A DNA stretch of 64,000 nt. Origin: Trueperaceae bacterium (GTDB taxonomy: Bacteria; Deinococcota; Deinococci; Deinococcales; Trueperaceae). Positions 1-64,000 of the stretch are shown in pieces; positions within the stretch are counted from its first letter, which is position 1; every line of letters begins with the position of its first letter. Below the pieces are notes generated by a model. That model had not been told where the DNA came from. It made no database searches and was given only the letters and a program-made list of their open reading frames with translations. Where the stretch lies: contig OZ243913.1 in the NCBI GenBank assembly GCA_965213705.1, positions 128,001 through 192,000 of the forward strand, read 5' to 3'. Position numbers and translations under genes: made by a program.

Positions 1-329
1 GCGGTCGGTAGGCGAGCTGCGCCAGACCGCTTTTCAGGCGGGTGCTCACGAGCACCCGCCTAGCTTGTTTGGCGGGGTAAAAATAGGTCTCGAGAGCGAG
101 CGCGTTCGGCCTGGTCCAAACACTTCCGCCCGAAACCCCACCTCAGCCTGGGCGACTTACACGGGCTCCGGTAACCCACCCGGCAAACTCGACAGAGGTT
201 TCTCGATATTTTATTAAAACCCATTTCCGTTTCTTTTCGCTCCGTTCGAGTTGAAAAAGGCAACCGAAAAGGGTTAGGAGACGAGCAGGTTTGTCCCGAA
301 GTTGCCGGGGCTGTCAGTTACCGGGTTCG

Positions 330-1316
330 TCAGTTACCGGCAGGGCCGCTCAGTTTACGCCACACGACCGAACCGCCCGACGCGGCCGCCGAGGACGAAA
401 AGACACCCTCGAGCCGTTGAGGCGACACGGCGTTCAGGGTCATCGTGCCGCCTTGAGCGTCAACACCTTCTTCGAACGACACGGCCAAGGTGTCGGCGTC
501 GACGTACGCGCCCGTGAGCGCGATGCGGTTCGCCGCGCTGGGCGCGTAGCTCAGGGTGCGGGCCGCGCCCGGCGCGCTCTCGGCCGTTTTGTTGCCCAAA
601 GCTGAGAAAGTCCCACCCGACGCCGTAACGTCGAGGCGAAACGTCAGCTCGAGCCCTAGATAGGTGGGATAGGCTGTCCGCTCGATGGTGGTCGTCATCT
701 CCCAGATGCCCGCCAGCTCGCTCAGGCGGTCGTCGGTGGCAGTGGCGGGAAACGCTCGAGCCGGTTCGGGTGCCGGCAAACCAGTTCCTGTTGCCGTTGC
801 GGCGTTGCGCAAAACGTCGGACTCGGGCGTGTCGGGCGGGGGGGTGAGTGGCGCGGGGGCGGACAGCACGACGTCAGAGGGCGCCGGTGACGCTGAAGCA
901 GTCGGTGGCACTGAAGCAGTCGGTGGCGCTGTGAACGCTACCTGAGAGGGCGTGTCGGGAACGCTCCCCACCGAATCCGGCGCGTCACCCACCCCTTCAC
1001 CTATCGCTTCACCCACCGCGTCGTCCGCCGTGTCATCCCTTGCGTCGTTCACTGCGTCGTTCGCCCTGGTTTCTACTGCGGTTTCCAGCGGGTCTACCGC
1101 TGCAGAACCCTCCGGTTGCAAACGCGCTCTCAAAGTGGCTATTTCGTTTCTCAACCGGGCGTCCTGGTTGAAACTGCCCAGCGAAAACCCGAAGGCAAGC
1201 GCGCACAGGGTCGCCATGACCCAAAAAAACGTGCGCCCTTCCTCGTCGCGGCGAGCCAAGTAAATGCTGAGCGCGCCGAGAATTCCAAAAGCTGCGGTAA
1301 GAACGAGGGAAAACAT
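330..1316 (-). CDS. Hypothetical membrane-anchored protein (two N-terminal TM helices, acidic Pro/Ala-rich linker, C-terminal globular domain)
   Basis: 328-aa ORF with ATG start; hydrophobic N-terminus, low-complexity PTAS linker, beta-rich C-terminus. Confidence 0.7.
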   Translation of the reverse strand: MFSLVLTAAFGILGALSIYLARRDEEGRTFFWVMATLCALAFGFSLGSFNQDARLRNEIATLRARLQPEGSAAVDPLETAVETRANDAVNDARDDTADDAVGEAIGEGVGDAPDSVGSVPDTPSQVAFTAPPTASVPPTASASPAPSDVVLSAPAPLTPPPDTPESDVLRNAATATGTGLPAPEPARAFPATATDDRLSELAGIWEMTTTIERTAYPTYLGLELTFRLDVTASGGTFSALGNKTAESAPGAARTLSYAPSAANRIALTGAYVDADTLAVSFEEGVDAQGGTMTLNAVSPQRLEGVFSSSAAASGGSVVWRKLSGPAGN

Positions 1317-1648
1317 GAGAACGTTGAGTAGCCTCTTTCGCTAAGTCCAGTTGGAGAGCGGTTACCGGACGTGTGGTTGCTCGGTTGATACTTTTGTAAT
1401 TGATACTTTTCCAACGAGTCTAATGTAGCAGGGGCTGTCCGGTGAAACCGTGGGGGCGGGGCAAGTTGGAGACCTGCTGGGTTGCCTGTCTTTGGTAGGG
1501 TTGAGTCAAACGGGGGTTAAGGTAGTTTCACACACTCGGTTCGGCAAGGAGCGTAAGGTGTCGAGCGGTGAATATTTTTTCAGGGCAGGCTTTGGCACCG
1601 GCGCTGGGAAGCGTCACCCGGTCGCCTGCGCGGTGAGGTGACCTGACG

Positions 1649-2623
1649 ATGGCCTTGTTCGACTATCCCCTGGACGTTTTGCAAACCTACCGGCCCGAAC
1701 TCGGTGAACCGGACGACTTTGCGGCTTTTTGGCGAGACACCCTGGCCGAAGCCCGCAGCCACGCGCTGAACGCGACGTTCGACAGGGTTGACGTTCGTTT
1801 GAAAACCTTGGAAAGCTACGACGTCACGTTTTCAGGCTACGGCGGTCAGCCCATCAAAGGCTGGTTGAGCTTGCCCGTCGACCGCCCCGAAAAGCTGCCT
1901 TGTGTGGTCGAATACGTCGGTTACGGGGGCGGGCGCGGTTTTCCGACCGACTGGCTTTTGTTCCCGAGTGCAGGCTACGCGCACCTGGTCATGGACACGC
2001 GCGGTCAGGGCAGCGGTTGGCTCAGGGGCGACACGCCGGACTTGCCCACGGCGGGCTCGAGCCCACACGTGCCGGGTTTCATGACGTTGGGCGTACTGTC
2101 GCCGCAGACCTACTACTACCGCCGCTTGTTTACGGACGCGGTGCGCGCGGTCGAGGCGGCGCGCGCCTTTGCAGGGGTCGACGCCGAGCGCGTCGCCGTG
2201 ACCGGCGGCAGCCAAGGTGGCGGCGTCACGCTCGCGGTCGCCGGACTGGTGCCCGACGTAAGCCTCGCCCTGCCGGACGTGCCTTTTTTGTGTCACTACC
2301 GCCGCGCCACCGAACTCGTCGACACGCATCCCTATTACGAGATAAGTCAGTTTTGCAAAACACACCGCGACAAGGTCGAGACCGTGTTTCACACCCTCAG
2401 CTACTTCGACGGCGTTACTTTCGCCGCGCGGGCGCAAGCCAGGGCCCTCTTTTCGGTCGCGCTCATGGACACGGTTTGCCCCCCCTCGACCGTCTACGCC
2501 GCTTTCAACCACTACGCGGGACCCAAAGCCATAAACGTTTACAGGTATAACCAACACGAAGGCGGCCAAAGCTACCAAGCCGCTGCAAAGCTGGCGTTTT
2601 TGGACGAACATTTCAAGCTTTGA
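1649..2623 (+). CDS. Acetylxylan esterase / cephalosporin-C deacetylase (CE7)
   Basis: GGSQGG nucleophile motif, RGQ motif, CPPST, C-terminal HE; GAGG RBS upstream. Confidence 0.9.
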
Positions 2624-3066
2624 ACCTCTGAGCGACTCAGCCGTACGCGCTTGTGCCGAGACCCATCTTCACCTGTACCCCACACTTTTCAAACGTCGGT
2701 AACCCGTCCTCGAGCCGGTACGAAGCGGCAAAAATCTCTCGGTGCCGTTCAACCTTGTCGCCTTTCGGCTTCAGTTTGACCGGCGTTTGAACACCCTCTC
2801 AGCCAACCACTGCGCCCTCGAGCGCCTTGCATGACGAAGCCGACAGGGTGTGCCAAGACCTAAACCTCGTCGTCCGTAACGCGAAAAGTTTTTACCACGC
2901 CCCTAAACACACCTCGCCGTTCCCGCTTGCCAGAACAGACTTTTTGACTCGTGTTCGAAGCCCGCCGGGTTGACCGCCTACCCTTTTCGAACCCACCGGC
3001 GCAGACTCGGCGGCGCTTGCCGTTGTTGTGCGCTTATAATGAGTAAAGATTCAGGAGGCCGTAGCG

Positions 3067-3873
3067 GTGGTATGGGCGCAAGTCGTCGAACCCTCACCCA
3101 AACTTTTCGAAGCGGGGCGGGTACTTCACTGGGCTTTGCAGGTCCCGGCCGCCTTTGCCGCGACTTTTCTGGTTCCCCAAGAAGACGACAGCCACATGAA
3201 TTTTAGGTGGCGCGCCGCACTCGGTGCGCTCAGCAGCGACACTTGCTCGGACGGTTACCGCGTCGGCTTACGTTTTCACGACCTGACCCTGCTGCTTTTC
3301 AAAGACGAGGCGCTGCACAGCAAGTACCCGCTCACCGGCAAAACCCTCGAGCAGGGCTACGCTTGGCTGAGCACCAAACTCGCCACCCCGACCCTGACGC
3401 GACCGGGTTTCCAGTTGCCCCCGCACGTCGTCGCCAGCGGTTCACCTTTTCAAACCAACGAGTTTTACAAAGAAATCGCCAAGTGGTACGCCGACGCCGC
3501 TACGGTCCTGGAAGAGATGCGCGTTCTTTACGAAAGCACGTCGCCGGTGCGCTGCTGGCCCCGTCACTTCGACATGGCGACGCGCCTGGAGCTGGACGCA
3601 CCCGGTGAGACGCGCAGCCTGGGCGTAGGTATGACGCCGGGCGACGCCCAAATTTCGGAACCTTACTGGTACGTGAAGCCCCAGCCTCTACCCGTCACGA
3701 CCGGTTCGCCCCCCCTCGACGACAGCCGTTGGCTTGCAGCGGGCTGGACGGGCGCGGTGCTGAAGGCCTCGGACCTGACCAACCGCTCTGCCGACGCACA
3801 AGCTTTACAGGTTGAAGACTTTTTCAAGTCGACCGTCATGGCGGCGCGCAAACTGCTCGAGCCCCCGGACTGA
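3067..3873 (+). CDS. Hypothetical protein, DUF5996-like
   Basis: GTG start with AGGAGG RBS; WPRHFD and EPYWYV motifs resemble DUF5996 from memory. Confidence 0.55.
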   Translation: MVWAQVVEPSPKLFEAGRVLHWALQVPAAFAATFLVPQEDDSHMNFRWRAALGALSSDTCSDGYRVGLRFHDLTLLLFKDEALHSKYPLTGKTLEQGYAWLSTKLATPTLTRPGFQLPPHVVASGSPFQTNEFYKEIAKWYADAATVLEEMRVLYESTSPVRCWPRHFDMATRLELDAPGETRSLGVGMTPGDAQISEPYWYVKPQPLPVTTGSPPLDDSRWLAAGWTGAVLKASDLTNRSADAQALQVEDFFKSTVMAARKLLEPPD

Positions 3874-4053
3874 AACGCCTCACGGTGCGAAAAGCGTACG
3901 GGCGTTCGGACTGACGAGAACGCGCTCCAACCTCCTGCGACGACCGAATCTCAGGTTTTTGCGTTCAAAACAACGAAGTTTGTACAGGTTTAATTCGAAT
4001 TTTAGTACTACAGCTCGTAAACCTTCACTGAGACAGAAGCGTTTTTGACCTTG

Positions 4054-4092
4054 CCCCCCTCAACAAGGGGGCGACCTTTCGGGCAGGGGGAT
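4054..4092. repeat. REP-like palindrome CCCCCCTCAACAAGGGGG
   Basis: Near-identical to CCCCCTTAACAAGGGGGG at 21867; intergenic between convergent genes. Confidence 0.5.
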
Positions 4093-4251
4093 GGTGGATG
4101 CGGGCGATAACAAAGGTGTCTCAATATTCGCGGAACCGCTGCTTATATAGATGCCGGTACTGTGCCTGTTGGACTCGGCAGACGCTTTTTGGCTCCCTGT
4201 CTTCAGTCCGCAACGGTTCCTTCTCGCTGCTCGGGTTGATTCCGTGCGGAA

Positions 4252-5166
4252 TCAACCCGAGTCGGCCAAGGCGCAGGCCAACCCCGCCGCAACTTCGGCG
4301 TTGTGCTTGACCAAGGCGATGTTCGTCGTCAAACTTTCGCCCCCGGTCAGGGCGGCGACGCGGCTCAGCAAAAAGGGCGTGACCGCTTTGCCCTGCAAGC
4401 CCTGCGCGCCGACCTCGGCGAGGGCGCGCTCGGTCGCCGCCTGAACCGTGTCGAGGGGCATCGCCGCGGCGGCGGGTACCGGGTTGGCGACGAGCACGCC
4501 GCCCGCCAAACCCAGGGCCCACTTGGTGCGGAGCAGGTCGGCCAGTTCGGCGAGGGTATCGACTCGAGCGTCCACCCCGTAACCGCTCTCGCGCGTGTAA
4601 AACGCCGGAAAATGGTCGGTGCGGTAACCGACGACCGGCACGCCGAGGGTTTCCAGCACCTCCAGGGTACGCCCAATGTCCAAAATCGACTTCGCACCGG
4701 CGCAGACCACGGCCACGCCGGTGCGCGCCAACTCTTGCACGTCCGCCGAAACGTCGAGCGAGACCTCGCCGCCCCGGTGAACCCCGCCGACGCCACCCGT
4801 CGCAAAAACCCGAATCCCCGCCAAGTCGGCGCAAATCATCGTCGCGGCGACGGTCGTCGCGCCGGCCTTGCCCTGCGAGAGCAGGTAAGGCAGGTCGCGG
4901 CGGCTCGCCTTGGCTACGTTCGGGTCGGTCGCCAGGCGTTTCAGCCCCGCCTCGTCCAGACCTACACAGATTTTGCCGTCCAGCAGAGCGACGGTCGCGG
5001 GCACCGCGCCCTCGGTGCGGATGATTTCTTCGACCGCGCGCGCGGTCTCGGCGTTCTGCGGGTAAGGCATCCCGTGCGAGATGAGGGTGGACTCGAGGGC
5101 GACGACGGGCGCGCCCTCGGCAAGCGCCGTTTCGACCTCTGCACTGAGACTCAGGTAAGCGTTCAC
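4252..5166 (-). CDS. psuG: Pseudouridine-5'-phosphate glycosidase
   Basis: [51 protein letters not shown] motifs. Confidence 0.95.
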
Positions 5167-5184
5167 CCGGCAAGTGTAACGCGC

Positions 5185-5490
5185 TCAGTAGGCGGGCGGC
5201 GCGTACAGGTTGAGGGTTTTGAGCGCTTCGGGACCCGTGTTGGTCAGTTCGTGCGCCTCCCCCGCCTCGATGAGGAGCAGGGTACCGGGCCGCAGCGCGA
5301 CCTCGCGTCCGGCCACCACGCCCGTGCCCACGCCCGCCAACACGTACAGCCACTGGTCGCTGCGCGCGTGGCGGTTGTCGGGTCCGCCGGTCGACCGGCC
5401 CGGTGCCAACACCATCGTCGCAGCTTGAGAACGGCTCGTTCCGGCGATGACCTTGAAAAGGTCGCTTGGGTCGATGGTTAGAGTCTGCAT
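5185..5490 (-). CDS. Cupin domain protein
   Basis: NRHARSDQWLYV...GEAHEL cupin motifs, ends LYAPPAY. Confidence 0.85.
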   Translation of the reverse strand: MQTLTIDPSDLFKVIAGTSRSQAATMVLAPGRSTGGPDNRHARSDQWLYVLAGVGTGVVAGREVALRPGTLLLIEAGEAHELTNTGPEALKTLNLYAPPAY

Positions 5491-5608
5491 AACCTGTTAT
5501 AAAACCTGGTTCATCCGCTGAAAGCGTTACGCCCCGCAAAGTGAAAGACGACATACTCGGTGGCTTTTGTGGTGGGGTAACCTGTGGCCCAAACGAGAGG
5601 AGTGAAAG

Positions 5609-6517
5609 ATGCGATTTTTTGTGTGCTTGCTGTCCTGTCTGGTACTCGGCGGTGCCTACGCTCAAACCGGGCCGACGGACCGAGGTCTGCAGACGGCCAG
5701 CTACTACCTGGCCCCGGTCGGGGCGAGCGGGGTGAGCGGCAACTTACAGGTGACCGAGCGGGTGGACGGGGGCAGCACCTTTATCGTGACCTTGCAAGGC
5801 ATCGAACCCGGCCGACGGTACGCCCTGACCCTGCTCGAGGGCGACTGCGGCCCCGACCGCGTGCGTGTGCGCGACCTAAAACCCGTCGGCAGTTTGCCCG
5901 ACGACCCTTACGCGAGCCTCACGGAGGCGAATCTTAGCTTTGCCGACCTCGCCGAGGGCGACTATTTTCTGTACGTGTACGCAGGTGCGACGGACGACAC
6001 ACCCGTAGCAGCCTGCGGCGAGGTCGGGGTAGGGGCGAACGCTACGACCTCGAGCTTCTCGGTCATACCGAGTCCGGCTGCGCCCACGCCAGCACCCGCC
6101 ACGCCGGTCACGATTCCAAGTCCAACCTCCGACTCACCCGAGCGCAGTCCCCGCGCGGCCAGCTACGCGCTCAGCCCGGTCGCGGGCAGCGGGGTGAGCG
6201 GCAACTTGCAGGTTTCCGAACAACTCGGCGGCGGCACCCGCCTGACCGTCTCCCTCGTCGGCATCGCCACGGGCGGGAACTATGCGGGTGGGGACTACGC
6301 GGCCGTGCTCTACAAGGGCGACTGCGGCCCTGACCGTGAGGAAGTCGCGCGCCTTGAAAACGTCAACGCCGCCGACGGCAACCCGAATGCAAGCGTCACC
6401 GAAAGTTCCCTGAGCTACGACGCGGTTGCCGGGGCCAACCATTTTTTGTACATATTGGGCGAACCCAGCGACCGCGTTCTCGCCTGCGGGGAAGTGGGGT
6501 CGGGGGCGAACCGCTAA
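5609..6517 (+). CDS. Secreted protein with two tandem Cu/Zn-SOD-like fold domains lacking His ligands
   Basis: Signal peptide (AYA|Q); two repeats with SGVSG...GDCG...ACGEVG separated by a Pro/Thr linker. Confidence 0.65.
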   Translation: MRFFVCLLSCLVLGGAYAQTGPTDRGLQTASYYLAPVGASGVSGNLQVTERVDGGSTFIVTLQGIEPGRRYALTLLEGDCGPDRVRVRDLKPVGSLPDDPYASLTEANLSFADLAEGDYFLYVYAGATDDTPVAACGEVGVGANATTSSFSVIPSPAAPTPAPATPVTIPSPTSDSPERSPRAASYALSPVAGSGVSGNLQVSEQLGGGTRLTVSLVGIATGGNYAGGDYAAVLYKGDCGPDREEVARLENVNAADGNPNASVTESSLSYDAVAGANHFLYILGEPSDRVLACGEVGSGANR

Positions 6518-6525
6518 ACCTCGAG

Positions 6526-7404
6526 TCAAGAAGTTAGGAACTCGAGCAGCACTTTTAGGGTGCGCTCCGGCTGTTCTTCGACCAAGAAGTGACCTGCGTC
6601 GGGAACAGCCTCGCCGCGCACGTCCGCGGCATAGTCGCGCCACACCGAGAGCACGTCGTAGCCTTGGTGGACGACGCCGTTTTCGCCCCACAGCGCCAAT
6701 ACCGGACAAGTGATTTTGTGGCCCCGGTCGGCGCGGTCGTGCGCGAGGTCCACCGTCGCCGCCGCCCGGTAGTCCTCGCAGGTCGCGTGGACGGTCAAAG
6801 GGTCAGCGAAACAACGTTCGTACTCAGCCAGCGCTGCCGCCGAAAAAATGCCCAACCCGCCCCCGCCCCAGCCGCCGAGCTTGCGGTGCAGGTAAAAAAG
6901 CGGGTCCGCACCGATGAGTTTTTCGGGCAAGGGCGCGGGTTGGCTGAGAAAAAACCAGTGGTAGTAAGCCCCAGCCACGACGGCGTCGACGGTTTCGAAC
7001 ACGTGGTAGGTCGGCACGATGTCGAGGACGGCCAGACGCGTGACGGTGTCGGGGGCGTCGAGCGCCAAGCGGTGCGCCGCTCGCGCCCCGCGGTCGTGCC
7101 CGACGACCGCGAACTTTTCGAAACCGAGGGCGGTCATCAGCTCGAGCAGGTCTTTCGCCATCATGCGTTTTGAGTAGGTGAGGTGTGCGGCGTCGCCGGG
7201 CGGCTTGTCGCTGTCGCCGTAGCCGCGCAGGTCGGGGGCGACCAAGGTGAACCCTTCGGCGAACCGCGGCGCGAGCCCGTGCCACATCGCGTGGGTTTGC
7301 GGGTAACCGTGCAGCAACAGCAGCGGTGGGCCGTGGCCGCCCACAACCAGGTTGAGGGTCACACCGTTCGCCTCGACACGCCGACGGGTAAACGTCTCGA
7401 ACAT
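6526..7404 (-). CDS. Alpha/beta hydrolase, fluoroacetate dehalogenase-like
   Basis: LHGYPQT, GHDRG (Asp nucleophile), YYHWFF, CEDYRA, GHF; start reassigned to ATG 7404 just after the upstream gene stop. Confidence 0.88.
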   Translation of the reverse strand: MFETFTRRRVEANGVTLNLVVGGHGPPLLLLHGYPQTHAMWHGLAPRFAEGFTLVAPDLRGYGDSDKPPGDAAHLTYSKRMMAKDLLELMTALGFEKFAVVGHDRGARAAHRLALDAPDTVTRLAVLDIVPTYHVFETVDAVVAGAYYHWFFLSQPAPLPEKLIGADPLFYLHRKLGGWGGGGLGIFSAAALAEYERCFADPLTVHATCEDYRAAATVDLAHDRADRGHKITCPVLALWGENGVVHQGYDVLSVWRDYAADVRGEAVPDAGHFLVEEQPERTLKVLLEFLTS

Positions 7405-7406
7405 CG

Positions 7407-7955
7407 CTAAAACCGCCTGCCGCGTCTGCGGGACCGTTGCCGCCGTGTGCCGTGGTCGGGCCGAACCCCGTCGGCCAGTAAGTGCAGCCACTGCGACAGG
7501 TAGTAGCCCAGCAGCGCCGCCAAGCCGAACTGCGGCCAGGTGTCGAGCAGCCGGGTGCGAACGCTGACCTCGTAGCCGAACAGCGGCGCGGCGGCCGTGA
7601 CGAGCCAGCTCAGGGCCAGCGCCACCACCACCATGTAAACGAGCCGGGTCAGCGGCCCCACCAGCCAGGTGTGCGACAGCCCGCGGTGGCTGAACAGCGA
7701 GCCGTAGGGTATCCACAGCAAACCCAGCAAGCCCCAGTTGCTTTTCGAACGCACGCTGTTTTCGGCTAAGTCGAGGTCGGGCGTAACCAAAAACGTGCCG
7801 ATAAAGTAACTCAGGCTGAATAGCGACAAGGTCGGGCGGGTGAGCAGGGGTTCTAAGCCGCCCAGCGAACCCTGGGCGCGGGCGTAGGCGTAGCCCGCCG
7901 CCAAACCTCCAAAAAAGGTGAGGTTGACGGCCTCGTGGGTTCGTCCGCTTGGCAC
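7407..7955 (-). CDS. DUF2227-family putative metal-binding membrane protein
   Basis: MPSGRTH start, PDLD, HRGLSH, HLLAD motifs. Confidence 0.85.
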   Translation of the reverse strand: MPSGRTHEAVNLTFFGGLAAGYAYARAQGSLGGLEPLLTRPTLSLFSLSYFIGTFLVTPDLDLAENSVRSKSNWGLLGLLWIPYGSLFSHRGLSHTWLVGPLTRLVYMVVVALALSWLVTAAAPLFGYEVSVRTRLLDTWPQFGLAALLGYYLSQWLHLLADGVRPDHGTRRQRSRRRGRRF

Positions 7956-7994
7956 AGCTTTAGTTTACAGCCTCAGTTTAACCTGTAGGGGCGC

Positions 7995-8513
7995 TCAGCC
8001 CCGGGTCGGGTTGCTGACGTTGCTCATCGCCGAAACGTCGTCGTTGTTTGACGTGCTCAGCACCGAAAAGCTGCCGTCGGTCTCCAGAACGACCGCCGCG
8101 ACCGCGTCCATGCTGAGGTGCCCACTCTCACGTACCCCGGCCTGCACCTCCTCTTCGGTGACCCGCTGGCGGCGCATGACCTCACGCAGATAGCGGCCCT
8201 GATGGTAAAGAAGCGTGGGACTCGCTTTGATAAAGTGTTGAAAACGCTCCGACCGCACCGAAAAATAAGTGATGAGATACTGGCAGACGATAAGCACCGC
8301 AAAAGCCGCGACACCCTCGAGCAGGCTCACGTTTTTGTTCAAAATGACACTCGCCAAGGTCGAACCGAACGCGACGGTGATGATAAAGTCGAAAGCGTTC
8401 ATCTTGGAGAGCGTCCGCTTGCCCGACACCCGCAGCAGCGCGACGAGCGCTATGTAAGCAAGAGGCCCGACGACGACCACACGGAAGATGCTCTCCCAAC
8501 CGTTAAAAAACAT
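7995..8513 (-). CDS. DUF421 (YetF-like) membrane protein
   Basis: GKRTLSKMNAFDF and VLETDGSFSV motifs; ATG at 8513. Confidence 0.88.
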   Translation of the reverse strand: MFFNGWESIFRVVVVGPLAYIALVALLRVSGKRTLSKMNAFDFIITVAFGSTLASVILNKNVSLLEGVAAFAVLIVCQYLITYFSVRSERFQHFIKASPTLLYHQGRYLREVMRRQRVTEEEVQAGVRESGHLSMDAVAAVVLETDGSFSVLSTSNNDDVSAMSNVSNPTRG

Positions 8514-8581
8514 GTTTCCCCCAAAAGTGTTTCCCCAAAGCGCTGTCAGCGGTATTCGCACGTGAGGCTGCTTGCCATATT

Positions 8582-8618
8582 AAAAAAGGGCAGCGCGTCA
8601 CTATAACGCGCTGCCCTT
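8582..8618 (-). terminator. Intrinsic terminator after the fasciclin gene
   Basis: Stem AAGGGCAGCGCGT/ACGCGCTGCCCTT followed by a U-tract on the minus strand. Confidence 0.85.
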
Positions 8619-8641
8619 GCTACGAGTTAGCGTTTTCGACG

Positions 8642-10450
8642 CTACTGGTTCATCATACTTTCGGGTACCAGCACGCTGTCGATGACGTGGACCACACCGT
8701 CAGAAGCTTCTAGGTCGGCCTCGGTGACTGTAGCTTGACCGTTGTTGACAGAGACGGAACCGTCAGTTTCGACAGCCAGAGTGATGTCGCTGCCCTCGAG
8801 GGTCGCAGCCTGACCGCCACGAACTTCACCGGCGTTTGCACTCGTGTTGCCCGGCTCAGTGCCGACCAAGTCGGCTGCCATCACTTTGCCGGAAACGACG
8901 TGGTAGAGAAGCAAGTTACTGAGCATGTCGGTGTCGCCGAGAATGGTCTCGCGCTCCGCGTCCGGCAGGGCGGCAAAAGCGTCGTCGGTCGGGGCGAACA
9001 AGGTAAAGGGAGCTTGCTGTTGCAAACTGTCCAACAGCCCTGCGTCGGTGATGGCGGTTAACAACGTACCGAAACGGCCGTCGTTGGTCAGCAGTTCGAC
9101 GACGGTGCCGTCGAACATTTGAGCGCCACCGGTCTCGCCCATCATCGCGCCACCCGTTTCAGCGCCCCCGGTTTCAGCCCCAACAACGGCAGCGGTCGCA
9201 CCCGTCACCGCAGCACCCGCCGCGCCCAAGCCCAACAAATCGGGGTTGGCGTCGTACTCTTCCTGAGAAATGTCACCGCTGGCGTCCGCGTCAAGGCTGT
9301 CAAACACGGTGTTGTTATCGAACGCACCACGAGCTTCTTCTTCGCTCAGGTCGCCGCTGGCGTCGGCATCGTAATCGGTGAACGCGCCGCCGAACAAGCC
9401 GGGGTCGGTGTCGTACTCGGCTTGGTCGATGACGCCGTCGGCGTTGGCGTCGTACCTGCTGTAAAGACCCGCGTTGTACTCATCTCGAGTAAGCAGGCCG
9501 TCAGCGTCGGCGTCATAACCACCAAAAGCGCCGGTGTTCGTCGTGGCCGCGTCTGTTGTGACCGCACCGGGGACTGCCGTGCCCGCCGCCCCGAGACCCA
9601 GCAGGTCGCGGTTGGCGTCGTACTCTTCTTGGGAAATGTCACCACTGGCGTCGGCGTCGAGGCTGTCGAACACGCCCGCGTTGTCAAACGCGCCGCGGTA
9701 CTCGTCCTGGTTCAGGTCGCCGCTGGCGTCGGCGTCGTAGTCAGCGAACGCGCCGCCGAACAGGCCGGGGTTGGTGTCGTATTCAGTTTGGTCGATGATG
9801 CCGTCTTGGTTGGCGTCGTAGCGCGTGTAGATGCCGGCGTCGAGTTCGTCTCGGGTAAGAACGCCGTCACCGTTTACATCCAAGTCGACGAAGTTCGCGC
9901 CCGTGGCGGTCGTCACGTCGTCGGTCGCCGCCTCGACGTCACTGAGACCGAGTTGGCCCAGGAGCGCGTCGGACAAAACGAGGTCGCCCACCTGGTTCAA
10001 AACACCATTGGCATAAGTGTTCTCGACGTCGGTCGAAACGAGGTCGGCACCGTTAACTTTCAAACCACCAGCTTCCAAATCAACCTCGAGTGGTTCACCG
10101 TTGAGCGTCACGATGGAGCCTTCCGGGGCGTTGCGCAGGTCCAAGATGCCGTAAGCACCCTCTACAACGTGGGACTGCAGCACGGCCGCGAGCAGCTCGG
10201 GGTTGTCGTTAAGCTGGGCCAGAACATCCGGGTTGAGTTCTTCGAACACGTTGTTGTCGGGCGCGAAGAGGGTGAAAGGGCCGGCTCCCGAAAGCGCCTC
10301 TGTCAAACCGGCCTGGTCGATAAGGCCGACGAGCGTCGAAAACTCTTCGTTGGCGGCTAAGCCCTCCAGGAGGGTGGCGTCTAGGTTGTCTTGTTGGGCA
10401 AAAGATAGCCCAACAAGCAACGCAACAATCAAGGTGGTTAGTTTACGCAC
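8642..10450 (-). CDS. Secreted protein: fasciclin - 8 EF-hand-like loops - fasciclin
   Basis: Signal peptide MRKLTTLIVALLVGLSFA|Q from GTG 10450 with GGAG RBS; FTLFAP..H..G fasciclin motifs at both ends; DxDxxGxLxxxE loops in the middle. Confidence 0.85.
   Translation of the reverse strand: MRKLTTLIVALLVGLSFAQQDNLDATLLEGLAANEEFSTLVGLIDQAGLTEALSGAGPFTLFAPDNNVFEELNPDVLAQLNDNPELLAAVLQSHVVEGAYGILDLRNAPEGSIVTLNGEPLEVDLEAGGLKVNGADLVSTDVENTYANGVLNQVGDLVLSDALLGQLGLSDVEAATDDVTTATGANFVDLDVNGDGVLTRDELDAGIYTRYDANQDGIIDQTEYDTNPGLFGGAFADYDADASGDLNQDEYRGAFDNAGVFDSLDADASGDISQEEYDANRDLLGLGAAGTAVPGAVTTDAATTNTGAFGGYDADADGLLTRDEYNAGLYSRYDANADGVIDQAEYDTDPGLFGGAFTDYDADASGDLSEEEARGAFDNNTVFDSLDADASGDISQEEYDANPDLLGLGAAGAAVTGATAAVVGAETGGAETGGAMMGETGGAQMFDGTVVELLTNDGRFGTLLTAITDAGLLDSLQQQAPFTLFAPTDDAFAALPDAERETILGDTDMLSNLLLYHVVSGKVMAADLVGTEPGNTSANAGEVRGGQAATLEGSDITLAVETDGSVSVNNGQATVTEADLEASDGVVHVIDSVLVPESMMNQ
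9220..9895 (-). repeat. Intragenic tandem duplication (366-bp period) of a four-EF-hand module
   Basis: GTACTCTTC...GAAATGTCACC block at about 9254 and 9620; near-identical ~104-aa repeats. Confidence 0.85.
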
Positions 10451-11711
10451 GGCTGTTCTCCCTGTCATAGCTGTAACGCACGGCGTCGCTGTAGTCGCTC
10501 CAGGTACCCGGATTGCGCTCTTCCCAACGGCGTTGCGCGTCACTGTGCACGTCGTCCCAGCTCATGCCCTTGGCGTTGTCTTCGTGGGCCAAGCGGCTGC
10601 CGAAGCGGTAAGCGGGCTCGTAGTATTCGTAGTCACGGCCCGAGTTGGCAAACGTCGTGGTGTAGTGGTTGCGGTACTCGTCCATTTCGTTGTCGTAGCC
10701 GGACGCCTGCACGGCGCGGTCACTCATGCCGATGTCCTCGACCTCGACCTCGGTGCGGCGCACGGTGTCACGAACCGTCTCGGTGTGCTCGGTCGCTTCT
10801 TTGTCGATGACCACTTCTTCGACGACTCTTGCCTGCTTGGAGACTACGGCCTCTTCGTGGCTTTCGGTCATCTCGATAGTTTTTTCCTCAAAGGCGTCGT
10901 CGGCGTCGGTGACGGCGCGGTCGACCGGACGGCGCTCGACGTGAACTTCCTCGTCACGCAGGGTGACTTGCTCCTCGACCGGCGTTTCGCGGACGTAGCT
11001 GCGGATGCGCTTGCCGCCCTCTTGGACTTGGCGCTTACCGACTTTGACGTCTTCTTCGACGATGGGAATCGCGTACTTCTCGCGATTGTCCATGACTTGC
11101 TCGGCGGAGTAGGGCTCGGCCTCGCGGTCGAACTCGGTGAAGCCTTCTTCTTTCCAGGCCGCCGCGCGCTCGTCGATGTCGACGGGGTTGTGCATGTTCA
11201 TGATGCGCTCGACGTCGTTGACGCGGTCGTCCTCGACGGTGAGCATCACCAGCGAGCCGCCGCGGCGCACGCCTTCAGAGTAGTAACCGGCTTCTTCTTC
11301 GGGAACGCCGTGGTTGACGAGTGCGCCCATAAGGCCGCCCGCCGCCGCGCCGATGCCCGCGCCGACCAAGGCCGACACGATAGGACCGGCCGCCAGCGCC
11401 GGACCGACGCCCGGAACGGCCAACAGGCCCAAGCCCATAAGTAGTCCGCCCAAACCGCCGATGGTCGCGCCGATGCCTGCGCCCGCCGCGGCACCCTCGC
11501 CCGAGGTCATCTCGTGGTCGTCGTAGTCCGCGTCGTAGTCGATGTCGGTGCGGTGCTGACCTTCTTCGTCGAAGTACTTGCCGTATTCCGCAGCCGACGC
11601 GTTGGCGGTAAAGCTGATTTGGTCGCGCTTGAAGCCGGCGTCGACTAAGTCTTCGACGGTGTCGCGCGCTTGCGAAATGTGGTCGTAAAGTCCTACAACT
11701 GTTTGTGCCAT
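10443..11711 (-). CDS. General stress protein, YflT-like N-terminus plus YsnF/AvaK (DUF2382) domain
   Basis: VVGLYD, Gly-zipper GAGIGA, EGVRRGG, IPIVEE.V.VGKR, EEAVVSKQARVVEEV motifs. Confidence 0.88.
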   Translation of the reverse strand: MAQTVVGLYDHISQARDTVEDLVDAGFKRDQISFTANASAAEYGKYFDEEGQHRTDIDYDADYDDHEMTSGEGAAAGAGIGATIGGLGGLLMGLGLLAVPGVGPALAAGPIVSALVGAGIGAAAGGLMGALVNHGVPEEEAGYYSEGVRRGGSLVMLTVEDDRVNDVERIMNMHNPVDIDERAAAWKEEGFTEFDREAEPYSAEQVMDNREKYAIPIVEEDVKVGKRQVQEGGKRIRSYVRETPVEEQVTLRDEEVHVERRPVDRAVTDADDAFEEKTIEMTESHEEAVVSKQARVVEEVVIDKEATEHTETVRDTVRRTEVEVEDIGMSDRAVQASGYDNEMDEYRNHYTTTFANSGRDYEYYEPAYRFGSRLAHEDNAKGMSWDDVHSDAQRRWEERNPGTWSDYSDAVRYSYDRENSRA

Positions 11712-11779
11712 GTGGTGTTGCCTCCCATAAAGTTAAGTGTGTAAAAGGGGTGTTCGGTCATCGCTGAATGGAGTCGTTG

Positions 11780-12409
11780 TTACTCCTCGTTCGGTGTTAC
11801 ATGACCATCGCCCCCCCCTTTGGTCGTTTGGGTACCCACGGCCCGCGTCGCTGATGCGGGCGTTCTCTCGACTTTGACCTCTTCTTCGCGCAAGGTCACG
11901 GTGTCGGTGTGCGTTCTCGTGGTGCGTTTGCGGGTAATACGGACCTCTTCTTTGAGGTACAGCTGTTTTGTCACGACCACCCGTTCTTCGACGATGGGGA
12001 TAATGGTGACGTCGCCTTCGGTGCGCATTTCGGCTTTGCCCTCGAGCACCCTGCCAACGGGCACGTGCTCGACGCTGACCTCTATGTCTTCCAACTCGAC
12101 ATTGACCGCTTCGGGCCGCTCGCGAACCGCGGTGTAGACACGGACCTGCTCGCTCACGACACGTTTGCCGATGTCCACTTCTTCGTGGACGACCGGGATA
12201 ACCTGTCGCGCCAGGGCCAACTCGCTTAAACTCAGCGGCAGCAAAAAGCTGTCGTCACCCTGCGCGACAAGTGTGTCACGCGGTAACTGGTACTCGTTGC
12301 CTTCAAACTCGACGACCACCATGTGCCCGTCCGCTGCGTCCAGTTCGCCCAACACACGACCCTGCGCACCGGTCTTGTCTACGACGGTAATTTCTCGTAA
12401 GTCAGCCAT
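11780..12409 (-). CDS. YsnF/AvaK (DUF2382) domain protein
   Basis: IPVVHEEVDIGKR, IIPIVEERVVVTKQLYLKEEVRI, VTLREEEV. Confidence 0.85.
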   Translation of the reverse strand: MADLREITVVDKTGAQGRVLGELDAADGHMVVVEFEGNEYQLPRDTLVAQGDDSFLLPLSLSELALARQVIPVVHEEVDIGKRVVSEQVRVYTAVRERPEAVNVELEDIEVSVEHVPVGRVLEGKAEMRTEGDVTIIPIVEERVVVTKQLYLKEEVRITRKRTTRTHTDTVTLREEEVKVERTPASATRAVGTQTTKGGGDGHVTPNEE

Positions 12410-12546
12410 CAAAAGAGCCAAACCAGCAGCAAAACGATGAGCGCCAGCACGACCAGACTGCTAACGATAATACTTACCGAAGGACCTTTGCGCTCCGGCG
12501 CTTGGTAGGTTTTAACGCCTTTTTTGTCTTCAGGTTTGTTCGCCAT
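12409..12546 (-). CDS. 45-aa single-pass membrane protein (absent from the ORF track)
   Basis: MANKPEDKKGVKTYQAPERKGPSVSIIVSSLVVLALIVLLLVWLF; GGGGAGG RBS; its TGA overlaps the next ATG (TGATG). Confidence 0.75.
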   Translation of the reverse strand: MANKPEDKKGVKTYQAPERKGPSVSIIVSSLVVLALIVLLLVWLF

Positions 12547-13037
12547 GCCGACACCTCCCCTTACTTTTTTTGCGGTGTATACGTTTCATGTTCTCGTTTG
12601 TCCCGTCTCTACCTGTCTCAAACTCCTAATCTATGCTTTTGTGACCAACGGGTGTTAAGTGTGGTGCATTTCGCTTTTTTTTTCTGTAGGCCAATCTTCA
12701 AACCCACAAACCAAAGAGACGTTTTTGGTGTGAGTACGAAAGCCGGTCCGACCCCGAACACGTGCGTTTGTCTACAGAAAGTTTGTTTGCAGAAAACTTC
12801 CTACACACCCTATAAGACCAGAAAGGACGAACGACGGGCAAGGCCCTAGCGTCACCCTGTTCTCACACCTCATTACCAGAGAAGCGAGTACCCCGATACC
12901 GACTCCGGTGAAGGAGTCGGTGGTAGGTTGGCGATGAGAAACAATAGGGAGAGCATAGCGAGAAGTGGCCACACGACCGGCGGACTTGAGGATGGCGCCG
13001 CAACTTGGGCCTCTTTTGGTCGGTTTGCGGGCAAGCC

Positions 13038-14108
13038 TCAGGGTCTGCCGGGCAATTCGACCGCTCCGTTCAGCACGTCTTCAACGTAGAGCATCTTGAC
13101 AAGTACCATAGCTACCGCTGCGAGCGGCGTGGCGACTAAAACACCGACAAACCCGAACAGCGCCCCGAGTACAAACACGGCCGTAAGCGACAGGACGGGC
13201 GGCAAGTCTACGGCCTTCTTTTGAACGACCGGCATGATTACGTTGCCCTCGAGCTGCTGAATCACAACGTAAAGGAGCGCCACATAAAGGGCTTGGGTCG
13301 GCCCCTCGGTCAAGGCTAAAAGTACGGCCGGTACCGCCGACAAAATCGGCCCGACGAAGGGGACAAATTCGGAGAGGCCGGCGATAAGACCCAGGACAAA
13401 AGCAAAAGGTACACCCAGCAGCCACAAACCGAGCCAGGTGAGGACGCCGATGAGGGTCATAGAGACCAACTGTCCCAACAACCAGCCCTGAACGGTCCGC
13501 CACAGTTCACTCATGACCTCGCGCACGCGCTCGTGACGAGGTTTGGCAAACAGCTTCACGACGCCGTCGCGGTAAAGGGTTGGATTTACGGCGATAAAAA
13601 GACCGACAAAAAGAAAAAAGATGACGTGTGCCACCCCGTTCCACAAGGTGGAGGCCGTACCGGTAAGGCGGGACACGACGCTGCCGGGACTGACATCGAA
13701 CCTCGAGAGGGAAAATTCGTCGGTTGCGGGCAGCTGCTCGACAAGGCGTTCTCCCCAGGAATACTGAGAAAGAAACCTTTCCACCTGGCTCAGCGAGTCG
13801 GGAAGCGTGTCGGCGAGCTGGGTCGCCTGACCTGCCAGCCTGGGACCGACGAGCCAACCCGCCCCTCCTAACAGCGCCAGCAGCAAGAGTACCGTAACGG
13901 CGAGCCCCCAGCGAGGCGAGAGGGGAAAGTGTCTGCTGAAAAAGTTGCCAAGGGTGCGCAAAAAGACAGCCAACAAGACGCCGGCGAAGATGTAGAGCAA
14001 AATGCTGGCCGCACGCCACGCCAAAAGAGCGAGCCCGAGGACGAGTACGCCCACGGCTACCCCGGCGGTCACACGCCAAAGATAGTCTCCCCGCGCAAGC
14101 TGATTCAT
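13038..14108 (-). CDS. AI-2E (PerM/UPF0118) family transporter
   Basis: Multi-TM; FVPFVGP, QQLEGNVIMP, GVLVATPLAA motifs. Confidence 0.9.
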   Translation of the reverse strand: MNQLARGDYLWRVTAGVAVGVLVLGLALLAWRAASILLYIFAGVLLAVFLRTLGNFFSRHFPLSPRWGLAVTVLLLLALLGGAGWLVGPRLAGQATQLADTLPDSLSQVERFLSQYSWGERLVEQLPATDEFSLSRFDVSPGSVVSRLTGTASTLWNGVAHVIFFLFVGLFIAVNPTLYRDGVVKLFAKPRHERVREVMSELWRTVQGWLLGQLVSMTLIGVLTWLGLWLLGVPFAFVLGLIAGLSEFVPFVGPILSAVPAVLLALTEGPTQALYVALLYVVIQQLEGNVIMPVVQKKAVDLPPVLSLTAVFVLGALFGFVGVLVATPLAAVAMVLVKMLYVEDVLNGAVELPGRP

Positions 14109-14245
14109 GGTTTAACCCCCCACTGTACCGCTACCATCCTAACAGCAACGCCCAAGCAACGCCCACAGCTCGCCGCGCCTGAGGCGAACATGCTGCTGAT
14201 TCACCAGGTCGACTTACCAGCCCACCGGGCGACGTGGTGGAGCGT

Positions 14246-14875
14246 TTATTCGCCGGAGCGAATATCTGCAAGCGTCTCCGCCTTGAAAGCGAACTTGTAG
14301 AACTCAGCGGTGCAGCCCTGTCCGGTCGGCGACTGAACGAGAAAACCCACCCGCGTCCCGGCCGACGCGTCCAGCGCGAACACCCTGATGAGGTGCCACT
14401 CCGCGCCGTTGAACGAATGGTGAAACGCGTAAGCCCGCCCCACACGCGAAACGCGCAAGTACGTCGCGTTCTCGTCCAAAAACAGCGAGTTGCAGTCGTC
14501 CGAGGTCCCTTTGGTGACCACCGACACGACCAGGGGGAAACCCTGCGGCTCGTATTCAAAACAGAGTTTGGCCCAGCTCTCGGCGCTCTGGTAGACGAGC
14601 AGCACGCCCGCGTCGAAACCGGCTTTGAACGCCACTTTGACCTTGGTACTGAAGACGAAGTCCCCCTCGGGCTCGAACACCAAGGCGGGCGCGTTGTCGA
14701 CCGGTAGCGCTCCCTGCGGGTCGCTGAACAGGTCAGTTTGCCCCGCTGCCGTGACGGTCAGGACTTCGCCGTCGAAGCTCCAGTCTTCAGGGGCCGAGCG
14801 CCAATAAAGCTCGAGCGGGAAAGCGGGCAGCCTGACGGGTTCCGTCGCGCCGTTCGGCGCAGGACTGTTTTTCAT
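14246..14875 (-). CDS. DUF1349 domain protein (ConA-like)
   Basis: TDLFSDP, FDAGVL, WAKLCFE, VVSVVT.G.SDDCN, QSPTG.GC; ATG 14875 lies 7 nt after TATGAT. Confidence 0.85.
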   Translation of the reverse strand: MKNSPAPNGATEPVRLPAFPLELYWRSAPEDWSFDGEVLTVTAAGQTDLFSDPQGALPVDNAPALVFEPEGDFVFSTKVKVAFKAGFDAGVLLVYQSAESWAKLCFEYEPQGFPLVVSVVTKGTSDDCNSLFLDENATYLRVSRVGRAYAFHHSFNGAEWHLIRVFALDASAGTRVGFLVQSPTGQGCTAEFYKFAFKAETLADIRSGE

Positions 14876-15070
14876 AAAACCTATCATAGCTCGCACCCCA
14901 CCGTGGAACCACGAGGAGCGGCGCAGGGTAGCGGTAATGCGTAGTCGCGTAGTCGTAAAGCGCGAACCGCTCAGCCACGTGCCCACCTCAGCCGCCCGCA
15001 CGCGTCGCCGTAGGGTGAACTAGGTGGGCGTGGTGACACCCTGCCGGAGCAGCCCCGAGGAAGCGCTTTG

Positions 15071-15225
15071 GTGCAGACGTTTCTCAGCAGTCTCGGCATC
15101 GGGCTCAGGACTTATCGTCGCCATCGGGGCGCAAAACGCTTTCGTGTTGCGGCAGGGGTTGAAAAAAGCACGTCGCGGCTGGGGTTGTAGTCTGCGCCCT
15201 GCGCGACTTCAGCCTTGTTTTTACG
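15071..15225 (+). pseudogene. Frameshifted, truncated LysE/ArgO amino-acid exporter remnant
   Basis: Three frames join into MQTFLSSLGIG / GLIVAIGAQNAFVLRQGLK / KHVAAGVVVCALRD, the LysE/ArgO N-terminal signature. Confidence 0.75.
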
Positions 15226-15284
15226 AAGCCAATCAACTCCAAAAAGCTGCACCACCTCGCATCCTAAGCCGAACCAGTGGTTAG

Positions 15285-15340
15285 AGTAAACCGGTAGTTA
15301 AGTAAACCGGCGGTTAAGTAAGCCGGTGGTTAGGTAAACC
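15285..15340 (+). repeat. 16-bp tandem repeat x3.5 (AGTAAACCGGYRGTTA)
   Basis: Directly visible, ends just before the AAGGAG RBS of the next gene. Confidence 0.85.
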
Positions 15341-15354
15341 AAAGGAGTTCGACC

Positions 15355-16353
15355 ATGCCCACCCTCGCCCTCGTCGGCGCAGCCCACATCCACACGCCCG
15401 ACTTTATCGACCGCCTGAACAAGCGGGACTCGGCACACGTCAAGTACGTCTTCGACCACGACAAAGCCAGGGCCGAAGCCGCCGCCGCCAAGCTCGGCGC
15501 GCAAACCGCCGAAGACGTGGACGCCGTTTGTTCCGACGCCGCTATAGAAGCCGTCGTCGTCTGCACGGAAACGAGCCGCCACGAAGAGGTCGTCATGCGA
15601 GCCGTGCAAGCGGGCAAACACCTGTTCGTCGAAAAACCGCTCGGCTTCGGGGCCGAGGACGCCTACCGGATGGCCCGTGCTGTCGACGACGCCGGCCTCC
15701 TCTTTCAAACGGGTTACTTTATGCGGGGTGAGCCGGTTCACCGCTTTTTGAAACAACAAGTCGAACAAGGCCACTTCGGCAAAATTACCCGCGTCCGCCA
15801 CTCGAACTGTCACGCGGGCGCGCTGGGCGGCTGGTTCGACAAGGATTGGCGTTGGATGGCTGACCCCGCGCGGGCGGGCGTCGGCGCGTTCGGCGACTTG
15901 GGCGCGCACTCGCTCGACATCTTGCTGTGGCTGTTCGGTGAGGTTGAAACCGTGACGGCGAGTATCCGTAGCGTCACAAACCGCTACCAAGGCTGCGACG
16001 AGTCCGGCGAGGGAATGCTGCGTTTCAAAAACGGTGCGGTGGGAACCCTGGCGGCGGGCTGGGTGGACGTGGCCGACCCGGTCAAGCTGCTCGTCAGCGG
16101 CACCGAGGGGCACGCCGTCGTCTTCAACGACACGCTCTACTACAAAAGTGCGCTCGTCGAGGGCGCGGACGGCGCGGCGTGGCGCGACCTGCCGAAAGCG
16201 TTGCCGCACGCCTTCGAGCTGTTTTTGGACGCGTTGGAAGGCAAAGACGCGGCCCTCGTCACGCCCGCGGAAGCCGCCTACCGCAACGCCGTGATGGCGG
16301 CGCTTTACAAAGGCAGCGAGACGACGACCTGGGTCGCGCCCCGCGCTTTTTGA
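15355..16353 (+). CDS. Gfo/Idh/MocA family oxidoreductase
   Basis: GKHLFVEKP, GAFGDLGAHSLD. Confidence 0.9.
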   Translation: MPTLALVGAAHIHTPDFIDRLNKRDSAHVKYVFDHDKARAEAAAAKLGAQTAEDVDAVCSDAAIEAVVVCTETSRHEEVVMRAVQAGKHLFVEKPLGFGAEDAYRMARAVDDAGLLFQTGYFMRGEPVHRFLKQQVEQGHFGKITRVRHSNCHAGALGGWFDKDWRWMADPARAGVGAFGDLGAHSLDILLWLFGEVETVTASIRSVTNRYQGCDESGEGMLRFKNGAVGTLAAGWVDVADPVKLLVSGTEGHAVVFNDTLYYKSALVEGADGAAWRDLPKALPHAFELFLDALEGKDAALVTPAEAAYRNAVMAALYKGSETTTWVAPRAF

Positions 16354-16419
16354 ACTTTGAAAAAGAGGCCGAGACCTCAGCGTTCTTTCGCGCTTCCCAA
16401 ACCGCTTGACCGGAACGCT

Positions 16420-17481
16420 CTAAAGCTCGAGCCGCACCTCCCGCCCTTCTTGCTGACTCTGGTAAACCGCGTCCAGAATTGCCAACACTTGCAACGATTG
16501 CTCGGGCGGCACCGGCGAGGGCCGGCCTTCGGCGAGGGCTCGAGCGAATTCAAAACACTCGAACGCGTGCGGCTCCATCTTGTCGGCAACTACTTCCAAG
16601 GTGCTGTTGTAAAGCTGCCTGGTCCTATAGTTCGAGGTCAGAAACTGCGCCGAGGGCCAGTGACAGCCGCCCTCGGTGCCGTAGAGCCACAGCTGCATGT
16701 CCTCGCTCTGGGTATCGTGGTGCAAGAGCCAACTCACTTCCAACACCAGCGTCGCGCCGTTCTCGAAGCGTACAAAGGCGGCGGCGAACTCTTCGACGTC
16801 CATGTCGGCCGGCATGTCGCCCTGGTGCCAGGCGCTGAACACGCCCTCTTGCCGCGCCAAGTTGCTGCGGGTCACGCCCGAAACGGTCACCGGCCTGGGG
16901 TTGCCCATCATCCACAGCGTCAGGTCGAGAATATGCACGCCGATGTCGATGCAGGCCCCGCCGCCCGAGTTTCTTTTGTAGACAAAGGTCGGCGTGGGGA
17001 TGTAGGCGTTGCGCCGCAACATCCAACCGCGCGCGTGGTACACGTCGCCGAGCATCCCCGCCTCGACCTCGCGCTTGACCGCCTGCGACACGCCCGAAAA
17101 CCGGAAGTGCTGCGCCGTCATCACTTCTTTGCCCGAGGCGTCCCGCGCCGCGATAATTTTTTCGACGTCCCGGGGCGTCGGGGCGAGCGGTTTTTCGCAG
17201 ATGACGTGTTTGCCCGCCTCCAGGGCGGCCACCACCAGCGGCGTGTGGTACATGTTCGGCGTGCAGATGTCTACGACGTCGATGTCGGGGTTTTCAAACA
17301 AGTCTTCGGGACGGGTCGTCAGGTTGCCGACGCCGTACTTCTGGCCCCAAACCTTCAGGGCGGCCTCGCTGAGGTCGGCCCCGGCGACGACTTCGGCGTG
17401 CTCCGACGCCGCCCAACCCGGCATGTGCGTCCGGTTGATACCGCCGACGCCGACCACGCCGACGTTAAGAATTTTGCTCAT
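16420..17481 (-). CDS. Gfo/Idh/MocA family oxidoreductase
   Basis: GVGG, GKHVICEKP, GGGACIDIGVHILD; ATG 17481 with GGAGG RBS. Confidence 0.9.
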   Translation of the reverse strand: MSKILNVGVVGVGGINRTHMPGWAASEHAEVVAGADLSEAALKVWGQKYGVGNLTTRPEDLFENPDIDVVDICTPNMYHTPLVVAALEAGKHVICEKPLAPTPRDVEKIIAARDASGKEVMTAQHFRFSGVSQAVKREVEAGMLGDVYHARGWMLRRNAYIPTPTFVYKRNSGGGACIDIGVHILDLTLWMMGNPRPVTVSGVTRSNLARQEGVFSAWHQGDMPADMDVEEFAAAFVRFENGATLVLEVSWLLHHDTQSEDMQLWLYGTEGGCHWPSAQFLTSNYRTRQLYNSTLEVVADKMEPHAFECFEFARALAEGRPSPVPPEQSLQVLAILDAVYQSQQEGREVRLEL

Positions 17482-17558
17482 CCACTGACCTCCAGAAACC
17501 ATTTGACCACAGGGACGAATTTCACGTCAGCAATATATTTCTCGCCTTGACCCGAGCC

Positions 17559-17614
17559 TTGACAAACCCACTATCTAGCATTACGATGTACTCAGCTACT
17601 TAGAAACGCTAGGG
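17559..17614 (+). promoter_or_regulatory. Sigma70-type promoter of the padR operon with two imperfect inverted repeats (putative PadR operators)
   Basis: TTGACA-17-TACGAT; TATCTAG-N5-CGATGTA and TACTTAG-N5-CTAGGGA overlap or follow it. Confidence 0.65.
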
Positions 17615-17621
17615 AGACGAC

Positions 17622-17951
17622 ATGGCGGACAAGAACTTACTTCGCGGCACCCTCGACCTCATCCTGCTGAGCATTTTGGAGGACGCGCCGAAGTACGGCC
17701 TCGAGATTATCGGCGAGGCCAAAACCCGCACCGACGGTTATTTCGAGTTTAGGGAAGGCAGTTTGTACCCGGCGCTGCACAGGCTCGAGAAGGCCAAGCA
17801 CATCAAGGGCGAATTCGCCCCGTCCGACAGCGGCGGGCCGCGGCGGCGCTACTACCACCTGACCGAAGCGGGTCAGAAACAGCTGCAAAAACAGCGCAAA
17901 GAGTTCGAGACGTTCAGCGACAAAGTTCAGGCGCTTTGGGGGACAAGATGA
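17622..17951 (+). CDS. PadR family transcriptional regulator
   Basis: LLRGTLDLILL, YGLEI, EGSLYPALHRLE, RRYYHLT..G. Confidence 0.95.
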   Translation: MADKNLLRGTLDLILLSILEDAPKYGLEIIGEAKTRTDGYFEFREGSLYPALHRLEKAKHIKGEFAPSDSGGPRRRYYHLTEAGQKQLQKQRKEFETFSDKVQALWGTR

Positions 17952-19168
17952 ACGAGGTCGAGAAATATCTCAAAAAGGCGACCAGGGGCCTTTGGGGCAG
18001 CAAGAAACGCGAAGTAAGGGAGGAGTTGGCAACGCACATCGAAGGGCGGGTCCAAGCGCACCGCATCGGCGGGTTGGACGAAGAAACGGCTGTGCAGCGC
18101 ACCCTGAGCGAACTCGGCAAGCCTGCGCAGGTGAGCGGTGGGATGATGACGCTCCACACGATGCCGTCGCTCATGGGGTTGGGGGCGCTTTTATCTACTG
18201 CGCTCGTCTTGAGCATCACGCTCATTTCGGGGGGCATGGCGCAGTCTGTACCGGGGACGTTTTACTGGCCTTCGAAAGAATGTGTCGACGCTTTTCAAAA
18301 AGGTACGGTGAGCAGCAGTCCGTTTCAGGACTTCATGAACAAAGTGTTCAATGACGACTGTCTTCAGGCAGACAACTCTCTATGGTTGAACTTCGACACG
18401 TTACGTCTCATTTTTGAGGAAGCTGGCATAAAAACTGATGAGGGAAAGAGAGTGGTAGGTCTACAGTTCCCGAACGGCGAAAATATAGCCTTCCCGCTTG
18501 GTAGTCCCAACGTTTCGGTCATGGGTGAGGACGACAAACCTATCCCTGTTGAGCAGGGTTACTTCGACCTTTGGGAACTCGTCAAGGCCGTTGCGTTGAA
18601 AAGCAACATCCCCTTGAGCTTTGAAGGCTGGGACAACCCCACCGTTCATATCGGTGATGCTTCGTTTCAAGTCGGTACGCCGGAACAACCTTTTCAAGGG
18701 GATGACTTTTACGAGAATTACCTCGAGAACGTACTGTTTACCGTCGCCGGACCCGTAAGTGGGAACTACGTCCAATTGGTCAACCCTCGTATAAGACGGT
18801 TAGCCAAATCCGAAGGTTTAGAGAGCTTCAACTGGGACGAAAGTTATGTAGCACCGGGCAAAGCTCGGCTGGACACCGAACCCACTTCAGGAATCTATGG
18901 TCTCATCGTGCTGTTAGACCTTCAGAGCCCTCAGGGTCACAAATTCACCGACGATGACCAACCCGATACGGCCCTTTACATGTCTCTGGCTCGAGCCAAC
19001 CCCGACGGCAGCATCAACCTCGAGTTGCCCAGCCAAGAAAAGATTCACTTCGTTAATACGTTTCACTCGCTCTCGAGACCGGGCGACGCCATGCTGGTCG
19101 AACTTGGGGCCAGTGCGGGCTCGTGGTTCAAGGGGGTTGCGCCTGAGCAAATAGGGCTCGAGAGGTGA
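17948..19168 (+). CDS. Permease-prefix/HAAS-like domain membrane protein with large ectodomain, paralog 1
   Basis: YLKKATRGL...EVREELATHI...ELGKPAQV then one TM; ATGA overlap with padR. Confidence 0.8.
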   Translation: MNEVEKYLKKATRGLWGSKKREVREELATHIEGRVQAHRIGGLDEETAVQRTLSELGKPAQVSGGMMTLHTMPSLMGLGALLSTALVLSITLISGGMAQSVPGTFYWPSKECVDAFQKGTVSSSPFQDFMNKVFNDDCLQADNSLWLNFDTLRLIFEEAGIKTDEGKRVVGLQFPNGENIAFPLGSPNVSVMGEDDKPIPVEQGYFDLWELVKAVALKSNIPLSFEGWDNPTVHIGDASFQVGTPEQPFQGDDFYENYLENVLFTVAGPVSGNYVQLVNPRIRRLAKSEGLESFNWDESYVAPGKARLDTEPTSGIYGLIVLLDLQSPQGHKFTDDDQPDTALYMSLARANPDGSINLELPSQEKIHFVNTFHSLSRPGDAMLVELGASAGSWFKGVAPEQIGLER

Positions 19169-19172
19169 CACG

Positions 19173-20372
19173 ATGAACAGCAAAATTGACAGATACCTGA
19201 GAAAAGCGACGCGGGGGTTGTGGGGCCGTAAAAAACGTGAGGTCAGAGAAGAATTAACAACACACATTGAAGGGCGCGTCCAAGCGCACCGCATCGGCGG
19301 AATGGATGAGGACACTGCCCTGCAACGAACACTTGCCGAACTCGGCCAGCCTGGGCAAGTTAACAGCGGGATGCTGAAGCTGCACGCGGGGCCGTCGTTG
19401 GCCGGGCTGGGCGCTTTACTCGTCTTGGTCTGCGCGCTTACGGTGACGCTGGTCTCGAGCAGCCTGGCGCAATCTCTGAATGTCAGCGAACAGCTTCCTA
19501 CACCTGCTTGCGCCGGCAGCTTCACAAGCACTGACGACGAATTCATCAGCGGACTTTGCAGCTTCTACGCAGGTGGCGTTTGGACAACCGTCGAAGCGCT
19601 TGAACAGGTGCTCGAGCCGCAAGGGGTCGAAGTCGTATCCAACCCTGACAGCCTTGTACTCACCTTTCCTGGAGAAACGAGACCCATCTTCATACCTGCA
19701 ACGTACGATTTCGGCTACCCGATAGTCGAAGACTATCCGCTAGATGAGTTAGCCGACGCTTTTCAGGTTTTGCCCGGTTACCTCCTGGTATGGGACGTTT
19801 TGGACCGTGTTGCTGCAAGTAGGGATTTGCCGCTCGAGGTTGAGGGCTGGGACAACCCGAACGTATGCCTCGCAAACATCACTTTTCAACTCGGTACGGC
19901 TGAAACAGTCGTTCAAAGCGGCAATTTTTATACACCCTACTTGGTAAAAGTGACAGAAAAACTTTTCTCTCCGGAGGCTAGCTCCGTCCCCTTACTTCCC
20001 TCTACTGTTTTTCCTTCGGACAAACTCCTTACCCGACAGTTGCGACTCGACGGCAAACCGGGCGACATCTACGGTGTCGTCAGCTATAGCGCTACCACCG
20101 TTGAACCCTGCACGGTGTTTCCAGTCGAAAAAGGGTACTGCGGTGGTTGGGCATCCTTCGACACCAGTTTTATCATCGACGTTGCACCTGCCGCGCAGGA
20201 CGGTTCGGTTACTTTCCAACTACCCAAAGCCGATGTTGCTCCAAGTTACGTCGCTCGTTTCAGCAATCGGCCTCGAGCGGGTGAGACGATGATTGTGCGC
20301 TTGACGGGCAAGGCCGACAGAAACGGGTACGGCTACGAGGTGGTTCCGCCGGAGCAGATAGAGCTCGAGTAA
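19173..20372 (+). CDS. Permease-prefix/HAAS-like domain membrane protein with large ectodomain, paralog 2
   Basis: Same N-terminal domain as paralog 1; shared EGWDNP and PEQIxLE motifs; GAGG RBS. Confidence 0.8.
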   Translation: MNSKIDRYLRKATRGLWGRKKREVREELTTHIEGRVQAHRIGGMDEDTALQRTLAELGQPGQVNSGMLKLHAGPSLAGLGALLVLVCALTVTLVSSSLAQSLNVSEQLPTPACAGSFTSTDDEFISGLCSFYAGGVWTTVEALEQVLEPQGVEVVSNPDSLVLTFPGETRPIFIPATYDFGYPIVEDYPLDELADAFQVLPGYLLVWDVLDRVAASRDLPLEVEGWDNPNVCLANITFQLGTAETVVQSGNFYTPYLVKVTEKLFSPEASSVPLLPSTVFPSDKLLTRQLRLDGKPGDIYGVVSYSATTVEPCTVFPVEKGYCGGWASFDTSFIIDVAPAAQDGSVTFQLPKADVAPSYVARFSNRPRAGETMIVRLTGKADRNGYGYEVVPPEQIELE

Positions 20373-20374
20373 CC

Positions 20375-21808
20375 TCACGCCGTCTCGAGCTTGTACGCCT
20401 CTTTCGCAAGCCCATACGCCAAACTCTGCGCCGCGGCAAGCGCGTCTTCTTCGTCCAGCAAACCCTTCAAGGTCTCCCCCGCCAGCCAGTTGCACGTCAC
20501 CCGCCGCCACACGTCGTGACGGCTCGGAATAGAGGCGAAGGCCCTCGTGTCGTCGTTGAAACCCGCTAGGTTGTAGACTCCGGCGGTTTCGACCACGCTG
20601 TCCAAAAAGCGCTCCATCCCTTTGACCGAGTCGAAGAACCACCACGGCGGCCCGAGCCGCAGCGCGGGCCAGTGCCCGGCCAGCGGCGCGAGTTCGCGGC
20701 TGTAGCCGGTTTCGTCGAGGGCGAATAAAATCAGGTGAAAGTCGGGCTCGTTGCCATAAGCGTTGAGGAGTTCGGATAGCGAGCGCGTCCATTCGGTCTG
20801 CACGGGAATGTCCGCGCCCATGTCGCGGCCGAAGCGCTCGAACACGGCGCGGTTGTGGTTGCGCAAACTGCCCGCGTGAAGCTGCATGACGAGGCCGTCC
20901 GTTACGCTCATCCGGGCCATCTCGAGCAGCATGTGCGCGGTGAACTTCTCCGCGTCGTGGGCCTCGAGCCGCCCCGCCAGCGCCCGCTGAAAAATCGCCT
21001 CGGCCTCGGTCTTCGACAAGCGTTCGGTGTGCGGCGTCAGCGCGGCGTGGTCGGTGGCGACTGCGCCCGTTTCTTTGAAAAAAGCGCGGCGCTGCTCGAG
21101 CGCTGCAACAAGCGAAGCGTAGTCCGTCACTTCGAGGCCTGAGACTTCGCCGAGTTTGGCAATGGTCTCGAGCCAGCTCTCGGTGTCTAAATTCACCACC
21201 GCGTCCGGACGGAAGGTGGGGCGGATTTGCGTCCAACCTTCCTCGTGTAAAGACTGGTGAGCGGTTAGCGTATCGGTCGCCGCGTCGGTGGTGCAGAGAA
21301 CCTCGATGTTGAAGCGCTCGAAGAGGGCTCGAGGGCTGTATTCGGGTTGAGCAAGTTTGGCCTCAAGCTCGTCGTAAATCTCCCCCGCCGTGTCGCCGTT
21401 CAGCTTGGTGTCGATGCCGAACAGCGTGACAAGTTCGTCCTTGAGCCACAAACCCGTCGGCGTTCCGGCAAACAGGTAAAAGTGCTCGGCGAAGCGCTGC
21501 CAGACTTTACGCCCGTCGGTCTCGAAGGGAGTTCCGTCCTTGGTAGGTACGCCCAATTCCTCTAAGTTCATCCCTTGGCTGTAGAGCATCCGCAAGATGT
21601 AGTGGTCGGGGATGACGAACAGCTCCGCGGGGTTGCCGAGTTTCGCGTTCGGGTCGGCAAGGAGCTTCGGCGGCACGTGTCCGTGCGGACAGACGAGCGG
21701 CAGGTCGGCAACGTGCTCGTAAAGGTCTCGAGCGGTTCTGCGCTGCGCGGGGAGCGGCGAAAAGCAGCGGTCGGGGTCTAGCTGCCAGGTGGAACGGGTC
21801 GGGGTCAT
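20375..21808 (-). CDS. uxaC: Glucuronate (uronate) isomerase
   Basis: PHGH, PDHY, CTTD, PTFRPD, MQLHAG, GPPWWFFDS, GFNDDTRAF. Confidence 0.95.
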   Translation of the reverse strand: MTPTRSTWQLDPDRCFSPLPAQRRTARDLYEHVADLPLVCPHGHVPPKLLADPNAKLGNPAELFVIPDHYILRMLYSQGMNLEELGVPTKDGTPFETDGRKVWQRFAEHFYLFAGTPTGLWLKDELVTLFGIDTKLNGDTAGEIYDELEAKLAQPEYSPRALFERFNIEVLCTTDAATDTLTAHQSLHEEGWTQIRPTFRPDAVVNLDTESWLETIAKLGEVSGLEVTDYASLVAALEQRRAFFKETGAVATDHAALTPHTERLSKTEAEAIFQRALAGRLEAHDAEKFTAHMLLEMARMSVTDGLVMQLHAGSLRNHNRAVFERFGRDMGADIPVQTEWTRSLSELLNAYGNEPDFHLILFALDETGYSRELAPLAGHWPALRLGPPWWFFDSVKGMERFLDSVVETAGVYNLAGFNDDTRAFASIPSRHDVWRRVTCNWLAGETLKGLLDEEDALAAAQSLAYGLAKEAYKLETA

Positions 21809-21866
21809 GGCGGGCCTCCTTGAAGTTAACGGACAAAGTAGCAGTTCCGAACGAGCCTAGAAGAAG

Positions 21867-21968
21867 CCCCCTTAACAAGGGGGGTTGGGGAATTTGCTTC
21901 TGACAACTTGTCATGGAGTCATTCACAGAAGCAGACCTCCCCTAGCCCCTCCTGAAAGGAGGGGGACA
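21867..21968. repeat. Inverted pair of REP-like palindromes inside the hexuronate operon
   Basis: CCCCCTTAACAAGGGGGGTTGGGG ... CCTCCCCTAGCCCCTCCTGAAAGGAGGGGG. Confidence 0.6.
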
Positions 21969-21999
21969 GAACACAGCTCGAGCCTCACTTTGGTGACCA

Positions 22000-23262
22000 T
22001 CATGTACCCTTTACTTTATAAAGCATCTCGCCCGCCTTGGGGACGAACAGGACGCCCTCGGCTGCGCGGTTTTGCCACTCGGTCGGGTCCACAGCGTCAG
22101 GATTGAGGTAGCCAAGGGCGAGCCGGACGCAGTCTTCGCGGGACAATTTGGTCGCCAAGGTGACGTTCGCCCGCGGAACCTCCACGCCGTCCACAAATTC
22201 CCCATCGCCCCGCACATGCGTCGAGTGGGCCAGCACCCCGAGCGGAACGTGCTTGAACCGCTCCCACTGCTTCAAAAAGTAAGGCAAAACGTGGTAGCCG
22301 ATTTCATAGATATGTTCCCCGTGGACGCGGCTCACCGTGTCTAAGTGCGGCGCATAAATGACGAGTTCGCTGCCCGCGGCGAGGGCGGGCTCGAGCTTGT
22401 ACATCGCCTTGCCCGCCGTCCAGAGTTCGTCGTACATCGGCGGGGCTTGGGAAAGCACGCGCTCGAAGGGTTTGTCCACCCAAATAATGTGCCGTTTCGA
22501 AGAGAGGTTGGCGGCTTCACTCCAGGCGCTGAGGTAGTTGCCGACGAACATACCCGCCAAACCCTCGCCCACGACCGTCAGCGCGACGAGCGTGACCGGC
22601 GTTTTGACGTACTCGGCGGCGGCGTGAATCATGGCGCGCACCGGCGTGTCTTTGATGCCGATGGTGCCGCGCACCCCGGCGAGCGCGCCGAGCCAGTGGG
22701 TCACGTTGATCAGATGCGGTCCCGAAACGCCGGGGAACAGGTACTTCGCCCCGCCCGAGAAGCCGACCACCTCGTGCGGAAAGGTCGGGCCGAGGATGAG
22801 GACGTGGTCGTGCTCGAGCACCGCGCCGTTGATGTTGACCGGCACGTCGCCGCCCAACGTCGGGTGCCAGCGGTCGCCCGCGATTTCTTTGATTTGCTCT
22901 TGGGACAGCGTCGCGATGTTCGTCAGGGTGCCGGGGTCGTTCCAGGCGTGGTTAGTAAGGCCGATGTGGGCGAACTTCCCGCTACGCTCTTCCGGGGTCA
23001 CGCCGACGAGCTTGTTCAGTTGCGCCTCGCTCAGCGGCGGATGCGTGCCGAGGGCGACCATGAACTCGAGCCCCCCAACATCGTGCAAAATCTCGACCAG
23101 CAGCCGGAACAGTTGCGGCAGCGGCAGCGTGCGAGTGTGGTCAGGGATGAGGACGAGGACGCGCTGGTTTGTAAACTTGCCCTCGAGACCTTTATACAAA
23201 GTTTGCCGGACGGTGTCGGCGTCCAGAACCTGACCTGCTGGGGCGAGGGCTCGAGCCAACAT
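22000..23262 (-). CDS. LarA-superfamily (nickel-pincer) epimerase, probable mannonate/gluconate 2-epimerase
   Basis: IPDHTR, ALGTH, HEVVGFSGGAK motifs; located in a uxa/uxu operon. Confidence 0.8.
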   Translation of the reverse strand: MLARALAPAGQVLDADTVRQTLYKGLEGKFTNQRVLVLIPDHTRTLPLPQLFRLLVEILHDVGGLEFMVALGTHPPLSEAQLNKLVGVTPEERSGKFAHIGLTNHAWNDPGTLTNIATLSQEQIKEIAGDRWHPTLGGDVPVNINGAVLEHDHVLILGPTFPHEVVGFSGGAKYLFPGVSGPHLINVTHWLGALAGVRGTIGIKDTPVRAMIHAAAEYVKTPVTLVALTVVGEGLAGMFVGNYLSAWSEAANLSSKRHIIWVDKPFERVLSQAPPMYDELWTAGKAMYKLEPALAAGSELVIYAPHLDTVSRVHGEHIYEIGYHVLPYFLKQWERFKHVPLGVLAHSTHVRGDGEFVDGVEVPRANVTLATKLSREDCVRLALGYLNPDAVDPTEWQNRAAEGVLFVPKAGEMLYKVKGT

Positions 23263-23263
23263 T

Positions 23264-24076
23264 TTAGACCCCTCCAAACGCCGCGAAGCCGCCGTCCACC
23301 GGCACCACCACGCCGGTCACGAAGCGAGAAGCGTCCGAGGCCAGCCATAGAGTCGTCCCAACGAGGTCTTCGGGTTTACCGAAACGGCCCATCGGCGTGT
23401 GCGTGACGATTTGTTGGCCTCGCTCGGTCAACGAGCCGTCCTCGTTCAGAAGCAGCTTACGGTTTTGCTCGCCCACGAAAAAGCCCGGCGCAATCGCGTT
23501 GACGCGCAGACCCTCGCCGTACTTTTGGGCTAAATCGACCGCCAGCCACTTTGTAAAGTTGTCGACCGCCGCCTTCGCCGCGCTGTAGCCGACGACGCGG
23601 GTGAGCGGTTTTTGTGCCGCCATCGAAGAGATGTTGATGATGGAGCCGCTACCCCATTCCCGCATCGCCGCGCCGAACACTTGCGCAGGGAGGATGGTGC
23701 CGAGCAGGTTGAGGTTCACGACCTCGTCTAGGGCAGCTTTTTCAACGTCGAAGAAGCTCAAATCTCCCACTACGGTCGCGCCCGGCAGGTTGCCGCCCGC
23801 GGCGTTGACGAGGATGTCAACGCGGTTCCAGGTCTCAAGGAGTTTGGAACAAGCTTCTTCAAGTTCCCCTCGTTCCAACACATCGGCGGGCAAGGCCAAC
23901 GCTTCGCCGCCTTCGGCCTCGATGCTACGGGCGACCTCCTCAGCCTTTTCTTCACGCCGCCCCATAATGGCAACCTTCGCACCCGCCGCGGCGAGCCCGC
24001 GCGCCATTGCGCCGCCCAAGACGCCGGTGCCGCCCGTGACGACGGCGACTTTGCCTTTCAAGTCGAAGAGGGTCAT
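23264..24076 (-). CDS. uxuB: SDR oxidoreductase, D-mannonate oxidoreductase-like
   Basis: TGGTGVLG, NAAGGN, YSAAK, PLTRV, NAIAPGFF; operon context. Confidence 0.8.
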   Translation of the reverse strand: MTLFDLKGKVAVVTGGTGVLGGAMARGLAAAGAKVAIMGRREEKAEEVARSIEAEGGEALALPADVLERGELEEACSKLLETWNRVDILVNAAGGNLPGATVVGDLSFFDVEKAALDEVVNLNLLGTILPAQVFGAAMREWGSGSIINISSMAAQKPLTRVVGYSAAKAAVDNFTKWLAVDLAQKYGEGLRVNAIAPGFFVGEQNRKLLLNEDGSLTERGQQIVTHTPMGRFGKPEDLVGTTLWLASDASRFVTGVVVPVDGGFAAFGGV

Positions 24077-25542
24077 GCTTCACCTACAAAAGGTCGCAGA
24101 TGCTTCTCGAAATGTCGCGCCAAGGTTTCATAGTGTTCTTCTTCGTGAGCCTCGAGCACCGTCGTCAGCTCAGATTTGAAGCGGTCGAGCACCGAGCCGT
24201 AGGTGACGTGGAGGACTTGCCGCGCGTCGGTTTGCTCGAGCAACCCCGGCAATTCCGCATCTTTCAAGCTCGCAGCACTCGGCACGCGGGTCGGGTCGCA
24301 GGACAAGAGATAGCTTTTGCGGTCGTGCTCGAAGCGCGCTCGTGAGTGCTCGAGCACCGCCCGAAAAAACTCCGGCGCAACCTGCGCGACGACGCGCAAC
24401 GCTTCCAAGTAACTCGTCCCCGCCGTCTTGAGGTGAACTAGGCCGCGGGTCGATTCATTCACGAGACTGTACACGCCGAACTTGTCTGAGCCCGAGTGCA
24501 AGCTGAGTTTGTAGGGGCCGAGCGCTCGCGCAACCTCGGCGTGGACGGTCAAGTTTTCTTTCAGTTCGTCCAAGTCGCCGATGTAGTCGACCCCTTTTTC
24601 AAACCGCCCCACGTAGCGCGGTGCCAGGCTCACCCACGCAACGCCCAAGCGCTTCAACTCGGACGCGACGACCGCGTGTTCGACGGGTGAAGTCGGGTGC
24701 GCGGTTTCGTCGACGGAAACTTCCAACTCGAACGGGATGCTTTTAGCTTGCAGGTGCCGGTACATTTTGACAACGTGGGAGACGGCAGCGCCGTACTTGA
24801 CCGCGGCTCGAGTCACGGCTTCGGGCGTGAGGTCCAGAGTTTGGGTCTCGAGCCCGACGCTACCTTTGTAAAGCCCCATGAAGTCTGTGGGCGTGGTCTC
24901 GAGCGCGTCCCAGGGCAACGCGTCGAAAGCCTCTCGCAACGTGCCGGTGTCCGCCGTCTCCGCCGCGTCGTTCACATACTCGCCGGGGTCGACGGTGTAA
25001 AAGCTGAAACCCGCCGCGGCGCAGGCGTCGATGTCCGCAGTCGTTTTGAGGTGGTCGGCGTCGGCACCCACAGGTTCGCGCCAACCCGCCTGAAACGCGC
25101 CCCAGGTAGCGTCGGTCATGACTTCTTCGGGTGTGCGGCCGGTGCGGGTCATTTCACGGATAGACTGTTGGGCAAAAATCGGTGCGATGTTCCCGCCGAC
25201 TTGCTGAAGGGCTGATGCGTGTCCCGGCGTGGCAATCCCGAGCCGGTCACCGAAGCCTGCCGAGGTTTTTAGGCCGAGCGGCACGGGCTGCAAGTTGGGT
25301 AAGAGGTCGCGGAGGGCGGCGGCGTTTTCAAAGCTTTTAACGGCCTTCAGGCGGACGAGGTCGTTTTCGCTCGAGGCAACCTCACCTTTAAAGATTTCCA
25401 AAGCACGGCTGTCGGGTGGCGCGACGAGGTTCAAGCTTTTTTCACCGTCCAACCACAAAACCGCGTCGCCCGCGGTCAACACAGAAGCGGAGTAATCCCC
25501 CTCAGCAAGATACTTTTCAGCCGTCACCACGTCCCCTTTCAC
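24073..25542 (-). CDS. uxaE: Tagaturonate/fructuronate epimerase
   Basis: GFGDRLG, AQQSIREM.RT.R, GADADHLK, FEKGVDY, KLSLHSGSDKF, HLKTAGTSYLEA. Confidence 0.92.
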   Translation of the reverse strand: MKGDVVTAEKYLAEGDYSASVLTAGDAVLWLDGEKSLNLVAPPDSRALEIFKGEVASSENDLVRLKAVKSFENAAALRDLLPNLQPVPLGLKTSAGFGDRLGIATPGHASALQQVGGNIAPIFAQQSIREMTRTGRTPEEVMTDATWGAFQAGWREPVGADADHLKTTADIDACAAAGFSFYTVDPGEYVNDAAETADTGTLREAFDALPWDALETTPTDFMGLYKGSVGLETQTLDLTPEAVTRAAVKYGAAVSHVVKMYRHLQAKSIPFELEVSVDETAHPTSPVEHAVVASELKRLGVAWVSLAPRYVGRFEKGVDYIGDLDELKENLTVHAEVARALGPYKLSLHSGSDKFGVYSLVNESTRGLVHLKTAGTSYLEALRVVAQVAPEFFRAVLEHSRARFEHDRKSYLLSCDPTRVPSAASLKDAELPGLLEQTDARQVLHVTYGSVLDRFKSELTTVLEAHEEEHYETLARHFEKHLRPFVGEA

Positions 25543-26573
25543 GGCGCGCTCTGCCGGACAATGAGTTGAGGTTTCAAGACGACCCGCTCGCCGTAAGGCT
25601 CGCCCGCAATCCGGTTCAGCAGCGTCGCCACGGCCTGCGCGCCTAGTTCGTACTTGGACACGCCCAGGGTCGCCAGGGACGGTCTCGTCAGGCTCGCCAT
25701 GCGGATGTCGTCGCAGCCGACGACGGCGACGCGCTCCGGCACCGCTATCCTAAGTTCGTCCAGCGCCTGCAACGCGCCGATGGCGACGAGGTCGTTGTAG
25801 CAGACGAGGCCGTCCACGGGCTGAGTATTGAGAAGCGTTTTAGTCGCTGCGTAGCCGCCCGCTTCGTCGGGAGAACAAACGTGAATGAGCGATTCGTCCA
25901 CCTCTCGCCCGATGGTCTCGAGGGCCGTTCGGTAGCCCCTCGAACGCTCCTTGGCGCTGTAAGAGGCGTCCGGCCCGGCCAGAAAGCCGATAGTCTCGCG
26001 CCCGCCCCCGAGCAGGTGGTGAACCGCGCGCATCGTCCCGTGGGCGTCGTCGACGAGGACGCTGCCGGCGAGGTGCTGCGGCGCGCTGCGGTTGACAAGC
26101 ACGGCGGCGGGGTGTTGCGCGACGAGTTGCAACAGCTCGGCCTCGCCCAAACGCGAGCTGCACACGACCACACCGTCAGCCCTGGTTTCTTCCAACATGT
26201 GCAGCACGGCCCGCTCGCGCTCAGCACCTTCGCCGGTGTTGCACAGGACAAGGCTGTAGCCCGCCCGCCACGCCGCGTCCTCCGCGCCGCGCACGATTTC
26301 GGGGAAAAACGGGTTGGTGATGTCGGGAACGACGAGCCCGAGGGTGAAGGTGCGCTGCGTGCTCAAACTCCGCGCGACCTTGCTCGGCCGGTAGCCGAGC
26401 TGTTGAACAGCCGCCTCGACCCGCGCCCGCGTCGCGGGTCGCGTCTCGCCCTTGGCGTTGATGACCCTCGAGACCGTCATCGTCGACACGCCCGCCGCCC
26501 TGGCGACGTCGGCGATGGTCGTCCGCTCGGGAGTTGCGCTTGCACCCTTGTTACCGCTAACGGTCTCGTTCAA
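25539..26573 (-). CDS. LacI family transcriptional regulator
   Basis: TIADVARAAGVSTMTVSRVIN HTH plus sugar-binding domain; TTG start uncertain. Confidence 0.92.
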   Translation of the reverse strand: MNETVSGNKGASATPERTTIADVARAAGVSTMTVSRVINAKGETRPATRARVEAAVQQLGYRPSKVARSLSTQRTFTLGLVVPDITNPFFPEIVRGAEDAAWRAGYSLVLCNTGEGAERERAVLHMLEETRADGVVVCSSRLGEAELLQLVAQHPAAVLVNRSAPQHLAGSVLVDDAHGTMRAVHHLLGGGRETIGFLAGPDASYSAKERSRGYRTALETIGREVDESLIHVCSPDEAGGYAATKTLLNTQPVDGLVCYNDLVAIGALQALDELRIAVPERVAVVGCDDIRMASLTRPSLATLGVSKYELGAQAVATLLNRIAGEPYGERVVLKPQLIVRQSAP

Positions 26574-26611
26574 GATGCTCGAGTATAGGCCGCCCCGAAA
26601 AGCTACGTCAA
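26549..26611 (-). promoter_or_regulatory. lacI/uxa operon promoter plus LacI-type operator
   Basis: TTGACG-18-TATACT on the minus strand; operator GTTACCGCTAAC at 26550-26561. Confidence 0.7.
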
Positions 26612-26696
26612 GACAGGCTCTGGCAAGCCGAAACTCTTAAAGATGCCTCTTGTACAACGTGAAAGCGGGATACTCAGTTCATGAAACCTCGCCTGA

Positions 26697-26762
26697 TTGA
26701 CACGGGCTCGAGCGGTGTGCTACGTTTTCAGGCAAGACGACATTTCAGTGTTAGCGGTAACG
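26697..26762 (+). promoter_or_regulatory. dctP promoter plus LacI-type operator
   Basis: TTGACA-18-(TGn)TACGTT; operator GTTAGCGGTAAC at 26750-26761. Confidence 0.7.
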
Positions 26763-26840
26763 GTTGGAGTAGGTCGGCTCGTCGCTTTTCTCGGTCCGGC
26801 GGGTTCGCCGGGGCTCGAGAACTTTTCAAGGAGGATTTAT

Positions 26841-27812
26841 ATGCAGCGTTTGAAACTCGGTTTGCTCGTTTTGGTACTCGGTTTGTTCGGTCTGAGCTTC
26901 GCCCAAGACATCACCCTGCGCGCGGCGGACAACCAGCCCGAGGACTACCCGACCGTCGTCGGCCTCAAGTTTATGGCGAACTACTTGGCAGAAAACTCGG
27001 ACGGGCGCATTACGATGGAAGTGTTCGCGGGCGGGCAGCTCGGCGACGAGCGTTCGACCATCGAGCAGGCGCAGCTCGGCGTCATCGACATCGTGCGCAC
27101 CTCGACCAGTCCGGTCGGTGAGTTTTACGCACCGATGGGCGTTTACAGCCTCCCCTATATCTTCAGAAACCAAGACCACTTCGTCAACGTGCTGCAAGGG
27201 CCGGTCGGTGAGGAACTGTTGGCGGGTCTCGCCGAGGCCGACCTCGTCGGCCTCGCTTACTACGACTCGGGCTCACGCAACTTTTACACCACGAACACGC
27301 CGATTCGCAGCGTCGCCAACCTGCAAGGTTTGCGCATCCGCACGCAGCAGAGCCAGGTCGTCTTGGACATGATGGAACTCCTGGGCGCGGAGCCGGTGCC
27401 GATGGCCTTCGGCGAGGTGTACAGCTCGCTCCAAACGGGCGTCATCGACGGCGCGGAGAACAACTACCCTTCCTACGGGCCGAACGGCGTGCGCCACTTC
27501 GAGGTCGCGCCTTACTTCACCGAGGACGGCCACGCCCGCGTCCCCGAAGTCGTGATGATCGCCAAGTCCACCTGGGACACCTTGAGCCCGGAGGACCAAA
27601 CGCTGGTGCGCAAAGCCGCGCAAGCCAGCGTGCCGGTCCAGTTCGAAGCTTGGGCCGAACTCTCCGACGCCAGCGAACAAGCCGTCATCGACGCGGGCAG
27701 CGAGATCATTCAGGTGGACACGCAAGAGTTTCAGGACGCGGTGCAGCCCCTATACGACACCTACGGCAGTGAGTACGGCGACCTGGTGCAGCGGATTTTG
27801 GACACGCAGTAG
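26841..27812 (+). CDS. dctP: TRAP transporter substrate-binding protein
   Basis: AGGAGG RBS, signal peptide, GQLGDE, GLRIR, EVYSSLQTGVIDGAENN. Confidence 0.93.
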   Translation: MQRLKLGLLVLVLGLFGLSFAQDITLRAADNQPEDYPTVVGLKFMANYLAENSDGRITMEVFAGGQLGDERSTIEQAQLGVIDIVRTSTSPVGEFYAPMGVYSLPYIFRNQDHFVNVLQGPVGEELLAGLAEADLVGLAYYDSGSRNFYTTNTPIRSVANLQGLRIRTQQSQVVLDMMELLGAEPVPMAFGEVYSSLQTGVIDGAENNYPSYGPNGVRHFEVAPYFTEDGHARVPEVVMIAKSTWDTLSPEDQTLVRKAAQASVPVQFEAWAELSDASEQAVIDAGSEIIQVDTQEFQDAVQPLYDTYGSEYGDLVQRILDTQ

Positions 27813-27891
27813 AGGGTAGGGAAGTAGGAGGTAGGTAGTGGGGGGTAAAAGCCTTTGACTTTACTCCCTACTCCCTACTCCCACTCCCCCA
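27813..27891. repeat. Inverted heptamer-repeat element (GGGAGTA/TACTCCC arms, AAAAGCCTTTGACTT core)
   Basis: TACTCCC repeated in the right arm with a complementary purine-rich left arm. Confidence 0.7.
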
Positions 27892-27897
27892 CTAACC

Positions 27898-29796
27898 ATG
27901 ACGATTGAGCACAGCCTCGAGTCCTCCCTTTCCTGGGCGGGACGGCTCGAGCTTTACTTCACCAACCTGGTGCGCACGCTTTGCGCCGCGCTGCTCCTCG
28001 GCATCGTCGCGGTCATCGTGTGGCAGGTTGTGGCGCGCTACGTGCCGGGCTTGCGTATTCCGCGCTGGACCGAAGAGGTCAGCCTCATCCTGATGGTGTG
28101 GCTGTCGATGCTCGGCAGCGGTTTAGCGATTCGCGCGGGCGAACATTTAGCGGTGGACGTGGTCATGCGGCAATTTCCCCGCGCGCTGCAGACCTTCGTG
28201 ACGCGCGCGGTGTGGTTGTTGGTCGTCGGCTTCGGCGCGTACCTCGTTTTTTACGGCTACGAACTGAGCAGCAAGACGTTCGTGCAAACCTTTTCAGCAA
28301 CCAAATTACCCATCGGCGTGATGTACCTGGGCATCCCGTTCGGCGGCGTGCTCATCATCTTTTACGCGCTGCGCAACCTGTTTGGCAGACCCATCGTGAA
28401 TGACGAGGTGCCCCAGCGCAACCTCACACTGCGCCTCGCCTTGAGCGTTATCGGCTTGGTGCTGTTGGCTGGCAGCGTGGCGATTTTGGGGTTTGAGAAC
28501 TTGCTGAGCCCGGTTGGAATTCTGCTCGGCTCGCTCGCGTTGCTGCTGGTCGTCGGGGTGCCCATCGCGGTGGCGCTCGGGGTGGCTTGCCTCATAACCG
28601 TGTTCAACTTGGGGCTGCCGCCCTTGATTGTCGCGCAGCGGATGGCGAACGGCATCAACTCGACGCCGCTCTTAGCGATTCCCTTTTTTATCCTGGCGGG
28701 CCAGATTATGGCCGAGGGGGGCATCGCAGGGCGGCTGGTGGACTTTGCTCGAGTCCTCGTCGGCCCGGTGCGGGGCGGTTTGGCGATGGTCAACGTCGTC
28801 GCCTCGATGCTCTTCGGCGGCGCGTCGGGCTCGGCGGTCGCCGACGTGAGCGCGAACGGCTCTATCCTCATCCCGATGATGAAAAGCAAAGGCTACGACA
28901 CCGACTTCGCCGTCGGCGTCACCGTCGCGAGTTCGACCCAAGGGCTGATCATCCCGCCAAGCCACAACGCGGTGATTTACAGCCTCGCGGCGGGCGGCGT
29001 CTCCATCGGGGCGCTCTTTCTGGCGGGCTACATTCCCGGCATCATGATTGGCTTGTCCTTGATGGTGGCGAGTTACTTCTTGGCGTTGCGGCGCGGCTAC
29101 CCGACCGACGTGCGGCCCCCGTTCGGCGCGAGTTTGCGCATCACCGTCGGCGCGATTCCGGCGCTCTTGGTCGGGCTCATCATCGTCGGCGGCATCGCCT
29201 TTGGCTGGTTTACCGCGACCGAGGCGGCGGCCATCGGCACGGTGGTGGCCTTTGTCGTGGCAGCGTTTGTTTACAGAGAATTACCCCTTGCCAAGCTGTG
29301 GAGCGCCACGCTGCAGTCGGTGCGCACCATCGCAATCGTCATTTTCCTCATCGCCACGGCGAGTTCGTTCGCCTGGCTCATGGCTTACCTCCGCATCCCG
29401 AGCGCGCTGGCGAACGGGATTTTGGCCCTCAGCGACAACCCCATCGTGCTCCTCGCCATGATCAATATTTTGCTGCTCCTCCTCGGCGCGATTATGGACA
29501 TGGCCCCGCTGATTTTAATTCTGACGCCGGTGCTGCTGCCCATCGTCACCGCCGACCCCATCAACATGAGTCCGGTGCATTTCGGAATTGTACTCCTGAT
29601 GAATTTGGGCCTGGGACTTACCACGCCGCCAGTCGGCACGGCGCTGTTCGTCGGCTGCGCCATCGGCGAAATCCCCATTGAGCGGGCGAGCCGGGCGATG
29701 CTCACGCTGTGGCCGGTGATGCTGGTGGTGCTGCTGCTGGTGACGTATTTTCCGTGGTTTGTCAACGTGTTGCCGAGGTTGTTCGGGGGGTTGTGA
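27898..29796 (+). CDS. TRAP transporter fused small and large permease (DctQM)
   Basis: WTEEVS..L.VW and HLAVD (DctQ); LLAIPFFILAG, SGSAVAD, IIPPS, TPPVG (DctM). Confidence 0.92.
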   Translation: MTIEHSLESSLSWAGRLELYFTNLVRTLCAALLLGIVAVIVWQVVARYVPGLRIPRWTEEVSLILMVWLSMLGSGLAIRAGEHLAVDVVMRQFPRALQTFVTRAVWLLVVGFGAYLVFYGYELSSKTFVQTFSATKLPIGVMYLGIPFGGVLIIFYALRNLFGRPIVNDEVPQRNLTLRLALSVIGLVLLAGSVAILGFENLLSPVGILLGSLALLLVVGVPIAVALGVACLITVFNLGLPPLIVAQRMANGINSTPLLAIPFFILAGQIMAEGGIAGRLVDFARVLVGPVRGGLAMVNVVASMLFGGASGSAVADVSANGSILIPMMKSKGYDTDFAVGVTVASSTQGLIIPPSHNAVIYSLAAGGVSIGALFLAGYIPGIMIGLSLMVASYFLALRRGYPTDVRPPFGASLRITVGAIPALLVGLIIVGGIAFGWFTATEAAAIGTVVAFVVAAFVYRELPLAKLWSATLQSVRTIAIVIFLIATASSFAWLMAYLRIPSALANGILALSDNPIVLLAMINILLLLLGAIMDMAPLILILTPVLLPIVTADPINMSPVHFGIVLLMNLGLGLTTPPVGTALFVGCAIGEIPIERASRAMLTLWPVMLVVLLLVTYFPWFVNVLPRLFGGL

Positions 29797-29802
29797 GGAA
29801 GA

Positions 29803-29845
29803 TTTGATTGATTATCCCGCACATCGCGAGATAATCAAAATCAAA
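29803..29845. terminator. Hairpin between convergent dctQM and GNAT genes, probable terminator
   Basis: TTTGATTGATTATCCCGC-acatc-GCGAGATAATCAAAATCAAA. Confidence 0.6.
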
Positions 29846-29876
29846 CCTTACCTGATTTTTGTAATTTAGCAGCCCT

Positions 29877-30914
29877 CTACTTTTGCTCTAGGTAGTTTTT
29901 CAACCTCACCATTTCCAGTTGCCAAACAATTTCAGCTTTGTAGAGCTTGAAACCAAGTTCATTGTTGATAGCCAGCATCGGCGCATTTGAGTTAGCGTTA
30001 CCGGTACGGATGCGCTTGGCGACCGGACGCTCTTCTAAAACCTTCCGAATCATGGCGGCTTTGAGCCATTTGCCCAAGCCGTTACCCTGGTATTCAGGCA
30101 AAACGCCTGTGGCCTGCTGGTCGAGGTTCTCGGGGTTTTCTGGAAACCAGTAGGTTATGGTGAAGCCAGCTAACTTTTTAGAGGCTTTATGCCGAACATA
30201 AAGTACCCACCGTTCGACCCCTCGAGCTAAATCGTAAGCCTCGCCTTCACGCAAGTGCTCGGGTTTCGTTTGCCAGTCTTCCATCTCCAGGTCATCTCGA
30301 GGCGCTGTGTTCATAACCTCGAAAAGTTCGGCTACGGCGTCGATTTCATCATCAGGGTAACGACTTCCCCAAAAGCCCATTTCAAACTCACGAGCTTTCG
30401 TGTCGGCAAGGTCCAACCAATCAGCCAAGAGTTTTTCGTCTACCTCTTTTAAGACAAGCTGATTCACACCCGCCTCTGAGCCTTTGGTTGCCCCGACGTG
30501 CGTAGCAAAATCCTGACCAGCGGGTATAAATGAGGTTGTTGAGCCTGTGACAAGTCTTCGGTTGTATTTCTCGGCAAACGCGAGCACTTTTTCAAGAAGG
30601 GGTTTTGTGTAGCCCATTCTTCGGTAAGGCTTCACCACATGAAGCCCCATCGAAAAAAGGTGGAGGTTATTTTCGTCGAAGGCTACAGTCAAGAACAGCT
30701 CAGCAACGATTTTTTCGTCTTCCCACAGATGCCATACTTCGAGGTCAGCCCCTTCGATGAGTTTCCAGCTCTGGGCGTTTTTGATACTGAACTCGAGGGA
30801 CGGGTGGGGGTCGTCGGGCTCTGTTTCTTGACCTACGCTGTTTAAGTAATCATGGCGGGTCTTAAAGTAAGCGTCGCTGGCAGTTTCTGGGTCAAACAAG
30901 ATTAGTTCCGGCAT
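29877..30914 (-). CDS. Tandem-domain GNAT N-acetyltransferase
   Basis: V.KPYRRMG and TGVLPEYQGNGLGKWLK, TGNANSNAPMLAINNELGF; GGAGG RBS. Confidence 0.9.
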   Translation of the reverse strand: MPELILFDPETASDAYFKTRHDYLNSVGQETEPDDPHPSLEFSIKNAQSWKLIEGADLEVWHLWEDEKIVAELFLTVAFDENNLHLFSMGLHVVKPYRRMGYTKPLLEKVLAFAEKYNRRLVTGSTTSFIPAGQDFATHVGATKGSEAGVNQLVLKEVDEKLLADWLDLADTKAREFEMGFWGSRYPDDEIDAVAELFEVMNTAPRDDLEMEDWQTKPEHLREGEAYDLARGVERWVLYVRHKASKKLAGFTITYWFPENPENLDQQATGVLPEYQGNGLGKWLKAAMIRKVLEERPVAKRIRTGNANSNAPMLAINNELGFKLYKAEIVWQLEMVRLKNYLEQK

Positions 30915-31403
30915 GTCTTGCCTCCTTCAAAGGCATAAAACGGCTGTGTGAACAGAGCGCTGAACAGGAAATGTAGCGCCGCACTTTGCACTACTGCTTG
31001 GCGATTGAACTGTTAAAGAAACAGAAATTGCTCGCACACAGACTGTTGAGCTTTACCAAAGCTTGCGGCAAGTGGTAACCACACTCTCGTGACAGTCCGA
31101 TGAACATCCCGAGGGCGTTAGAGCTTCGTGTTAAACAAAGCTGGAAGTTTTAGGCAAGAGCTTTCAAAGTGCATTAAGGATGACACAAAATGGACCTGAC
31201 TGTCCAGTGTCCAAAAACTTCCAAAAATAATGCAAAGGGGTCAACTGAAATAGGGTGGATAATTGTAGGGTGATACAAGGGTTTGGCTTATTGGGTAGAG
31301 TCGTAAAGGTGGACTTGGAAGGTTTCAAATTTTACCCCTCGAGCCGTCTCTGCTCCTGAGCTTGGGTCGTTAGACCACCTTTCAAAATTTACTGGACTCA
31401 GAG

Positions 31404-31432
31404 TTGTCAAATCTACGGCAATGCCGTATAAT
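31404..31432 (+). promoter_or_regulatory. Toxin-antitoxin promoter with operator palindrome
   Basis: TTGTCA-17-TATAAT; perfect TACGGCA-A-TGCCGTA at 31414-31428. Confidence 0.8.
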
Positions 31433-31437
31433 TATTG

Positions 31438-31752
31438 ATGCTCGAGTTTGTTGAGACACCCTTGTTCACCAGGCTTGTCGAGCGTTACCTACCAGATGAC
31501 GGGTACGTCGAACTTCAAAATTATCTTGCGGAACATCCCGAGGCTGGAGATGTTGTCCGAGGTTCAGGCGGTGTCCACAAACTTCGTTGGGCTATGCAAG
31601 GTCAGGGCAAGCGCGGGGGGATGAGAGTCATCTACTATCTTAAGCTTACCGAAAACCGTATTTGGATGCTTACCCTTTACGCAAAAAATGTTAGAGAAAC
31701 GATATCTACGCACATACTCAAACAGATCAAGGAGGCTATCGACGATGAGTGA
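31438..31752 (+). CDS. higB: RelE/HigB-2 family toxin
   Basis: FVETPLF, PEAGDVVRGSGG..KLRW, GKRGGMRVIYY; toxin precedes antitoxin. Confidence 0.85.
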   Translation: MLEFVETPLFTRLVERYLPDDGYVELQNYLAEHPEAGDVVRGSGGVHKLRWAMQGQGKRGGMRVIYYLKLTENRIWMLTLYAKNVRETISTHILKQIKEAIDDE

Positions 31753-32047
31753 CGAAGAATTAGCTCAGTGGGAACGGGAGCGTGACCTCGGGCAAGAAAT
31801 TTTAGAAGGCATCAAAGACCTTAAAGCTGGCAAGGCTGGCCGCAGTTTCACCGCTGAGTCTTTTTTCATTGTACGTGCAAGGGAAAAGTCGGGTTTGAGC
31901 CAAAGTCGGTTTGCCAAACTTCTTGGGGTATCGGTGCGGACGCTTCAAGATTGGGAGCAGGGTCGGCGCGAGCCTTCGGGGGCGGCAAAAACTTTACTCA
32001 AAGTTGCCGAACTTCACCCTGAAATTTTGCGGGAAATAGCAGCTTAA
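31745..32047 (+). CDS. higA: HigA-type XRE HTH antitoxin
   Basis: GLSQSRFAKLLGVSVRTLQDWEQGRREPSG; ATG 31745 with GGAGG RBS. Confidence 0.85.
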   Translation: MSDEELAQWERERDLGQEILEGIKDLKAGKAGRSFTAESFFIVRAREKSGLSQSRFAKLLGVSVRTLQDWEQGRREPSGAAKTLLKVAELHPEILREIAA

Positions 32048-32050
32048 AGG

Positions 32051-32512
32051 TTACTCAGGGTCTTTGGGCAGTTCGCCCTGTTGAGCGGTGTCGCCTTGGC
32101 TATTGTCCGCCCACTCCTCCTGCGGCTGAAAGTTGAAAAAGCGCAACTCCGGCACCGCCGCCCTGTCCTCAGCCGTCTCGCCGTCCCGCGGCGCGTCCAT
32201 CGTGTAGTGCCCGATGGAGCTGATGAGCACGTTTGTCTTGATTTCGGTTCGCTCACTGTCACCGGGGTCGTCGAGTCGGCCCGAGTAGACGACCGGGGTG
32301 CCCTGTTCGTAAGCCTGCTCGAGGGCCTGCAGGTCGCCGCCCGCTTGGCCTATCTCCAAGTGCCAGGTGCCGGTCACGTCGGTTACTTCGTCCTGTTGCC
32401 CGCGGACTACTTGCAGGGTGCCCCGCCCAGGAACTCCGCCCAGTTCGGCCGGACCGGTCTCCGCACTGGGGGCGGCCTCGCCTGCGCTCAAGTCGTCCAT
32501 GTCGAAACTCAT
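32051..32512 (-). CDS. Hypothetical acidic protein
   Basis: 153-aa ORF with GAGGAGG RBS and TACACT -10 upstream. Confidence 0.7.
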   Translation of the reverse strand: MSFDMDDLSAGEAAPSAETGPAELGGVPGRGTLQVVRGQQDEVTDVTGTWHLEIGQAGGDLQALEQAYEQGTPVVYSGRLDDPGDSERTEIKTNVLISSIGHYTMDAPRDGETAEDRAAVPELRFFNFQPQEEWADNSQGDTAQQGELPKDPE

Positions 32513-32587
32513 TTAGGGCCTCCTCTGAAACGTGGTTTTTCTTGTCGTGCAGTGTAACACCCTCTCGAGCCCCTAGGATAAGGGGTC

Positions 32588-32630
32588 AAAAAAACCCGCA
32601 GCCAGGAGGAGGGCCGCGGGGAGGAGGTGT
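32588..32630 (-). ncRNA. Candidate ~43-nt sRNA with two CCUCCUC anti-SD motifs; its hairpin also serves as the mutM terminator
   Basis: Own motif promoter (32637-32670); ACACCUCCUC-CCCGCGGCC-CUCCUCCU-GGCUGCGGG-UUUUUUU. Confidence 0.55.
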
Positions 32631-32636
32631 ACGGGA

Positions 32637-32670
32637 AGTATAGGGTTCAAACCCTTACAAATTTCTTACT
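32637..32670 (-). promoter_or_regulatory. Direct-repeat activator-type promoter, copy 1
   Basis: AGTAAG-aaatt-TGTAAG-N11-TATACT. Confidence 0.7.
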
Positions 32671-33487
32671 TGCGCCGCGGCAGCTGACACTTCGGGCAAA
32701 AGTGCGTGCCTCGCCCGGCCACGACGATTTTCGAAATCGGCGTGCCGCAGCGGGGACAGGGTGCCTCTTTTTGGCCGTAGGCGTTGAGTTCGTCCAGGTA
32801 CGCCCCGACCTCGCCGTTGACGGTGCGGTAGTCGCGCAGGGTCGTGCCCTGAACCGCAATCGAGGCGGTAAGCACGTCTTTAATCATCGTCACCAGGAGC
32901 GGGATTTGCCGTTTAGGGACGCGGTTCGAAGGGGTCAGCGGGTGGATTTTGCTCGCCCATAGCGCCTCGTCCGCGTAGATGTTGCCGACGCCCGACACGG
33001 GTTTTTGGCTCAGGAGGTAGGTTTTGACGGCGACGCTGGACTTAGCGAGCGCTTCGGCAAGCTGTTCGGGGTTGAAGGCGTCGCTCAGCGGTTCCGGCCC
33101 CATCGCGTGCAGGGTCGGCAAGCTTGTATAGTCGCCCGTCGGCACGACCAGAAAGCGCCCGAAGCGGCGCGCGTCTTGAAAGTAGAGGGTAGGGTTCTCG
33201 CCCTCGTCAAGCTCGAGCCTCACCCGCACGTGCTTACCGGGGTCGCGCGGACTGACGATGCCGGTCATGCCTAAGTGGACGACCATTTCGTCGCCGCGCT
33301 CGAGCGGCAACAGGAGAAACTTGCCGCGCCGGTTCACGGCGTCGATGCGCTGCCCGGCGGCGCGTTCCAGACCGGCGTACTTCGGGCCCGGCGGCGCGTC
33401 GACGCGCTCGGCTCTCAGGATGGTCCGCCCGGTAAGCCAGGGCGCTAGCTCGCGTCGGACGGTTTCGACTTCGGGAAGTTCGGGCAA
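32666..33487 (-). CDS. mutM: Formamidopyrimidine-DNA glycosylase
   Basis: PELPEVET, RRGKF, HLGMTG, GVGNIYADE, C-terminal zinc finger CPRC...CPKCQ. Confidence 0.97.
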   Translation of the reverse strand: MPELPEVETVRRELAPWLTGRTILRAERVDAPPGPKYAGLERAAGQRIDAVNRRGKFLLLPLERGDEMVVHLGMTGIVSPRDPGKHVRVRLELDEGENPTLYFQDARRFGRFLVVPTGDYTSLPTLHAMGPEPLSDAFNPEQLAEALAKSSVAVKTYLLSQKPVSGVGNIYADEALWASKIHPLTPSNRVPKRQIPLLVTMIKDVLTASIAVQGTTLRDYRTVNGEVGAYLDELNAYGQKEAPCPRCGTPISKIVVAGRGTHFCPKCQLPRRK

Positions 33488-33502
33488 GGGGTATCACCTC
33501 AA

Positions 33503-33580
33503 AGAAGTACCGAGTACCGAGTGGAAAGTAGAAAGTGAAAAAGAAAGTTCTAGCCTTTTCGCCTCTGCTCCTCTGCGCTT
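33503..33580. repeat. Heptamer-repeat element (GTACCGA / GAAAGTA units)
   Basis: AAGTACCGAGTACCGAGTGGAAAGTA matches the 48739 copy at 24 of 26 nt. Confidence 0.65.
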
Positions 33581-33693
33581 TCGGCTCGAGACGGTTCACC
33601 AACAGAAGCGTCCAACTTGCCTAGAGTCTACCGCGCGCCGAATTGCAGCGCCGTCGGCACCTCGACATGCCACGGTAGTGCTAGCCTGGGCGC

Positions 33694-35112
33694 ATGTCAC
33701 GCTTCGACGCCGCCGTGGTGGGTTCCGGGCCGAACGGGCTGGCCGCGGGAATCGTGCTCGCCCAGGCCGGGCTCAAGGTCGCGTTGTACGAGGCGCGCGA
33801 GACCGTCGGCGGCGGGATGCGTACTGCTGAACTCACGCTGCCAGGGTTCAAGCACGACGTTTGCTCGGCGATTCACCCGCTCGGGGTGGGCTCGCCGTTT
33901 TTCAGGACGTTGCCGCTTGAAAACTACGGCCTCGAGTGGGTCTACCCGGACGCGCCCCTGGCGCATCCGCTGGACGGCGGGGCGGTAGTGCTCGAGCGGT
34001 CGTTGGACGCGACGCTGGAAAACTTGGGCGAGGACGCCAGGGCCTACGAAGCGCTGTTCGCGCCCCTCGTCGAGCACTGGGAAGGACTTGCTGGCGACTT
34101 TCTCGGGCCGCTGTTGCGCTTTCCGCAGCACCCCCTGACGCTCGCCCGTTTCGGCGTGCGGGCGCTGCCGAGCGCGACGCTGTTGGCGAACACGGTGTTC
34201 AAGGGCGAACGGGCGCGGGCGCTGTTTGCAGGCCTGGCGGCGCATTCCATTTTGCCGCTCGAGGCCCCCGCGACCGCCGCCTTTGGGCTCGTGTTGGGGC
34301 TGCTTGGGCACGCGGTCGGCTGGCCGTTTCCGAAGGGCGGGGCGCAGGTGTTCGCCGACGCCCTCAGCGCGCACTTCAGGACGCTCGGCGGCGAGGTTTT
34401 TACGGGTGCGAAGGTCGAATCGCTCGAGGGGCTCGAGGCCAAAACCGTCCTGTTAGATGTCGGGGCCAAGCAGTTTTTGGGCATGGCGGACGACAGCTTG
34501 CCGAGTGATTACCGGCGGGCGCTCGAGCGCTACCGCCACGGCGCGGGCGTGTTCAAGCTCGACTACGCCCTCAGCGGCCCGGTGCCCTGGCGGGACGAGG
34601 CTTGCTTGCGCGCCGGGACGGTTCACGTGGGCGGAACGCTGAACGAGATTGCCGCTTCGGAACGGGCCATGAAACGGGGTGAAGTCCCTGAGCGGCCCTA
34701 CGTCTTGGTCGCGCAGCAAAGTTTGTTCGACCCCAGCCGCGCACCCGAGGGCAAGCACACCTTGTGGGCGTACTGCCACGTGCCGAACGGCTCGGCGGCG
34801 GACATGACGGAGGCGGTCGAGGCGCAGCTCGAGCGCTTCGCCCCCGGTTTTCGGGAGCGCGTGCTGGCGCGGCACACCATGAACGCTCCGGCTTTCGAGA
34901 GCTACAACCCCAACTACGTCGGCGGCGACATCAACGGCGGCGCGGCTAGTTTGTGGCAACTCTTGGCGCGGCCCGTCCCGCGCCCGAATCCTTACAAGAC
35001 ACCCTTGGACGGCGTTTACCTGTGCTCCGCCTCGACGCCTCCGGGTGGCGGCGTCCACGGCATGTGCGGTTACCACGCGGCGCGGGCGGCGCTGCGCGAA
35101 GTGTTGGGTTGA
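33694..35112 (+). CDS. Phytoene desaturase-family FAD-dependent oxidoreductase
   Basis: GSGPNGL Rossmann motif, HDVCSAIHP, CSASTPPGGGVHGMCG. Confidence 0.88.
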   Translation: MSRFDAAVVGSGPNGLAAGIVLAQAGLKVALYEARETVGGGMRTAELTLPGFKHDVCSAIHPLGVGSPFFRTLPLENYGLEWVYPDAPLAHPLDGGAVVLERSLDATLENLGEDARAYEALFAPLVEHWEGLAGDFLGPLLRFPQHPLTLARFGVRALPSATLLANTVFKGERARALFAGLAAHSILPLEAPATAAFGLVLGLLGHAVGWPFPKGGAQVFADALSAHFRTLGGEVFTGAKVESLEGLEAKTVLLDVGAKQFLGMADDSLPSDYRRALERYRHGAGVFKLDYALSGPVPWRDEACLRAGTVHVGGTLNEIAASERAMKRGEVPERPYVLVAQQSLFDPSRAPEGKHTLWAYCHVPNGSAADMTEAVEAQLERFAPGFRERVLARHTMNAPAFESYNPNYVGGDINGGAASLWQLLARPVPRPNPYKTPLDGVYLCSASTPPGGGVHGMCGYHAARAALREVLG

Positions 35113-35235
35113 AGTCAAGCAGGTTTGCTTAAACAAACTACGTTTTGACAAGGCTGACGACGGGGTGACACGTTTGAGGTGATGGGTTGTGACTTACACC
35201 GTCAATCTTCTCCTCGGTCTGTTTATTCGCGCTGT

Positions 35236-36342
35236 TTATGCGTACAGGTAAAATCCGTTTTTGCCCCGTTTTTTGGCGCAGTACATCGCCTGGTCGGCCT
35301 GCGCGAGTAGGGCGTCGGGCGTGCCTGTAGTCGTTTGATAAATCGCAAAACCGACGCTGGCACTAACTTGGTATTCAACGCCTTTTAAGTCGAAGGGAGC
35401 TTGCAGCGTTTCTATCAACTTGGCGGCCACGGCGTTGACCCCTGCGGGCGTGGTAGCCGCCGGTAACAGCGCCGCAAACTCGTCACCGCTGATGCGCGCC
35501 AGCAAGTCTGCGGCGCGCAACTGCGTTTTCAAACGGGCGGCGACCTCTTTGAGAAGCAGGTCGCCTGCATGGTGACCAAGGGTGTCGTTGACCGTTTTAA
35601 AGTTGTCGAGGTCGATGAACGCCAGCGCAAACCCGCCCTGGTCGCGCTGAGCACTTTTGCAGGCCTGCGTTAAGTGAGTGTCGAACAGCAGCCGGTTGGG
35701 CAGTCCGGTCAGAGGGTCTTTGTAGGCCAGCTCGGCCACCGCCTCCGCACGGGCGCGCACCTGGTTGCTGACCTCTAAAAAGTGAGTAAGTGTGTAGAGC
35801 ATGGCAATATACACACCGCCCAAGGTGGGCACAGACAATAGAAACCCCTGGACGACGTCGTGCTCTGCTCGCGCGGGCGTCAGGTGCAACAAGTAAGGAG
35901 CGGCGAGCGCCAAGGTGCTGGCTATAAACAGGAGTGAGACTTGCAAACCTCGCCGCCTTTTGAAAGCTAAAAACGACCACACGTAAATGGGCGGCGAGAA
36001 CATCAAAAAAGCCTCGAGGTAAATTCGCATGTGAGGCTCTGACCTGCCGTACAGCAACTGCTCGAGCACCAGCAAGTTGTAGCTGCACAAAACGGCTAAA
36101 ATGCCCCACTCGACCAGTTTCAAGCTGTCCGGACGCACCCACAGCAAAAGTGCCAAAAGAGCGAGCGCGGCAAGAACCACCGGAACCAGCGTTTCATAGA
36201 AACTTTGAAACCATAAAAAGCCGCCCAGCAGCGTTTGGGATAGGCCCGCAGCGAAACCCAGCAGCAGGGCGACAAGGTAAAAGCTGCGCCGAGAGCGCTC
36301 TTCCAGAGCCGGGGGTTGGGGTTTGTTCGGGGCAGCGTACAA
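35236..36342 (-). CDS. Membrane-bound diguanylate cyclase (GGDEF domain, SGDEF variant)
   Basis: About six TMs; DPLTGLPNR, IDLDNFKTVNDTLGH, RAAD I-site, SGDEF, ADQAMY; start uncertain. Confidence 0.9.
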   Translation of the reverse strand: MYAAPNKPQPPALEERSRRSFYLVALLLGFAAGLSQTLLGGFLWFQSFYETLVPVVLAALALLALLLWVRPDSLKLVEWGILAVLCSYNLLVLEQLLYGRSEPHMRIYLEAFLMFSPPIYVWSFLAFKRRRGLQVSLLFIASTLALAAPYLLHLTPARAEHDVVQGFLLSVPTLGGVYIAMLYTLTHFLEVSNQVRARAEAVAELAYKDPLTGLPNRLLFDTHLTQACKSAQRDQGGFALAFIDLDNFKTVNDTLGHHAGDLLLKEVAARLKTQLRAADLLARISGDEFAALLPAATTPAGVNAVAAKLIETLQAPFDLKGVEYQVSASVGFAIYQTTTGTPDALLAQADQAMYCAKKRGKNGFYLYA

Positions 36343-36352
36343 GGTAGCAAAC

Positions 36353-36386
36353 AGTGTAAGTCAGCAGACGTCACAAAACTCTTACA
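36353..36386 (-). promoter_or_regulatory. Direct-repeat activator-type promoter, copy 2 (diguanylate cyclase)
   Basis: TGTAAG-agttt-TGTGAC-N11-TACACT. Confidence 0.7.
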
Positions 36387-36482
36387 CTTCGTCGGCACTC
36401 AGCGGCCCGCGTCGCGCTGCCGGGAGTCGTGCAGCTAAAAAAGCACAAAGGCAAACCCGCTCTACCGGCCGCCGGGGACGGC

Positions 36483-36504
36483 AGCGGTTCGCCGCTCTTT
36501 TTTT
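36483..36504 (+). terminator. Terminator-like hairpin with no plus-strand gene upstream
   Basis: AGCGG-TTCG-CCGCT followed by CTTTTTTT. Confidence 0.55.
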
Positions 36505-36533
36505 CTCTGTAGCCGCTTGGTTTATCATGCGCT

Positions 36534-38516
36534 ATGACCGACGTTTTGGAACCACCGCTCATCCCGCGCAAGCTGCTGTTCGGCAACCCCGAAAAAACGC
36601 AGGCGCGCCTCAGCCCGGACGGCACCCAACTCAGCTTTTTGGCGCCGCTGGACGGCGTGCTGAACGTTTTCATAGGGCCGGTGGGCGACGCGAGCGCGGC
36701 CCGGCCCGTCACTTTCGACAAACAGCGCGGCGTTCGCCAGCACGTCTGGGCCTACACGAACACCGACGTTCTTTATTTGCAAGACCAGGGCGGCGACGAG
36801 AACTGGCACCTCTACCGGGTCAACTTGTCCAGCGGCGAAACGCTCGACCTCACGCCGCTGGACGGGGTACAGGCGCAAATTCAGCACCTCAGCCCCGAGT
36901 TTCCGAACGAAGTGCTCGTCTTGCTCAACGACCGCGACCCGGCGGCCCACGACCTGTACCGGGTTGACGTAAACACCGGCGAGCGGAAAATCGTGCTGCA
37001 AAACGACGAGGGTTTTTTAGAACTCGTCAGCGACGAACAGTTTCGGGTGCGCTTCGGCGTGCGCATGACCCTCGACGGCGGCTCGGACATCTTCCAGCGC
37101 ACCGAGGTCGACACGTGGGCGAGCTACGCCTCGGTGGTGTTGGAAGACCAGCTGACCACGACGCCGGTCGGGGTGGCCGGCACCACCTTGTACCTGCTCG
37201 ACAGCCGCGGGCGCGACACGGGCGCGCTGTTCGACATAGACTTAGCGAACGGCGACCGCACGGTGTTGCTGGCCGACGAGCGCGTCGACGTCAGCGACGT
37301 GCTACGCCACCCGCGCACCCAGCGTGTTCAAGCCGCCGCCGTAGACTTTGAGAAAAAGCGCTGGGTCGCGCTCGACCCGGACATCGAAGCGGACTTGAAG
37401 TATTTGGGGACGGTCGCCGAGGGCGTGTTCGACGTCGTCGACCGCACCCTCATGGACGACGCCTGGATAGTCGCCTACCGCCCCGACGACGGCCCCGCGA
37501 GCTACTACTTGTACGAGCGGCCGGGGCTGAAAGCGCGGTTTTTGTTCTTCGACAAACCCGCCCTCGAGCCCGTCCCACTCGCCAAGCTGCACCCGGTCGT
37601 CATTCCTGCGCGGGACGGACTTGAGCTGATGAGCTACCTCACGCTTCCCTTAAACAGCCACGAAAACAGCGACCCGGACGGTTTGCCGCGGCCTGCACAA
37701 CCCCTGCCGACGGTGCTGCTCGTTCACGGCGGCCCCTGGGGGCGCGACGGCTGGGGTTTCGACCCGTACCACCAGCTCCTCGCCAACCGCGGCTACGCGG
37801 TGTTGAGCGTGAACTTTCGCGGCTCGACCGGTTTCGGCAAGGCGTTCGTCAACGCGGGCAACTTGGCCTGGGGCCGGGAGATGCACGACGACCTGCTCGA
37901 CGCGGTCGCCTGGGCGGTTGCAAAAGGCGTCGCGCAGGCGGACAAAGTCGCCATCATGGGCGGCTCTTACGGGGGTTACGCGGCGCTGGTGGGTCTCGCT
38001 TTCACGCCCGACGTGTTCGCGGCGGGCGTGGACATCGTGGGGCCGTCGAACCTCGTGACCCTGCTCGAGTCTATTCCGCCCTACTGGGCACCGATGCTCA
38101 ACATGCTCGCCACCCGCGTCGGCGACCCCCGCACCGAGGCGGGCCGAGAACTGTTGACGGAGCGCTCGCCCGTCAACCACGCCGACCGCATCGTCAAACC
38201 GCTCCTCATCGGCCAGGGCGCGAATGACCCGCGCGTCAAGCGGGCCGAGTCCGACGGCATCGTTCAGGCGCTGGAGAACAACGAGGTCCCGGTGACTTAC
38301 GTCCTTTATCCCGACGAAGGCCACGGCTTCGCCCGGCCCGAAAACGCGCTGTCGTTCAACGCCGTCGTCGAGGCGTTTTTGGCTCAGCACCTGGGCGGAC
38401 GCTTCGAGCCCGTGGGGAAAGATTTTGCGGGCTCGAGCCTCGAAGTCCTGAGCGGCTTGGACGGCGTGCCGGGTTTGGCGGAGGCCGTGACGGCCAAAAC
38501 AGAGGCCGAAGCGTGA
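36534..38516 (+). CDS. S9 family peptidase (dipeptidyl/acylaminoacyl peptidase)
   Basis: VHGGPW, GGSYGG, GANDPRV, DEGHGF. Confidence 0.93.
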   Translation: MTDVLEPPLIPRKLLFGNPEKTQARLSPDGTQLSFLAPLDGVLNVFIGPVGDASAARPVTFDKQRGVRQHVWAYTNTDVLYLQDQGGDENWHLYRVNLSSGETLDLTPLDGVQAQIQHLSPEFPNEVLVLLNDRDPAAHDLYRVDVNTGERKIVLQNDEGFLELVSDEQFRVRFGVRMTLDGGSDIFQRTEVDTWASYASVVLEDQLTTTPVGVAGTTLYLLDSRGRDTGALFDIDLANGDRTVLLADERVDVSDVLRHPRTQRVQAAAVDFEKKRWVALDPDIEADLKYLGTVAEGVFDVVDRTLMDDAWIVAYRPDDGPASYYLYERPGLKARFLFFDKPALEPVPLAKLHPVVIPARDGLELMSYLTLPLNSHENSDPDGLPRPAQPLPTVLLVHGGPWGRDGWGFDPYHQLLANRGYAVLSVNFRGSTGFGKAFVNAGNLAWGREMHDDLLDAVAWAVAKGVAQADKVAIMGGSYGGYAALVGLAFTPDVFAAGVDIVGPSNLVTLLESIPPYWAPMLNMLATRVGDPRTEAGRELLTERSPVNHADRIVKPLLIGQGANDPRVKRAESDGIVQALENNEVPVTYVLYPDEGHGFARPENALSFNAVVEAFLAQHLGGRFEPVGKDFAGSSLEVLSGLDGVPGLAEAVTAKTEAEA

Positions 38517-39598
38517 GGGCGGCTTCGGCCTCAGCTCTGGTCATCGTCGTTGTTTTAACGCTTCTCCAAACTGCGGTGTTTGCCCAAGACGCGTCCTTGC
38601 AGGTGGGTGTTTCAGAACTGCCGCCGTTCGCGTTTCAAACGGACGGGCAGTGGGACGGCGTCGCCGTGACGTTGTGGCGCGAGGTGGCGGACGACCTCGG
38701 CTTGGAGTTCGAGTTTGTGGCGACCGAGCCCGACGCGCTCGTTGGGGCGGTTGCGGACGGGACGCTCGACCTCGGGCTTACCGGCACCGCGACGGCCGAG
38801 GCCGAGGCGAGGGCCGACTTCTCGTATCCCTACTACACCACCACCTTGAGCGTGGCGACGCCGCGCGCGCAGAGCCTGTGGAACACGCTCAGGGGACTGT
38901 TCACGGCACGCTTTTTCAGGGTGGTGCTGTTTTTGTCGGTTCTGTTGCTCGTCGTCGGGGCGCTCGTGTGGCTGATAGAGCGCGGCGGCAACGAGGATTT
39001 CGGCGGCGAGCACAGCGCGCTGCAGGGCGTCGGCGCGGGTTTTTGGTGGGCGGCCGTGACCATGACGACGATTGGCTACGGCGACAAAGCGCCCGCCACC
39101 TTTTGGGGCCGCGCGCTGGCCTTTTTGTGGATGCTGCTGGCAATGGGCATTACCGCCAGCCTCACCGCCGCGCTCGTCTCGGTGGTGGGCGCGGGGGCGG
39201 GCGGTAGTCTGTCGGTGCCGAGCGACCTGCGGGGGACGAAGGTCGGCGTTGTGGCGGACACGCCCGCCGCGTCTTACCTGGAAGGAGAAGGTATAGGGTT
39301 CCGGGCGTTCGACACACCCTTGGCGGGTCTGCGCGCCTTACAGCAGGGCGACTTGGACGCGTTCCTGGCAAGCGACGCGACCCTTCGCTACCTAAAGAGC
39401 GAGAACTCGAGCCTCACCTTTCGCCGCACCGAAACAAACACCCGGCCGCAGCGCTACGCTTTCGTGTTACCCCAGGCCGACGCACAGACAAGCCCTAGCC
39501 GCGACCTGAACCGTGAAGACTTGAACCGTGTGCTCCTGACGCGCCTCAACGCCCAGCCCTGGGGGAGGTTGTTAGAGCGCTACCTGCTCAACGAGTAA
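38513..39598 (+). CDS. GluR0-like ligand-gated K+ channel (split substrate-binding domain around M1-P-M2)
   Basis: Signal peptide, PPF.. SBP lobe, WLIER, FWWAAVTMTTIGYGD filter, second SBP lobe. Confidence 0.88.
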   Translation: MRAASASALVIVVVLTLLQTAVFAQDASLQVGVSELPPFAFQTDGQWDGVAVTLWREVADDLGLEFEFVATEPDALVGAVADGTLDLGLTGTATAEAEARADFSYPYYTTTLSVATPRAQSLWNTLRGLFTARFFRVVLFLSVLLLVVGALVWLIERGGNEDFGGEHSALQGVGAGFWWAAVTMTTIGYGDKAPATFWGRALAFLWMLLAMGITASLTAALVSVVGAGAGGSLSVPSDLRGTKVGVVADTPAASYLEGEGIGFRAFDTPLAGLRALQQGDLDAFLASDATLRYLKSENSSLTFRRTETNTRPQRYAFVLPQADAQTSPSRDLNREDLNRVLLTRLNAQPWGRLLERYLLNE

Positions 39599-39627
39599 CG
39601 ACCGAGTCAACTACCTGGCGAGCAACG

Positions 39628-40236
39628 CTAAGGCAGACCCTGTGGCAGCCAGAACACCAGCGCCGCGCAGGACACGCCTACAAAGAAGCCCCACACCACG
39701 TCGGGCACCGTGTGACGGCCTAAGTAGACGCGGGACCAAGCGACCAACCCGCACAGCGCAAACAGCAGCGCCCCAACCGGCGGTTGCAAAAAGGCGAGGA
39801 AGGTCGCGCAGGCCGCGTCGGTCAGGACGTGCAGACTCACCTTGTGGACGAGCAGGTTGACAAACGCCCCCACCGTAATCGCGACGAGCGCCGTAACAAG
39901 CGCCCACCACACGATTTCAGGTGCGGGCAGTACGGCGAGGGCGGCCAACAGAGCGACCATCGTCAGCCCGGCCATGACGTAAAGCGTGTGGCGGTCCTCG
40001 CGGCGCGACACGTCCCAGTCCTCGTAGCGCCCGCGCCGCACGCGAAACTGGATAAACGCGAACAAGGGCACCAGCGTCGTGCCGCAGGCGAAACAAGTCC
40101 ACAGCGTCGCCTCCAACGAGGTCGCCCCGGACAACCGCTGCACCGCGAACAGGGACAGCGGCGCGACAAACAGCGGGTGGAGCGCGCGCGACGCCCACAC
40201 GGCGATAAACTTTGGAACGGGCGAAAGCTCAGACAA
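39628..40236 (-). CDS. PAP2-like membrane protein
   Basis: Multi-TM; KVSLH and WSRVYLGRHT. Confidence 0.75.
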   Translation of the reverse strand: MSELSPVPKFIAVWASRALHPLFVAPLSLFAVQRLSGATSLEATLWTCFACGTTLVPLFAFIQFRVRRGRYEDWDVSRREDRHTLYVMAGLTMVALLAALAVLPAPEIVWWALVTALVAITVGAFVNLLVHKVSLHVLTDAACATFLAFLQPPVGALLFALCGLVAWSRVYLGRHTVPDVVWGFFVGVSCAALVFWLPQGLP

Positions 40237-40303
40237 ACTGGGTCCGAGCGTAACCGCGCGCGTGCGCCTCTATAAAGGGTTCTTTCACAGCGTTTAGGTT
40301 TAC

Positions 40304-40567
40304 CTAAATGCCCATGCCGCTGAGCTGCATCATGAGCTGGTTCAGGGTGAGCGTGAGGCGCGGGTGCTCGGCCTCGAAGTGCGTTACGGAACCTGACAAG
40401 TCGTCCAAAAGAGAGGTTTTGTGCTCAGCGTCGTCGGGGTCGTCCAGGTGCCTCTCGACGGCCCCGATGTGGCGCTCGAGCCGCGCCCGGTCAGTGTCGC
40501 CGGGGGGCAGCGCGTCCGCCTCGGCGCGGAGGTCGTCAAGCGTTCGTTGCCACTCGTCATGAGTCAT
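40304..40567 (-). CDS. DUF4404 family protein
   Basis: FEAEHPRL...LSGMGI C-terminus. Confidence 0.8.
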   Translation of the reverse strand: MTHDEWQRTLDDLRAEADALPPGDTDRARLERHIGAVERHLDDPDDAEHKTSLLDDLSGSVTHFEAEHPRLTLTLNQLMMQLSGMGI

Positions 40568-40606
40568 ATATTTACGATACTGCGCTCGAGAGGGCTTGTC
40601 CAGCCT

Positions 40607-42976
40607 TCAAATAATCTGCCGAAACCCGACGGCCTCGCTGCGGCGCTTCAGTTCGGCCTTCAATCGGCTGGCCCAGGGCGCGTTGAGTTGGGGGTCGGCG
40701 TCCAGCATCCGCTTGGCTAAGTCCCTTGACTTCTCGATGATGTCGCCGTCTTGGATCAGGTCGCCCAAGACCAGGTCGGGCAGCCCGGACTGGCGCGTGC
40801 CGCGAATCTCGCCGGGGCCGCGCAGTTCTAAGTCTTTTTCGGCGATGACGAAACCGTCGGTGTACTTTTCGATGACTTCCAAGCGGTGCTGCGTTTTCTT
40901 GCTGCGGTCACCCGCGACGAGGATGCAAAAGCTCTCGTGTTCGCCCCGCCCGACCCGCCCGCGGAGCTGGTGAAGTTGCGACAAACCGAAGCGCTCGGCG
41001 TTTTCGATAATCATCACGCTGGCGTTGGGGATGTCCACGCCGACCTCGATGACGGTGGTGGAGACGAGCAGGTCGAACTCGTGGCGGCGAAAGCGCTCCA
41101 TCGTCTCGTCTTTCTCGACGCCGGTCATCTTGCCGTGGAGCATGTCGATTCGGCAACCTTCGGGCATGATGAGCTTCAAGTCCTCGAACATCTGCGTGGT
41201 CGAGACGATGTGCTCGAGGGCTTCGGAATCTTCAATAAGAGGTGTGACCAGGTAAACCTGCCGCCCTTTTTGAATCTCGCCCCAGGCGAAGCGGTACACG
41301 TCGCGGCGTTTCGAGTCGTTCACCAGGCGCGTTTTGATGGGCTGGCGGCCCGGCGGCAGTTCGTCAATCACCGAGAGTTCTAAGTCGCCGTAGTAGGTCA
41401 GCGCCAAACTCCGCGGGATGGGCGTCGCGCTCATCACCAGCACGTCCGGGTTGCCCTGGAGGAGCTTGCGCCGCTGCTCGACGCCGAAGCGGTGCTCCTC
41501 GTCCACGACGGCTAACCCCAAGTCGCGGAACACCACGCCCTCCTGAATCAGCGCGTGCGTGCCGACGGCGAGGTCGACCTGGCTGCCGCTCAGCCGCTCG
41601 CGGGCCTCGCGGCGTTCGCGGTAGCTCATCGTGCCGATGAACAGTTCGCTCTGCACGCCGAGCGGGTAGAGGTACGCTATCAGGTTGAGGAAGTGCTGCC
41701 GCGCCAGGATTTCGGTCGGGGCCATGAGCGCGACCTGAAAACCGTTTTTTATCGCCACGAACGCCGCCGCCGCCGCGACGGCCGTCTTGCCCGAGCCCAC
41801 GTCGCCCTGGAGCAACCTAGCCATCTGTTTGGGCTCGGCCATGTCGGCCAGGATTTCGCGCAGCGCGCGGTCTTGCGCCCCGGTGAGTTTGAAGGGCAGG
41901 CTCGAGGAAAACGTCTTCAAGTCGCGTTCACGCACCGTGAAGTGTTTGCCCAACAGCGTCGTGTCGCGGTTGAGGAGCACGCGGAGTTCCAAGAAGAAAA
42001 ACTCGTCGAACTTCAAGCGCCGCGTCGCGGCTTGCAGGGCTTGCTCACTCGTCGGAAAGTGAATCTCACGTACCGCTGTGTCGAAGCTCACCAACGAGAA
42101 GCGGTCTAAAACGCTTTTCGGCAGGTGGTCGGGCAGCGTGGGCAGGGCTTCTAAGAGCCGGTAAGCCGCGCGGCGGATGTAGGCTTGCGACAAGCCTTGC
42201 GTCGCCCCGTAAATCCCCACGATTCGCCCGGCCGACAGCGACTCGCCCTCCTCGTCGATTTCGTGGTGCGCCACGCCTATGTCGACAAAGCGCCCCTTGC
42301 GTTTCACCTTGCCGGAGACGATTAAACGCTGGCCCGGAAAAAGCTGACTCTCCAACCACGGCTGGTTGAACCACACCGCCGTCACCCGGCCGCCGTGCTG
42401 GTCCTCCAACACCGCGCGCATCACACTCATGCCGCGTTTGGACTTGACCGCCTTGCGTCCGGTGACGGTGCCGACCAGCGTCACGCTCTCCTGGTCGCCC
42501 AACGCGCCGAAGTGCGGCAGGGCGCGGCGGTCTTCGTAGCGCTTGGGGTAGGTGTAGACGAGGTCGCGGTAGCTGTGGACGCCGATTCCGGCCAGTTTTT
42601 TGGGGGCTTGCGCGCCCAAGTCAATGGTTTTGTCGCTCAGGCTGTGGTCAAGGACGTTCAGCTCGAGGGTTTCGCGGGGCGTCTCCGGAACCGGCTCGGG
42701 CTCTGGCTTTTTGGTCCTGTTAAGTTTTTTGGCAGCTACGGGTGAAGCGCCCTCAGGCTCGAGCAAAGAGAGGGCTTGCTCGAGCTTTTGCTGCCTCTCG
42801 TCGGGCTCCAGGTCCGCGTAGCCCTTGACGAGCGCGCGCACGTCGCCGAACGGCTTACCGACCGTCTCGACGAGCTTTTCGATGCCGCCCACCACGACCC
42901 CGTCCTGGCAACCGGAGCGCAGTTCCAACAACAGGGGTTTTTTGAGGCGCTCGCGCAGGTCCTGGACACTTGCCAC
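40607..42976 (-). CDS. recG: ATP-dependent DNA helicase RecG
   Basis: QGDVGSGKT, DEEHRFGV.QR, MSATPIPR, QLHQLRGRVGRG, DLELRGPGE. Confidence 0.97.
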   Translation of the reverse strand: MASVQDLRERLKKPLLLELRSGCQDGVVVGGIEKLVETVGKPFGDVRALVKGYADLEPDERQQKLEQALSLLEPEGASPVAAKKLNRTKKPEPEPVPETPRETLELNVLDHSLSDKTIDLGAQAPKKLAGIGVHSYRDLVYTYPKRYEDRRALPHFGALGDQESVTLVGTVTGRKAVKSKRGMSVMRAVLEDQHGGRVTAVWFNQPWLESQLFPGQRLIVSGKVKRKGRFVDIGVAHHEIDEEGESLSAGRIVGIYGATQGLSQAYIRRAAYRLLEALPTLPDHLPKSVLDRFSLVSFDTAVREIHFPTSEQALQAATRRLKFDEFFFLELRVLLNRDTTLLGKHFTVRERDLKTFSSSLPFKLTGAQDRALREILADMAEPKQMARLLQGDVGSGKTAVAAAAAFVAIKNGFQVALMAPTEILARQHFLNLIAYLYPLGVQSELFIGTMSYRERREARERLSGSQVDLAVGTHALIQEGVVFRDLGLAVVDEEHRFGVEQRRKLLQGNPDVLVMSATPIPRSLALTYYGDLELSVIDELPPGRQPIKTRLVNDSKRRDVYRFAWGEIQKGRQVYLVTPLIEDSEALEHIVSTTQMFEDLKLIMPEGCRIDMLHGKMTGVEKDETMERFRRHEFDLLVSTTVIEVGVDIPNASVMIIENAERFGLSQLHQLRGRVGRGEHESFCILVAGDRSKKTQHRLEVIEKYTDGFVIAEKDLELRGPGEIRGTRQSGLPDLVLGDLIQDGDIIEKSRDLAKRMLDADPQLNAPWASRLKAELKRRSEAVGFRQII

Positions 42977-43207
42977 GCCACTAAGTTTACATGCCGCAGC
43001 AAGTGGGCGGTGTCGAGCAGCGTCCGGGTCTCACGATTTACAAAGTGTTGGGGTTCATCGGTCGCTCTCAAACAGACTGCGAAGAACGAGCGACGAACAA
43101 CTCTTCCTCTCCGGTTCACAGTCTTGCGCAAACAAGTCGGGACGAAACGCCTGGCGAAAGCGGGGTTCTGACAAATCTATTTGAAAAGTTTGAGTATAGT
43201 TGTCTTT

Positions 43208-45031
43208 ATGACGTTTTTTCTCGAGCACGTAGGTCTCGCTATCGGCCTCGTCGTCGCGCTAGGCGCGGCGGCGCAGTGGCTGGCTTGGCGCGTCGGGCTG
43301 CCCGCTATTTTGCCGCTCTTGATCATCGGCTTCTTTTTGGGGCCGGTTTTAGGCCTCGTCAACCCGACCGACTTCGTCAGCGAAGATTTGCTGTTTCCGG
43401 CGATTTCACTCGCAGTCGGTTTGATTTTGTTCGAGGGTGGCCTGACACTGAGGTTCTCCGAATTGCGCGAAATCAGGGGCGTGGTGCGGCGACTCGTGAG
43501 TGTCGGCGCGCTCGTGACCTGGCTCGGCGCGACCGCCGCGGGGCACTACATCGTCGGCCTCAACCTAGGGCTGTCGTTTTTGTTCGGCGCGCTCGTGATG
43601 GTCACCGGCCCGACGGTCATCGGGCCGCTGCTGCGCATTGTGCGACCCACCTCCAAGGTCGGCAACGTGCTCAAGTGGGAGGGTATCTTAATCGACCCCA
43701 TCGGCGCGATGGTGGCGGTGCTGGTATTCGAGTATCTGGTGACTTTCAACCGAAGCGAAGCCTTAGGCCAGGTCGTGCTCGTGTTTTTGAAGTTCGTCGG
43801 GGTCGGTGGGCTGACCGGAGTTGTGGGCGGCCTGCTGCTCGCGGTTCTTCTCTCGCGTCGCCTCGTCCCGGACTACCTTGTCAGCTTAGTCGCGCTGGGT
43901 TTCGTGTTTTTGGTGTTCGCGGTGTCGGGTACCTTTGCCGAGGAGTCGGGTCTGCTGGCGACGACGATCATGGGCATCATCCTGGCAAACCGGCAGGTGC
44001 CGAACATCAAAAACCTGCTGAATTTCAAAGAAGACCTGACCGTGCTTTTTATCTCGCTGCTTTTTATCGTGCTCGCCGCCAACATCGAACTGGATACTCT
44101 ACTCCAGGTGCTGGACTTTTCGACCCTGCTGCTGCTGGCCGCCCTCATGCTGGTGGTGCGTCCGCTGAGCATCTTCATCAGCACCATCGGCTCGGACTTT
44201 ACTGTCAGGGAAAAGCTTTACCTGTCCTGGATAGCGCCGCGCGGCATCGTGGCGGCGGCGGTCAGTTCGCTGTTCGCCGCGGAACTGGTCGCCGAGGGCG
44301 CGACCGACGCCGCCGTTTTGGCACCGCTGGTTTTTACGGTCATCGTGGGCACGGTGCTGCTCAACAGCTTGACCGCTAAACCCGTGGCGCGCCTACTGGG
44401 CATCGCCGAGCCCGACCCGCAAGGTTTTCTCATCATGGGCGCGCACCCGTTCGCGCGGCGCATCGCCGAGTTTTTAAAAGGTGAGGGCGTGAACGTGTTG
44501 TTGTCAGACACCAACTGGCAAAACGTGTCGGCGGCGCGCGTCGAAGGCTTGGACGCTTACTACGGCAGTTTGCTGTCCGAGCGAAGCGACGACGAGTTGC
44601 GTTTATCCGGCATCGGCAGGCTGCTCGCACTCACCAGCAACGACGAGGCCAACGGTCTCGCCGCCCTGAAATACGCGCGCGAGTTCGATTCGCTGCACGT
44701 CTACCAGCTCAAACCCGGCCGCCCCAGCGAACGCGACCAGATAAGCGACGAGAGCCGCGGGCGCCTCCTGTTTCACAAGGCCGTCACCTACGCTGAGTTG
44801 AGCCACCTGTTCAGCCGCGGCGCGAAGATCAAAAAGACGAACATCACCGAGCGTTTCAACCTTGCCGACTTCGAAGCCGTCCACGGCACCAACTACTTGC
44901 CCATGTTTGTCATCAACGGTTCCAACGTGCGCGTGCTCGCCGAAGACGACCCCATTCAGGAAACGACCGGGACGCTGGTCGCGCTGGTCTTGGAGCCCGA
45001 ACCCGAAGAGGTTATGGCGGCGACGGCGTAA
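43208..45031 (+). CDS. NhaP/CPA1-type cation:proton antiporter with C-terminal RCK/TrkA-N-like domain
   Basis: ILFEGGL, VTGPTVI, WEGILIDP, IAPRGIVAA; ATG 43208 lies 7 nt after TATAGT. Confidence 0.9.
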   Translation: MTFFLEHVGLAIGLVVALGAAAQWLAWRVGLPAILPLLIIGFFLGPVLGLVNPTDFVSEDLLFPAISLAVGLILFEGGLTLRFSELREIRGVVRRLVSVGALVTWLGATAAGHYIVGLNLGLSFLFGALVMVTGPTVIGPLLRIVRPTSKVGNVLKWEGILIDPIGAMVAVLVFEYLVTFNRSEALGQVVLVFLKFVGVGGLTGVVGGLLLAVLLSRRLVPDYLVSLVALGFVFLVFAVSGTFAEESGLLATTIMGIILANRQVPNIKNLLNFKEDLTVLFISLLFIVLAANIELDTLLQVLDFSTLLLLAALMLVVRPLSIFISTIGSDFTVREKLYLSWIAPRGIVAAAVSSLFAAELVAEGATDAAVLAPLVFTVIVGTVLLNSLTAKPVARLLGIAEPDPQGFLIMGAHPFARRIAEFLKGEGVNVLLSDTNWQNVSAARVEGLDAYYGSLLSERSDDELRLSGIGRLLALTSNDEANGLAALKYAREFDSLHVYQLKPGRPSERDQISDESRGRLLFHKAVTYAELSHLFSRGAKIKKTNITERFNLADFEAVHGTNYLPMFVINGSNVRVLAEDDPIQETTGTLVALVLEPEPEEVMAATA

Positions 45032-45175
45032 GAAAAGACGCATTTACAACAATAGAACGAGTGTACAGCCCTCGTTCTATTTCTTCTCGCTGAGCAGTCC
45101 TGAACCGATGGTATCATCAACGATTTACCAACGCTCAGCAATTAAAGTCACTACCTCTGGTTCAGGACTGCTTGC

Positions 45176-45205
45176 TCCGGTTAATTCCTTAAAGAATTAA
45201 CCGGA
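45176..45205. terminator. 12-bp hairpin between convergent genes
   Basis: TCCGGTTAATTC-cttaaa-GAATTAACCGGA. Confidence 0.6.
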
Positions 45206-45212
45206 AAGGGTG

Positions 45213-45914
45213 TTACTCGCTCGCCTCGTCCAAAAACTGCTGCAACTTTTTCGGGTTGACCGTGATTGGTGCGCGGCGGCGGCGCACCGCGCCGTACTCG
45301 AGCAACCTCGCCAAGCAGTGCGACACGGTTTCGCGGGTCGCGCCTATCATCTTGGCTAAGTCTTGCTGGGTCAGGTTCAGGTCGATGACCGTGCCACGCT
45401 CGCCGTCGACGCCGAAGTCGCTCGAGAGCCGCAGCAGCAGGTTCGCCAAGCGGCCCGGCGCGTCGTAAGCGCCGACCTCGGCGAACCGCGCCTCGGCGCG
45501 CCACAGGTTGGTGGACATGACCTGGATGAACTTCATGGCGATTTTGGGGTACTGCTGGAGCAAGCGCTGAAAGTCGGTTTCGGGCAGCACGATGAGGGTG
45601 GTGTCGCTCACCGCCTCGGCCTGGTTGGGGCGGCGCTCGCTTTGCAGCAGCAGCAACTCGCCAAAAGCGTCGTACTTGCCGAACAGCGCCAAAATCATCT
45701 CTTTGCCGTTGGGAAAGTACATCGAGATTTTGACCATGCCGTCGCGGATAAAGTAGAGCGCGTCGGCGGGGTCTTCCATGTGGTAGATGATTTCCCCGGC
45801 GCTGAACTTTTTGTACGGGGTGATGCGGGTGATTTGCTCCAACTCGTCCTCGGACAAGTCTTCGAACAACTGCGTGTTTTTGAGGTGCCAAACGAGGCTG
45901 GGATATTCTTGCAT
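45213..45914 (-). CDS. Crp/Fnr family transcriptional regulator
   Basis: cNMP-binding barrel (FGE..L...R), HTH LTQQDLAKMIGATRETVS. Confidence 0.93.
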   Translation of the reverse strand: MQEYPSLVWHLKNTQLFEDLSEDELEQITRITPYKKFSAGEIIYHMEDPADALYFIRDGMVKISMYFPNGKEMILALFGKYDAFGELLLLQSERRPNQAEAVSDTTLIVLPETDFQRLLQQYPKIAMKFIQVMSTNLWRAEARFAEVGAYDAPGRLANLLLRLSSDFGVDGERGTVIDLNLTQQDLAKMIGATRETVSHCLARLLEYGAVRRRRAPITVNPKKLQQFLDEASE

Positions 45915-46010
45915 GGGTCAGAGTATCTTACCGGCGCGGCTCTAAGCAACACTAAAATGAGAAAAATGGGCGAAATTGAGGGGAAAGTGAGATTATTCGC
46001 ACCGCGTCTT

Positions 46011-46931
46011 CTAGGCTATTCGGGGCGGCCCCGGCAAGTAAGTGTCGTCCGGCAACGCCGCGAGTTGGGTCAACTGACTTTTCACAAGCCCGGATAGTTC
46101 GGCCTCGCCGGGCGGCTCGAGCAGCAAGCTGAGCGGGTGCCGCTTCGCCAGTTCGTTCAGCACCACGAAACCGATAACGTAGCCCGCGCGACCCGGCACC
46201 TGGGGGTCGTTCGTCCAGGGGGTGAAGTAACGCCTGTTCGTCTTTTCATCCGTCGACGCCAGCTTGGCGGCGAGGTCGGAGGCTAAAAAAGCCCTGTCCT
46301 GCCAGACCCGTTTGAACAAACCCTCGGGGAAGTCGAGGGTCAGCTCAACGTAGTCGGCCGACGGGTTGAGGAGGTGACTGACGTAGACCGCCAAGCCTTC
46401 TTCCCACAAACTCAGCAAAAGCTTATCCGAACCGTACCAGTGCGTCGTCGGGACGTGCAGTTGCTTGGTGTAGGCGTGCAACAGCTCGTGGTGAAAGAAG
46501 GGCGTTTCGTTTTCCCAGGGGTGATACCTAGCCATCATGTCCAGACCGAAGATAAAGGTGTGCTCGCCGTCCAGCTTGCGCGTGCCCCCGTCCATGCTTT
46601 TTAGAGAGTGCAGCAGGTGAACGTCGAAACCCGCGTCGAAGTCGGGAAAGGTTTGTTGAAACGACGCCACCGCGTCTGCAAGCTGCTTCGGCACGGCGCT
46701 TTGCAGCCGGACGAACTCGTCCCGGTAAGTTCCAAAAGCCGCTAACTCCCCCAACAGCGCGGCCTCGACGTCCTCCCCCCGCTTTTCCCATTCGGACAAC
46801 CGCAGACTGTAAAAAGCGGGGTTGGCGGGGTGCAGGTCGGACCAGAAACGCCTCAGCTTTTCGGCGTCCGACTCGCCTTGGGTCGCGTCGAAAAAGGTGA
46901 GAAAGTGAGGAGTTGTGTCATGAACCGTCAT
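46011..46931 (-). CDS. Putative Zn-dependent protease (DUF2268-like)
   Basis: HELLH ... EEGLA gluzincin pattern, RAGYVIG. Confidence 0.7.
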   Translation of the reverse strand: MTVHDTTPHFLTFFDATQGESDAEKLRRFWSDLHPANPAFYSLRLSEWEKRGEDVEAALLGELAAFGTYRDEFVRLQSAVPKQLADAVASFQQTFPDFDAGFDVHLLHSLKSMDGGTRKLDGEHTFIFGLDMMARYHPWENETPFFHHELLHAYTKQLHVPTTHWYGSDKLLLSLWEEGLAVYVSHLLNPSADYVELTLDFPEGLFKRVWQDRAFLASDLAAKLASTDEKTNRRYFTPWTNDPQVPGRAGYVIGFVVLNELAKRHPLSLLLEPPGEAELSGLVKSQLTQLAALPDDTYLPGPPRIA

Positions 46932-46964
46932 TGAGCTGGACCTTTGGCGCGTGACATGTCCTGA

Positions 46965-47969
46965 TTACAGGTTGAGGAAGGGCTCGAGCCGCCGCACGCC
47001 CGTCAGCTTTTCCCGCAAACGCTCGCCGTACGCTGAACCGGTAAAGTCGTCTATCGTCACGCGCATGTAGTGGGCGTTGGCGTGAATAAAACGTGTACCG
47101 CCCAAAGACAGCGCCACGTGGCCGGGAAAAAAGAGGAGGTCGCCGGGTTGCGCGTCGTCGGGGCCGACTTCCGCGCCGCAGCGCGCTTGCTGGTCCGCGT
47201 CGCGGGGCAAGGCCACACCGAACGCGCCGTAAACGGTCTGGACGAGGCCCGAGCAGTCCAGGCCCCAGGCGCTCACGCCGCCCCAACTGTAGGGCGTCTC
47301 GAGAAACCTCTTTGCAAAATGGGTCACGGCGTGCGGACTGGGTTCGGGGTGAGGAGTAGTTAGGGGCTCGAGCAAACTCGTCCTGACGTACCCCGTTCCG
47401 TCACGCCCGTACACGACCCGCGCCCAGCCTTTTTCCTCACCTTCGACCCGCAACGCTCCTCCGAACGAAAGCTCGAAAAGACGTTCGCTCGCCACCGTCG
47501 GCGCGGCGAAAACGTGGCCGCGCGGCGCGGTAAAGCGGTAGTTGGGCTCGGGCAGGGTTTCGGCAAGCGCGGCAGCGTTCAACCAGCCCAAATACCCGTC
47601 ACGTTCCGTTGTCACGCGCAACCAGGCGTCCACGCGGTCGTAAACGTGTACCCGTTCGCCGTAGAGAAGTTCGTTCGCGGTTTCGCCGTCGGGGCGGGGC
47701 GCGGCGCGCAAAAAGACACGCTGGGGTAGGACGTAATGCAGGGTCGGGCTTATAAACTCGACCGCCGACCCGATACCTTGCTCGGCAGCAAAATGGGACA
47801 GGTCGGGCTCGAGCGCAGCTTCGGCCACCCCGGTCAGCACGCCGCCCTGCACGCCCACGTCGCAGAGCGCGGTGCGCGGGTCAGGGACGAGGTCACGTCT
47901 AAAGCGTGCAAAAGTTTCGGTCAAACTCGCAGGTTCCGGACTCACAGGACGACTCGTTTCAGACGCCAC
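46965..47969 (-). CDS. NlpC/P60 (C40) peptidase with SH3b domains, YkfC-like
   Basis: PYSWGG, GLDCSGLVQ, LPRDADQQ, GHVA, FIHA; GTG start overlapping the mrpG stop region. Confidence 0.88.
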   Translation of the reverse strand: MASETSRPVSPEPASLTETFARFRRDLVPDPRTALCDVGVQGGVLTGVAEAALEPDLSHFAAEQGIGSAVEFISPTLHYVLPQRVFLRAAPRPDGETANELLYGERVHVYDRVDAWLRVTTERDGYLGWLNAAALAETLPEPNYRFTAPRGHVFAAPTVASERLFELSFGGALRVEGEEKGWARVVYGRDGTGYVRTSLLEPLTTPHPEPSPHAVTHFAKRFLETPYSWGGVSAWGLDCSGLVQTVYGAFGVALPRDADQQARCGAEVGPDDAQPGDLLFFPGHVALSLGGTRFIHANAHYMRVTIDDFTGSAYGERLREKLTGVRRLEPFLNL

Positions 47970-48438
47970 GATTGGACAACCCCGCCGGGTCTTCGGCGTC
48001 GCTGGGGCCGAGCGCTTCGGAGGCCGCGCCGAGCGCGCCCCACTCGTCCACGCTGCCCTCCTCAAGATAGGGTTCGAGGCCGCGCAGGTAGCCCGCGCGC
48101 GCAATCATGTAGCTCGACAAGGGCGCGGTGAGAAAGAAAAACGCGGCCGTGAGCAGCACCCGCTGGGTCACGCCGAGGGGCGCGAAGGCAATCGCCGCGC
48201 CGCCGAACACGCCGATGCCGCCCAGAGTCACGAGCTTGCTCGAGGCGTGCAGGCGCGCGTAAAAGTCCGGAAACCTGAGCATTCCGATACCCGCCGTGAG
48301 GATGAACACGCAACCGAACAAGATGAGCAGTTCCGCGACCACGCTGCTCCTGACCGCTCGCTCGACGCTCGCCGCCTCCGGCGAGGCGAACGCGACCGCG
48401 CTCAGCAGCCCTAGCCAGACGTTGAGCTTGCCCCTCAC
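47959..48438 (-). CDS. mrpG: Mrp Na+/H+ antiporter subunit G
   Basis: RFPDFYARLHASSK, FLTAP. Confidence 0.9.
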   Translation of the reverse strand: MRGKLNVWLGLLSAVAFASPEAASVERAVRSSVVAELLILFGCVFILTAGIGMLRFPDFYARLHASSKLVTLGGIGVFGGAAIAFAPLGVTQRVLLTAAFFFLTAPLSSYMIARAGYLRGLEPYLEEGSVDEWGALGAASEALGPSDAEDPAGLSNRGV

Positions 48439-48695
48439 CGCATCACCCGGCCGCCCAGCAAGTACCGCGCCAGCGCGACCGTGCTCAAAAAACCCAAAAT
48501 CGACACGATGAGCGCCACGTCGATAAACGCCGCCTGACCCGTTTTGAGGGCAACCACCATGACGAGCACCGCCACGCCGGTGCTCAAGAAGTCCAGCGCC
48601 GCGATGCGGTCACCCCAGGTCGGCCCGGCCAGCGCCCGGTAAAGCGTGAGGCCGATGGCGACGACGAGACAAACGAGTGCGATGGTTAGGACCAT
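48435..48695 (-). CDS. mrpF: Mrp antiporter subunit F
   Basis: GPTWGDRIAALD, LGFLSTVALARY; ATG 48695 with GGAGG RBS. Confidence 0.9.
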   Translation of the reverse strand: MVLTIALVCLVVAIGLTLYRALAGPTWGDRIAALDFLSTGVAVLVMVVALKTGQAAFIDVALIVSILGFLSTVALARYLLGGRVMR

Positions 48696-48737
48696 GATGA
48701 CCTCCGTAGGGAGTGTAGGTTTTGAAATAGGCTTGGG

Positions 48738-48838
48738 AAAGTACCGAGGACCGAGTTGAAAGTACCGAGTGAAAGGCAAAAGCTTTTGACCTTAGTCTTC
48801 TCTCTTTCTACTCGGTACTCAGGACTCGGTCCTTTTTG
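48738..48838. repeat. Inverted heptamer-repeat element inserted between mrpE and mrpF
   Basis: GTACCGA/GGACCGA left arm, AAAAGCTTTTGACCTT core, ACTCGGT right arm. Confidence 0.75.
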
Positions 48839-48849
48839 CCCCGTCCGCC

Positions 48850-49317
48850 TCACCTCATAAACCCCAGAATAAGCGTCTCGATGCGGGTGATGTTGGCGTG
48901 AGCTTTGCCCAGTTCAGCCTCGCCGATGGCGTGGGCGTAAAGGACCGACTTGTCCGCCGACACGCCCATCGCGACCGTACCCGGCAGCAGCGTGATGGTC
49001 GCGGCGAGAAGCGAAATCGCGCCGTCGCTCTGCAGGCGCAGCGGCACCGCGAGCACGTGCGGGTGAAAGGCGGGCCGCGGCAACAGGGTCAACTTGGTAA
49101 CCGCGAAACTCGCCACGACCAGTTCAACCAAAAAGCGGTAGACGAAAAACACCAGCGCCCCGAGCCGCTTCGGGAACGAGCGCTCCCGGTCGCGCTGCAC
49201 GATGCTGAGGAGGAACAAGCCGAGCAGCGCCCCCACGACGAGGTTGTACCCCGACAACTCGCCGAAAAACAGCGACCAAACGAGGGAAAAACCCAAAATA
49301 GCGAGGATGTCGACCAT
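48850..49317 (-). CDS. mrpE: Mrp antiporter subunit E
   Basis: ITLLPGT, LYAHA. Confidence 0.9.
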   Translation of the reverse strand: MVDILAILGFSLVWSLFFGELSGYNLVVGALLGLFLLSIVQRDRERSFPKRLGALVFFVYRFLVELVVASFAVTKLTLLPRPAFHPHVLAVPLRLQSDGAISLLAATITLLPGTVAMGVSADKSVLYAHAIGEAELGKAHANITRIETLILGFMR

Positions 49318-50879
49318 CAGCGACCTTCGTCCCCAATACCTTCATTCTGGACGGGTGGGGAGGTCGAATCGGCGGGTGGCGTGAGGACGGCGGTAACATA
49401 TGCGCCGTTGGTCTCCAACTGGAGAGCCGTTTTTTCAGCCGCGCCGAACACGGGGCCGCTGAAAACGGCCAAGCCCGCGACCAAGAGGACGGCGGTGAGC
49501 GTTACCAGCCTCATCCCGGCGGGCAACTCGACGTGGTGGACGGCGTCGGATTCGCCCCAAAAAAAGCCGCGCCAGATTTGCATGGCAGCGTAGAGCAGCA
49601 GCAACCCTGCCAGCACCGCGCTGGTTGCCACCGAAATGTTGAGCGCGCTCGGCGCGCTCAAGAGCGCGGTAAGGAGCGCGTACTTGCCGATAAACCCGCT
49701 TGTCGGCGGCAGACCGGCCAACGCCAGCGCACCTATAAAAAAGCCGACGCCCAGGTAAGGGTAGCTGCTGAGGTGGCCGCTCGAGCGGTAACGCTCCCCG
49801 CCGACTTTTTCGGCGAGCGCGGCGATGAGAAAGAGCATAAAAATGAGCAGCACCGAGTGGACGAGGTAGTAAAGCGCCGCGCTCAAACCCGCCGCCGTGC
49901 CGATAAACGCGCCCATCACCAGGTAACCGACCGAAGAGACGTTGGCAAACGCAAGCGCGTGCCGCCAGCGCTGCCGCGCAATCATGCCGAACGCGCCGAC
50001 GAGAATCGTCACCCCGGCCAGCACGAGCAAGACAAGCTGCAGCCCCCGCTCTTGCGGAAACAGCAGCGTAAAGCTGCGAATCAAGGTGTACACGCCCACC
50101 TTGGTGAGCAGTGACGCAAAAAACGCGCTCACCGCCGCCGTGGGCACCGGATAGGCGTTCGGCAACCAAAAACCGAGCGGAAACAGCGCCGACTTGGTCG
50201 CGAAGACCAGTGCCAGCAACGCCGCGACGAGCGTCACGCGCGCGTCCGGCCCGTGCGCCGCGACGCGCACCGAAATGTCCGCCATGTTGAGCGTGCCGAA
50301 CAACCCGTAAGCGAAGCCCGCCGCCACCACGAACACCGCCGAGGCGACCAGGTTGATGACGACATATTTGAAACCCTCGCGCAGTTGCGGCAACTCGTTG
50401 CCCAAGAGCAGCAACCCGTAGGACGAAATCAGCATCACCTCGAACGCGACGAACAAGTTGAACAGGTCGCCCGTCAAAAACGACATGTTGACGCCCATAA
50501 ACAAAAATTGCAGCAGCGCCTGGGCGCCCAGGCGCTCGCGCAGCTGGTTGAGCGTCGCCGACTGGCCCCGGCGCGGCGCGTGTTGCAGCGACGAGCCCGC
50601 GAACAGCACAGTGAGCAGTCCGACCAGTCCGCTCAAACCCAACATCGTCCCGGTAAGCCGGTCGGCGACGAGGCTGATGCCCCAGGGCGCGGCCCACTGC
50701 GCCATCTGCACGACCAAAACCTCACCTTGCAGGGTGCGTTCCAGAATAAAAACGTCGGCGAGCAGGGTGAGCGTCGCGGCGACGGTCGCCACAACGGTGC
50801 GCGCTCCGGGACGCCCCACCAACAACAATACCGACCCCGCTAAAAGCGGCAGTAACACCGGCAAGGCGAGAAGGTTCAC
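49317..50879 (-). CDS. mrpD: Mrp antiporter subunit D
   Basis: LTGDLFNLFVAFEVML, KSALFPL.FWLP.AY, TKVGVY. Confidence 0.95.
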   Translation of the reverse strand: MNLLALPVLLPLLAGSVLLLVGRPGARTVVATVAATLTLLADVFILERTLQGEVLVVQMAQWAAPWGISLVADRLTGTMLGLSGLVGLLTVLFAGSSLQHAPRRGQSATLNQLRERLGAQALLQFLFMGVNMSFLTGDLFNLFVAFEVMLISSYGLLLLGNELPQLREGFKYVVINLVASAVFVVAAGFAYGLFGTLNMADISVRVAAHGPDARVTLVAALLALVFATKSALFPLGFWLPNAYPVPTAAVSAFFASLLTKVGVYTLIRSFTLLFPQERGLQLVLLVLAGVTILVGAFGMIARQRWRHALAFANVSSVGYLVMGAFIGTAAGLSAALYYLVHSVLLIFMLFLIAALAEKVGGERYRSSGHLSSYPYLGVGFFIGALALAGLPPTSGFIGKYALLTALLSAPSALNISVATSAVLAGLLLLYAAMQIWRGFFWGESDAVHHVELPAGMRLVTLTAVLLVAGLAVFSGPVFGAAEKTALQLETNGAYVTAVLTPPADSTSPPVQNEGIGDEGR

Positions 50880-51295
50880 GCCCCACCCCGGCCCTTTGGA
50901 CCGACTTCCGGCGAAACGCTCGGGTGTTCACTGTCGGCGTAGCGCTCGGACAGTTCGGGCGGGTCGGGTTGTTCGGTCAAGTCCTGCACCTGGTCGGTGC
51001 CGGTCGCCTGGTAAGCGCGCATCGACAGCACCAACAGCAGCGCCGTCGTGCCGAAGCCGATGACGATGGCGGTCAGGATGAGCGCTTGCGGCAGCGGGTC
51101 GACGTAGGGTCCGGCGACGTTCAGCAGCGGCGGCGCGGCTTGACGAGTCCCGGCCCCGGCCAGCAAAATGCTGACGTTGACGCCGTAGGAAATGAGTGAC
51201 AAACCCAAAATCACGCGGATGAGCGCTTTTGAAAGCACCATGAATACCCCGGCACCGACCAACAGTGCGGCCAGCAGCGGCAGCGCGAGTTCCAT
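50876..51295 (-). CDS. mrpC: Mrp antiporter subunit C
   Basis: DPLPQALILTAIVIGF. Confidence 0.95.
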   Translation of the reverse strand: MELALPLLAALLVGAGVFMVLSKALIRVILGLSLISYGVNVSILLAGAGTRQAAPPLLNVAGPYVDPLPQALILTAIVIGFGTTALLLVLSMRAYQATGTDQVQDLTEQPDPPELSERYADSEHPSVSPEVGPKGRGGA

Positions 51296-51747
51296 CAGGC
51301 CTGCTCCGCGGGTTCGGTGTCCAGCGGTGTGGGCTCGTCGCGCGTCTCAGCGAGCAGGTTGATGATGGTCAAGGTCGTGCCGATGACGACCAGGAACACG
51401 CCCAAGTCGAACAGGGCCGCCGTCGCCCACTCCAGCTCGCCCGCCCACGGCAACTCCACGTAGCCGTAGGCACTTGTCAAAAAAGGGCGGCCGAAAAGCA
51501 GCGGCGCCGCGCCGGTCGCAAAAGCGATAAGCAGCCCAATCGGCACGAGTTTTTCCGGGGCCAGCGCGAGCAGCCGCCGCTCCTGCGCGATGCGCATGAG
51601 CAAAGCCGACACCGCCACGATTAGACCTGCGATAAAGCCGCCGCCCGGCGCGTTGTGACCGCGCAAAAAGAAGTGAAACCCGATGGCGATGAGGACGAAA
51701 ACTATCGGCGTGGCAAAAGTGCGCAGGATAACTTCCGGAAACTTCAC
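51295..51747 (-). CDS. mrpB: Mrp antiporter subunit B
   Basis: LRGHNAPGGGFIAGL, FDLGVFLVV; GTG 51747 overlaps the mrpA stop. Confidence 0.93.
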   Translation of the reverse strand: MKFPEVILRTFATPIVFVLIAIGFHFFLRGHNAPGGGFIAGLIVAVSALLMRIAQERRLLALAPEKLVPIGLLIAFATGAAPLLFGRPFLTSAYGYVELPWAGELEWATAALFDLGVFLVVIGTTLTIINLLAETRDEPTPLDTEPAEQA

Positions 51748-54101
51748 GCTTCGACCTCGTCTGCGGGTAGGGTAGTTTCTTGGACGGGTTCGGTTGAGGT
51801 CGGCCTGGGTCGCGCCGACGCCCGGCCCGACGCCGTTTTCAGCAGCGCGTACACGCTTACCGCCACAACCCCCAAGACCGTAATCTCCCCCATCGTGTCG
51901 TAGCCGCGAAAGTCTACCAAGATGACGTTGACGACGTTGTATCCGCCACCGAGCGTTTTGCTGTACTCGAGAAAAAAACCTTGAATGCGTTCGGCGATGG
52001 GCGTTTGCACCGCAACCAGCGTGGTGAACACGGTCGCCGTCACGCCTGTTGCGAGCAAGATGTCCACGGCGGCCGCGCCCTGCCCCCTCGAGTACCGCTT
52101 CATCGGCGGCAAAAAGCGGAACACCGACAAGAACAAAATCACCGTGACCGTCTCGATTAAGAGTTGGGTCAGCGCCAGGTCGGGCGCGCTGAGCAGCACG
52201 AACAGCACCGTCGAGCCGATACCCGCCAGCCCCGAAAAGATGATGGCGCTTAAGCGCGAGCGCGCCCGCAACACCCCGACCACGGCGGCGACAATCGCCA
52301 AAATCACCACCCAAAACGCCAGCGGCACCGGCGTCAGCGCGCTCGGCACGTAGCGCCACAGTGCGGACGCCCCCGTCAGCACGACGGCCGCGAAAACCAG
52401 CCGCAGGTGAGTGGCGAAGGGTGCGCCCTGGGTGAGACGGGTGAAGTAACTAGAGAACCGCTCCAGGGCGTCGACAAACGCGTAATACACCGTGTTGCTG
52501 CTCCAACCCGGCGTGACGGCCTTTTGCGCGCGGTAAAACAGGTCGCGCGACAGGTGCAGCCCTGCGCCCGCAAACCAGGTGAACACGCTCAGCGCCAGCG
52601 CCAGCGAAGCGCCGTGCCAGGCGTAGAGCTTTTCAGGCTCGAAACCGAGGGCAGGCGCGGCGAGGTTGGTGAACCAGGTCGCCACGGTGGCACTTGTCAA
52701 GGGATTGCCGGTCAACCCCAGCGGCAGCACGCCGAACAAAACCGTCGCGACGCTCAGCGGCGCGGCGGGCAGCCAAAAGCGCAGCGGCGCTTCGTGAACC
52801 CGCGGGTTGTCGCAGCGGAAAGGCCCGAAGAAGACTTTTAAGAAGCGCAAACTGTAGGCGAACGTCATGATGCTCCCGGCCACGGCGATGGCGATGGGCA
52901 AAACGCCTTCGTGGAGCATGTGTTCGTAAAAAAGTTCTTTCGAGATAAACCCGCCGAAGATAGGCAACCCCGCCATACTGAGCGCGGCGGGCAGGGCGAG
53001 CAAAAAGGTGAGGGGCAGTTTGCGCCGCAGCCCCGACAGGGTGCGAATGTCACGACTTTTCGTCTCGTGGTCGATGATGCCCACCACCATAAACAGCGCC
53101 GCCTTGAACACCGCGTGGTTGACGAGGTGCGCCGTCGCCGCAAAGCTGTCGCCCGCGCCGTAAAGCGCCATCAAAATTCCGAGTTGCGACACGGTCGAAT
53201 AAGCCAGGAGCGCTTTCAGGTCGTTTTGCCGCAACGCCAAGTACGAACCCCAGAACATCGTCGCCAAACCGACGTACATGATAAAGGGGGCGAAAGCCGT
53301 GCCCGCGAACACGAAACCCAGTTTGGCAATCAGCACGACCCCGGCCTTGACCATCGTCGCCGAGTGCAAGTAGGCCGAAACGGGCGTGGGCGCTTCCATC
53401 GCGGTCGGCAGCCACAGGTGGAAAGGGAGTTGCGCCGACTTGGTAAACGCGGCGATGACGAAAAAAACCACCATAGGGACGAACAGGGGGCTGGCGCGCA
53501 GCGCCGCCCCGTCGAGTTCGGAAAGTAAAAAACTGCCTCCTGCCAGACCCGCCAGGATCGTCGCGACCAACAGCGCCAGGCCGCCCAAAGCGGTAATGAC
53601 GAGCGCCTTCAACGCCCCGTCAACCGACGCGCGGCGACCGTCCCAAAAACCGATGAGGAGAAAACTCACCACGGACGTCAGTTCCCAAAACGCGAACAGC
53701 GCGACGAGGTTGTCCGCCAACACGAAACCCAACATCGAGCCGCCGAACAAAAGCAGGTAGCTGTAAAAGCGCCCGTGCCGCTCCCGCGGCCCCAGATAAG
53801 CGGCGGCGTAGAGCAAAATCAGCACGCCTATGCCCGCCACGAGCAGCGCAAACAGCAGCGAAAACCCGTCGGCGCGCAGGGTGATGGAAAGGTTGACGGT
53901 CGGGACCCAAGCCAGGTCGGCGGTGAGGGGTTGGCCCGCTCGAGCCGCCCCGGCTTCACTTAGCAGCCCCAAAGCGGGCACGAAAGCCAAAATCAACAAG
54001 TAACCCGCCGCCGCCCTGAACACGCGGCCCAGCAGGGGCGCAAGGACAGCGCCGGCGAAAGGTGTAAACACGGCCCACAGCAACAATGAACTCACACGCA
54101 C
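51744..54101 (-). CDS. mrpA: Mrp antiporter subunit A
   Basis: FTKSAQLPFHLWLP.AMEAPTPVSAYLHSATMVKAG, NVVNVILVDFRGYDT.GE. Confidence 0.95.
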   Translation of the reverse strand: MRVSSLLLWAVFTPFAGAVLAPLLGRVFRAAAGYLLILAFVPALGLLSEAGAARAGQPLTADLAWVPTVNLSITLRADGFSLLFALLVAGIGVLILLYAAAYLGPRERHGRFYSYLLLFGGSMLGFVLADNLVALFAFWELTSVVSFLLIGFWDGRRASVDGALKALVITALGGLALLVATILAGLAGGSFLLSELDGAALRASPLFVPMVVFFVIAAFTKSAQLPFHLWLPTAMEAPTPVSAYLHSATMVKAGVVLIAKLGFVFAGTAFAPFIMYVGLATMFWGSYLALRQNDLKALLAYSTVSQLGILMALYGAGDSFAATAHLVNHAVFKAALFMVVGIIDHETKSRDIRTLSGLRRKLPLTFLLALPAALSMAGLPIFGGFISKELFYEHMLHEGVLPIAIAVAGSIMTFAYSLRFLKVFFGPFRCDNPRVHEAPLRFWLPAAPLSVATVLFGVLPLGLTGNPLTSATVATWFTNLAAPALGFEPEKLYAWHGASLALALSVFTWFAGAGLHLSRDLFYRAQKAVTPGWSSNTVYYAFVDALERFSSYFTRLTQGAPFATHLRLVFAAVVLTGASALWRYVPSALTPVPLAFWVVILAIVAAVVGVLRARSRLSAIIFSGLAGIGSTVLFVLLSAPDLALTQLLIETVTVILFLSVFRFLPPMKRYSRGQGAAAVDILLATGVTATVFTTLVAVQTPIAERIQGFFLEYSKTLGGGYNVVNVILVDFRGYDTMGEITVLGVVAVSVYALLKTASGRASARPRPTSTEPVQETTLPADEVEA

Positions 54102-54302
54102 CCCTGCAAGCGGCTACTCGGAAGACTCACCCAACCACTTTAACCGATTGCCCCGGGCCGTTGCCCTGGACAACTGTCCGCAATCACAAGAGCCCCGTGT
54201 CCGCAGCTATGAGGAGTCCCGGCGAACGCCTGCCCCGGTTCAACTCTCCTCAGTTCAACGCCCTCGTCCAAACACGCAGGCCCCGAGTAAGCCGTTTCTT
54301 TT

Positions 54303-55304
54303 TTACGGTTCAAAAGCGTCCGCGAGTTTCATCAGGTCCAGGTAGCTCGAGAGCTGTGTGTAGTCCCCGAGCTTGTAGCCGTTTACGAACACCGTCGGCG
54401 TGCCGCCTAAGCCGAGTGTTCCACCCGCGACGTCGTAAGCCGCCTTGACCTCGGCGGCGAAGTCGCGGTTTTCGATACAAGCCTCCGTACCCGCAGTCGC
54501 TAAGCCCACGTCCTGCGCCAAACGCACGAAGTAGTTCGTCGGGTCGCCTAAACCCGACCAGGCCTGCTGGCGCGCGAACAGGGCGTCGTGATAGGTCCAA
54601 AAAGCGTCGGGGTCGTTGGCGGCGGTCACGCACTCGGCGGCTTCTGCGGCGGCGAGGGCGTTGGCGTGGATGCTGGACAGCGGAAAGTGGTGGTACTCGA
54701 AGCGCACGTCGCCCCTGCTGAGCAGTTCGTTCTTGATTAAAGGCAGCGCCTCGGTCGCGAACCGCGCGCAAAACGGACACTGGAAATCCGAAAACTCGCG
54801 GACTATGTACCTCGCGTCGGTGGGGCCGAGCGTGTGGGTCGCGGTGGGAAACTCGGCTGCCGGAACTTCGGGCAGCGACACGGTAAAACGAACCTCGTAG
54901 GGAGCTTCGCCGCTGACGGTAAGCGTCAGCAAATACCGCTGCACCGGCAGGGCGACCTCGCCCCGGCCCGCAAGTTCGCCCGCGCGCTCCTCGAAAAACG
55001 TCTCGAGGGGTTCGGCGACGGCCTCCCCGTAGCCGGTCGCCGCGCCGACGAGGGCGGCGGCGAACGCGCGGTTGGTTTCGCTCAGCGCGCCCGCGCCCGT
55101 CACCGTGTAAACCGCGCCGCCGCGCTCCTGGGTCGAAAACGTAAAACCGTCGAAGGTGTAACCGTCGCCGGTTTGAGCGAGGTTGTAAGGCCCCAAACTG
55201 CGGATGAGGCTTGTCTCGGGTTCGCCGACCTGCGCCCAAGCCGTGGCGAACAGCGCCGCGAGCACCGAAACAACCGTAAAGACCATGACACAACGTACTT
55301 TCAC
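54303..55304 (-). CDS. DsbA-family thioredoxin-fold protein with N-terminal extension
   Basis: Signal peptide, EFSDFQCPFC, GTPT; AGGAG RBS. Confidence 0.88.
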   Translation of the reverse strand: MKVRCVMVFTVVSVLAALFATAWAQVGEPETSLIRSLGPYNLAQTGDGYTFDGFTFSTQERGGAVYTVTGAGALSETNRAFAAALVGAATGYGEAVAEPLETFFEERAGELAGRGEVALPVQRYLLTLTVSGEAPYEVRFTVSLPEVPAAEFPTATHTLGPTDARYIVREFSDFQCPFCARFATEALPLIKNELLSRGDVRFEYHHFPLSSIHANALAAAEAAECVTAANDPDAFWTYHDALFARQQAWSGLGDPTNYFVRLAQDVGLATAGTEACIENRDFAAEVKAAYDVAGGTLGLGGTPTVFVNGYKLGDYTQLSSYLDLMKLADAFEP

Positions 55305-55544
55305 GCAAAACTCCTAACTTCGCTGAAGCCGAGGATGACAGGGTGAGAATGACAGGGCAACGCCTCACCCGTTGAAACTTTGCCCTTCATCTTACCGCGC
55401 TCCGGCTAGAGTTCACGTCCGTTAAAAACTCACCTCAACGCCTCTGTACTTTCTTCTTTGTCCTTTTCGCTGTCCTCACTCTCCCGCTTTCCGAGTGCCC
55501 AAACGCCCGTTACCGCCTGGAGGCGCGTGCTACACTTCGTACTC

Positions 55545-57296
55545 ATGAATGTCGACTTATCCGAGGCCACGCGCATGTTGCTGGCGCGCGAACGCCTCGC
55601 CATCACCGACCTCCAAACCCTGCTGAGCCGCTTGGACGCCTCGCCCGAGGACCTCAAAGACCTCAAAACCGCCGTGCGCGACCTTGAGGGTATTTTTATG
55701 CTGGTGGTGGTCGGCGAGTACAACGCAGGCAAGTCCAGCCTCCTCAACGCACTGTTGGGTCAAAAAGTCATGCTGGAAGGCGTCACCCCGACGACCGACC
55801 GCGTCACGATTGTGACCTACGGCACCGAGCCCAAAAACGTCGAAGAGTCCACCATGATTTTGCGGCGCGAGTATCCAGCCCCTATCCTGCGCGACTTGGC
55901 GTTTGTGGACACGCCCGGCACCAACGCGGTCATCAAAAAACACCAGGAACTCACCGAGGGCTTTGTGCCGCGCGCCGACCTGGTGCTGTTCGTCACCAGC
56001 GCCGACCGGCCCTTTACCGAGTCCGAACGCACGTTTTTGGAACTTATCGGCTCGTGGGGCAAAAAAATCGTCATTGTGGTCAACAAGCTGGACATTTTGG
56101 AAGAGCCCGAGGAACGCGCCAAAGTTTTAGACTTCGTGCTCGAGCAGGCGCGGCTCAACTTGGGCGTGACGCCGCAGGTCTTCGGGGTCGAGGCGCGGCG
56201 CGCGTTTCGCGCCAAACAAGACGGCGACCGGGCTGCCCTGGCTAAAACGGGGCTGCCCGAACTCGAGCGCTACATCGAAGCCACCTTGGCCGCCAGCGAA
56301 CGCCTCAAGCTCAAGCTGTTGAACCCCCTGGGCGTAGCCCTGCACGTCGCCGAGCGCTACCACGGCGTGGTGAAGAGTCGCTTGGGTTTGTTGGAAGACG
56401 ACCGCAAAACCCTGGACGAAGTGGACCGCCAGCTCGCGCAGTACGACCGCGACATGCGCCGCGAGTTCGAGAGCTATTTAACCCGCATCAAGACGGTGCT
56501 CTTAGAAGTCGAGCGGCGCGGCGACATCTTTTTCGACGACGTGGTGAAACTGAGCAACGTCTTCGGACTCATGAACAGCGACCGCGTCCGCCAGGATTTC
56601 GAGGCGCGCGTGGTTCGCGGCGCGGACACCGAAATCGACCTGGCCGTGTCCGAACTCGTCGACTGGTTTATAGGGCGCAACTTGAACCTCTGGGAAGACG
56701 TGATGGTCTTCGTCAACGAGCGTCGCCAGGCGGGCGAGGAGCGCGTCATAGGCGAGGTCGGCGGGCGATTCTCCTACGACCGCGAACAGCTCATCCGCAG
56801 TTTGCGCAAAAGCGCCGAGGAAGTCTTGGAGACCTACGACGACAAAATGGAGGCGCGCCGACTCGCCGACGCGCTCCAGGGCGCGGTCGTGCAGTCGGGC
56901 ATCGTCGGCGTCGGCGGCATCGGCCTGGGCGCGGCGCTCGTCGCGTTTTTGTCCGGCGCGGCGCTCGACATCACCGGCATCACCTTGGGCTTGACGGTCG
57001 CCGGGTTGGGCCTGCTCGTCATCCCGCGCCGCCGCCAGCAGGCCAAAAAAGACCTGCACGTCAAGATGCAAGACCTGCGCGACAACTTAGGAGCCAGCAT
57101 CGGCCGGCAGTTCGAGGGCGAGTTGCGCCGCGCCTCGGAAAAATTGCACGCTTCGATTGCGCCCTACACGCGCTTTGTGCGCAGCGAGTTGGAACGCCTG
57201 GACACCCTGCAGGGTGAGTTGGAGGACGCCGAAGAGAGTCTGCGCACCCTGAAAAAAGACGTGGAAGCGCTCGAAGGCCCGACCGCGGTGGTGTGA
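55545..57296 (+). CDS. Bacterial dynamin-like GTPase
   Basis: GEYNAGKS, PTT, DTPG, NKLD, late hydrophobic hairpin and coiled coil. Confidence 0.88.
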   Translation: MNVDLSEATRMLLARERLAITDLQTLLSRLDASPEDLKDLKTAVRDLEGIFMLVVVGEYNAGKSSLLNALLGQKVMLEGVTPTTDRVTIVTYGTEPKNVEESTMILRREYPAPILRDLAFVDTPGTNAVIKKHQELTEGFVPRADLVLFVTSADRPFTESERTFLELIGSWGKKIVIVVNKLDILEEPEERAKVLDFVLEQARLNLGVTPQVFGVEARRAFRAKQDGDRAALAKTGLPELERYIEATLAASERLKLKLLNPLGVALHVAERYHGVVKSRLGLLEDDRKTLDEVDRQLAQYDRDMRREFESYLTRIKTVLLEVERRGDIFFDDVVKLSNVFGLMNSDRVRQDFEARVVRGADTEIDLAVSELVDWFIGRNLNLWEDVMVFVNERRQAGEERVIGEVGGRFSYDREQLIRSLRKSAEEVLETYDDKMEARRLADALQGAVVQSGIVGVGGIGLGAALVAFLSGAALDITGITLGLTVAGLGLLVIPRRRQQAKKDLHVKMQDLRDNLGASIGRQFEGELRRASEKLHASIAPYTRFVRSELERLDTLQGELEDAEESLRTLKKDVEALEGPTAVV

Positions 57297-57664
57297 CGGG
57301 GTTCTCACCCCGGTAGAGGTTTTCAGGCCTCGAGTCCGACGACGGCGAACCGTTCGAAATCGCGCTGACCGAGGGCTTGCCGTTTCCCTGCCACAGCCGC
57401 TTCGACACGAGCGACGGGGTGACGGAAGTCCGCTTGGTTCAAGCCGAACAGGAATAAAAGCTTCTCAGCAAGTTCTCTGTGAACTGAAGGGGTTTGCCTT
57501 TCGCCTCGGTGTTCTCGTTCGGACTGGTCGCCCCTTTGCTGCCCCACACGCGCCTCGAGCTGACCGGGTTGAAAAGGGGCGGCTCGAGCCCATCCTCTCG
57601 CTCGTCGCACAAACTGCAGAAGATACCGGCTCGAGACACAGTTTACCTTTTGTACACTTTCCTG

Positions 57665-58033
57665 TCAGGCACGCACTCGAGACGCTAGTAGCGAGACCAC
57701 GAACTGGTTCAGGCTGACGCCTTCTTCGGCAGCGCGCTCGGCAAGGTCTCGGTGCAAGCTCTTCGGGGTGCGGACAACGAACTTCCCGCTGTAACCTTCT
57801 GTGCTGCGGGGTTCGGGAATAGGGTTGTCTTCCGCGTAGTTGCCGCGCAACCAAACTTCTCTGGCGTCGTCAATCATCGCCATAGCTTCTTCCAAACTGT
57901 CGCCCTGCGTTATGCAGCCAGGCAAGTCTTTAATGTGCGCGACGAAGCCGCCGTCCTCCGAAGGAACGACGGTAACAGGGTACTTGAGCCCGAGGTAATA
58001 CTCGAGCGGTTGACGAGCTTTGCTTTTAACCAT
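57665..58033 (-). CDS. hicB: HicB family antitoxin
   Basis: DLPGCITQGDSLEEA, YSGKFVVR.P.SLH..LA..A..EGVSLN. Confidence 0.92.
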   Translation of the reverse strand: MVKSKARQPLEYYLGLKYPVTVVPSEDGGFVAHIKDLPGCITQGDSLEEAMAMIDDAREVWLRGNYAEDNPIPEPRSTEGYSGKFVVRTPKSLHRDLAERAAEEGVSLNQFVVSLLASRVRA

Positions 58034-58035
58034 GT

Positions 58036-58272
58036 TCAGGCCTCCAGTTCCAACACGTCAATGATGAGCTTTAGGTATTCACGCTTGACCACTTTGCCGC
58101 CCTGGGTGGCGATGGTCAGAGTCTTGCCTTTCCCGTCGCTGTATAAACGGTGACTCGTACCTACAGTTTTGGTTGTGAAGCCGTAACTTTCCAAAACAAG
58201 CTCAACCTCCGAAAAGCGCATCGTCGTTGGTCTGCGGAGCAATTTTTCAACAAGCTTGTCTTTTTTAGACAC
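58036..58272 (-). CDS. hicA: HicA family toxin
   Basis: Small basic protein with LESYGF and GTSH, upstream of hicB. Confidence 0.88.
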   Translation of the reverse strand: MSKKDKLVEKLLRRPTTMRFSEVELVLESYGFTTKTVGTSHRLYSDGKGKTLTIATQGGKVVKREYLKLIIDVLELEA

Positions 58273-58278
58273 ACGTTA

Positions 58279-58298
58279 TGATACTACGTTCAGTACCA
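58279..58298. promoter_or_regulatory. hicAB operator overlapping the -10 box
   Basis: TGATACT-N6-AGTACCA inverted repeat; TATCAT lies 5 nt before the GTG start. Confidence 0.65.
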
Positions 58299-58440
58299 AA
58301 CATCAGTTGGGACGACAAGGTTGATGAAGCTTAGCGTTTCGATTTCCCGGTGAGTTTCGAATTTACACAACCCTTGACATCATTACCGGTGAAATCTTCG
58401 TCAGCCGAACCCCGACTCGAGTGTGGTACGCTTCCTCTTC

Positions 58441-59301
58441 GTGAAAGACCGAGTGGACGCCGAACACCCTTACCGCATCGCCTACCAGGGCGTCGCCGGG
58501 GCCAACAGCGAGCAGGCGAGTTTGCAGTTCCTTACCGACGCCGAGCCGGTCGGCTACCACTCGTTTATGGACGCGTTTACCGCGGCTGTCACAGGCGAAT
58601 GTCACTACGCCTGTCTGCCGGTCGAGAACAGCTTGGCGGGCTCCATCAACCAGACCTACGACCTGCTGACCGACTCGGTGCTGCACGTCGTCGGCGAGGA
58701 AATCGTGCGGGTTCACCACAACCTGATGGCGCGGCCCGGCACAAAGTTGGCAGACATCAAGCGCGTCTACAGCCACCCGCAAGCGCTGTTGCAGAGTCAG
58801 GCGTTCATCACCGGTCACGGCTTTGAAGCGGTGAGCGACTTCGACACCGCCGGAGCCGCCAAACTTTTGGCCGAGAACGGCGGCGAGGGCCGGGCCGCGC
58901 TCGCGACCAAACGCGCCGCCGAGATTTACGGCTTGGAGATTCTGGCCGAGAACGTCGAGGACGCGCCCTTCAACTACACGCGCTTTTTTATCCTGGGGCC
59001 GGTTGAGGCGCCTAAAACGGCTGGAAAAAACAAGTCCAGCCTTGTGTTGGCGACGCGGCACCGGCCGGGCGACCTGGTCGACTGTCTGCAGGAGTTTCCC
59101 AAGTACAACCTCAACCTGACGAAGTTGGAGTCGCGCCCGCGCCGGGACAAACCCTGGAGCTACCTGTTCTACATAGACATCGAAGGGCACATCGAAGACG
59201 AGAACGTCCAAAAAGCCATGACCGGACTCATGCGCAAGGCGGCGTTCGTAAAGTTTTTGGGCTCTTACCCGGCGGCCTCGACCGTCATAGAGCTGGGCTG
59301 A
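58441..59301 (+). CDS. pheA: Prephenate dehydratase (PDT + ACT)
   Basis: AYQG..GANSE, PVENS..G, SHPQAL.Q, NYTRF, LTKLESRP, LGSYP; start uncertain. Confidence 0.93.
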   Translation: MKDRVDAEHPYRIAYQGVAGANSEQASLQFLTDAEPVGYHSFMDAFTAAVTGECHYACLPVENSLAGSINQTYDLLTDSVLHVVGEEIVRVHHNLMARPGTKLADIKRVYSHPQALLQSQAFITGHGFEAVSDFDTAGAAKLLAENGGEGRAALATKRAAEIYGLEILAENVEDAPFNYTRFFILGPVEAPKTAGKNKSSLVLATRHRPGDLVDCLQEFPKYNLNLTKLESRPRRDKPWSYLFYIDIEGHIEDENVQKAMTGLMRKAAFVKFLGSYPAASTVIELG

Positions 59302-59308
59302 GCGGGCG

Positions 59309-59536
59309 ATGACCGACGAGCACGGTGCCGAGCAAGGTACCCCGGACACCCTCACCCTGAACAACGCGCTTAAGCTCATCGGTGTGGCCGACACCGGCGG
59401 ACAAGCCAAACTGATGATTCAGGCCGGGCAAATCAAGGTCAACGGCGAGGTTGAGACGCGCCGCAAACGCAAGCTCCGCGCGGGCGACGTGATAGAAGTC
59501 GGCGGCGAAGAGTTTTTGCTCGAGCTGGAACCCTGA
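59309..59536 (+). CDS. S4 domain RNA-binding protein (YaaA/YbcJ-like)
   Basis: LKLIGVADTGGQAK, VNGEVETRRKRKL..GD. Confidence 0.9.
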   Translation: MTDEHGAEQGTPDTLTLNNALKLIGVADTGGQAKLMIQAGQIKVNGEVETRRKRKLRAGDVIEVGGEEFLLELEP

Positions 59537-59595
59537 ACCGGGGAGACTGAGGGTCCGGGACGTGGCTCCTAGATTTTCGCTGCCGTTAAAGCCAC

Positions 59596-59633
59596 AAAAG
59601 AAAAGCCCCGATGAAGTACCGGGGCCTCTTTTT
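59596..59633. terminator. Bidirectional terminator
   Basis: AAAAGAAAAGCCCCG-N9-CGGGGCCTCTTTTT between convergent genes. Confidence 0.75.
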
Positions 59634-59660
59634 GATGCAGTGTTTCAGTTACCGCAAAGC

Positions 59661-59795
59661 TTACTGCTCGGGTCTGAAGCCGTCCGCACAGGTTTTGCAG
59701 ATTTTCAAGCTCGGAGCCGTTACCGAAGCCGCGAAGCTGAGACCGCCGCCGACGAGGATGAGGCTGAAGAGCAAACCTTTAACGATGTTTTTCAT
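59661..59795 (-). CDS. 44-aa secreted peptide precursor with CxxC
   Basis: MKNIVKGLLFSLILVGGGLSFA|ASVTAPSLKICKTCADGFRPEQ; AAAGGA RBS; own promoter and terminator. Confidence 0.75.
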   Translation of the reverse strand: MKNIVKGLLFSLILVGGGLSFAASVTAPSLKICKTCADGFRPEQ

Positions 59796-59850
59796 TTTGT
59801 TGTCCTTTCTTCCGGGGCTGCCGGCGCTTCGTTGCGTCCGGCTTGAAATG

Positions 59851-59884
59851 AGTTTACAAAAGACTGTCTTACACAAATCTTACG
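59851..59884 (-). promoter_or_regulatory. Direct-repeat activator-type promoter, copy 3 (peptide gene)
   Basis: CGTAAG-atttg-TGTAAG-N11-TAAACT. Confidence 0.7.
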
Positions 59885-59901
59885 CGCGCTCGACGCACGG
59901 T

Positions 59902-60846
59902 TTAGACGGGCTCGACCACGGCGACCGCGGCGCGAAACGCGCACACCACTTCGCGGGGGTAGTGGACGTCGGCGAACTTTTCTAACTCGGCAAAAGCGAC
60001 GGCGGGCGCTAAAGCGGCGCGGTAGGGGCGGTCGGTCGTCATGGCGTCGTAGGTGTCCGCGACCGCGACGATGTAGGACTCCGTCAAAATCTCCCCGTGG
60101 CTGAGCCCATAAGGGTAGCCCGAGCCGTCCATGCGCTCGTGGTGCTGTTCGACGATGACGCCGACGTCGGCGAGCAGCGTGCCCCCCAGCAGTTCTCGCC
60201 CGTAGGTCGGGTGTTGTTTGATGACGGCCCACTCTTCCGGGGTGAGGCTGGTGGGTTTTTGCAAGATGTCCAGGGGGACTTTCAGCTTGCCGACGTCGTG
60301 CAGGTACGCGCCGTAGGAGAGCCGGTAACACTGGTCTACGTCCAGCGCCAGGTTGCGCGCGGTCGCGTTCGACAAGTCTCTCAGGCGGGCACAGTGTTCC
60401 GAGGTGTAACCGTCTTTCTCCTCGACCTCGACGGCCAAGCGCATGAGGTCGCCTGTAAAGGTGTCGGCCTCGCTGAAAACGGGCTGGTTCGACACGCACA
60501 AAAGCGTCGCCCCGTGCAGCGTGCTCAGCACGGCGCGCTCGGCCGTCACGCCCACCGTCACGCTGTCGCCGGGCTCGAGCAAGCTTTTTTGATTTTTGCC
60601 GCTCAGCTCGAAGCAGCCCGACGTGACGTGGTAAACTTCCGCGCAGCGTTCGTCCGACGACTCGGGCGGGGTTAAAAACAACCGCCCGCCCGCCTCGACC
60701 CGGACCTCTATCACTTCAAAGCCGGGCTGTTTGTTGAGCAGACGTGCGTGCGTTTTGCGCGAGGCGAACGCCCGCACGCGGTCCCCCTTGCGGATGACGG
60801 CGAGCCCGCCTTTGGTCGGCACTGTGATGGTCACTTTGGGAGTCAC
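59902..60846 (-). CDS. Cupin + HD-GYP phosphodiesterase
   Basis: KDGYT..H..R, LHDVGK, HHERMDGSGYP, VADTYDAMTTDRPYR; N-terminal cupin-like barrel. Confidence 0.9.
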   Translation of the reverse strand: MTPKVTITVPTKGGLAVIRKGDRVRAFASRKTHARLLNKQPGFEVIEVRVEAGGRLFLTPPESSDERCAEVYHVTSGCFELSGKNQKSLLEPGDSVTVGVTAERAVLSTLHGATLLCVSNQPVFSEADTFTGDLMRLAVEVEEKDGYTSEHCARLRDLSNATARNLALDVDQCYRLSYGAYLHDVGKLKVPLDILQKPTSLTPEEWAVIKQHPTYGRELLGGTLLADVGVIVEQHHERMDGSGYPYGLSHGEILTESYIVAVADTYDAMTTDRPYRAALAPAVAFAELEKFADVHYPREVVCAFRAAVAVVEPV

Positions 60847-60868
60847 GTCAGGAGCAGCCTCGCCGCGA

Positions 60869-60902
60869 AGCTTAGCAGCGCACTTGTCACAAAACTCTTA
60901 TG
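60869..60902 (-). promoter_or_regulatory. Direct-repeat activator-type promoter, copy 4 (HD-GYP)
   Basis: CATAAG-agttt-TGTGAC-N11-TAAGCT; shares an identical 15-mer with copy 2. Confidence 0.7.
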
Positions 60903-61232
60903 AAAACGGCCCAAAAGGCCTTGTGTGACAAAACTCCTTTTCATGTCCCTTCCGGTTAACTTCCTCAATTAACCCGAGCGGAATGAAAAGGAACAACTAT
61001 GGATTGTGCTGAGGAACGAGAACTTCTTTTGTTAGTTTAGCATGTATATTATAGAGATTCGTAGGATAACTCAAAAACAGGGCTGCACGGCCGTGACGTT
61101 GTGAAAAAGTCTTCAGCTGCGGATTTAGCTTAGTGTGGGCTCGAGGGCGACAACAATTTCGTTTACTTCGTTGAGTATAGTTATTCATTTTTCGAACCGG
61201 TGGGGCGGTTGCGCTTCGGCAGCTGAAACCAC

Positions 61233-61260
61233 AAAAAGAGGTGGAGCCGAACTCCACCTC
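61233..61260 (-). terminator. Intrinsic terminator after the YsnF gene
   Basis: GAGGTGGAG-ttcgg-CTCCACCTC-TTTTT on the minus strand. Confidence 0.8.
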
Positions 61261-61286
61261 CTGCGCTACTACGTTGTGGCCGAACC

Positions 61287-62048
61287 TCAGCGTTCGATTT
61301 TTTTGTTCACGTCTACGTCCTCGACCTCGACTTCGGTTTTCCGTTCGGTGCCGCGCACGGTTTCGGTGCGCTCCACGGCTTCTTTCTCGACCAGGATTTC
61401 CTCGACGACGCGGGCTTCTTTTGCGACGACCACCTCTTCGTGCGTCTCGCGCATTTCTAAGGTTTGCTCTTGAAGGTCGGCTTCGGTCGCCGCGCGGTCA
61501 GCCGGGCGGCGCTGCACGTGAACCCGTTCTTCGCGCAGGGTGACGTTTTCCTCGACCGGGGTTTCGCGGACAAAGGTGCGGATGCGTTTGCCGCCCCCCT
61601 CTACGTTGCGTTTGCCCACCGTGATGTCCTCTTCGATGACGGGAATCACGTAACGCTCGCGCTCGGCCTCGACTTGTTCGGCGTCGTAGACGGGCGCGGT
61701 GCGGTCGTAACCGCTGTACCCTTCTTCGCGCCACATCGTCACTCGCTCGTCGATGTCGACGGGGTTGTGGCGGTTCAGGACGGTCTCGGCGTCGTCCAGC
61801 TTGTCGTCGGCAACGGTGACCGCGAGGACCGCACCGCCGCGGCGCACGCCCTCGGCGATGTGACCCGCGTCGTCAGCGTCGCCGGAGCCGAACAGGTTTT
61901 CCCAAAAGCCCGCGTCGCGCTCGGCCCGGTCGGCGTCGTGCGCGACGATTTCCATGTTGCCGCGCTCGAGACCGGCGTCGGTCAGGTCGCGCAGGGCGGC
62001 CTCGGCTTGGTCTTTGCGGTCGTACAGCGCTACTATAGTTGTCGACAT
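61287..62048 (-). CDS. YflT/YsnF (DUF2382) general stress protein, paralog of 10443..11711
   Basis: EGVRRGG, HNPVDIDER, RIRTFVRETPVEE.VTLREE; ATG 62048 with AGGAG RBS. Confidence 0.88.
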   Translation of the reverse strand: MSTTIVALYDRKDQAEAALRDLTDAGLERGNMEIVAHDADRAERDAGFWENLFGSGDADDAGHIAEGVRRGGAVLAVTVADDKLDDAETVLNRHNPVDIDERVTMWREEGYSGYDRTAPVYDAEQVEAERERYVIPVIEEDITVGKRNVEGGGKRIRTFVRETPVEENVTLREERVHVQRRPADRAATEADLQEQTLEMRETHEEVVVAKEARVVEEILVEKEAVERTETVRGTERKTEVEVEDVDVNKKIER

Positions 62049-62210
62049 GGTCATCTCCTAGTTGAAAAGGTCGTTTGAAAAAAGCGAAAGGTCGCGGGGC
62101 GGTTGTTTGGCGGGTAGGTGTCTAGGACGACGACGTGACGGCGATGACCGAGAAAAACTTGTGGTGCTCGAGCTGACAAAACGCTCGAGCACCTTTTTCG
62201 GGGCCGGCGG

Positions 62211-62687
62211 CTACTTGCGCCCCAGAAAGCGCTTGGCGGCGAACACGGCCAGCCCCGCCAAGGCCATGCGGCCCCCGGTACCCGACAAGGGGCTGTTCGG
62301 CCCGACGACCTGCTCGAGCAGGTCCGGGTCTTGCTGCGCCGCCTTGCGCGTCATCCGCCCGAGTTCACGCGGCGAGCTGGCCGTGTCCAGGTCCTGGTTT
62401 TGATTGTAGCCCTGGTACGGGCGGCTGTCGTCCTGGGTCGCCTCGCGGTAGCGCTCGGCGAGGGCGCGGCGTTCGCGCTCGGACAGTTTGCTGAACGCTT
62501 CGTCGTAGGCCTGCTGCGCGTCCTGGTCGTCTTGGTCATCAGCGTGCGCCATCAGTTCGCGGTAGCGTTGCGCCGCTTCTGCGTCCGAGAGCTGGTCGGG
62601 GCTTTCCCGGTAGCGCCTTTCAAAGTCCTGGTAGTCCTGCTGACGCTGCGGGTCCTGGTTGAAAAAGTCACCTAGTTTCTCGAGCAT
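62211..62687 (-). CDS. Hypothetical hydrophilic (Q/D-rich) protein with amphipathic C-terminus
   Basis: 158-aa ORF with AAGGAGG RBS. Confidence 0.75.
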   Translation of the reverse strand: MLEKLGDFFNQDPQRQQDYQDFERRYRESPDQLSDAEAAQRYRELMAHADDQDDQDAQQAYDEAFSKLSERERRALAERYREATQDDSRPYQGYNQNQDLDTASSPRELGRMTRKAAQQDPDLLEQVVGPNSPLSGTGGRMALAGLAVFAAKRFLGRK

Positions 62688-62694
62688 GGTAGAC

Positions 62695-62742
62695 CTCCTT
62701 GGTTGCGTTGCTCCTTGATTGCGTTACTCCTCAGTTGCGTTG
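62695..62742. repeat. 16-bp tandem repeat x3 containing the RBS
   Basis: CTCCTTGGTTGCGTTG / CTCCTTGATTGCGTTA / CTCCTCAGTTGCGTTG. Confidence 0.85.
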
Positions 62743-62822
62743 CGGGGCGGCTTTGAATACGGCTTCGGCATCCTTATTTGATTGGGGATTGGGGTTACAG
62801 CTACCGTAGTCGTATCTACACC

Positions 62823-63821
62823 TCAAGCGCGTCGCGCCTCACCCAACGTTTTGGGACGACCGACCAACCCGCCCAGCGCGGCAATCACGGCGCCGATGAG
62901 CAGGCCGACAAACGCCCAGATAGCCGCGGTGCCGATGGCGTCGGCGGCCGTTTGCGCCGCTTCCTCGGCACCTTGGCGAGCCTGCTGCAAGCTGTCTTGC
63001 GCTTGTTGATAAGTTTCTACCCAGCCATCGATGGTTTGGTTCGCCTCGGCCTCGGTGACTCCGGTGCGCTCGACCAGCACGTTGACCAGGTCCTGACGGT
63101 TGGCCGGGTCGGTCAAGTCTTGGCCTTCGGCGAACAGTTGGCTGACGAGTTGGTTGATTTCCTGGCCCGCCTGCTGCGGGTTTTGGGCAATGTCAGTTGC
63201 GGCGTTTTGAACGTCCTGACCAGCTTGTTGCGCTTCTTGCTGAACGTCCTCGGCCTGCAGTTCGGGGTCACCGGTTTGCGCCAAAAGTTGCTGCGCTTCT
63301 TGTTGAATGGTGCTCAGGCTCACGCCTTGCTGCTCGAGGGCGCCCTCCACCGCCTGCGCCGCCTGGGGCGCAACCGCCGAGAGACCCTGGCCCGCCAGCG
63401 ACAGACCCTGACTGACCGCGCTGCCGACCCCGCTCACCAGTCGACCTGCCGCGGTCGAGAGCACCAGAAAGCTGACCAACGTCACGACACCCCAGGTTAA
63501 AAGGCCGTGGAGCAGGCCGTCCGAGGCGCGCGTCAAACCCGCCAAACGGCCGGCGATGTAGCCGCCCGCAAACAGCGCCAGAACGTTGCTGATAATCAAG
63601 CCGACGGCGGTGCCGGTGCCGATGCCCGAAAAAGGCTGCGCTTCGGTCGCGGGGTTGATGGTCGGCGTGACGATGCCCAAAACGAGCAGGTTGATGAGTA
63701 CCGAAACCATCAGCGCGATGAGGCTGCCTGCCAATACCGCCGCCCAAGACACGCGGCGCACGGGCGTGTTGTCGGCAACGACGACAGTTTCGTTGATTGG
63801 GGTGTTTCTTTTTGTAGTCAT
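62823..63821 (-). CDS. YrzE-like membrane protein with Q-rich helical insert
   Basis: RVSWAAVLAG, GGYIAGRLAG, GLLHGLLTWG; ATG 63821 with GGAGA RBS. Confidence 0.75.
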   Translation of the reverse strand: MTTKRNTPINETVVVADNTPVRRVSWAAVLAGSLIALMVSVLINLLVLGIVTPTINPATEAQPFSGIGTGTAVGLIISNVLALFAGGYIAGRLAGLTRASDGLLHGLLTWGVVTLVSFLVLSTAAGRLVSGVGSAVSQGLSLAGQGLSAVAPQAAQAVEGALEQQGVSLSTIQQEAQQLLAQTGDPELQAEDVQQEAQQAGQDVQNAATDIAQNPQQAGQEINQLVSQLFAEGQDLTDPANRQDLVNVLVERTGVTEAEANQTIDGWVETYQQAQDSLQQARQGAEEAAQTAADAIGTAAIWAFVGLLIGAVIAALGGLVGRPKTLGEARRA

Positions 63822-64000
63822 AAATCGTTCTCCCTTTGGTTGTTTGCTGCGTTCGTTTTTTGCTGCGAGTGAAAGTGTATCATCGGTCGGTTGAGCAACC
63901 ACAGCTCGGGTCTTCAGTTTGCTAAGCGTAAGTTGCGCTCACGTCTTACGACTGCTGTGCCTCTTTGAAACCGGTTAGCCGACAAAACGCTGATGACGTG

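Follow-up and report, generated by a model that had tools for sequence, protein, structure and literature searches.

A 43-nt unit downstream of mutM is probably a real, regulated small-RNA gene, as judged from its promoter class, its fold and its relatives. The unit lies in the window (the whole 64,000-nucleotide stretch of DNA analysed), which belongs to a 98% complete Trueperaceae genome, here G000; G001 denotes a sister species of the same genus. The sequence displays a class of promoters that combine a direct-repeat box with a -10 element, an enrichment of GGDEF genes behind this box, open anti-Shine-Dalgarno (anti-SD) sites, and longer C-rich RNAs that form a multicopy family. The best reading is that the mutM RNA belongs, as a short and young copy, to a multicopy system of anti-SD small RNAs driven by an activator. 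With a probability of roughly 0.6, and favoured by the analogy with LhrC, the unit would be an activator-driven small RNA that represses translation by occluding SD sequences.

Fold of the 43-nt unit and its locus

The unit (Table 1) folds with -18.9 kcal/mol into a structure that accounts for 97% of the ensemble (z -4.16), and none of 200 shuffled versions was as stable as the native sequence. Neither nucleotides 1-10 nor the loop requires energy to open (about 0 kcal/mol), so that both C-rich sites are computed to be open. An 8-nt stretch of the arm is identical to part of the 16S rRNA tail of G000, and CCUCCUCC occurs twice within 23 nt of the unit, which contains no start codon. A script identified 598 intergenic terminator-like hairpins in G000; an anti-SD 5-mer is present in the loop of 10 and in the 14 nt before the stem of 23, while the mutM unit is the single hairpin that carries it in both places. 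The short hairpin with a U7 tract and anti-SD motifs in the free arm and loop, as proposed in an earlier note on this DNA, is thus confirmed (z -4.2; 1/598).

Table 1 Coordinates of the mutM locus, of other box promoters in the window and of related box-driven RNAs
Feature	Position	Strand	Remarks
mutM/fpg, upstream neighbour	32666..33487	minus	Pfam Fapy_DNA_glyco, H2TH, zf-FPG
Direct-repeat activator box, GTAAG (32669-32665)-N6-GTAAG (32658-32654)	32653..32670	minus	predicted
-10 element TATACT	32642-32637	minus	11 nt past the second half-site
Predicted 43-nt small RNA	32630-32588	minus	from fold and calibrated +1
Unpaired 5' arm ACACCUCCUC	32630-32621	minus	CACCUCCU in common with the 3' tail of G000 16S rRNA
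Terminator stem, 9 bp, one G-U	32620-32612 with 32603-32595	minus	
Terminator loop CUCCUCCU, second anti-SD site	32611-32604	minus	specific to the mutM copy
U7 tract	32594-32588	minus	
Intrinsic terminator (9-bp stem and U7)	32620-32588	minus	also ends mutM transcripts
153-aa acidic protein, no known family	32051..32512	minus	own TACACT 32556-32551, GAGGAGG SD 32525-32519
Second box promoter in the window	36347..36386	minus	before GGDEF gene 35236-36342; same regulon
Third box promoter in the window	59845..59884	minus	before a 44-aa signal-peptide-like ORF (59661-59795)
Sibling C-rich RNA, same box	G000:C1:1864256-1864334	minus	
Sibling C-rich RNA, same box	G000:C1:3347590-3347686	minus	
Sibling C-rich RNA, same box	G000:C1:2734148-2734215	plus	
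Sibling C-rich RNA, same box	G000:C1:36322-36364	minus	
Box-driven RNA of genus g25, about 70 nt	L275:930-1003; also L399-L412	minus (L275)	near-invariant CCCUCAUCCUUCCCUCC linker; before one conserved gene

No second copy of the stretch was found in G000, and the readings as a CRISPR repeat or a REP element were dropped for this reason. Rfam gave no match to the mutM RNA at E up to 5 in the region searched (30000-35000). A contig from a public run covers 32467-33485 with 0 differences; as the run is possibly the source sample itself, the agreement only rules out an assembly slip. No public contig of a related organism spanning the element was found.

The arrangement is not a property of mutM loci. 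When 29 other mutM loci were read by eye the cassette was present in none, and only G001 has the same gene downstream of mutM. The G001 locus presents a similar stem with a different loop, no -10 and no C-rich arm. The loop sequence, on whose conservation the earlier note had staked its proposal, is absent from the sister species and from the three closest short copies, which counts against that note at the level of the locus. No functional link between mutM and the RNA was found. The downstream gene does possess its own -10 element, as had been claimed, and G001 keeps a TACACT there. This gene adjoins mutM in G001 and is about 80% alike in the contigs of another organism. Its product has no Pfam match and only weak Atlas leads (0.90), to viral hypothetical proteins.

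Two further elements were noticed. An AT-richer stretch of the window (31404-32047, plus strand) encodes a RelE-type toxin (31435-31752) and an HTH antitoxin (31745-32047), preceded by a near-consensus sigma-70 promoter overlain by a palindrome. In G001, about 130 nt upstream of mutM (L002:3008-3134) match 13 places in G000 with 76-94% identity and constitute a short dispersed repeat.

A direct-repeat promoter box in front of the RNA

A GTAAG-N6-GTAAG repeat, absent from the earlier note, ends 11 nt before the -10 element of the unit, and the mutM stop codon (32668-32666) sits inside its first half-site. The box was first traced through a similarity search of G001, in which a weak match (E 0.39) after tRNA-Val proved to be a similar unit with the identical upstream repeat. 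A matrix trained on 12 sites, the mutM site left out, detected 84 sites of at least 14 bits in G000 vs 34 in the reversed genome. TANNNT follows these 84 sites at a gap of 11 in 34 cases and of 10 in eight, while all remaining gaps from 8 to 15 together account for a single case. The second round of the matrix yielded 51 box promoters in G000, among which the mutM site ranks 23rd; on matrices trained without it this site scores 22.7 and 24.5 bits. In 11 of the 51 an ATG falls between -1 and +2 relative to the predicted start, and the starts calibrated in this way place the predicted +1 of the mutM RNA at A32630. This agrees with Deinococcus deserti, where a distance of 12-13 nt separates most starts in the first rows of table S5 (PMC4007540) from the first base of the -10. 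A simple sigma-70 scan did not list the promoter because it has no -35, and the promoter call rests on the direct-repeat box. An independent short RNA, as the earlier note had envisaged, now appears much likelier, since its -10 belongs to a class of 51 with a fixed repeat and since box-driven C-rich RNAs recur throughout the family.

The strict pattern of box and -10 occurs in 17 of 36 Trueperaceae genomes and three of six genomes of family f5, and in none of 18 from families f2-f4; its reversed control gave 0 matches in all 61 genomes. A relaxed pattern matched 10, 8 and 6 times in three genomes of the large genus g25, which, judged by its size and proteins, would be Deinococcus (controls 1, 0 and 1), and 1 and 4 times in two f5 genomes (controls 1 and 2); it gave 0 in three f4 genomes and 0-1 in two f3 genomes.

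Genes behind the box and the search for its activator

A clear ORF follows the box in enough cases for 32 proteins, taken from the 51 sites, to be scanned for domains. GGDEF, with or without EAL, occurs in 12 and HD domains in four, so that GGDEF, EAL or HD are found in 16 of the 32. The remainder include one type II/IV secretion ATPase, read as PilT-like, one pilin and two subtilases, and nine proteins have no domain match. By our own gene calls the box precedes 12 of 29 GGDEF genes vs 30 of 3988 other genes (p 1e-17). Among 18 box-led proteins scanned from g25 and f5 there are two pilins and three GGDEF proteins, together with Lon, SpoVS and a LEA protein; the box thus stands in front of pilin and GGDEF genes in g25 as well. 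A c-di-GMP-II riboswitch leader is also located behind the box (L079:1389-1473, minus), and at L113 three box promoters follow one another, two of them before pilin-like starts with a common leader.

A repeat with an 11-bp period just before the -10 is typical of OmpR/PhoB-type activators, and we infer an activator of this type. CiaR is an example of an activator that binds a direct repeat in this position (PMC3091779, available in part). None of the nine full-length OmpR-type genes of G000 has the box upstream, nor do the ddrI-like genes or pstS; PhoB is an unlikely activator because pstS lacks the box. An OmpR-family regulator at G000:C1:3022003-3022689 (plus) is conserved with 81-100% identity in 61/61 genomes of the order and is distinct from the DrRRA orthologue. 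The structure 3Q9S, which we take to be DrRRA, fits gene 1693974 better than gene 3022003 (E 6e-76 vs 5e-46), and the latter was rejected as DrRRA. The 1693974 gene is present in 58 of the 61 genomes. As both regulators also occur in families that have no box, neither phylogenetic profile is decisive. The DrRRA sites described in the available parts of the literature (PMC10778927 among the sources) are unlike the box. In the same available parts of the literature, DrRRA is the sole known route of biofilm control in Deinococcus and its binding site is poorly defined.

Related C-rich RNAs behind the same box

A box promoter precedes only four of the 598 terminators at a distance of 60-190 nt; each of the four carries anti-SD motifs, as do 32 of the 598 in total (p 7e-6). 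C-rich sites open behind the same box at G000 positions 36403, 160670, 1864374, 2734109 and 3347726, and the genome contains at least five sibling RNAs. Across the family, a box, a -10 and CCTCC within 30 nt occur together in 24 of 102 genomes (control 0), where they define three RNA types. The first, of 72-96 nt, displays CCUCCC in the loop of a 5' hairpin and CUCCC in that of the terminator, with a C/U linker between the two; the second has the linker CCAUCUCCUCUCU; in the third, short type, which includes the mutM RNA, the anti-SD motif is located at the extreme 5' end. In 15 long-type sequences the terminator stem is 100% paired, eight of its nine pairs are compensating and UCCC in the loop is invariant; none of 500 shuffles reached the score, although kinship among the sequences inflates these covariation statistics.

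A covariance model of the long type with no promoter sequence in it (R1) returned matches in 31 of 44 family genomes. The box lies upstream of 27 of the 30 best matches (25 of 28 once the two training loci are set aside) and a -10 is also present in 26, while all downstream control windows score below 0. As the training set was picked through the box and from kin genomes, the family counts overstate independence. Weak R1 matches were found in four of 44 f2, 14 of 43 f4, one of seven f5 and none of 12 f3 genomes; seven such matches outside the family were read, none with a box. On the Rfam and covariance check raised by the earlier note, no Rfam family applies, and nothing exceeded the cut-off for 24 related loci either; long relatives, mostly behind the box, are widespread in Trueperaceae.

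A second model (R2), built on 26 3' modules with G000 and G001 left out, detected four long copies in G000 and failed to match the mutM RNA, even within the window with filters off. R1 missed it genome-wide in G000 and gave 14.8 bits in a small search. The two models thus detect the mutM RNA barely or not at all, which falls short of demonstrating homology with the long family; the tie that the sequences do carry lies in promoter and motif logic, not in common descent. For experiments, the sibling RNAs at 1864256-1864334 and 3347590-3347686, which are of family-conserved types, are preferable to the mutM copy.

In g25, 33 of 93 genomes encode an RNA built on the plan of these C-rich RNAs, and the box is present at 13 of 14 loci read. 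In D. deserti, the tables of PMC4007540, available in part, show no start between 2000880 and 2001019, in front of the gene that elsewhere adjoins this RNA; the gap there, of 138 nt, is probably too short for the element, so that the absence is no test. The g25 RNA may already have a Dsr number in the D. radiodurans small-RNA catalogue (PMC4325154). A search of mostly open-access literature for the box or the C-rich RNAs in this group found nothing relevant.

Further observations concern the surroundings of the long RNAs. Sixteen long-type loci (within L178-L203) have one neighbouring gene in common, read as elongation factor G, and five stand beside a phosphate-transport operon. A C-rich RNA at G000:C1:2741029-2741124 (plus; L226) has no box and is preceded at about 75 nt by TGTGA-N6-TCACA, presumably a CRP-type site; similar sites precede the RNA copies L188, L216, L218 and L221, and in some copies such a site takes the place of the box. 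These suggest a possible second, CRP-type input to some C-rich RNAs.

Turnover of the short copies

The short type is confined to three of 128 family genomes: G000 and G001 have two copies each, and G109 has one, of 63 nt. The copy at a tRNA cluster is common to G000 and G001, the mutM copy occurs in G000 only and L105 in G001 only, being absent at the matching G000 site; the copies thus turn over between the two species. The three other short copies of the genus retain the ACC(U)CC 5' start and have a common loop without an anti-SD motif. In genus g2, L109 encodes a short RNA that combines CCUCC at its 5' end with CUCCCU in its loop. Conservation extends to the promoter, to the arm with its 5' ACC(U)CC and to the wider family, not to the loop, and the mutM copy is a recent addition at the genus level. 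Scans with the short-type pattern gave two matches in metagenomes, taken as chance, three among viruses and four in the genome collection, of which two are the G001 copies and two come from other phyla; a looser search for the two motifs was uninformative, as its controls were of similar size.

This turnover could also mean that the unit is a recently duplicated promoter-terminator cassette which serves mainly to terminate mutM, any short RNA being redundant or without effect and the loop motif a local duplication of the arm. The missing cassette at G001 mutM and the missing L105 in G000 agree with such a history, as do the two occurrences of CCUCCUCC and the failure of the conserved-family models to find the mutM RNA. 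Nevertheless, box, spacing and -10 are intact in a promoter that ranks 23rd of 51, both motifs are fully open and each sister species keeps two short copies, which makes this explanation unlikely.

Predicted targets and mechanism

In the preferred reading, that of a small RNA acting by SD occlusion, an activator would bind the direct-repeat box and promote transcription from the -10 into the hairpin-terminated unit, so that the RNA would be switched on together with cyclic-di-GMP and pilus genes; its exposed CCUCCU sites would then pair with GGAGG ribosome-binding sites and repress translation. No Hfq or CsrA gene was found in the 98% complete G000. We infer the transcription, base-pairing, Hfq-independence and targets of the mutM RNA.

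A scan of 4017 start regions, with opening costs included, predicted pairing with the mutM RNA at -8 kcal/mol or better in 260 and at -10 or better in 77, the best at -15.7, and no single target stood out among them. The -8 kcal/mol level is reached by 193 of 905 strong-SD, 36 of 735 weak-SD, 28 of 1768 unclassified and three of 609 leaderless starts, a comparison with some circularity, as SD sequence itself served to define the classes. Leaderless mRNAs are accordingly predicted, from sequence, to escape the RNA. The selective action on SD-led mRNAs suggested in the earlier note thus finds support in the direction of this predicted difference, subject to its partial circularity. The adjacent gene at 32512, put forward there as an example, appears to be an ordinary candidate rather than a special target: it ranks 214th of 4017 and persists in G001 without the RNA. 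A G-rich leader at G000:C1:3099536-3099862 (minus), before a gene whose product looks like a c-di-AMP-binding PII-like protein, ranks within the best eight predictions for three sibling RNAs and 31st for the mutM RNA; it is a target lead only.

The lack of a standout target is also what would be seen if the RNA acted as a decoy, titrating a protein with affinity for C/U-rich single strands. RsmY and RsmZ titrate RsmA in this way, under GacA control, in c-di-GMP networks. Multiple copies, repeated motifs displayed in loops and co-regulation with c-di-GMP genes fit a decoy, and the conserved loop of the long family, CUCCC, is not an exact anti-SD sequence. However, the arm of the mutM RNA repeats 8 nt of the 16S tail, LhrC pairs with SD sequences through the same layout, no CsrA was found and no candidate binding protein was identified; a decoy is judged quite unlikely. 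It is very improbable that the motifs act in cis, with a read-through RNA pairing to the GAGGAGG of gene 32512 to tune it: this SD, some 80 nt beyond the loop, can pair with either site (-8.4 kcal/mol net), but a strong terminator intervenes, the gene has its own -10, G001 keeps gene and SD without the motifs, and sibling RNAs stand before unrelated or opposite genes. A global damper that mimics the 16S tail, lowers SD-led translation broadly and favours leaderless mRNAs draws on the short generic seeds, the 193/905 vs 3/609 difference and the 11/51 box promoters that start with ATG, yet it is just as improbable, given that this class comparison is partly circular, that C-rich small RNAs are known to act on few targets (LhrC on lapB; PMC4132741, available in part) and that the leaderless share of the regulon does not exceed the 60% reported for D. 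deserti in the available part of PMC4007540.

Implications

Small-RNA repression by SD occlusion, extended from the mutM copy to the whole regulon, would make the box a Deinococcales master switch, with one activator turning on much of the c-di-GMP network, type IV pili and a battery of anti-SD small RNAs whose minimal unit is the 43-nt RNA. This extension is doubtful. If true, the small RNAs re-route translation away from SD-led mRNAs in leaderless-rich cells, and the mutM RNA is a bare mimic of the 16S tail on a terminator. The system is more interesting than the mutM copy itself: a single hairpin leads to a testable system consisting of a box with about 50 targets, centred on c-di-GMP enzymes and pili, and a multicopy C-rich small-RNA family. 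Box and related RNA also occur in g25, presumably Deinococcus, where genetics exist. In a leaderless-rich organism with no Hfq found, the question is whether a small RNA can sort mRNAs by their mode of initiation.

Comparison with known systems

The likeness to LhrC and the csRNAs suggests a recurring design. According to the available part of PMC4132741, LhrC of Listeria monocytogenes carries UCCC in a loop, in a linker and in the terminator loop, and these sites pair with the lapB SD without Hfq. The loop-linker-loop layout of the LisRK-dependent LhrC1-5 recurs in the long relatives described here. LhrC RNAs are longer (111-114 nt vs 43 nt for the mutM RNA and about 65-100 nt for its relatives), belong to a different phylum and act in envelope stress, in contrast to the c-di-GMP and pilus genes of the present regulon. 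The csRNAs of Streptococcus were discovered by a similar logic of direct repeat, -10 and terminator. Their CiaR promoters carry TTTAAG-N5-TTTAAG 10 bp before the -10, vs (T)GTAAG at 10-11 nt here. In the part of PMC3091779 available, csRNAs occur in two to six diverse copies per genome, 16 have a terminator hairpin alone, SD-complementary stretches are present and the smallest listed as intact has 51 nt. Neither the mutM RNA nor the 24 related loci match the LhrC or csRNA families by sequence or covariance.

The cuckoo RNAs of alphaproteobacteria (RSs0680/ar14), invoked in the earlier note, consist of 2-4 adjacent hairpins with CCUCCUCCC in each (PMC4615179, available in part). They resemble the present RNAs in a C-rich, anti-SD-like loop motif, variable stems and several copies per genome. 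Membership (ar14, RF02344) was rejected, as the mutM RNA has one hairpin, with CUCCUCCU as its loop, and a free arm, CCUCCUCCC spans the arm into the stem rather than forming the loop, and no Rfam match was obtained; a g25 relative reaches 26.5 bits with the cuckoo model against a cut-off of 58.8. The known D. radiodurans small RNAs are of the same phylum and act in trans by pairing, as proposed here; in the available parts of their descriptions, PprS/Dsr2 and DsrO/Dsr19 stabilise their targets, with no SD action (PMC9195949, PMC6300522 and PMC8217566 among the sources).

The mutM RNA shares with multicopy, activator-driven C-rich small RNAs a box at a fixed distance from the -10, and with their functional kind an intergenic position, an intrinsic terminator, no ORF and several open C-rich copies under one box, which is also the promoter box of the long Trueperaceae family. 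As a kind of small RNA it is ordinary, following the logic of LhrC and the csRNAs; the phylum is new and the box apparently undescribed.

Follow-up and report, generated by a model that had tools for sequence, protein, structure and literature searches.

Four promoters on the minus strand of a 64,000-nucleotide stretch of a Trueperaceae genome (G000; the stretch is hereafter called the window) carry a direct repeat at a fixed distance from the -10 box, raising the question of which protein reads the repeat and what it controls. The four sites were found exactly as first described, on the minus strand, with the same half-sites, 11-nt spacer and -10 hexamers, and the labels initially given to the genes beside them (GGDEF, HD-GYP and a 44-aa signal-peptide-like ORF) hold by their sequence motifs and, for the ORF, by a homologue in the sister genome:

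32588..32630, minus strand: predicted ~43-nt C-rich sRNA, with 5' ACACCUCCUCC, a GC hairpin with a CCUCCU loop and a U7 tail
32637..32670, minus strand: motif promoter 1, AGTAAG-aaatt-TGTAAG-N11-TATACT, score 31.3
32666..33487, minus strand: fpg, formamidopyrimidine-DNA glycosylase, context only
35236..36342, minus strand: membrane GGDEF protein, predicted diguanylate cyclase, with an SGDEF site and an RxxD I-site; start codon uncertain
36353..36386, minus strand: motif promoter 2, TGTAAG-agttt-TGTGAC-N11-TACACT, score 31.8
59661..59795, minus strand: 44-aa ORF with a signal-peptide-like N-terminus and a CxxC tail; a terminator-like hairpin comes after it
59851..59884, minus strand: motif promoter 3, CGTAAG-atttg-TGTAAG-N11-TAAACT, score 32.7; kept in genome G001
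59902..60846, minus strand: HD-GYP protein, predicted c-di-GMP phosphodiesterase, with HHExxDGxGYP and, by inspection, a cupin-like N-terminal region
60869..60902, minus strand: motif promoter 4, CATAAG-agttt-TGTGAC-N11-TAAGCT, score 27.2; kept in genome G001

A genome-wide class of repeat promoters

Scored with a repeat-only matrix trained outside the window, the four sites reach 19.1–22.5, and the next best match in the window reaches 14.4. The motif also lies upstream of the best homologues of the promoter-4 HD-GYP gene in G004 and G035. The fpg stop codon overlaps the first half-site of promoter 1, a promoter that is absent beside the fpg orthologue in G001. Across the genome we detected 54 sites with the consensus YGTAAG-AWTTT-TGTVAG-N11(10)-TAnnnT, 51 of them intergenic, and the window, with four sites in 64 kb, is the densest for this class (mean 0.8, p ~0.01). 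The motif recurs among Trueperaceae and Deinococcus-family genomes.

Spacing within the class is narrowly fixed, with N11 at 46 of the 54 sites and N10 at eight, the latter also being used by many sRNA promoters in relatives. Among the 55 best repeat-matrix matches genome-wide, a TAnnnT box follows at spacer 11 in 28, at spacer 10 in seven and at any other spacer in at most four. The background comparison suggested by the initial annotation places the motif well above simulated intergenic DNA, with 47 matches in the real sequence against one or two per Markov-3 simulation (n = 5) at the same threshold. An in-frame ATG or GTG lies 4–8 nt past the -10 box at 18 sites (mode 6), and a comparable placement of start codons is described for leaderless Deinococcus genes (PMC4007540). 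A 15-mer shared by the cyclase and HD-GYP promoters, TAAGAGTTTTGTGAC, does occur at these two promoters and nowhere else in the genome; it does not, however, mark a special cyclase–phosphodiesterase link, since chance alone should produce about 5.4 identical pairs in a set of 54 sites, and eight were observed.

Putative target genes and a predicted sRNA family

The motif lies upstream of 18 of the 40 GGDEF/HD-GYP genes in the genome (13 of 30 GGDEF and five of 10 HD-GYP; OR 97, p 3e-25), and the enrichment persists without both window genes (p 2e-22). Other genes preceded by the motif include pelF (above cut-off), a PilT/PilU ATPase gene, two pilin loci, subtilases and C-rich predicted sRNAs. 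This matrix scan and enrichment test, also proposed at the outset, gave a pattern that is repeated in other genera: the 20 sites of the held-out genomes G004 and G035 include five upstream of c-di-GMP enzymes and four upstream of subtilases, and 20 Deinococcus-family sites include three upstream of the major pilin and two upstream of GGDEF/HD-GYP proteins. The proposal that one activator governs synthesis, breakdown, a peptide and an sRNA is thus borne out insofar as a common activator-type motif marks all four, although with 54 sites the set extends well past four genes.

The predicted sRNA in the window has a predicted fold of -18.9 kcal/mol (z -4.4) and may double as the fpg terminator. No Rfam family reached its gathering score within the window, sRNA included. 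Elsewhere, beneath repeat promoters in Trueperaceae, we uncovered a conserved predicted sRNA family of two adjacent hairpins with CCUCCC loops, present in several copies per genome; its members are ~80 nt long, one lying at G000:1864335-1864255. The window sRNA, with a single hairpin and a 5' CCUCCUCCC where the family has two hairpins, matches the family model R1 weakly (13.4 bits, E 0.019) and is a local copy, absent from the sister species. The family resembles cuckoo/ar14 (RF02344) in its adjacent C-rich-loop hairpins and multiple copies per genome, but its scores of 16.2 and 14.3 bits lie below the gathering score of 58.8. Cuckoo sRNAs are described as having two to four hairpins, each with a CCUCCUCCC loop; the loops of the family seen here read CCUCCC.

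A probable regulator of the repeat promoters

As members of the 54-site class, the four sites probably answer to an orphan response regulator of SARP type that binds and activates them, a candidate proposed from its domains, fold and co-occurrence with the motif and encoded outside the window, as the initial annotation had expected of the activator:

G000:C1:1626850-1627899, minus strand: orphan REC-winged helix-BTAD response regulator (SAPR family)

We take COG3947 to be the label of this family, and the D. radiodurans orthologue may be DR_2556. The protein carries a receiver domain (PF00072, E 8e-25), in which D9, D10, D54 and K106 are invariant in 44 orthologues, and a BTAD domain above cut-off; Pfam Trans_reg_C gave no match to it. 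Its C-terminal 220 aa align with AfsR (E 6e-10), and AfsR (8K60) is the top Foldseek match to its AF2 model (pLDDT 90.7). T88 and R92 of AfsR correspond to T197 and R201 of the candidate, the former at least 90% conserved and the latter invariant in the 44 orthologues. According to PMC10936776, the AfsR repeats cover -40 to -30 and -29 to -19, with R92 reading T-38/T-27 and T88 reading position -36/-25. The N11 motif has YGT at -40 and -29 and a near-invariant T at -38/-27, in a register that presumes a transcription start 6 nt past the -10 box, as suggested by leaderless codons. The motif was not found upstream of the candidate gene or of its 44 fetched orthologues.

Regulator and motif also track each other across genomes. 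Among 61 genomes, 46 have both and 15 neither, with no mismatch, and among 121 genomes of the family set 111 have both, six neither, three the motif only and one the regulator only (agreement 117 of 121). The single regulator-only genome, G124, carries two N10 sites, and the three genomes in which the motif but no regulator was found are drafts of 300–460 contigs (77, 78 and 94% complete). In genus g10 the two occur in the same seven of 11 genomes, a match down to single species. Family f5 departs from this pattern, with a motif count of 1–3 barely over the reversed control (0–2) though the regulator is present. Ten regulators were compared besides the candidate.

The initial annotation had attributed the repeat to an OmpR/PhoB-family binder, an expectation that did not survive, as none of the nine OmpR regulators in the genome fits the motif distribution, whether compared over 61 genomes (four of them) or in a five-genome check (the other five). 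OmpR/PhoB boxes such as the pho and WalR boxes have TGTNA-type half-sites that recur every 11 bp immediately before the -10 box, and such repeats overlapping -35 are typical of the family; the dominant spacing here is N11. One OmpR regulator (G000:2682940) has a similar box of its own, YGTGAT-N5-YGTGAN-N10-CATACT, in G000 and several orthologues, and N10 is thus also the spacing of a local OmpR-type box, so that spacing does not cleanly separate the OmpR and SARP families. It is nonetheless unlikely that a classical OmpR/PhoB regulator, for instance the DrRRA-like or the luxS-linked protein, controls this regulon, as both occur in genomes that lack the motif, namely G003 and the full set of 12 Thermus-type genomes. 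Over 61 genomes, four OmpR-type regulators and one NarL-type regulator gave 14–35 mismatches with motif presence: 14 for the DrRRA-like protein (G000:1693977-1694654), 15 for the luxS-adjacent one (G000:3022003-3022689), which is present everywhere, and 35 and 28 as the two remaining OmpR counts. The other two OmpR regulators of this set, G000:2682940 and G000:601392, occur in 19 and 20 of the 61 genomes. The NarL-type regulator, located downstream of a motif-carrying kinase in Deinococcus, gave 22, and the PhoB-like and four other OmpR regulators did not fit in a five-genome check. None of the 54 sites lies upstream of any of the nine OmpR regulators.

The closest solved relative of the DrRRA-like protein is 3Q9S. 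DrRRA itself belongs to the same order and shares a link to biofilm, being required for D. radiodurans biofilm (PMC10778927). Its dependent genes, however, are general-stress genes in the first part of Table S2, and the putative sites published for it are unlike the repeat. The ddrI/sdrP promoters were without the motif (ddrI-type promoters at 30 loci score at most 6.4), and a search with a published 18-mer of a D. radiodurans promoter matched only three unrelated records.

Slightly less probable still is a different direct-repeat binder (another BTAD protein, a BldC-like MerR or an alternative sigma), with the SAPR regulator merely co-lost with lifestyle. Genomes without regulator and motif are small (1.8–3.1 Mb), and co-occurrence reflects a small number of independent losses, those in the Thermus-type families, in g3 and g31 and in some of g10, for the most part among small genomes shedding many genes, so that another factor could have the same profile; G000 encodes seven further BTAD proteins besides the regulators compared, and BldC is reported to bind direct repeats. 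Yet the match persists to single species in g10, the ordinary TAnnnT box speaks against an alternative sigma, and geometry and recognition residues agree with AfsR independently of co-occurrence. A repressor operator, or a common upstream element belonging to housekeeping promoters, is a very improbable identity for the repeat: although it overlaps the -35 region, also a repressor site, its strict one-position phase to the -10 box and single orientation suit contact with RNA polymerase, a half-site at that offset occurs in only nine of 562 generic leaderless-type promoters, and the extended -10 G is scarcer at motif promoters (0.30 vs 0.68).

Proposed mechanism and comparison with SARP activators

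Under the preferred reading, activation by the SAPR regulator, some kinase would deliver the signal by phosphorylating D54, and two protomers would then occupy the repeats, near -40 and -29, in head-to-tail arrangement, recruiting the housekeeping RNA polymerase to -10-only promoters much as AfsR does. Roughly half of the cell's cyclases and phosphodiesterases for c-di-GMP would come on in this way, along with genes for pilin and PilT/PilU, a pel-like operon, subtilases, small proteins and C-rich sRNAs that look like anti-Shine-Dalgarno RNAs, the overall output presumably being a surface-attachment/biofilm programme. We lean, by a narrow measure, towards a broader proposal, in which this regulator, acting genome-wide through SARP sigma-adaptation, is the chief activator in Trueperaceae and Deinococcus for type IV pili, matrix and the c-di-GMP network, with cuckoo-like multi-copy sRNAs as the repressive arm.

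AfsR/SARP promoters of Streptomyces (the afs box; PDB 8K60, 8HVR, 8JKE) share with this system the wHTH+BTAD output domain, two 11-bp repeats at -40/-29, a conserved T read by a conserved Arg and a weak core promoter. The candidate differs in its phylum, in its N-terminal receiver where AfsR has NOD/TPR, in the half-site YGTVAG and in a genome-wide c-di-GMP/pilus regulon in place of an antibiotic pathway. SAPR-family regulators have an identical REC, wHTH and BTAD architecture, and the orthologues are annotated as such. In a search of freely accessible literature we found no binding site or regulon for any SAPR member, and neither this motif nor this regulator was described there; an earlier account in subscription journals or regulon databases is possible.

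If correct, the assignment would supply a binding site, ~50 targets and a mechanism for a response-regulator family named by annotation pipelines, and the first regulon for the SAPR family. SARP-type activation, the mode of pathway-specific regulators in Streptomyces, would gain a global lifestyle regulator outside that phylum, and about half of one cell's c-di-GMP enzymes, makers and breakers alike, would be under transcriptional co-control. Among relatives of Deinococcus the regulator would act as the master switch of surface attachment, and in Deinococcus itself, a genetically tractable genus, it would open the control of pilin and biofilm to direct manipulation. There the proposal is testable at once, since orthologue and motif occur in all six Deinococcus-family genomes searched, with the major pilin preceded by the motif in the three that have several annotated sites.

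Repeat promoters across the genome

The four minus-strand window promoters described in the initial annotation were confirmed exactly as stated, and the conserved regulon of about 50 promoters that carries this motif is almost certainly real. In G000, the genome containing the window (a single 4.25-Mb contig, 61% GC, assigned to Trueperaceae from the names of homologues), a full model of the repeat plus the -10 box recovered 54 sites (46 N11 and 8 N10), 51 of them intergenic by our own rough gene caller, with the consensus YGTAAG-AWTTT-TGTVAG-A-N10-TAnACT. A repeat-only matrix, trained on sites outside the window and without the -10 box, scored the window's four sites at 19.1-22.5, and the best 55 genome-wide repeat matches had TAnnnT at spacer 11 in 28 cases, at spacer 10 in 7 and at any other spacing in 4 or fewer. 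Real intergenic DNA contained 47 matches, as compared with 1-2 in simulations, and misplaced -10 spacings gave 2-10 sites above a high threshold, versus 46 at the correct spacing. Among generic promoters, just 9 of 562 have a half-site at the motif offset, and the extended -10 G is rarer in motif promoters (0.30 vs 0.68). The 15-mer proposed to link a cyclase and a phosphodiesterase promoter proved unremarkable, with 8 identical pairs among the 54 sites and 5.4 expected by chance.

Target genes and predicted sRNAs

The suggested enrichment upstream of c-di-GMP genes was borne out genome-wide (odds ratio 97, p 3e-25, or p 2e-22 when both c-di-GMP genes of the window are excluded), with 13 of 30 GGDEF (with or without EAL) and 5 of 10 HD-GYP matches lying under sites, against a background of 49 of 3756 predicted genes. 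Further targets in G000 comprise pelF (polysaccharide-type, followed by a GH114 gene), a PilT/PilU ATPase and two pilin loci, two subtilases, a patatin, a lytic transglycolase locus that we take to be RlpA-like, a single-domain receiver, and numerous proteins of 40-150 aa without a Pfam match. Joint induction of cyclases and phosphodiesterases would install a signalling network, not set the c-di-GMP level. At 18 sites an in-frame ATG or GTG lies 4-8 nt past the -10 box (mode 6), which fits leaderless transcripts such as those of D. deserti (PMC4007540, in part). In two genomes of other genera, c-di-GMP enzymes follow 5 and subtilases 4 of 20 fetched sites (10 of the 13 listed for G004 and all 10 of G035), while 20 selected Deinococcus-family sites precede major pilin (three), GGDEF/HD-GYP (two), MHYT (two) and Lon (two) genes; annotation in relatives covered 35 of 48 candidate ORFs.

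At five fetched loci (L027, G000:2118806; L071; L078; L082; L415), the first gene downstream of the motif encodes a conserved 56-68-aa protein that lacks a Pfam match, and it is often followed by a DPBB lytic transglycolase gene. Small signal-peptide ORFs also lie under the motif (window 59661-59795; L062:1312-1476), in one genome of family f5 5' of a TPR protein gene. Among the G000 targets, four encode TPR-GGDEF or TPR-HD-GYP proteins; together these observations hint at peptide-sensing c-di-GMP enzymes. The leader region of cysS, which itself carries short tandem CTCGGTA-type repeats, is preceded by a motif site (L011; G000:915549, minus strand). The in-frame TGA within the EAL domain of a PAS-GGDEF-EAL gene (L012:254-2524; G000:945390-947543) suggests a pseudogene or split gene.

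Candidate sRNAs
~32630-32588 of the window, minus strand: one stable predicted hairpin, CCUCCU in leader and loop
L022:2754-2836 (G000:1864335-1864255), minus strand: two-hairpin C-rich predicted sRNA family, no Rfam family
L036:3091-3167, minus strand: paralogue of the two-hairpin family

Both the promoter and the C-rich hairpin are absent from the same locus of the sister genome, so the window candidate would be either a recent local copy or the terminator of the adjacent fpg with a captured promoter. Similar C-rich units lie downstream of other G000 motif sites, and one of these units defines the two-hairpin family. This family is conserved in Trueperaceae and multi-copy (up to 7 strong matches in G004), and most copies have the repeat promoter. 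A covariance model from which the promoter was excluded matched at E <1e-4 in 16 of 21 family genomes, with weak matches elsewhere in the order; 7 of 9 pairs in the second hairpin covary over 15 sequences, a figure that, as these are related, is no probability. The motif lies within 60 nt upstream of 26 of 39 examined copies, and of 16 of 29 once copies first found through the motif are set aside, versus 0 of 1500 random windows. Judged from partial descriptions, cuckoo RNAs resemble the family in appearance, yet ar14/cuckoo membership fails (best Rfam match 16.2 bits, far under the cut-off).

A probable regulator of the motif promoters

Of the order's 61 genomes, 46 contain the pattern GTVAG-N5-YGTVAV-N11-TANNNT (reversed-pattern control, 0-2 matches per genome). 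Apart from G000 itself, these are 33 of the 36 other members of its family, all 6 of the Deinococcus family (proteins named Deinococcus) and, though weakly, all 6 of family f5 (1-3 matches vs 0-2 in the control); none of the 12 genomes from the Thermus-type families has it. An OmpR/PhoB-family activator, as originally proposed, finds no support in this distribution, as none of G000's nine OmpR-type regulators tracks the motif: four mismatch in 14, 15, 28 and 35 of the 61 genomes, and the other five did not fit in a 5-genome check. The NarL-type regulator whose operon bears the motif in Deinococcus gave 22 mismatches. One protein matched:

G000:C1:1626850-1627899, minus strand: candidate regulator, an orphan REC-wHTH-BTAD protein of 350 aa

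It occurs in exactly the same 46 of 61 genomes. Across 121 family genomes (37 already counted within the 61), both are found in 111, neither in 6, the motif only in 3 (fragmented drafts) and the regulator only in 1 (which has two N10 sites); genus g10 has them together in the same 7 of 11 genomes. These tallies, unchanged without G033, come from kin that are not independent (they represent some four losses, most of them in genomes of small size) and from profiling of this candidate and ten other regulators; G000 encodes seven further BTAD proteins.

Orthologues are named "SAPR family" in source annotations, the output domain matches that of AfsR by sequence (E 6e-10), and the top fold match is 8K60 (AfsR; TM 0.72 by target length). 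AfsR repeats lie at -40 to -30 and -29 to -19, with R92 contacting T-38/T-27 and T88 contacting -36/-25 (PMC10936776, in part). The N11 motif places YGT at -40 and -29, so that its almost invariant T occupies -38/-27 and an A occupies -36/-25; both the 11-bp repeats at -40/-29 and the conserved T are shared with AfsR/SARP promoters. By alignment, T88/R92 correspond to T197/R201 of the candidate, conserved in 44 orthologues (pairwise identity to the G000 protein down to 41%). Counting against the candidate, no motif site lies upstream of its own gene, and N10 spacing is both common among the sites and found in an OmpR-type box of G000. On balance, the activator is probably a SARP-type response regulator. 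By analogy with AfsR, from which the whole mechanism is drawn, phosphorylation at D54 would favour the binding of two protomers head-to-tail; these would in turn retain sigma region 4 and the polymerase core on -10-only promoters.

The candidate gene is convergent with a motif-bearing GGDEF gene. Anecdotally, the one T197V orthologue belongs to a genome with a single motif match.

We found no description of the motif or regulator in open-access literature, and the passages covered from a survey of D. radiodurans regulators (PMC8363230) list these without characterising a SAPR member. ddrI-type promoters are without the motif, RDRM is palindromic, and the DrRRA-dependent genes listed in parts of PMC6300522 and PMC10778927 (with the first part of the latter's supplement) are general-stress genes.

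Other window features and neighbouring regulators

Window features without the motif
57665-58194: HicB antitoxin and small upstream ORF
45213-45914: CRP-family regulator
47959-54086: Mrp Na+/H+ antiporter operon
8642-12409 and 61287-62048: DUF2382/fasciclin stress genes

Several orthologues of an MtrA/YycF-like OmpR regulator are preceded by YGTGAT-N5-YGTGAN-N10-(-10) (L047:3648-3700, minus strand; L124-L142), likely reflecting autoregulation, and TATGAC-N5-CTTGAC-N11-TACACT upstream of a PhoB-like regulator gene that neighbours phoU and is paired with a PAS kinase gene (L031:6624-6700, minus strand) is likely a pho box. An ATGAAG-N5-YTTANN element recurring ~490-700 nt upstream of a DrRRA-like gene (L147, L149, L152, L153, L172) is possibly a site of that regulator. 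The Deinococcus-family motif precedes a leaderless operon of a histidine kinase and NarL-type regulator (L055-L059, L098); the G000 version (L085:1480-3127) has no motif site, but the gene immediately downstream of it is a GGDEF-EAL gene that does carry one. One OmpR regulator present in 61 of 61 genomes (L177:4073-4750; L050:2504-3190), with one identical sequence common to many Deinococcus species, is likely essential and unstudied.
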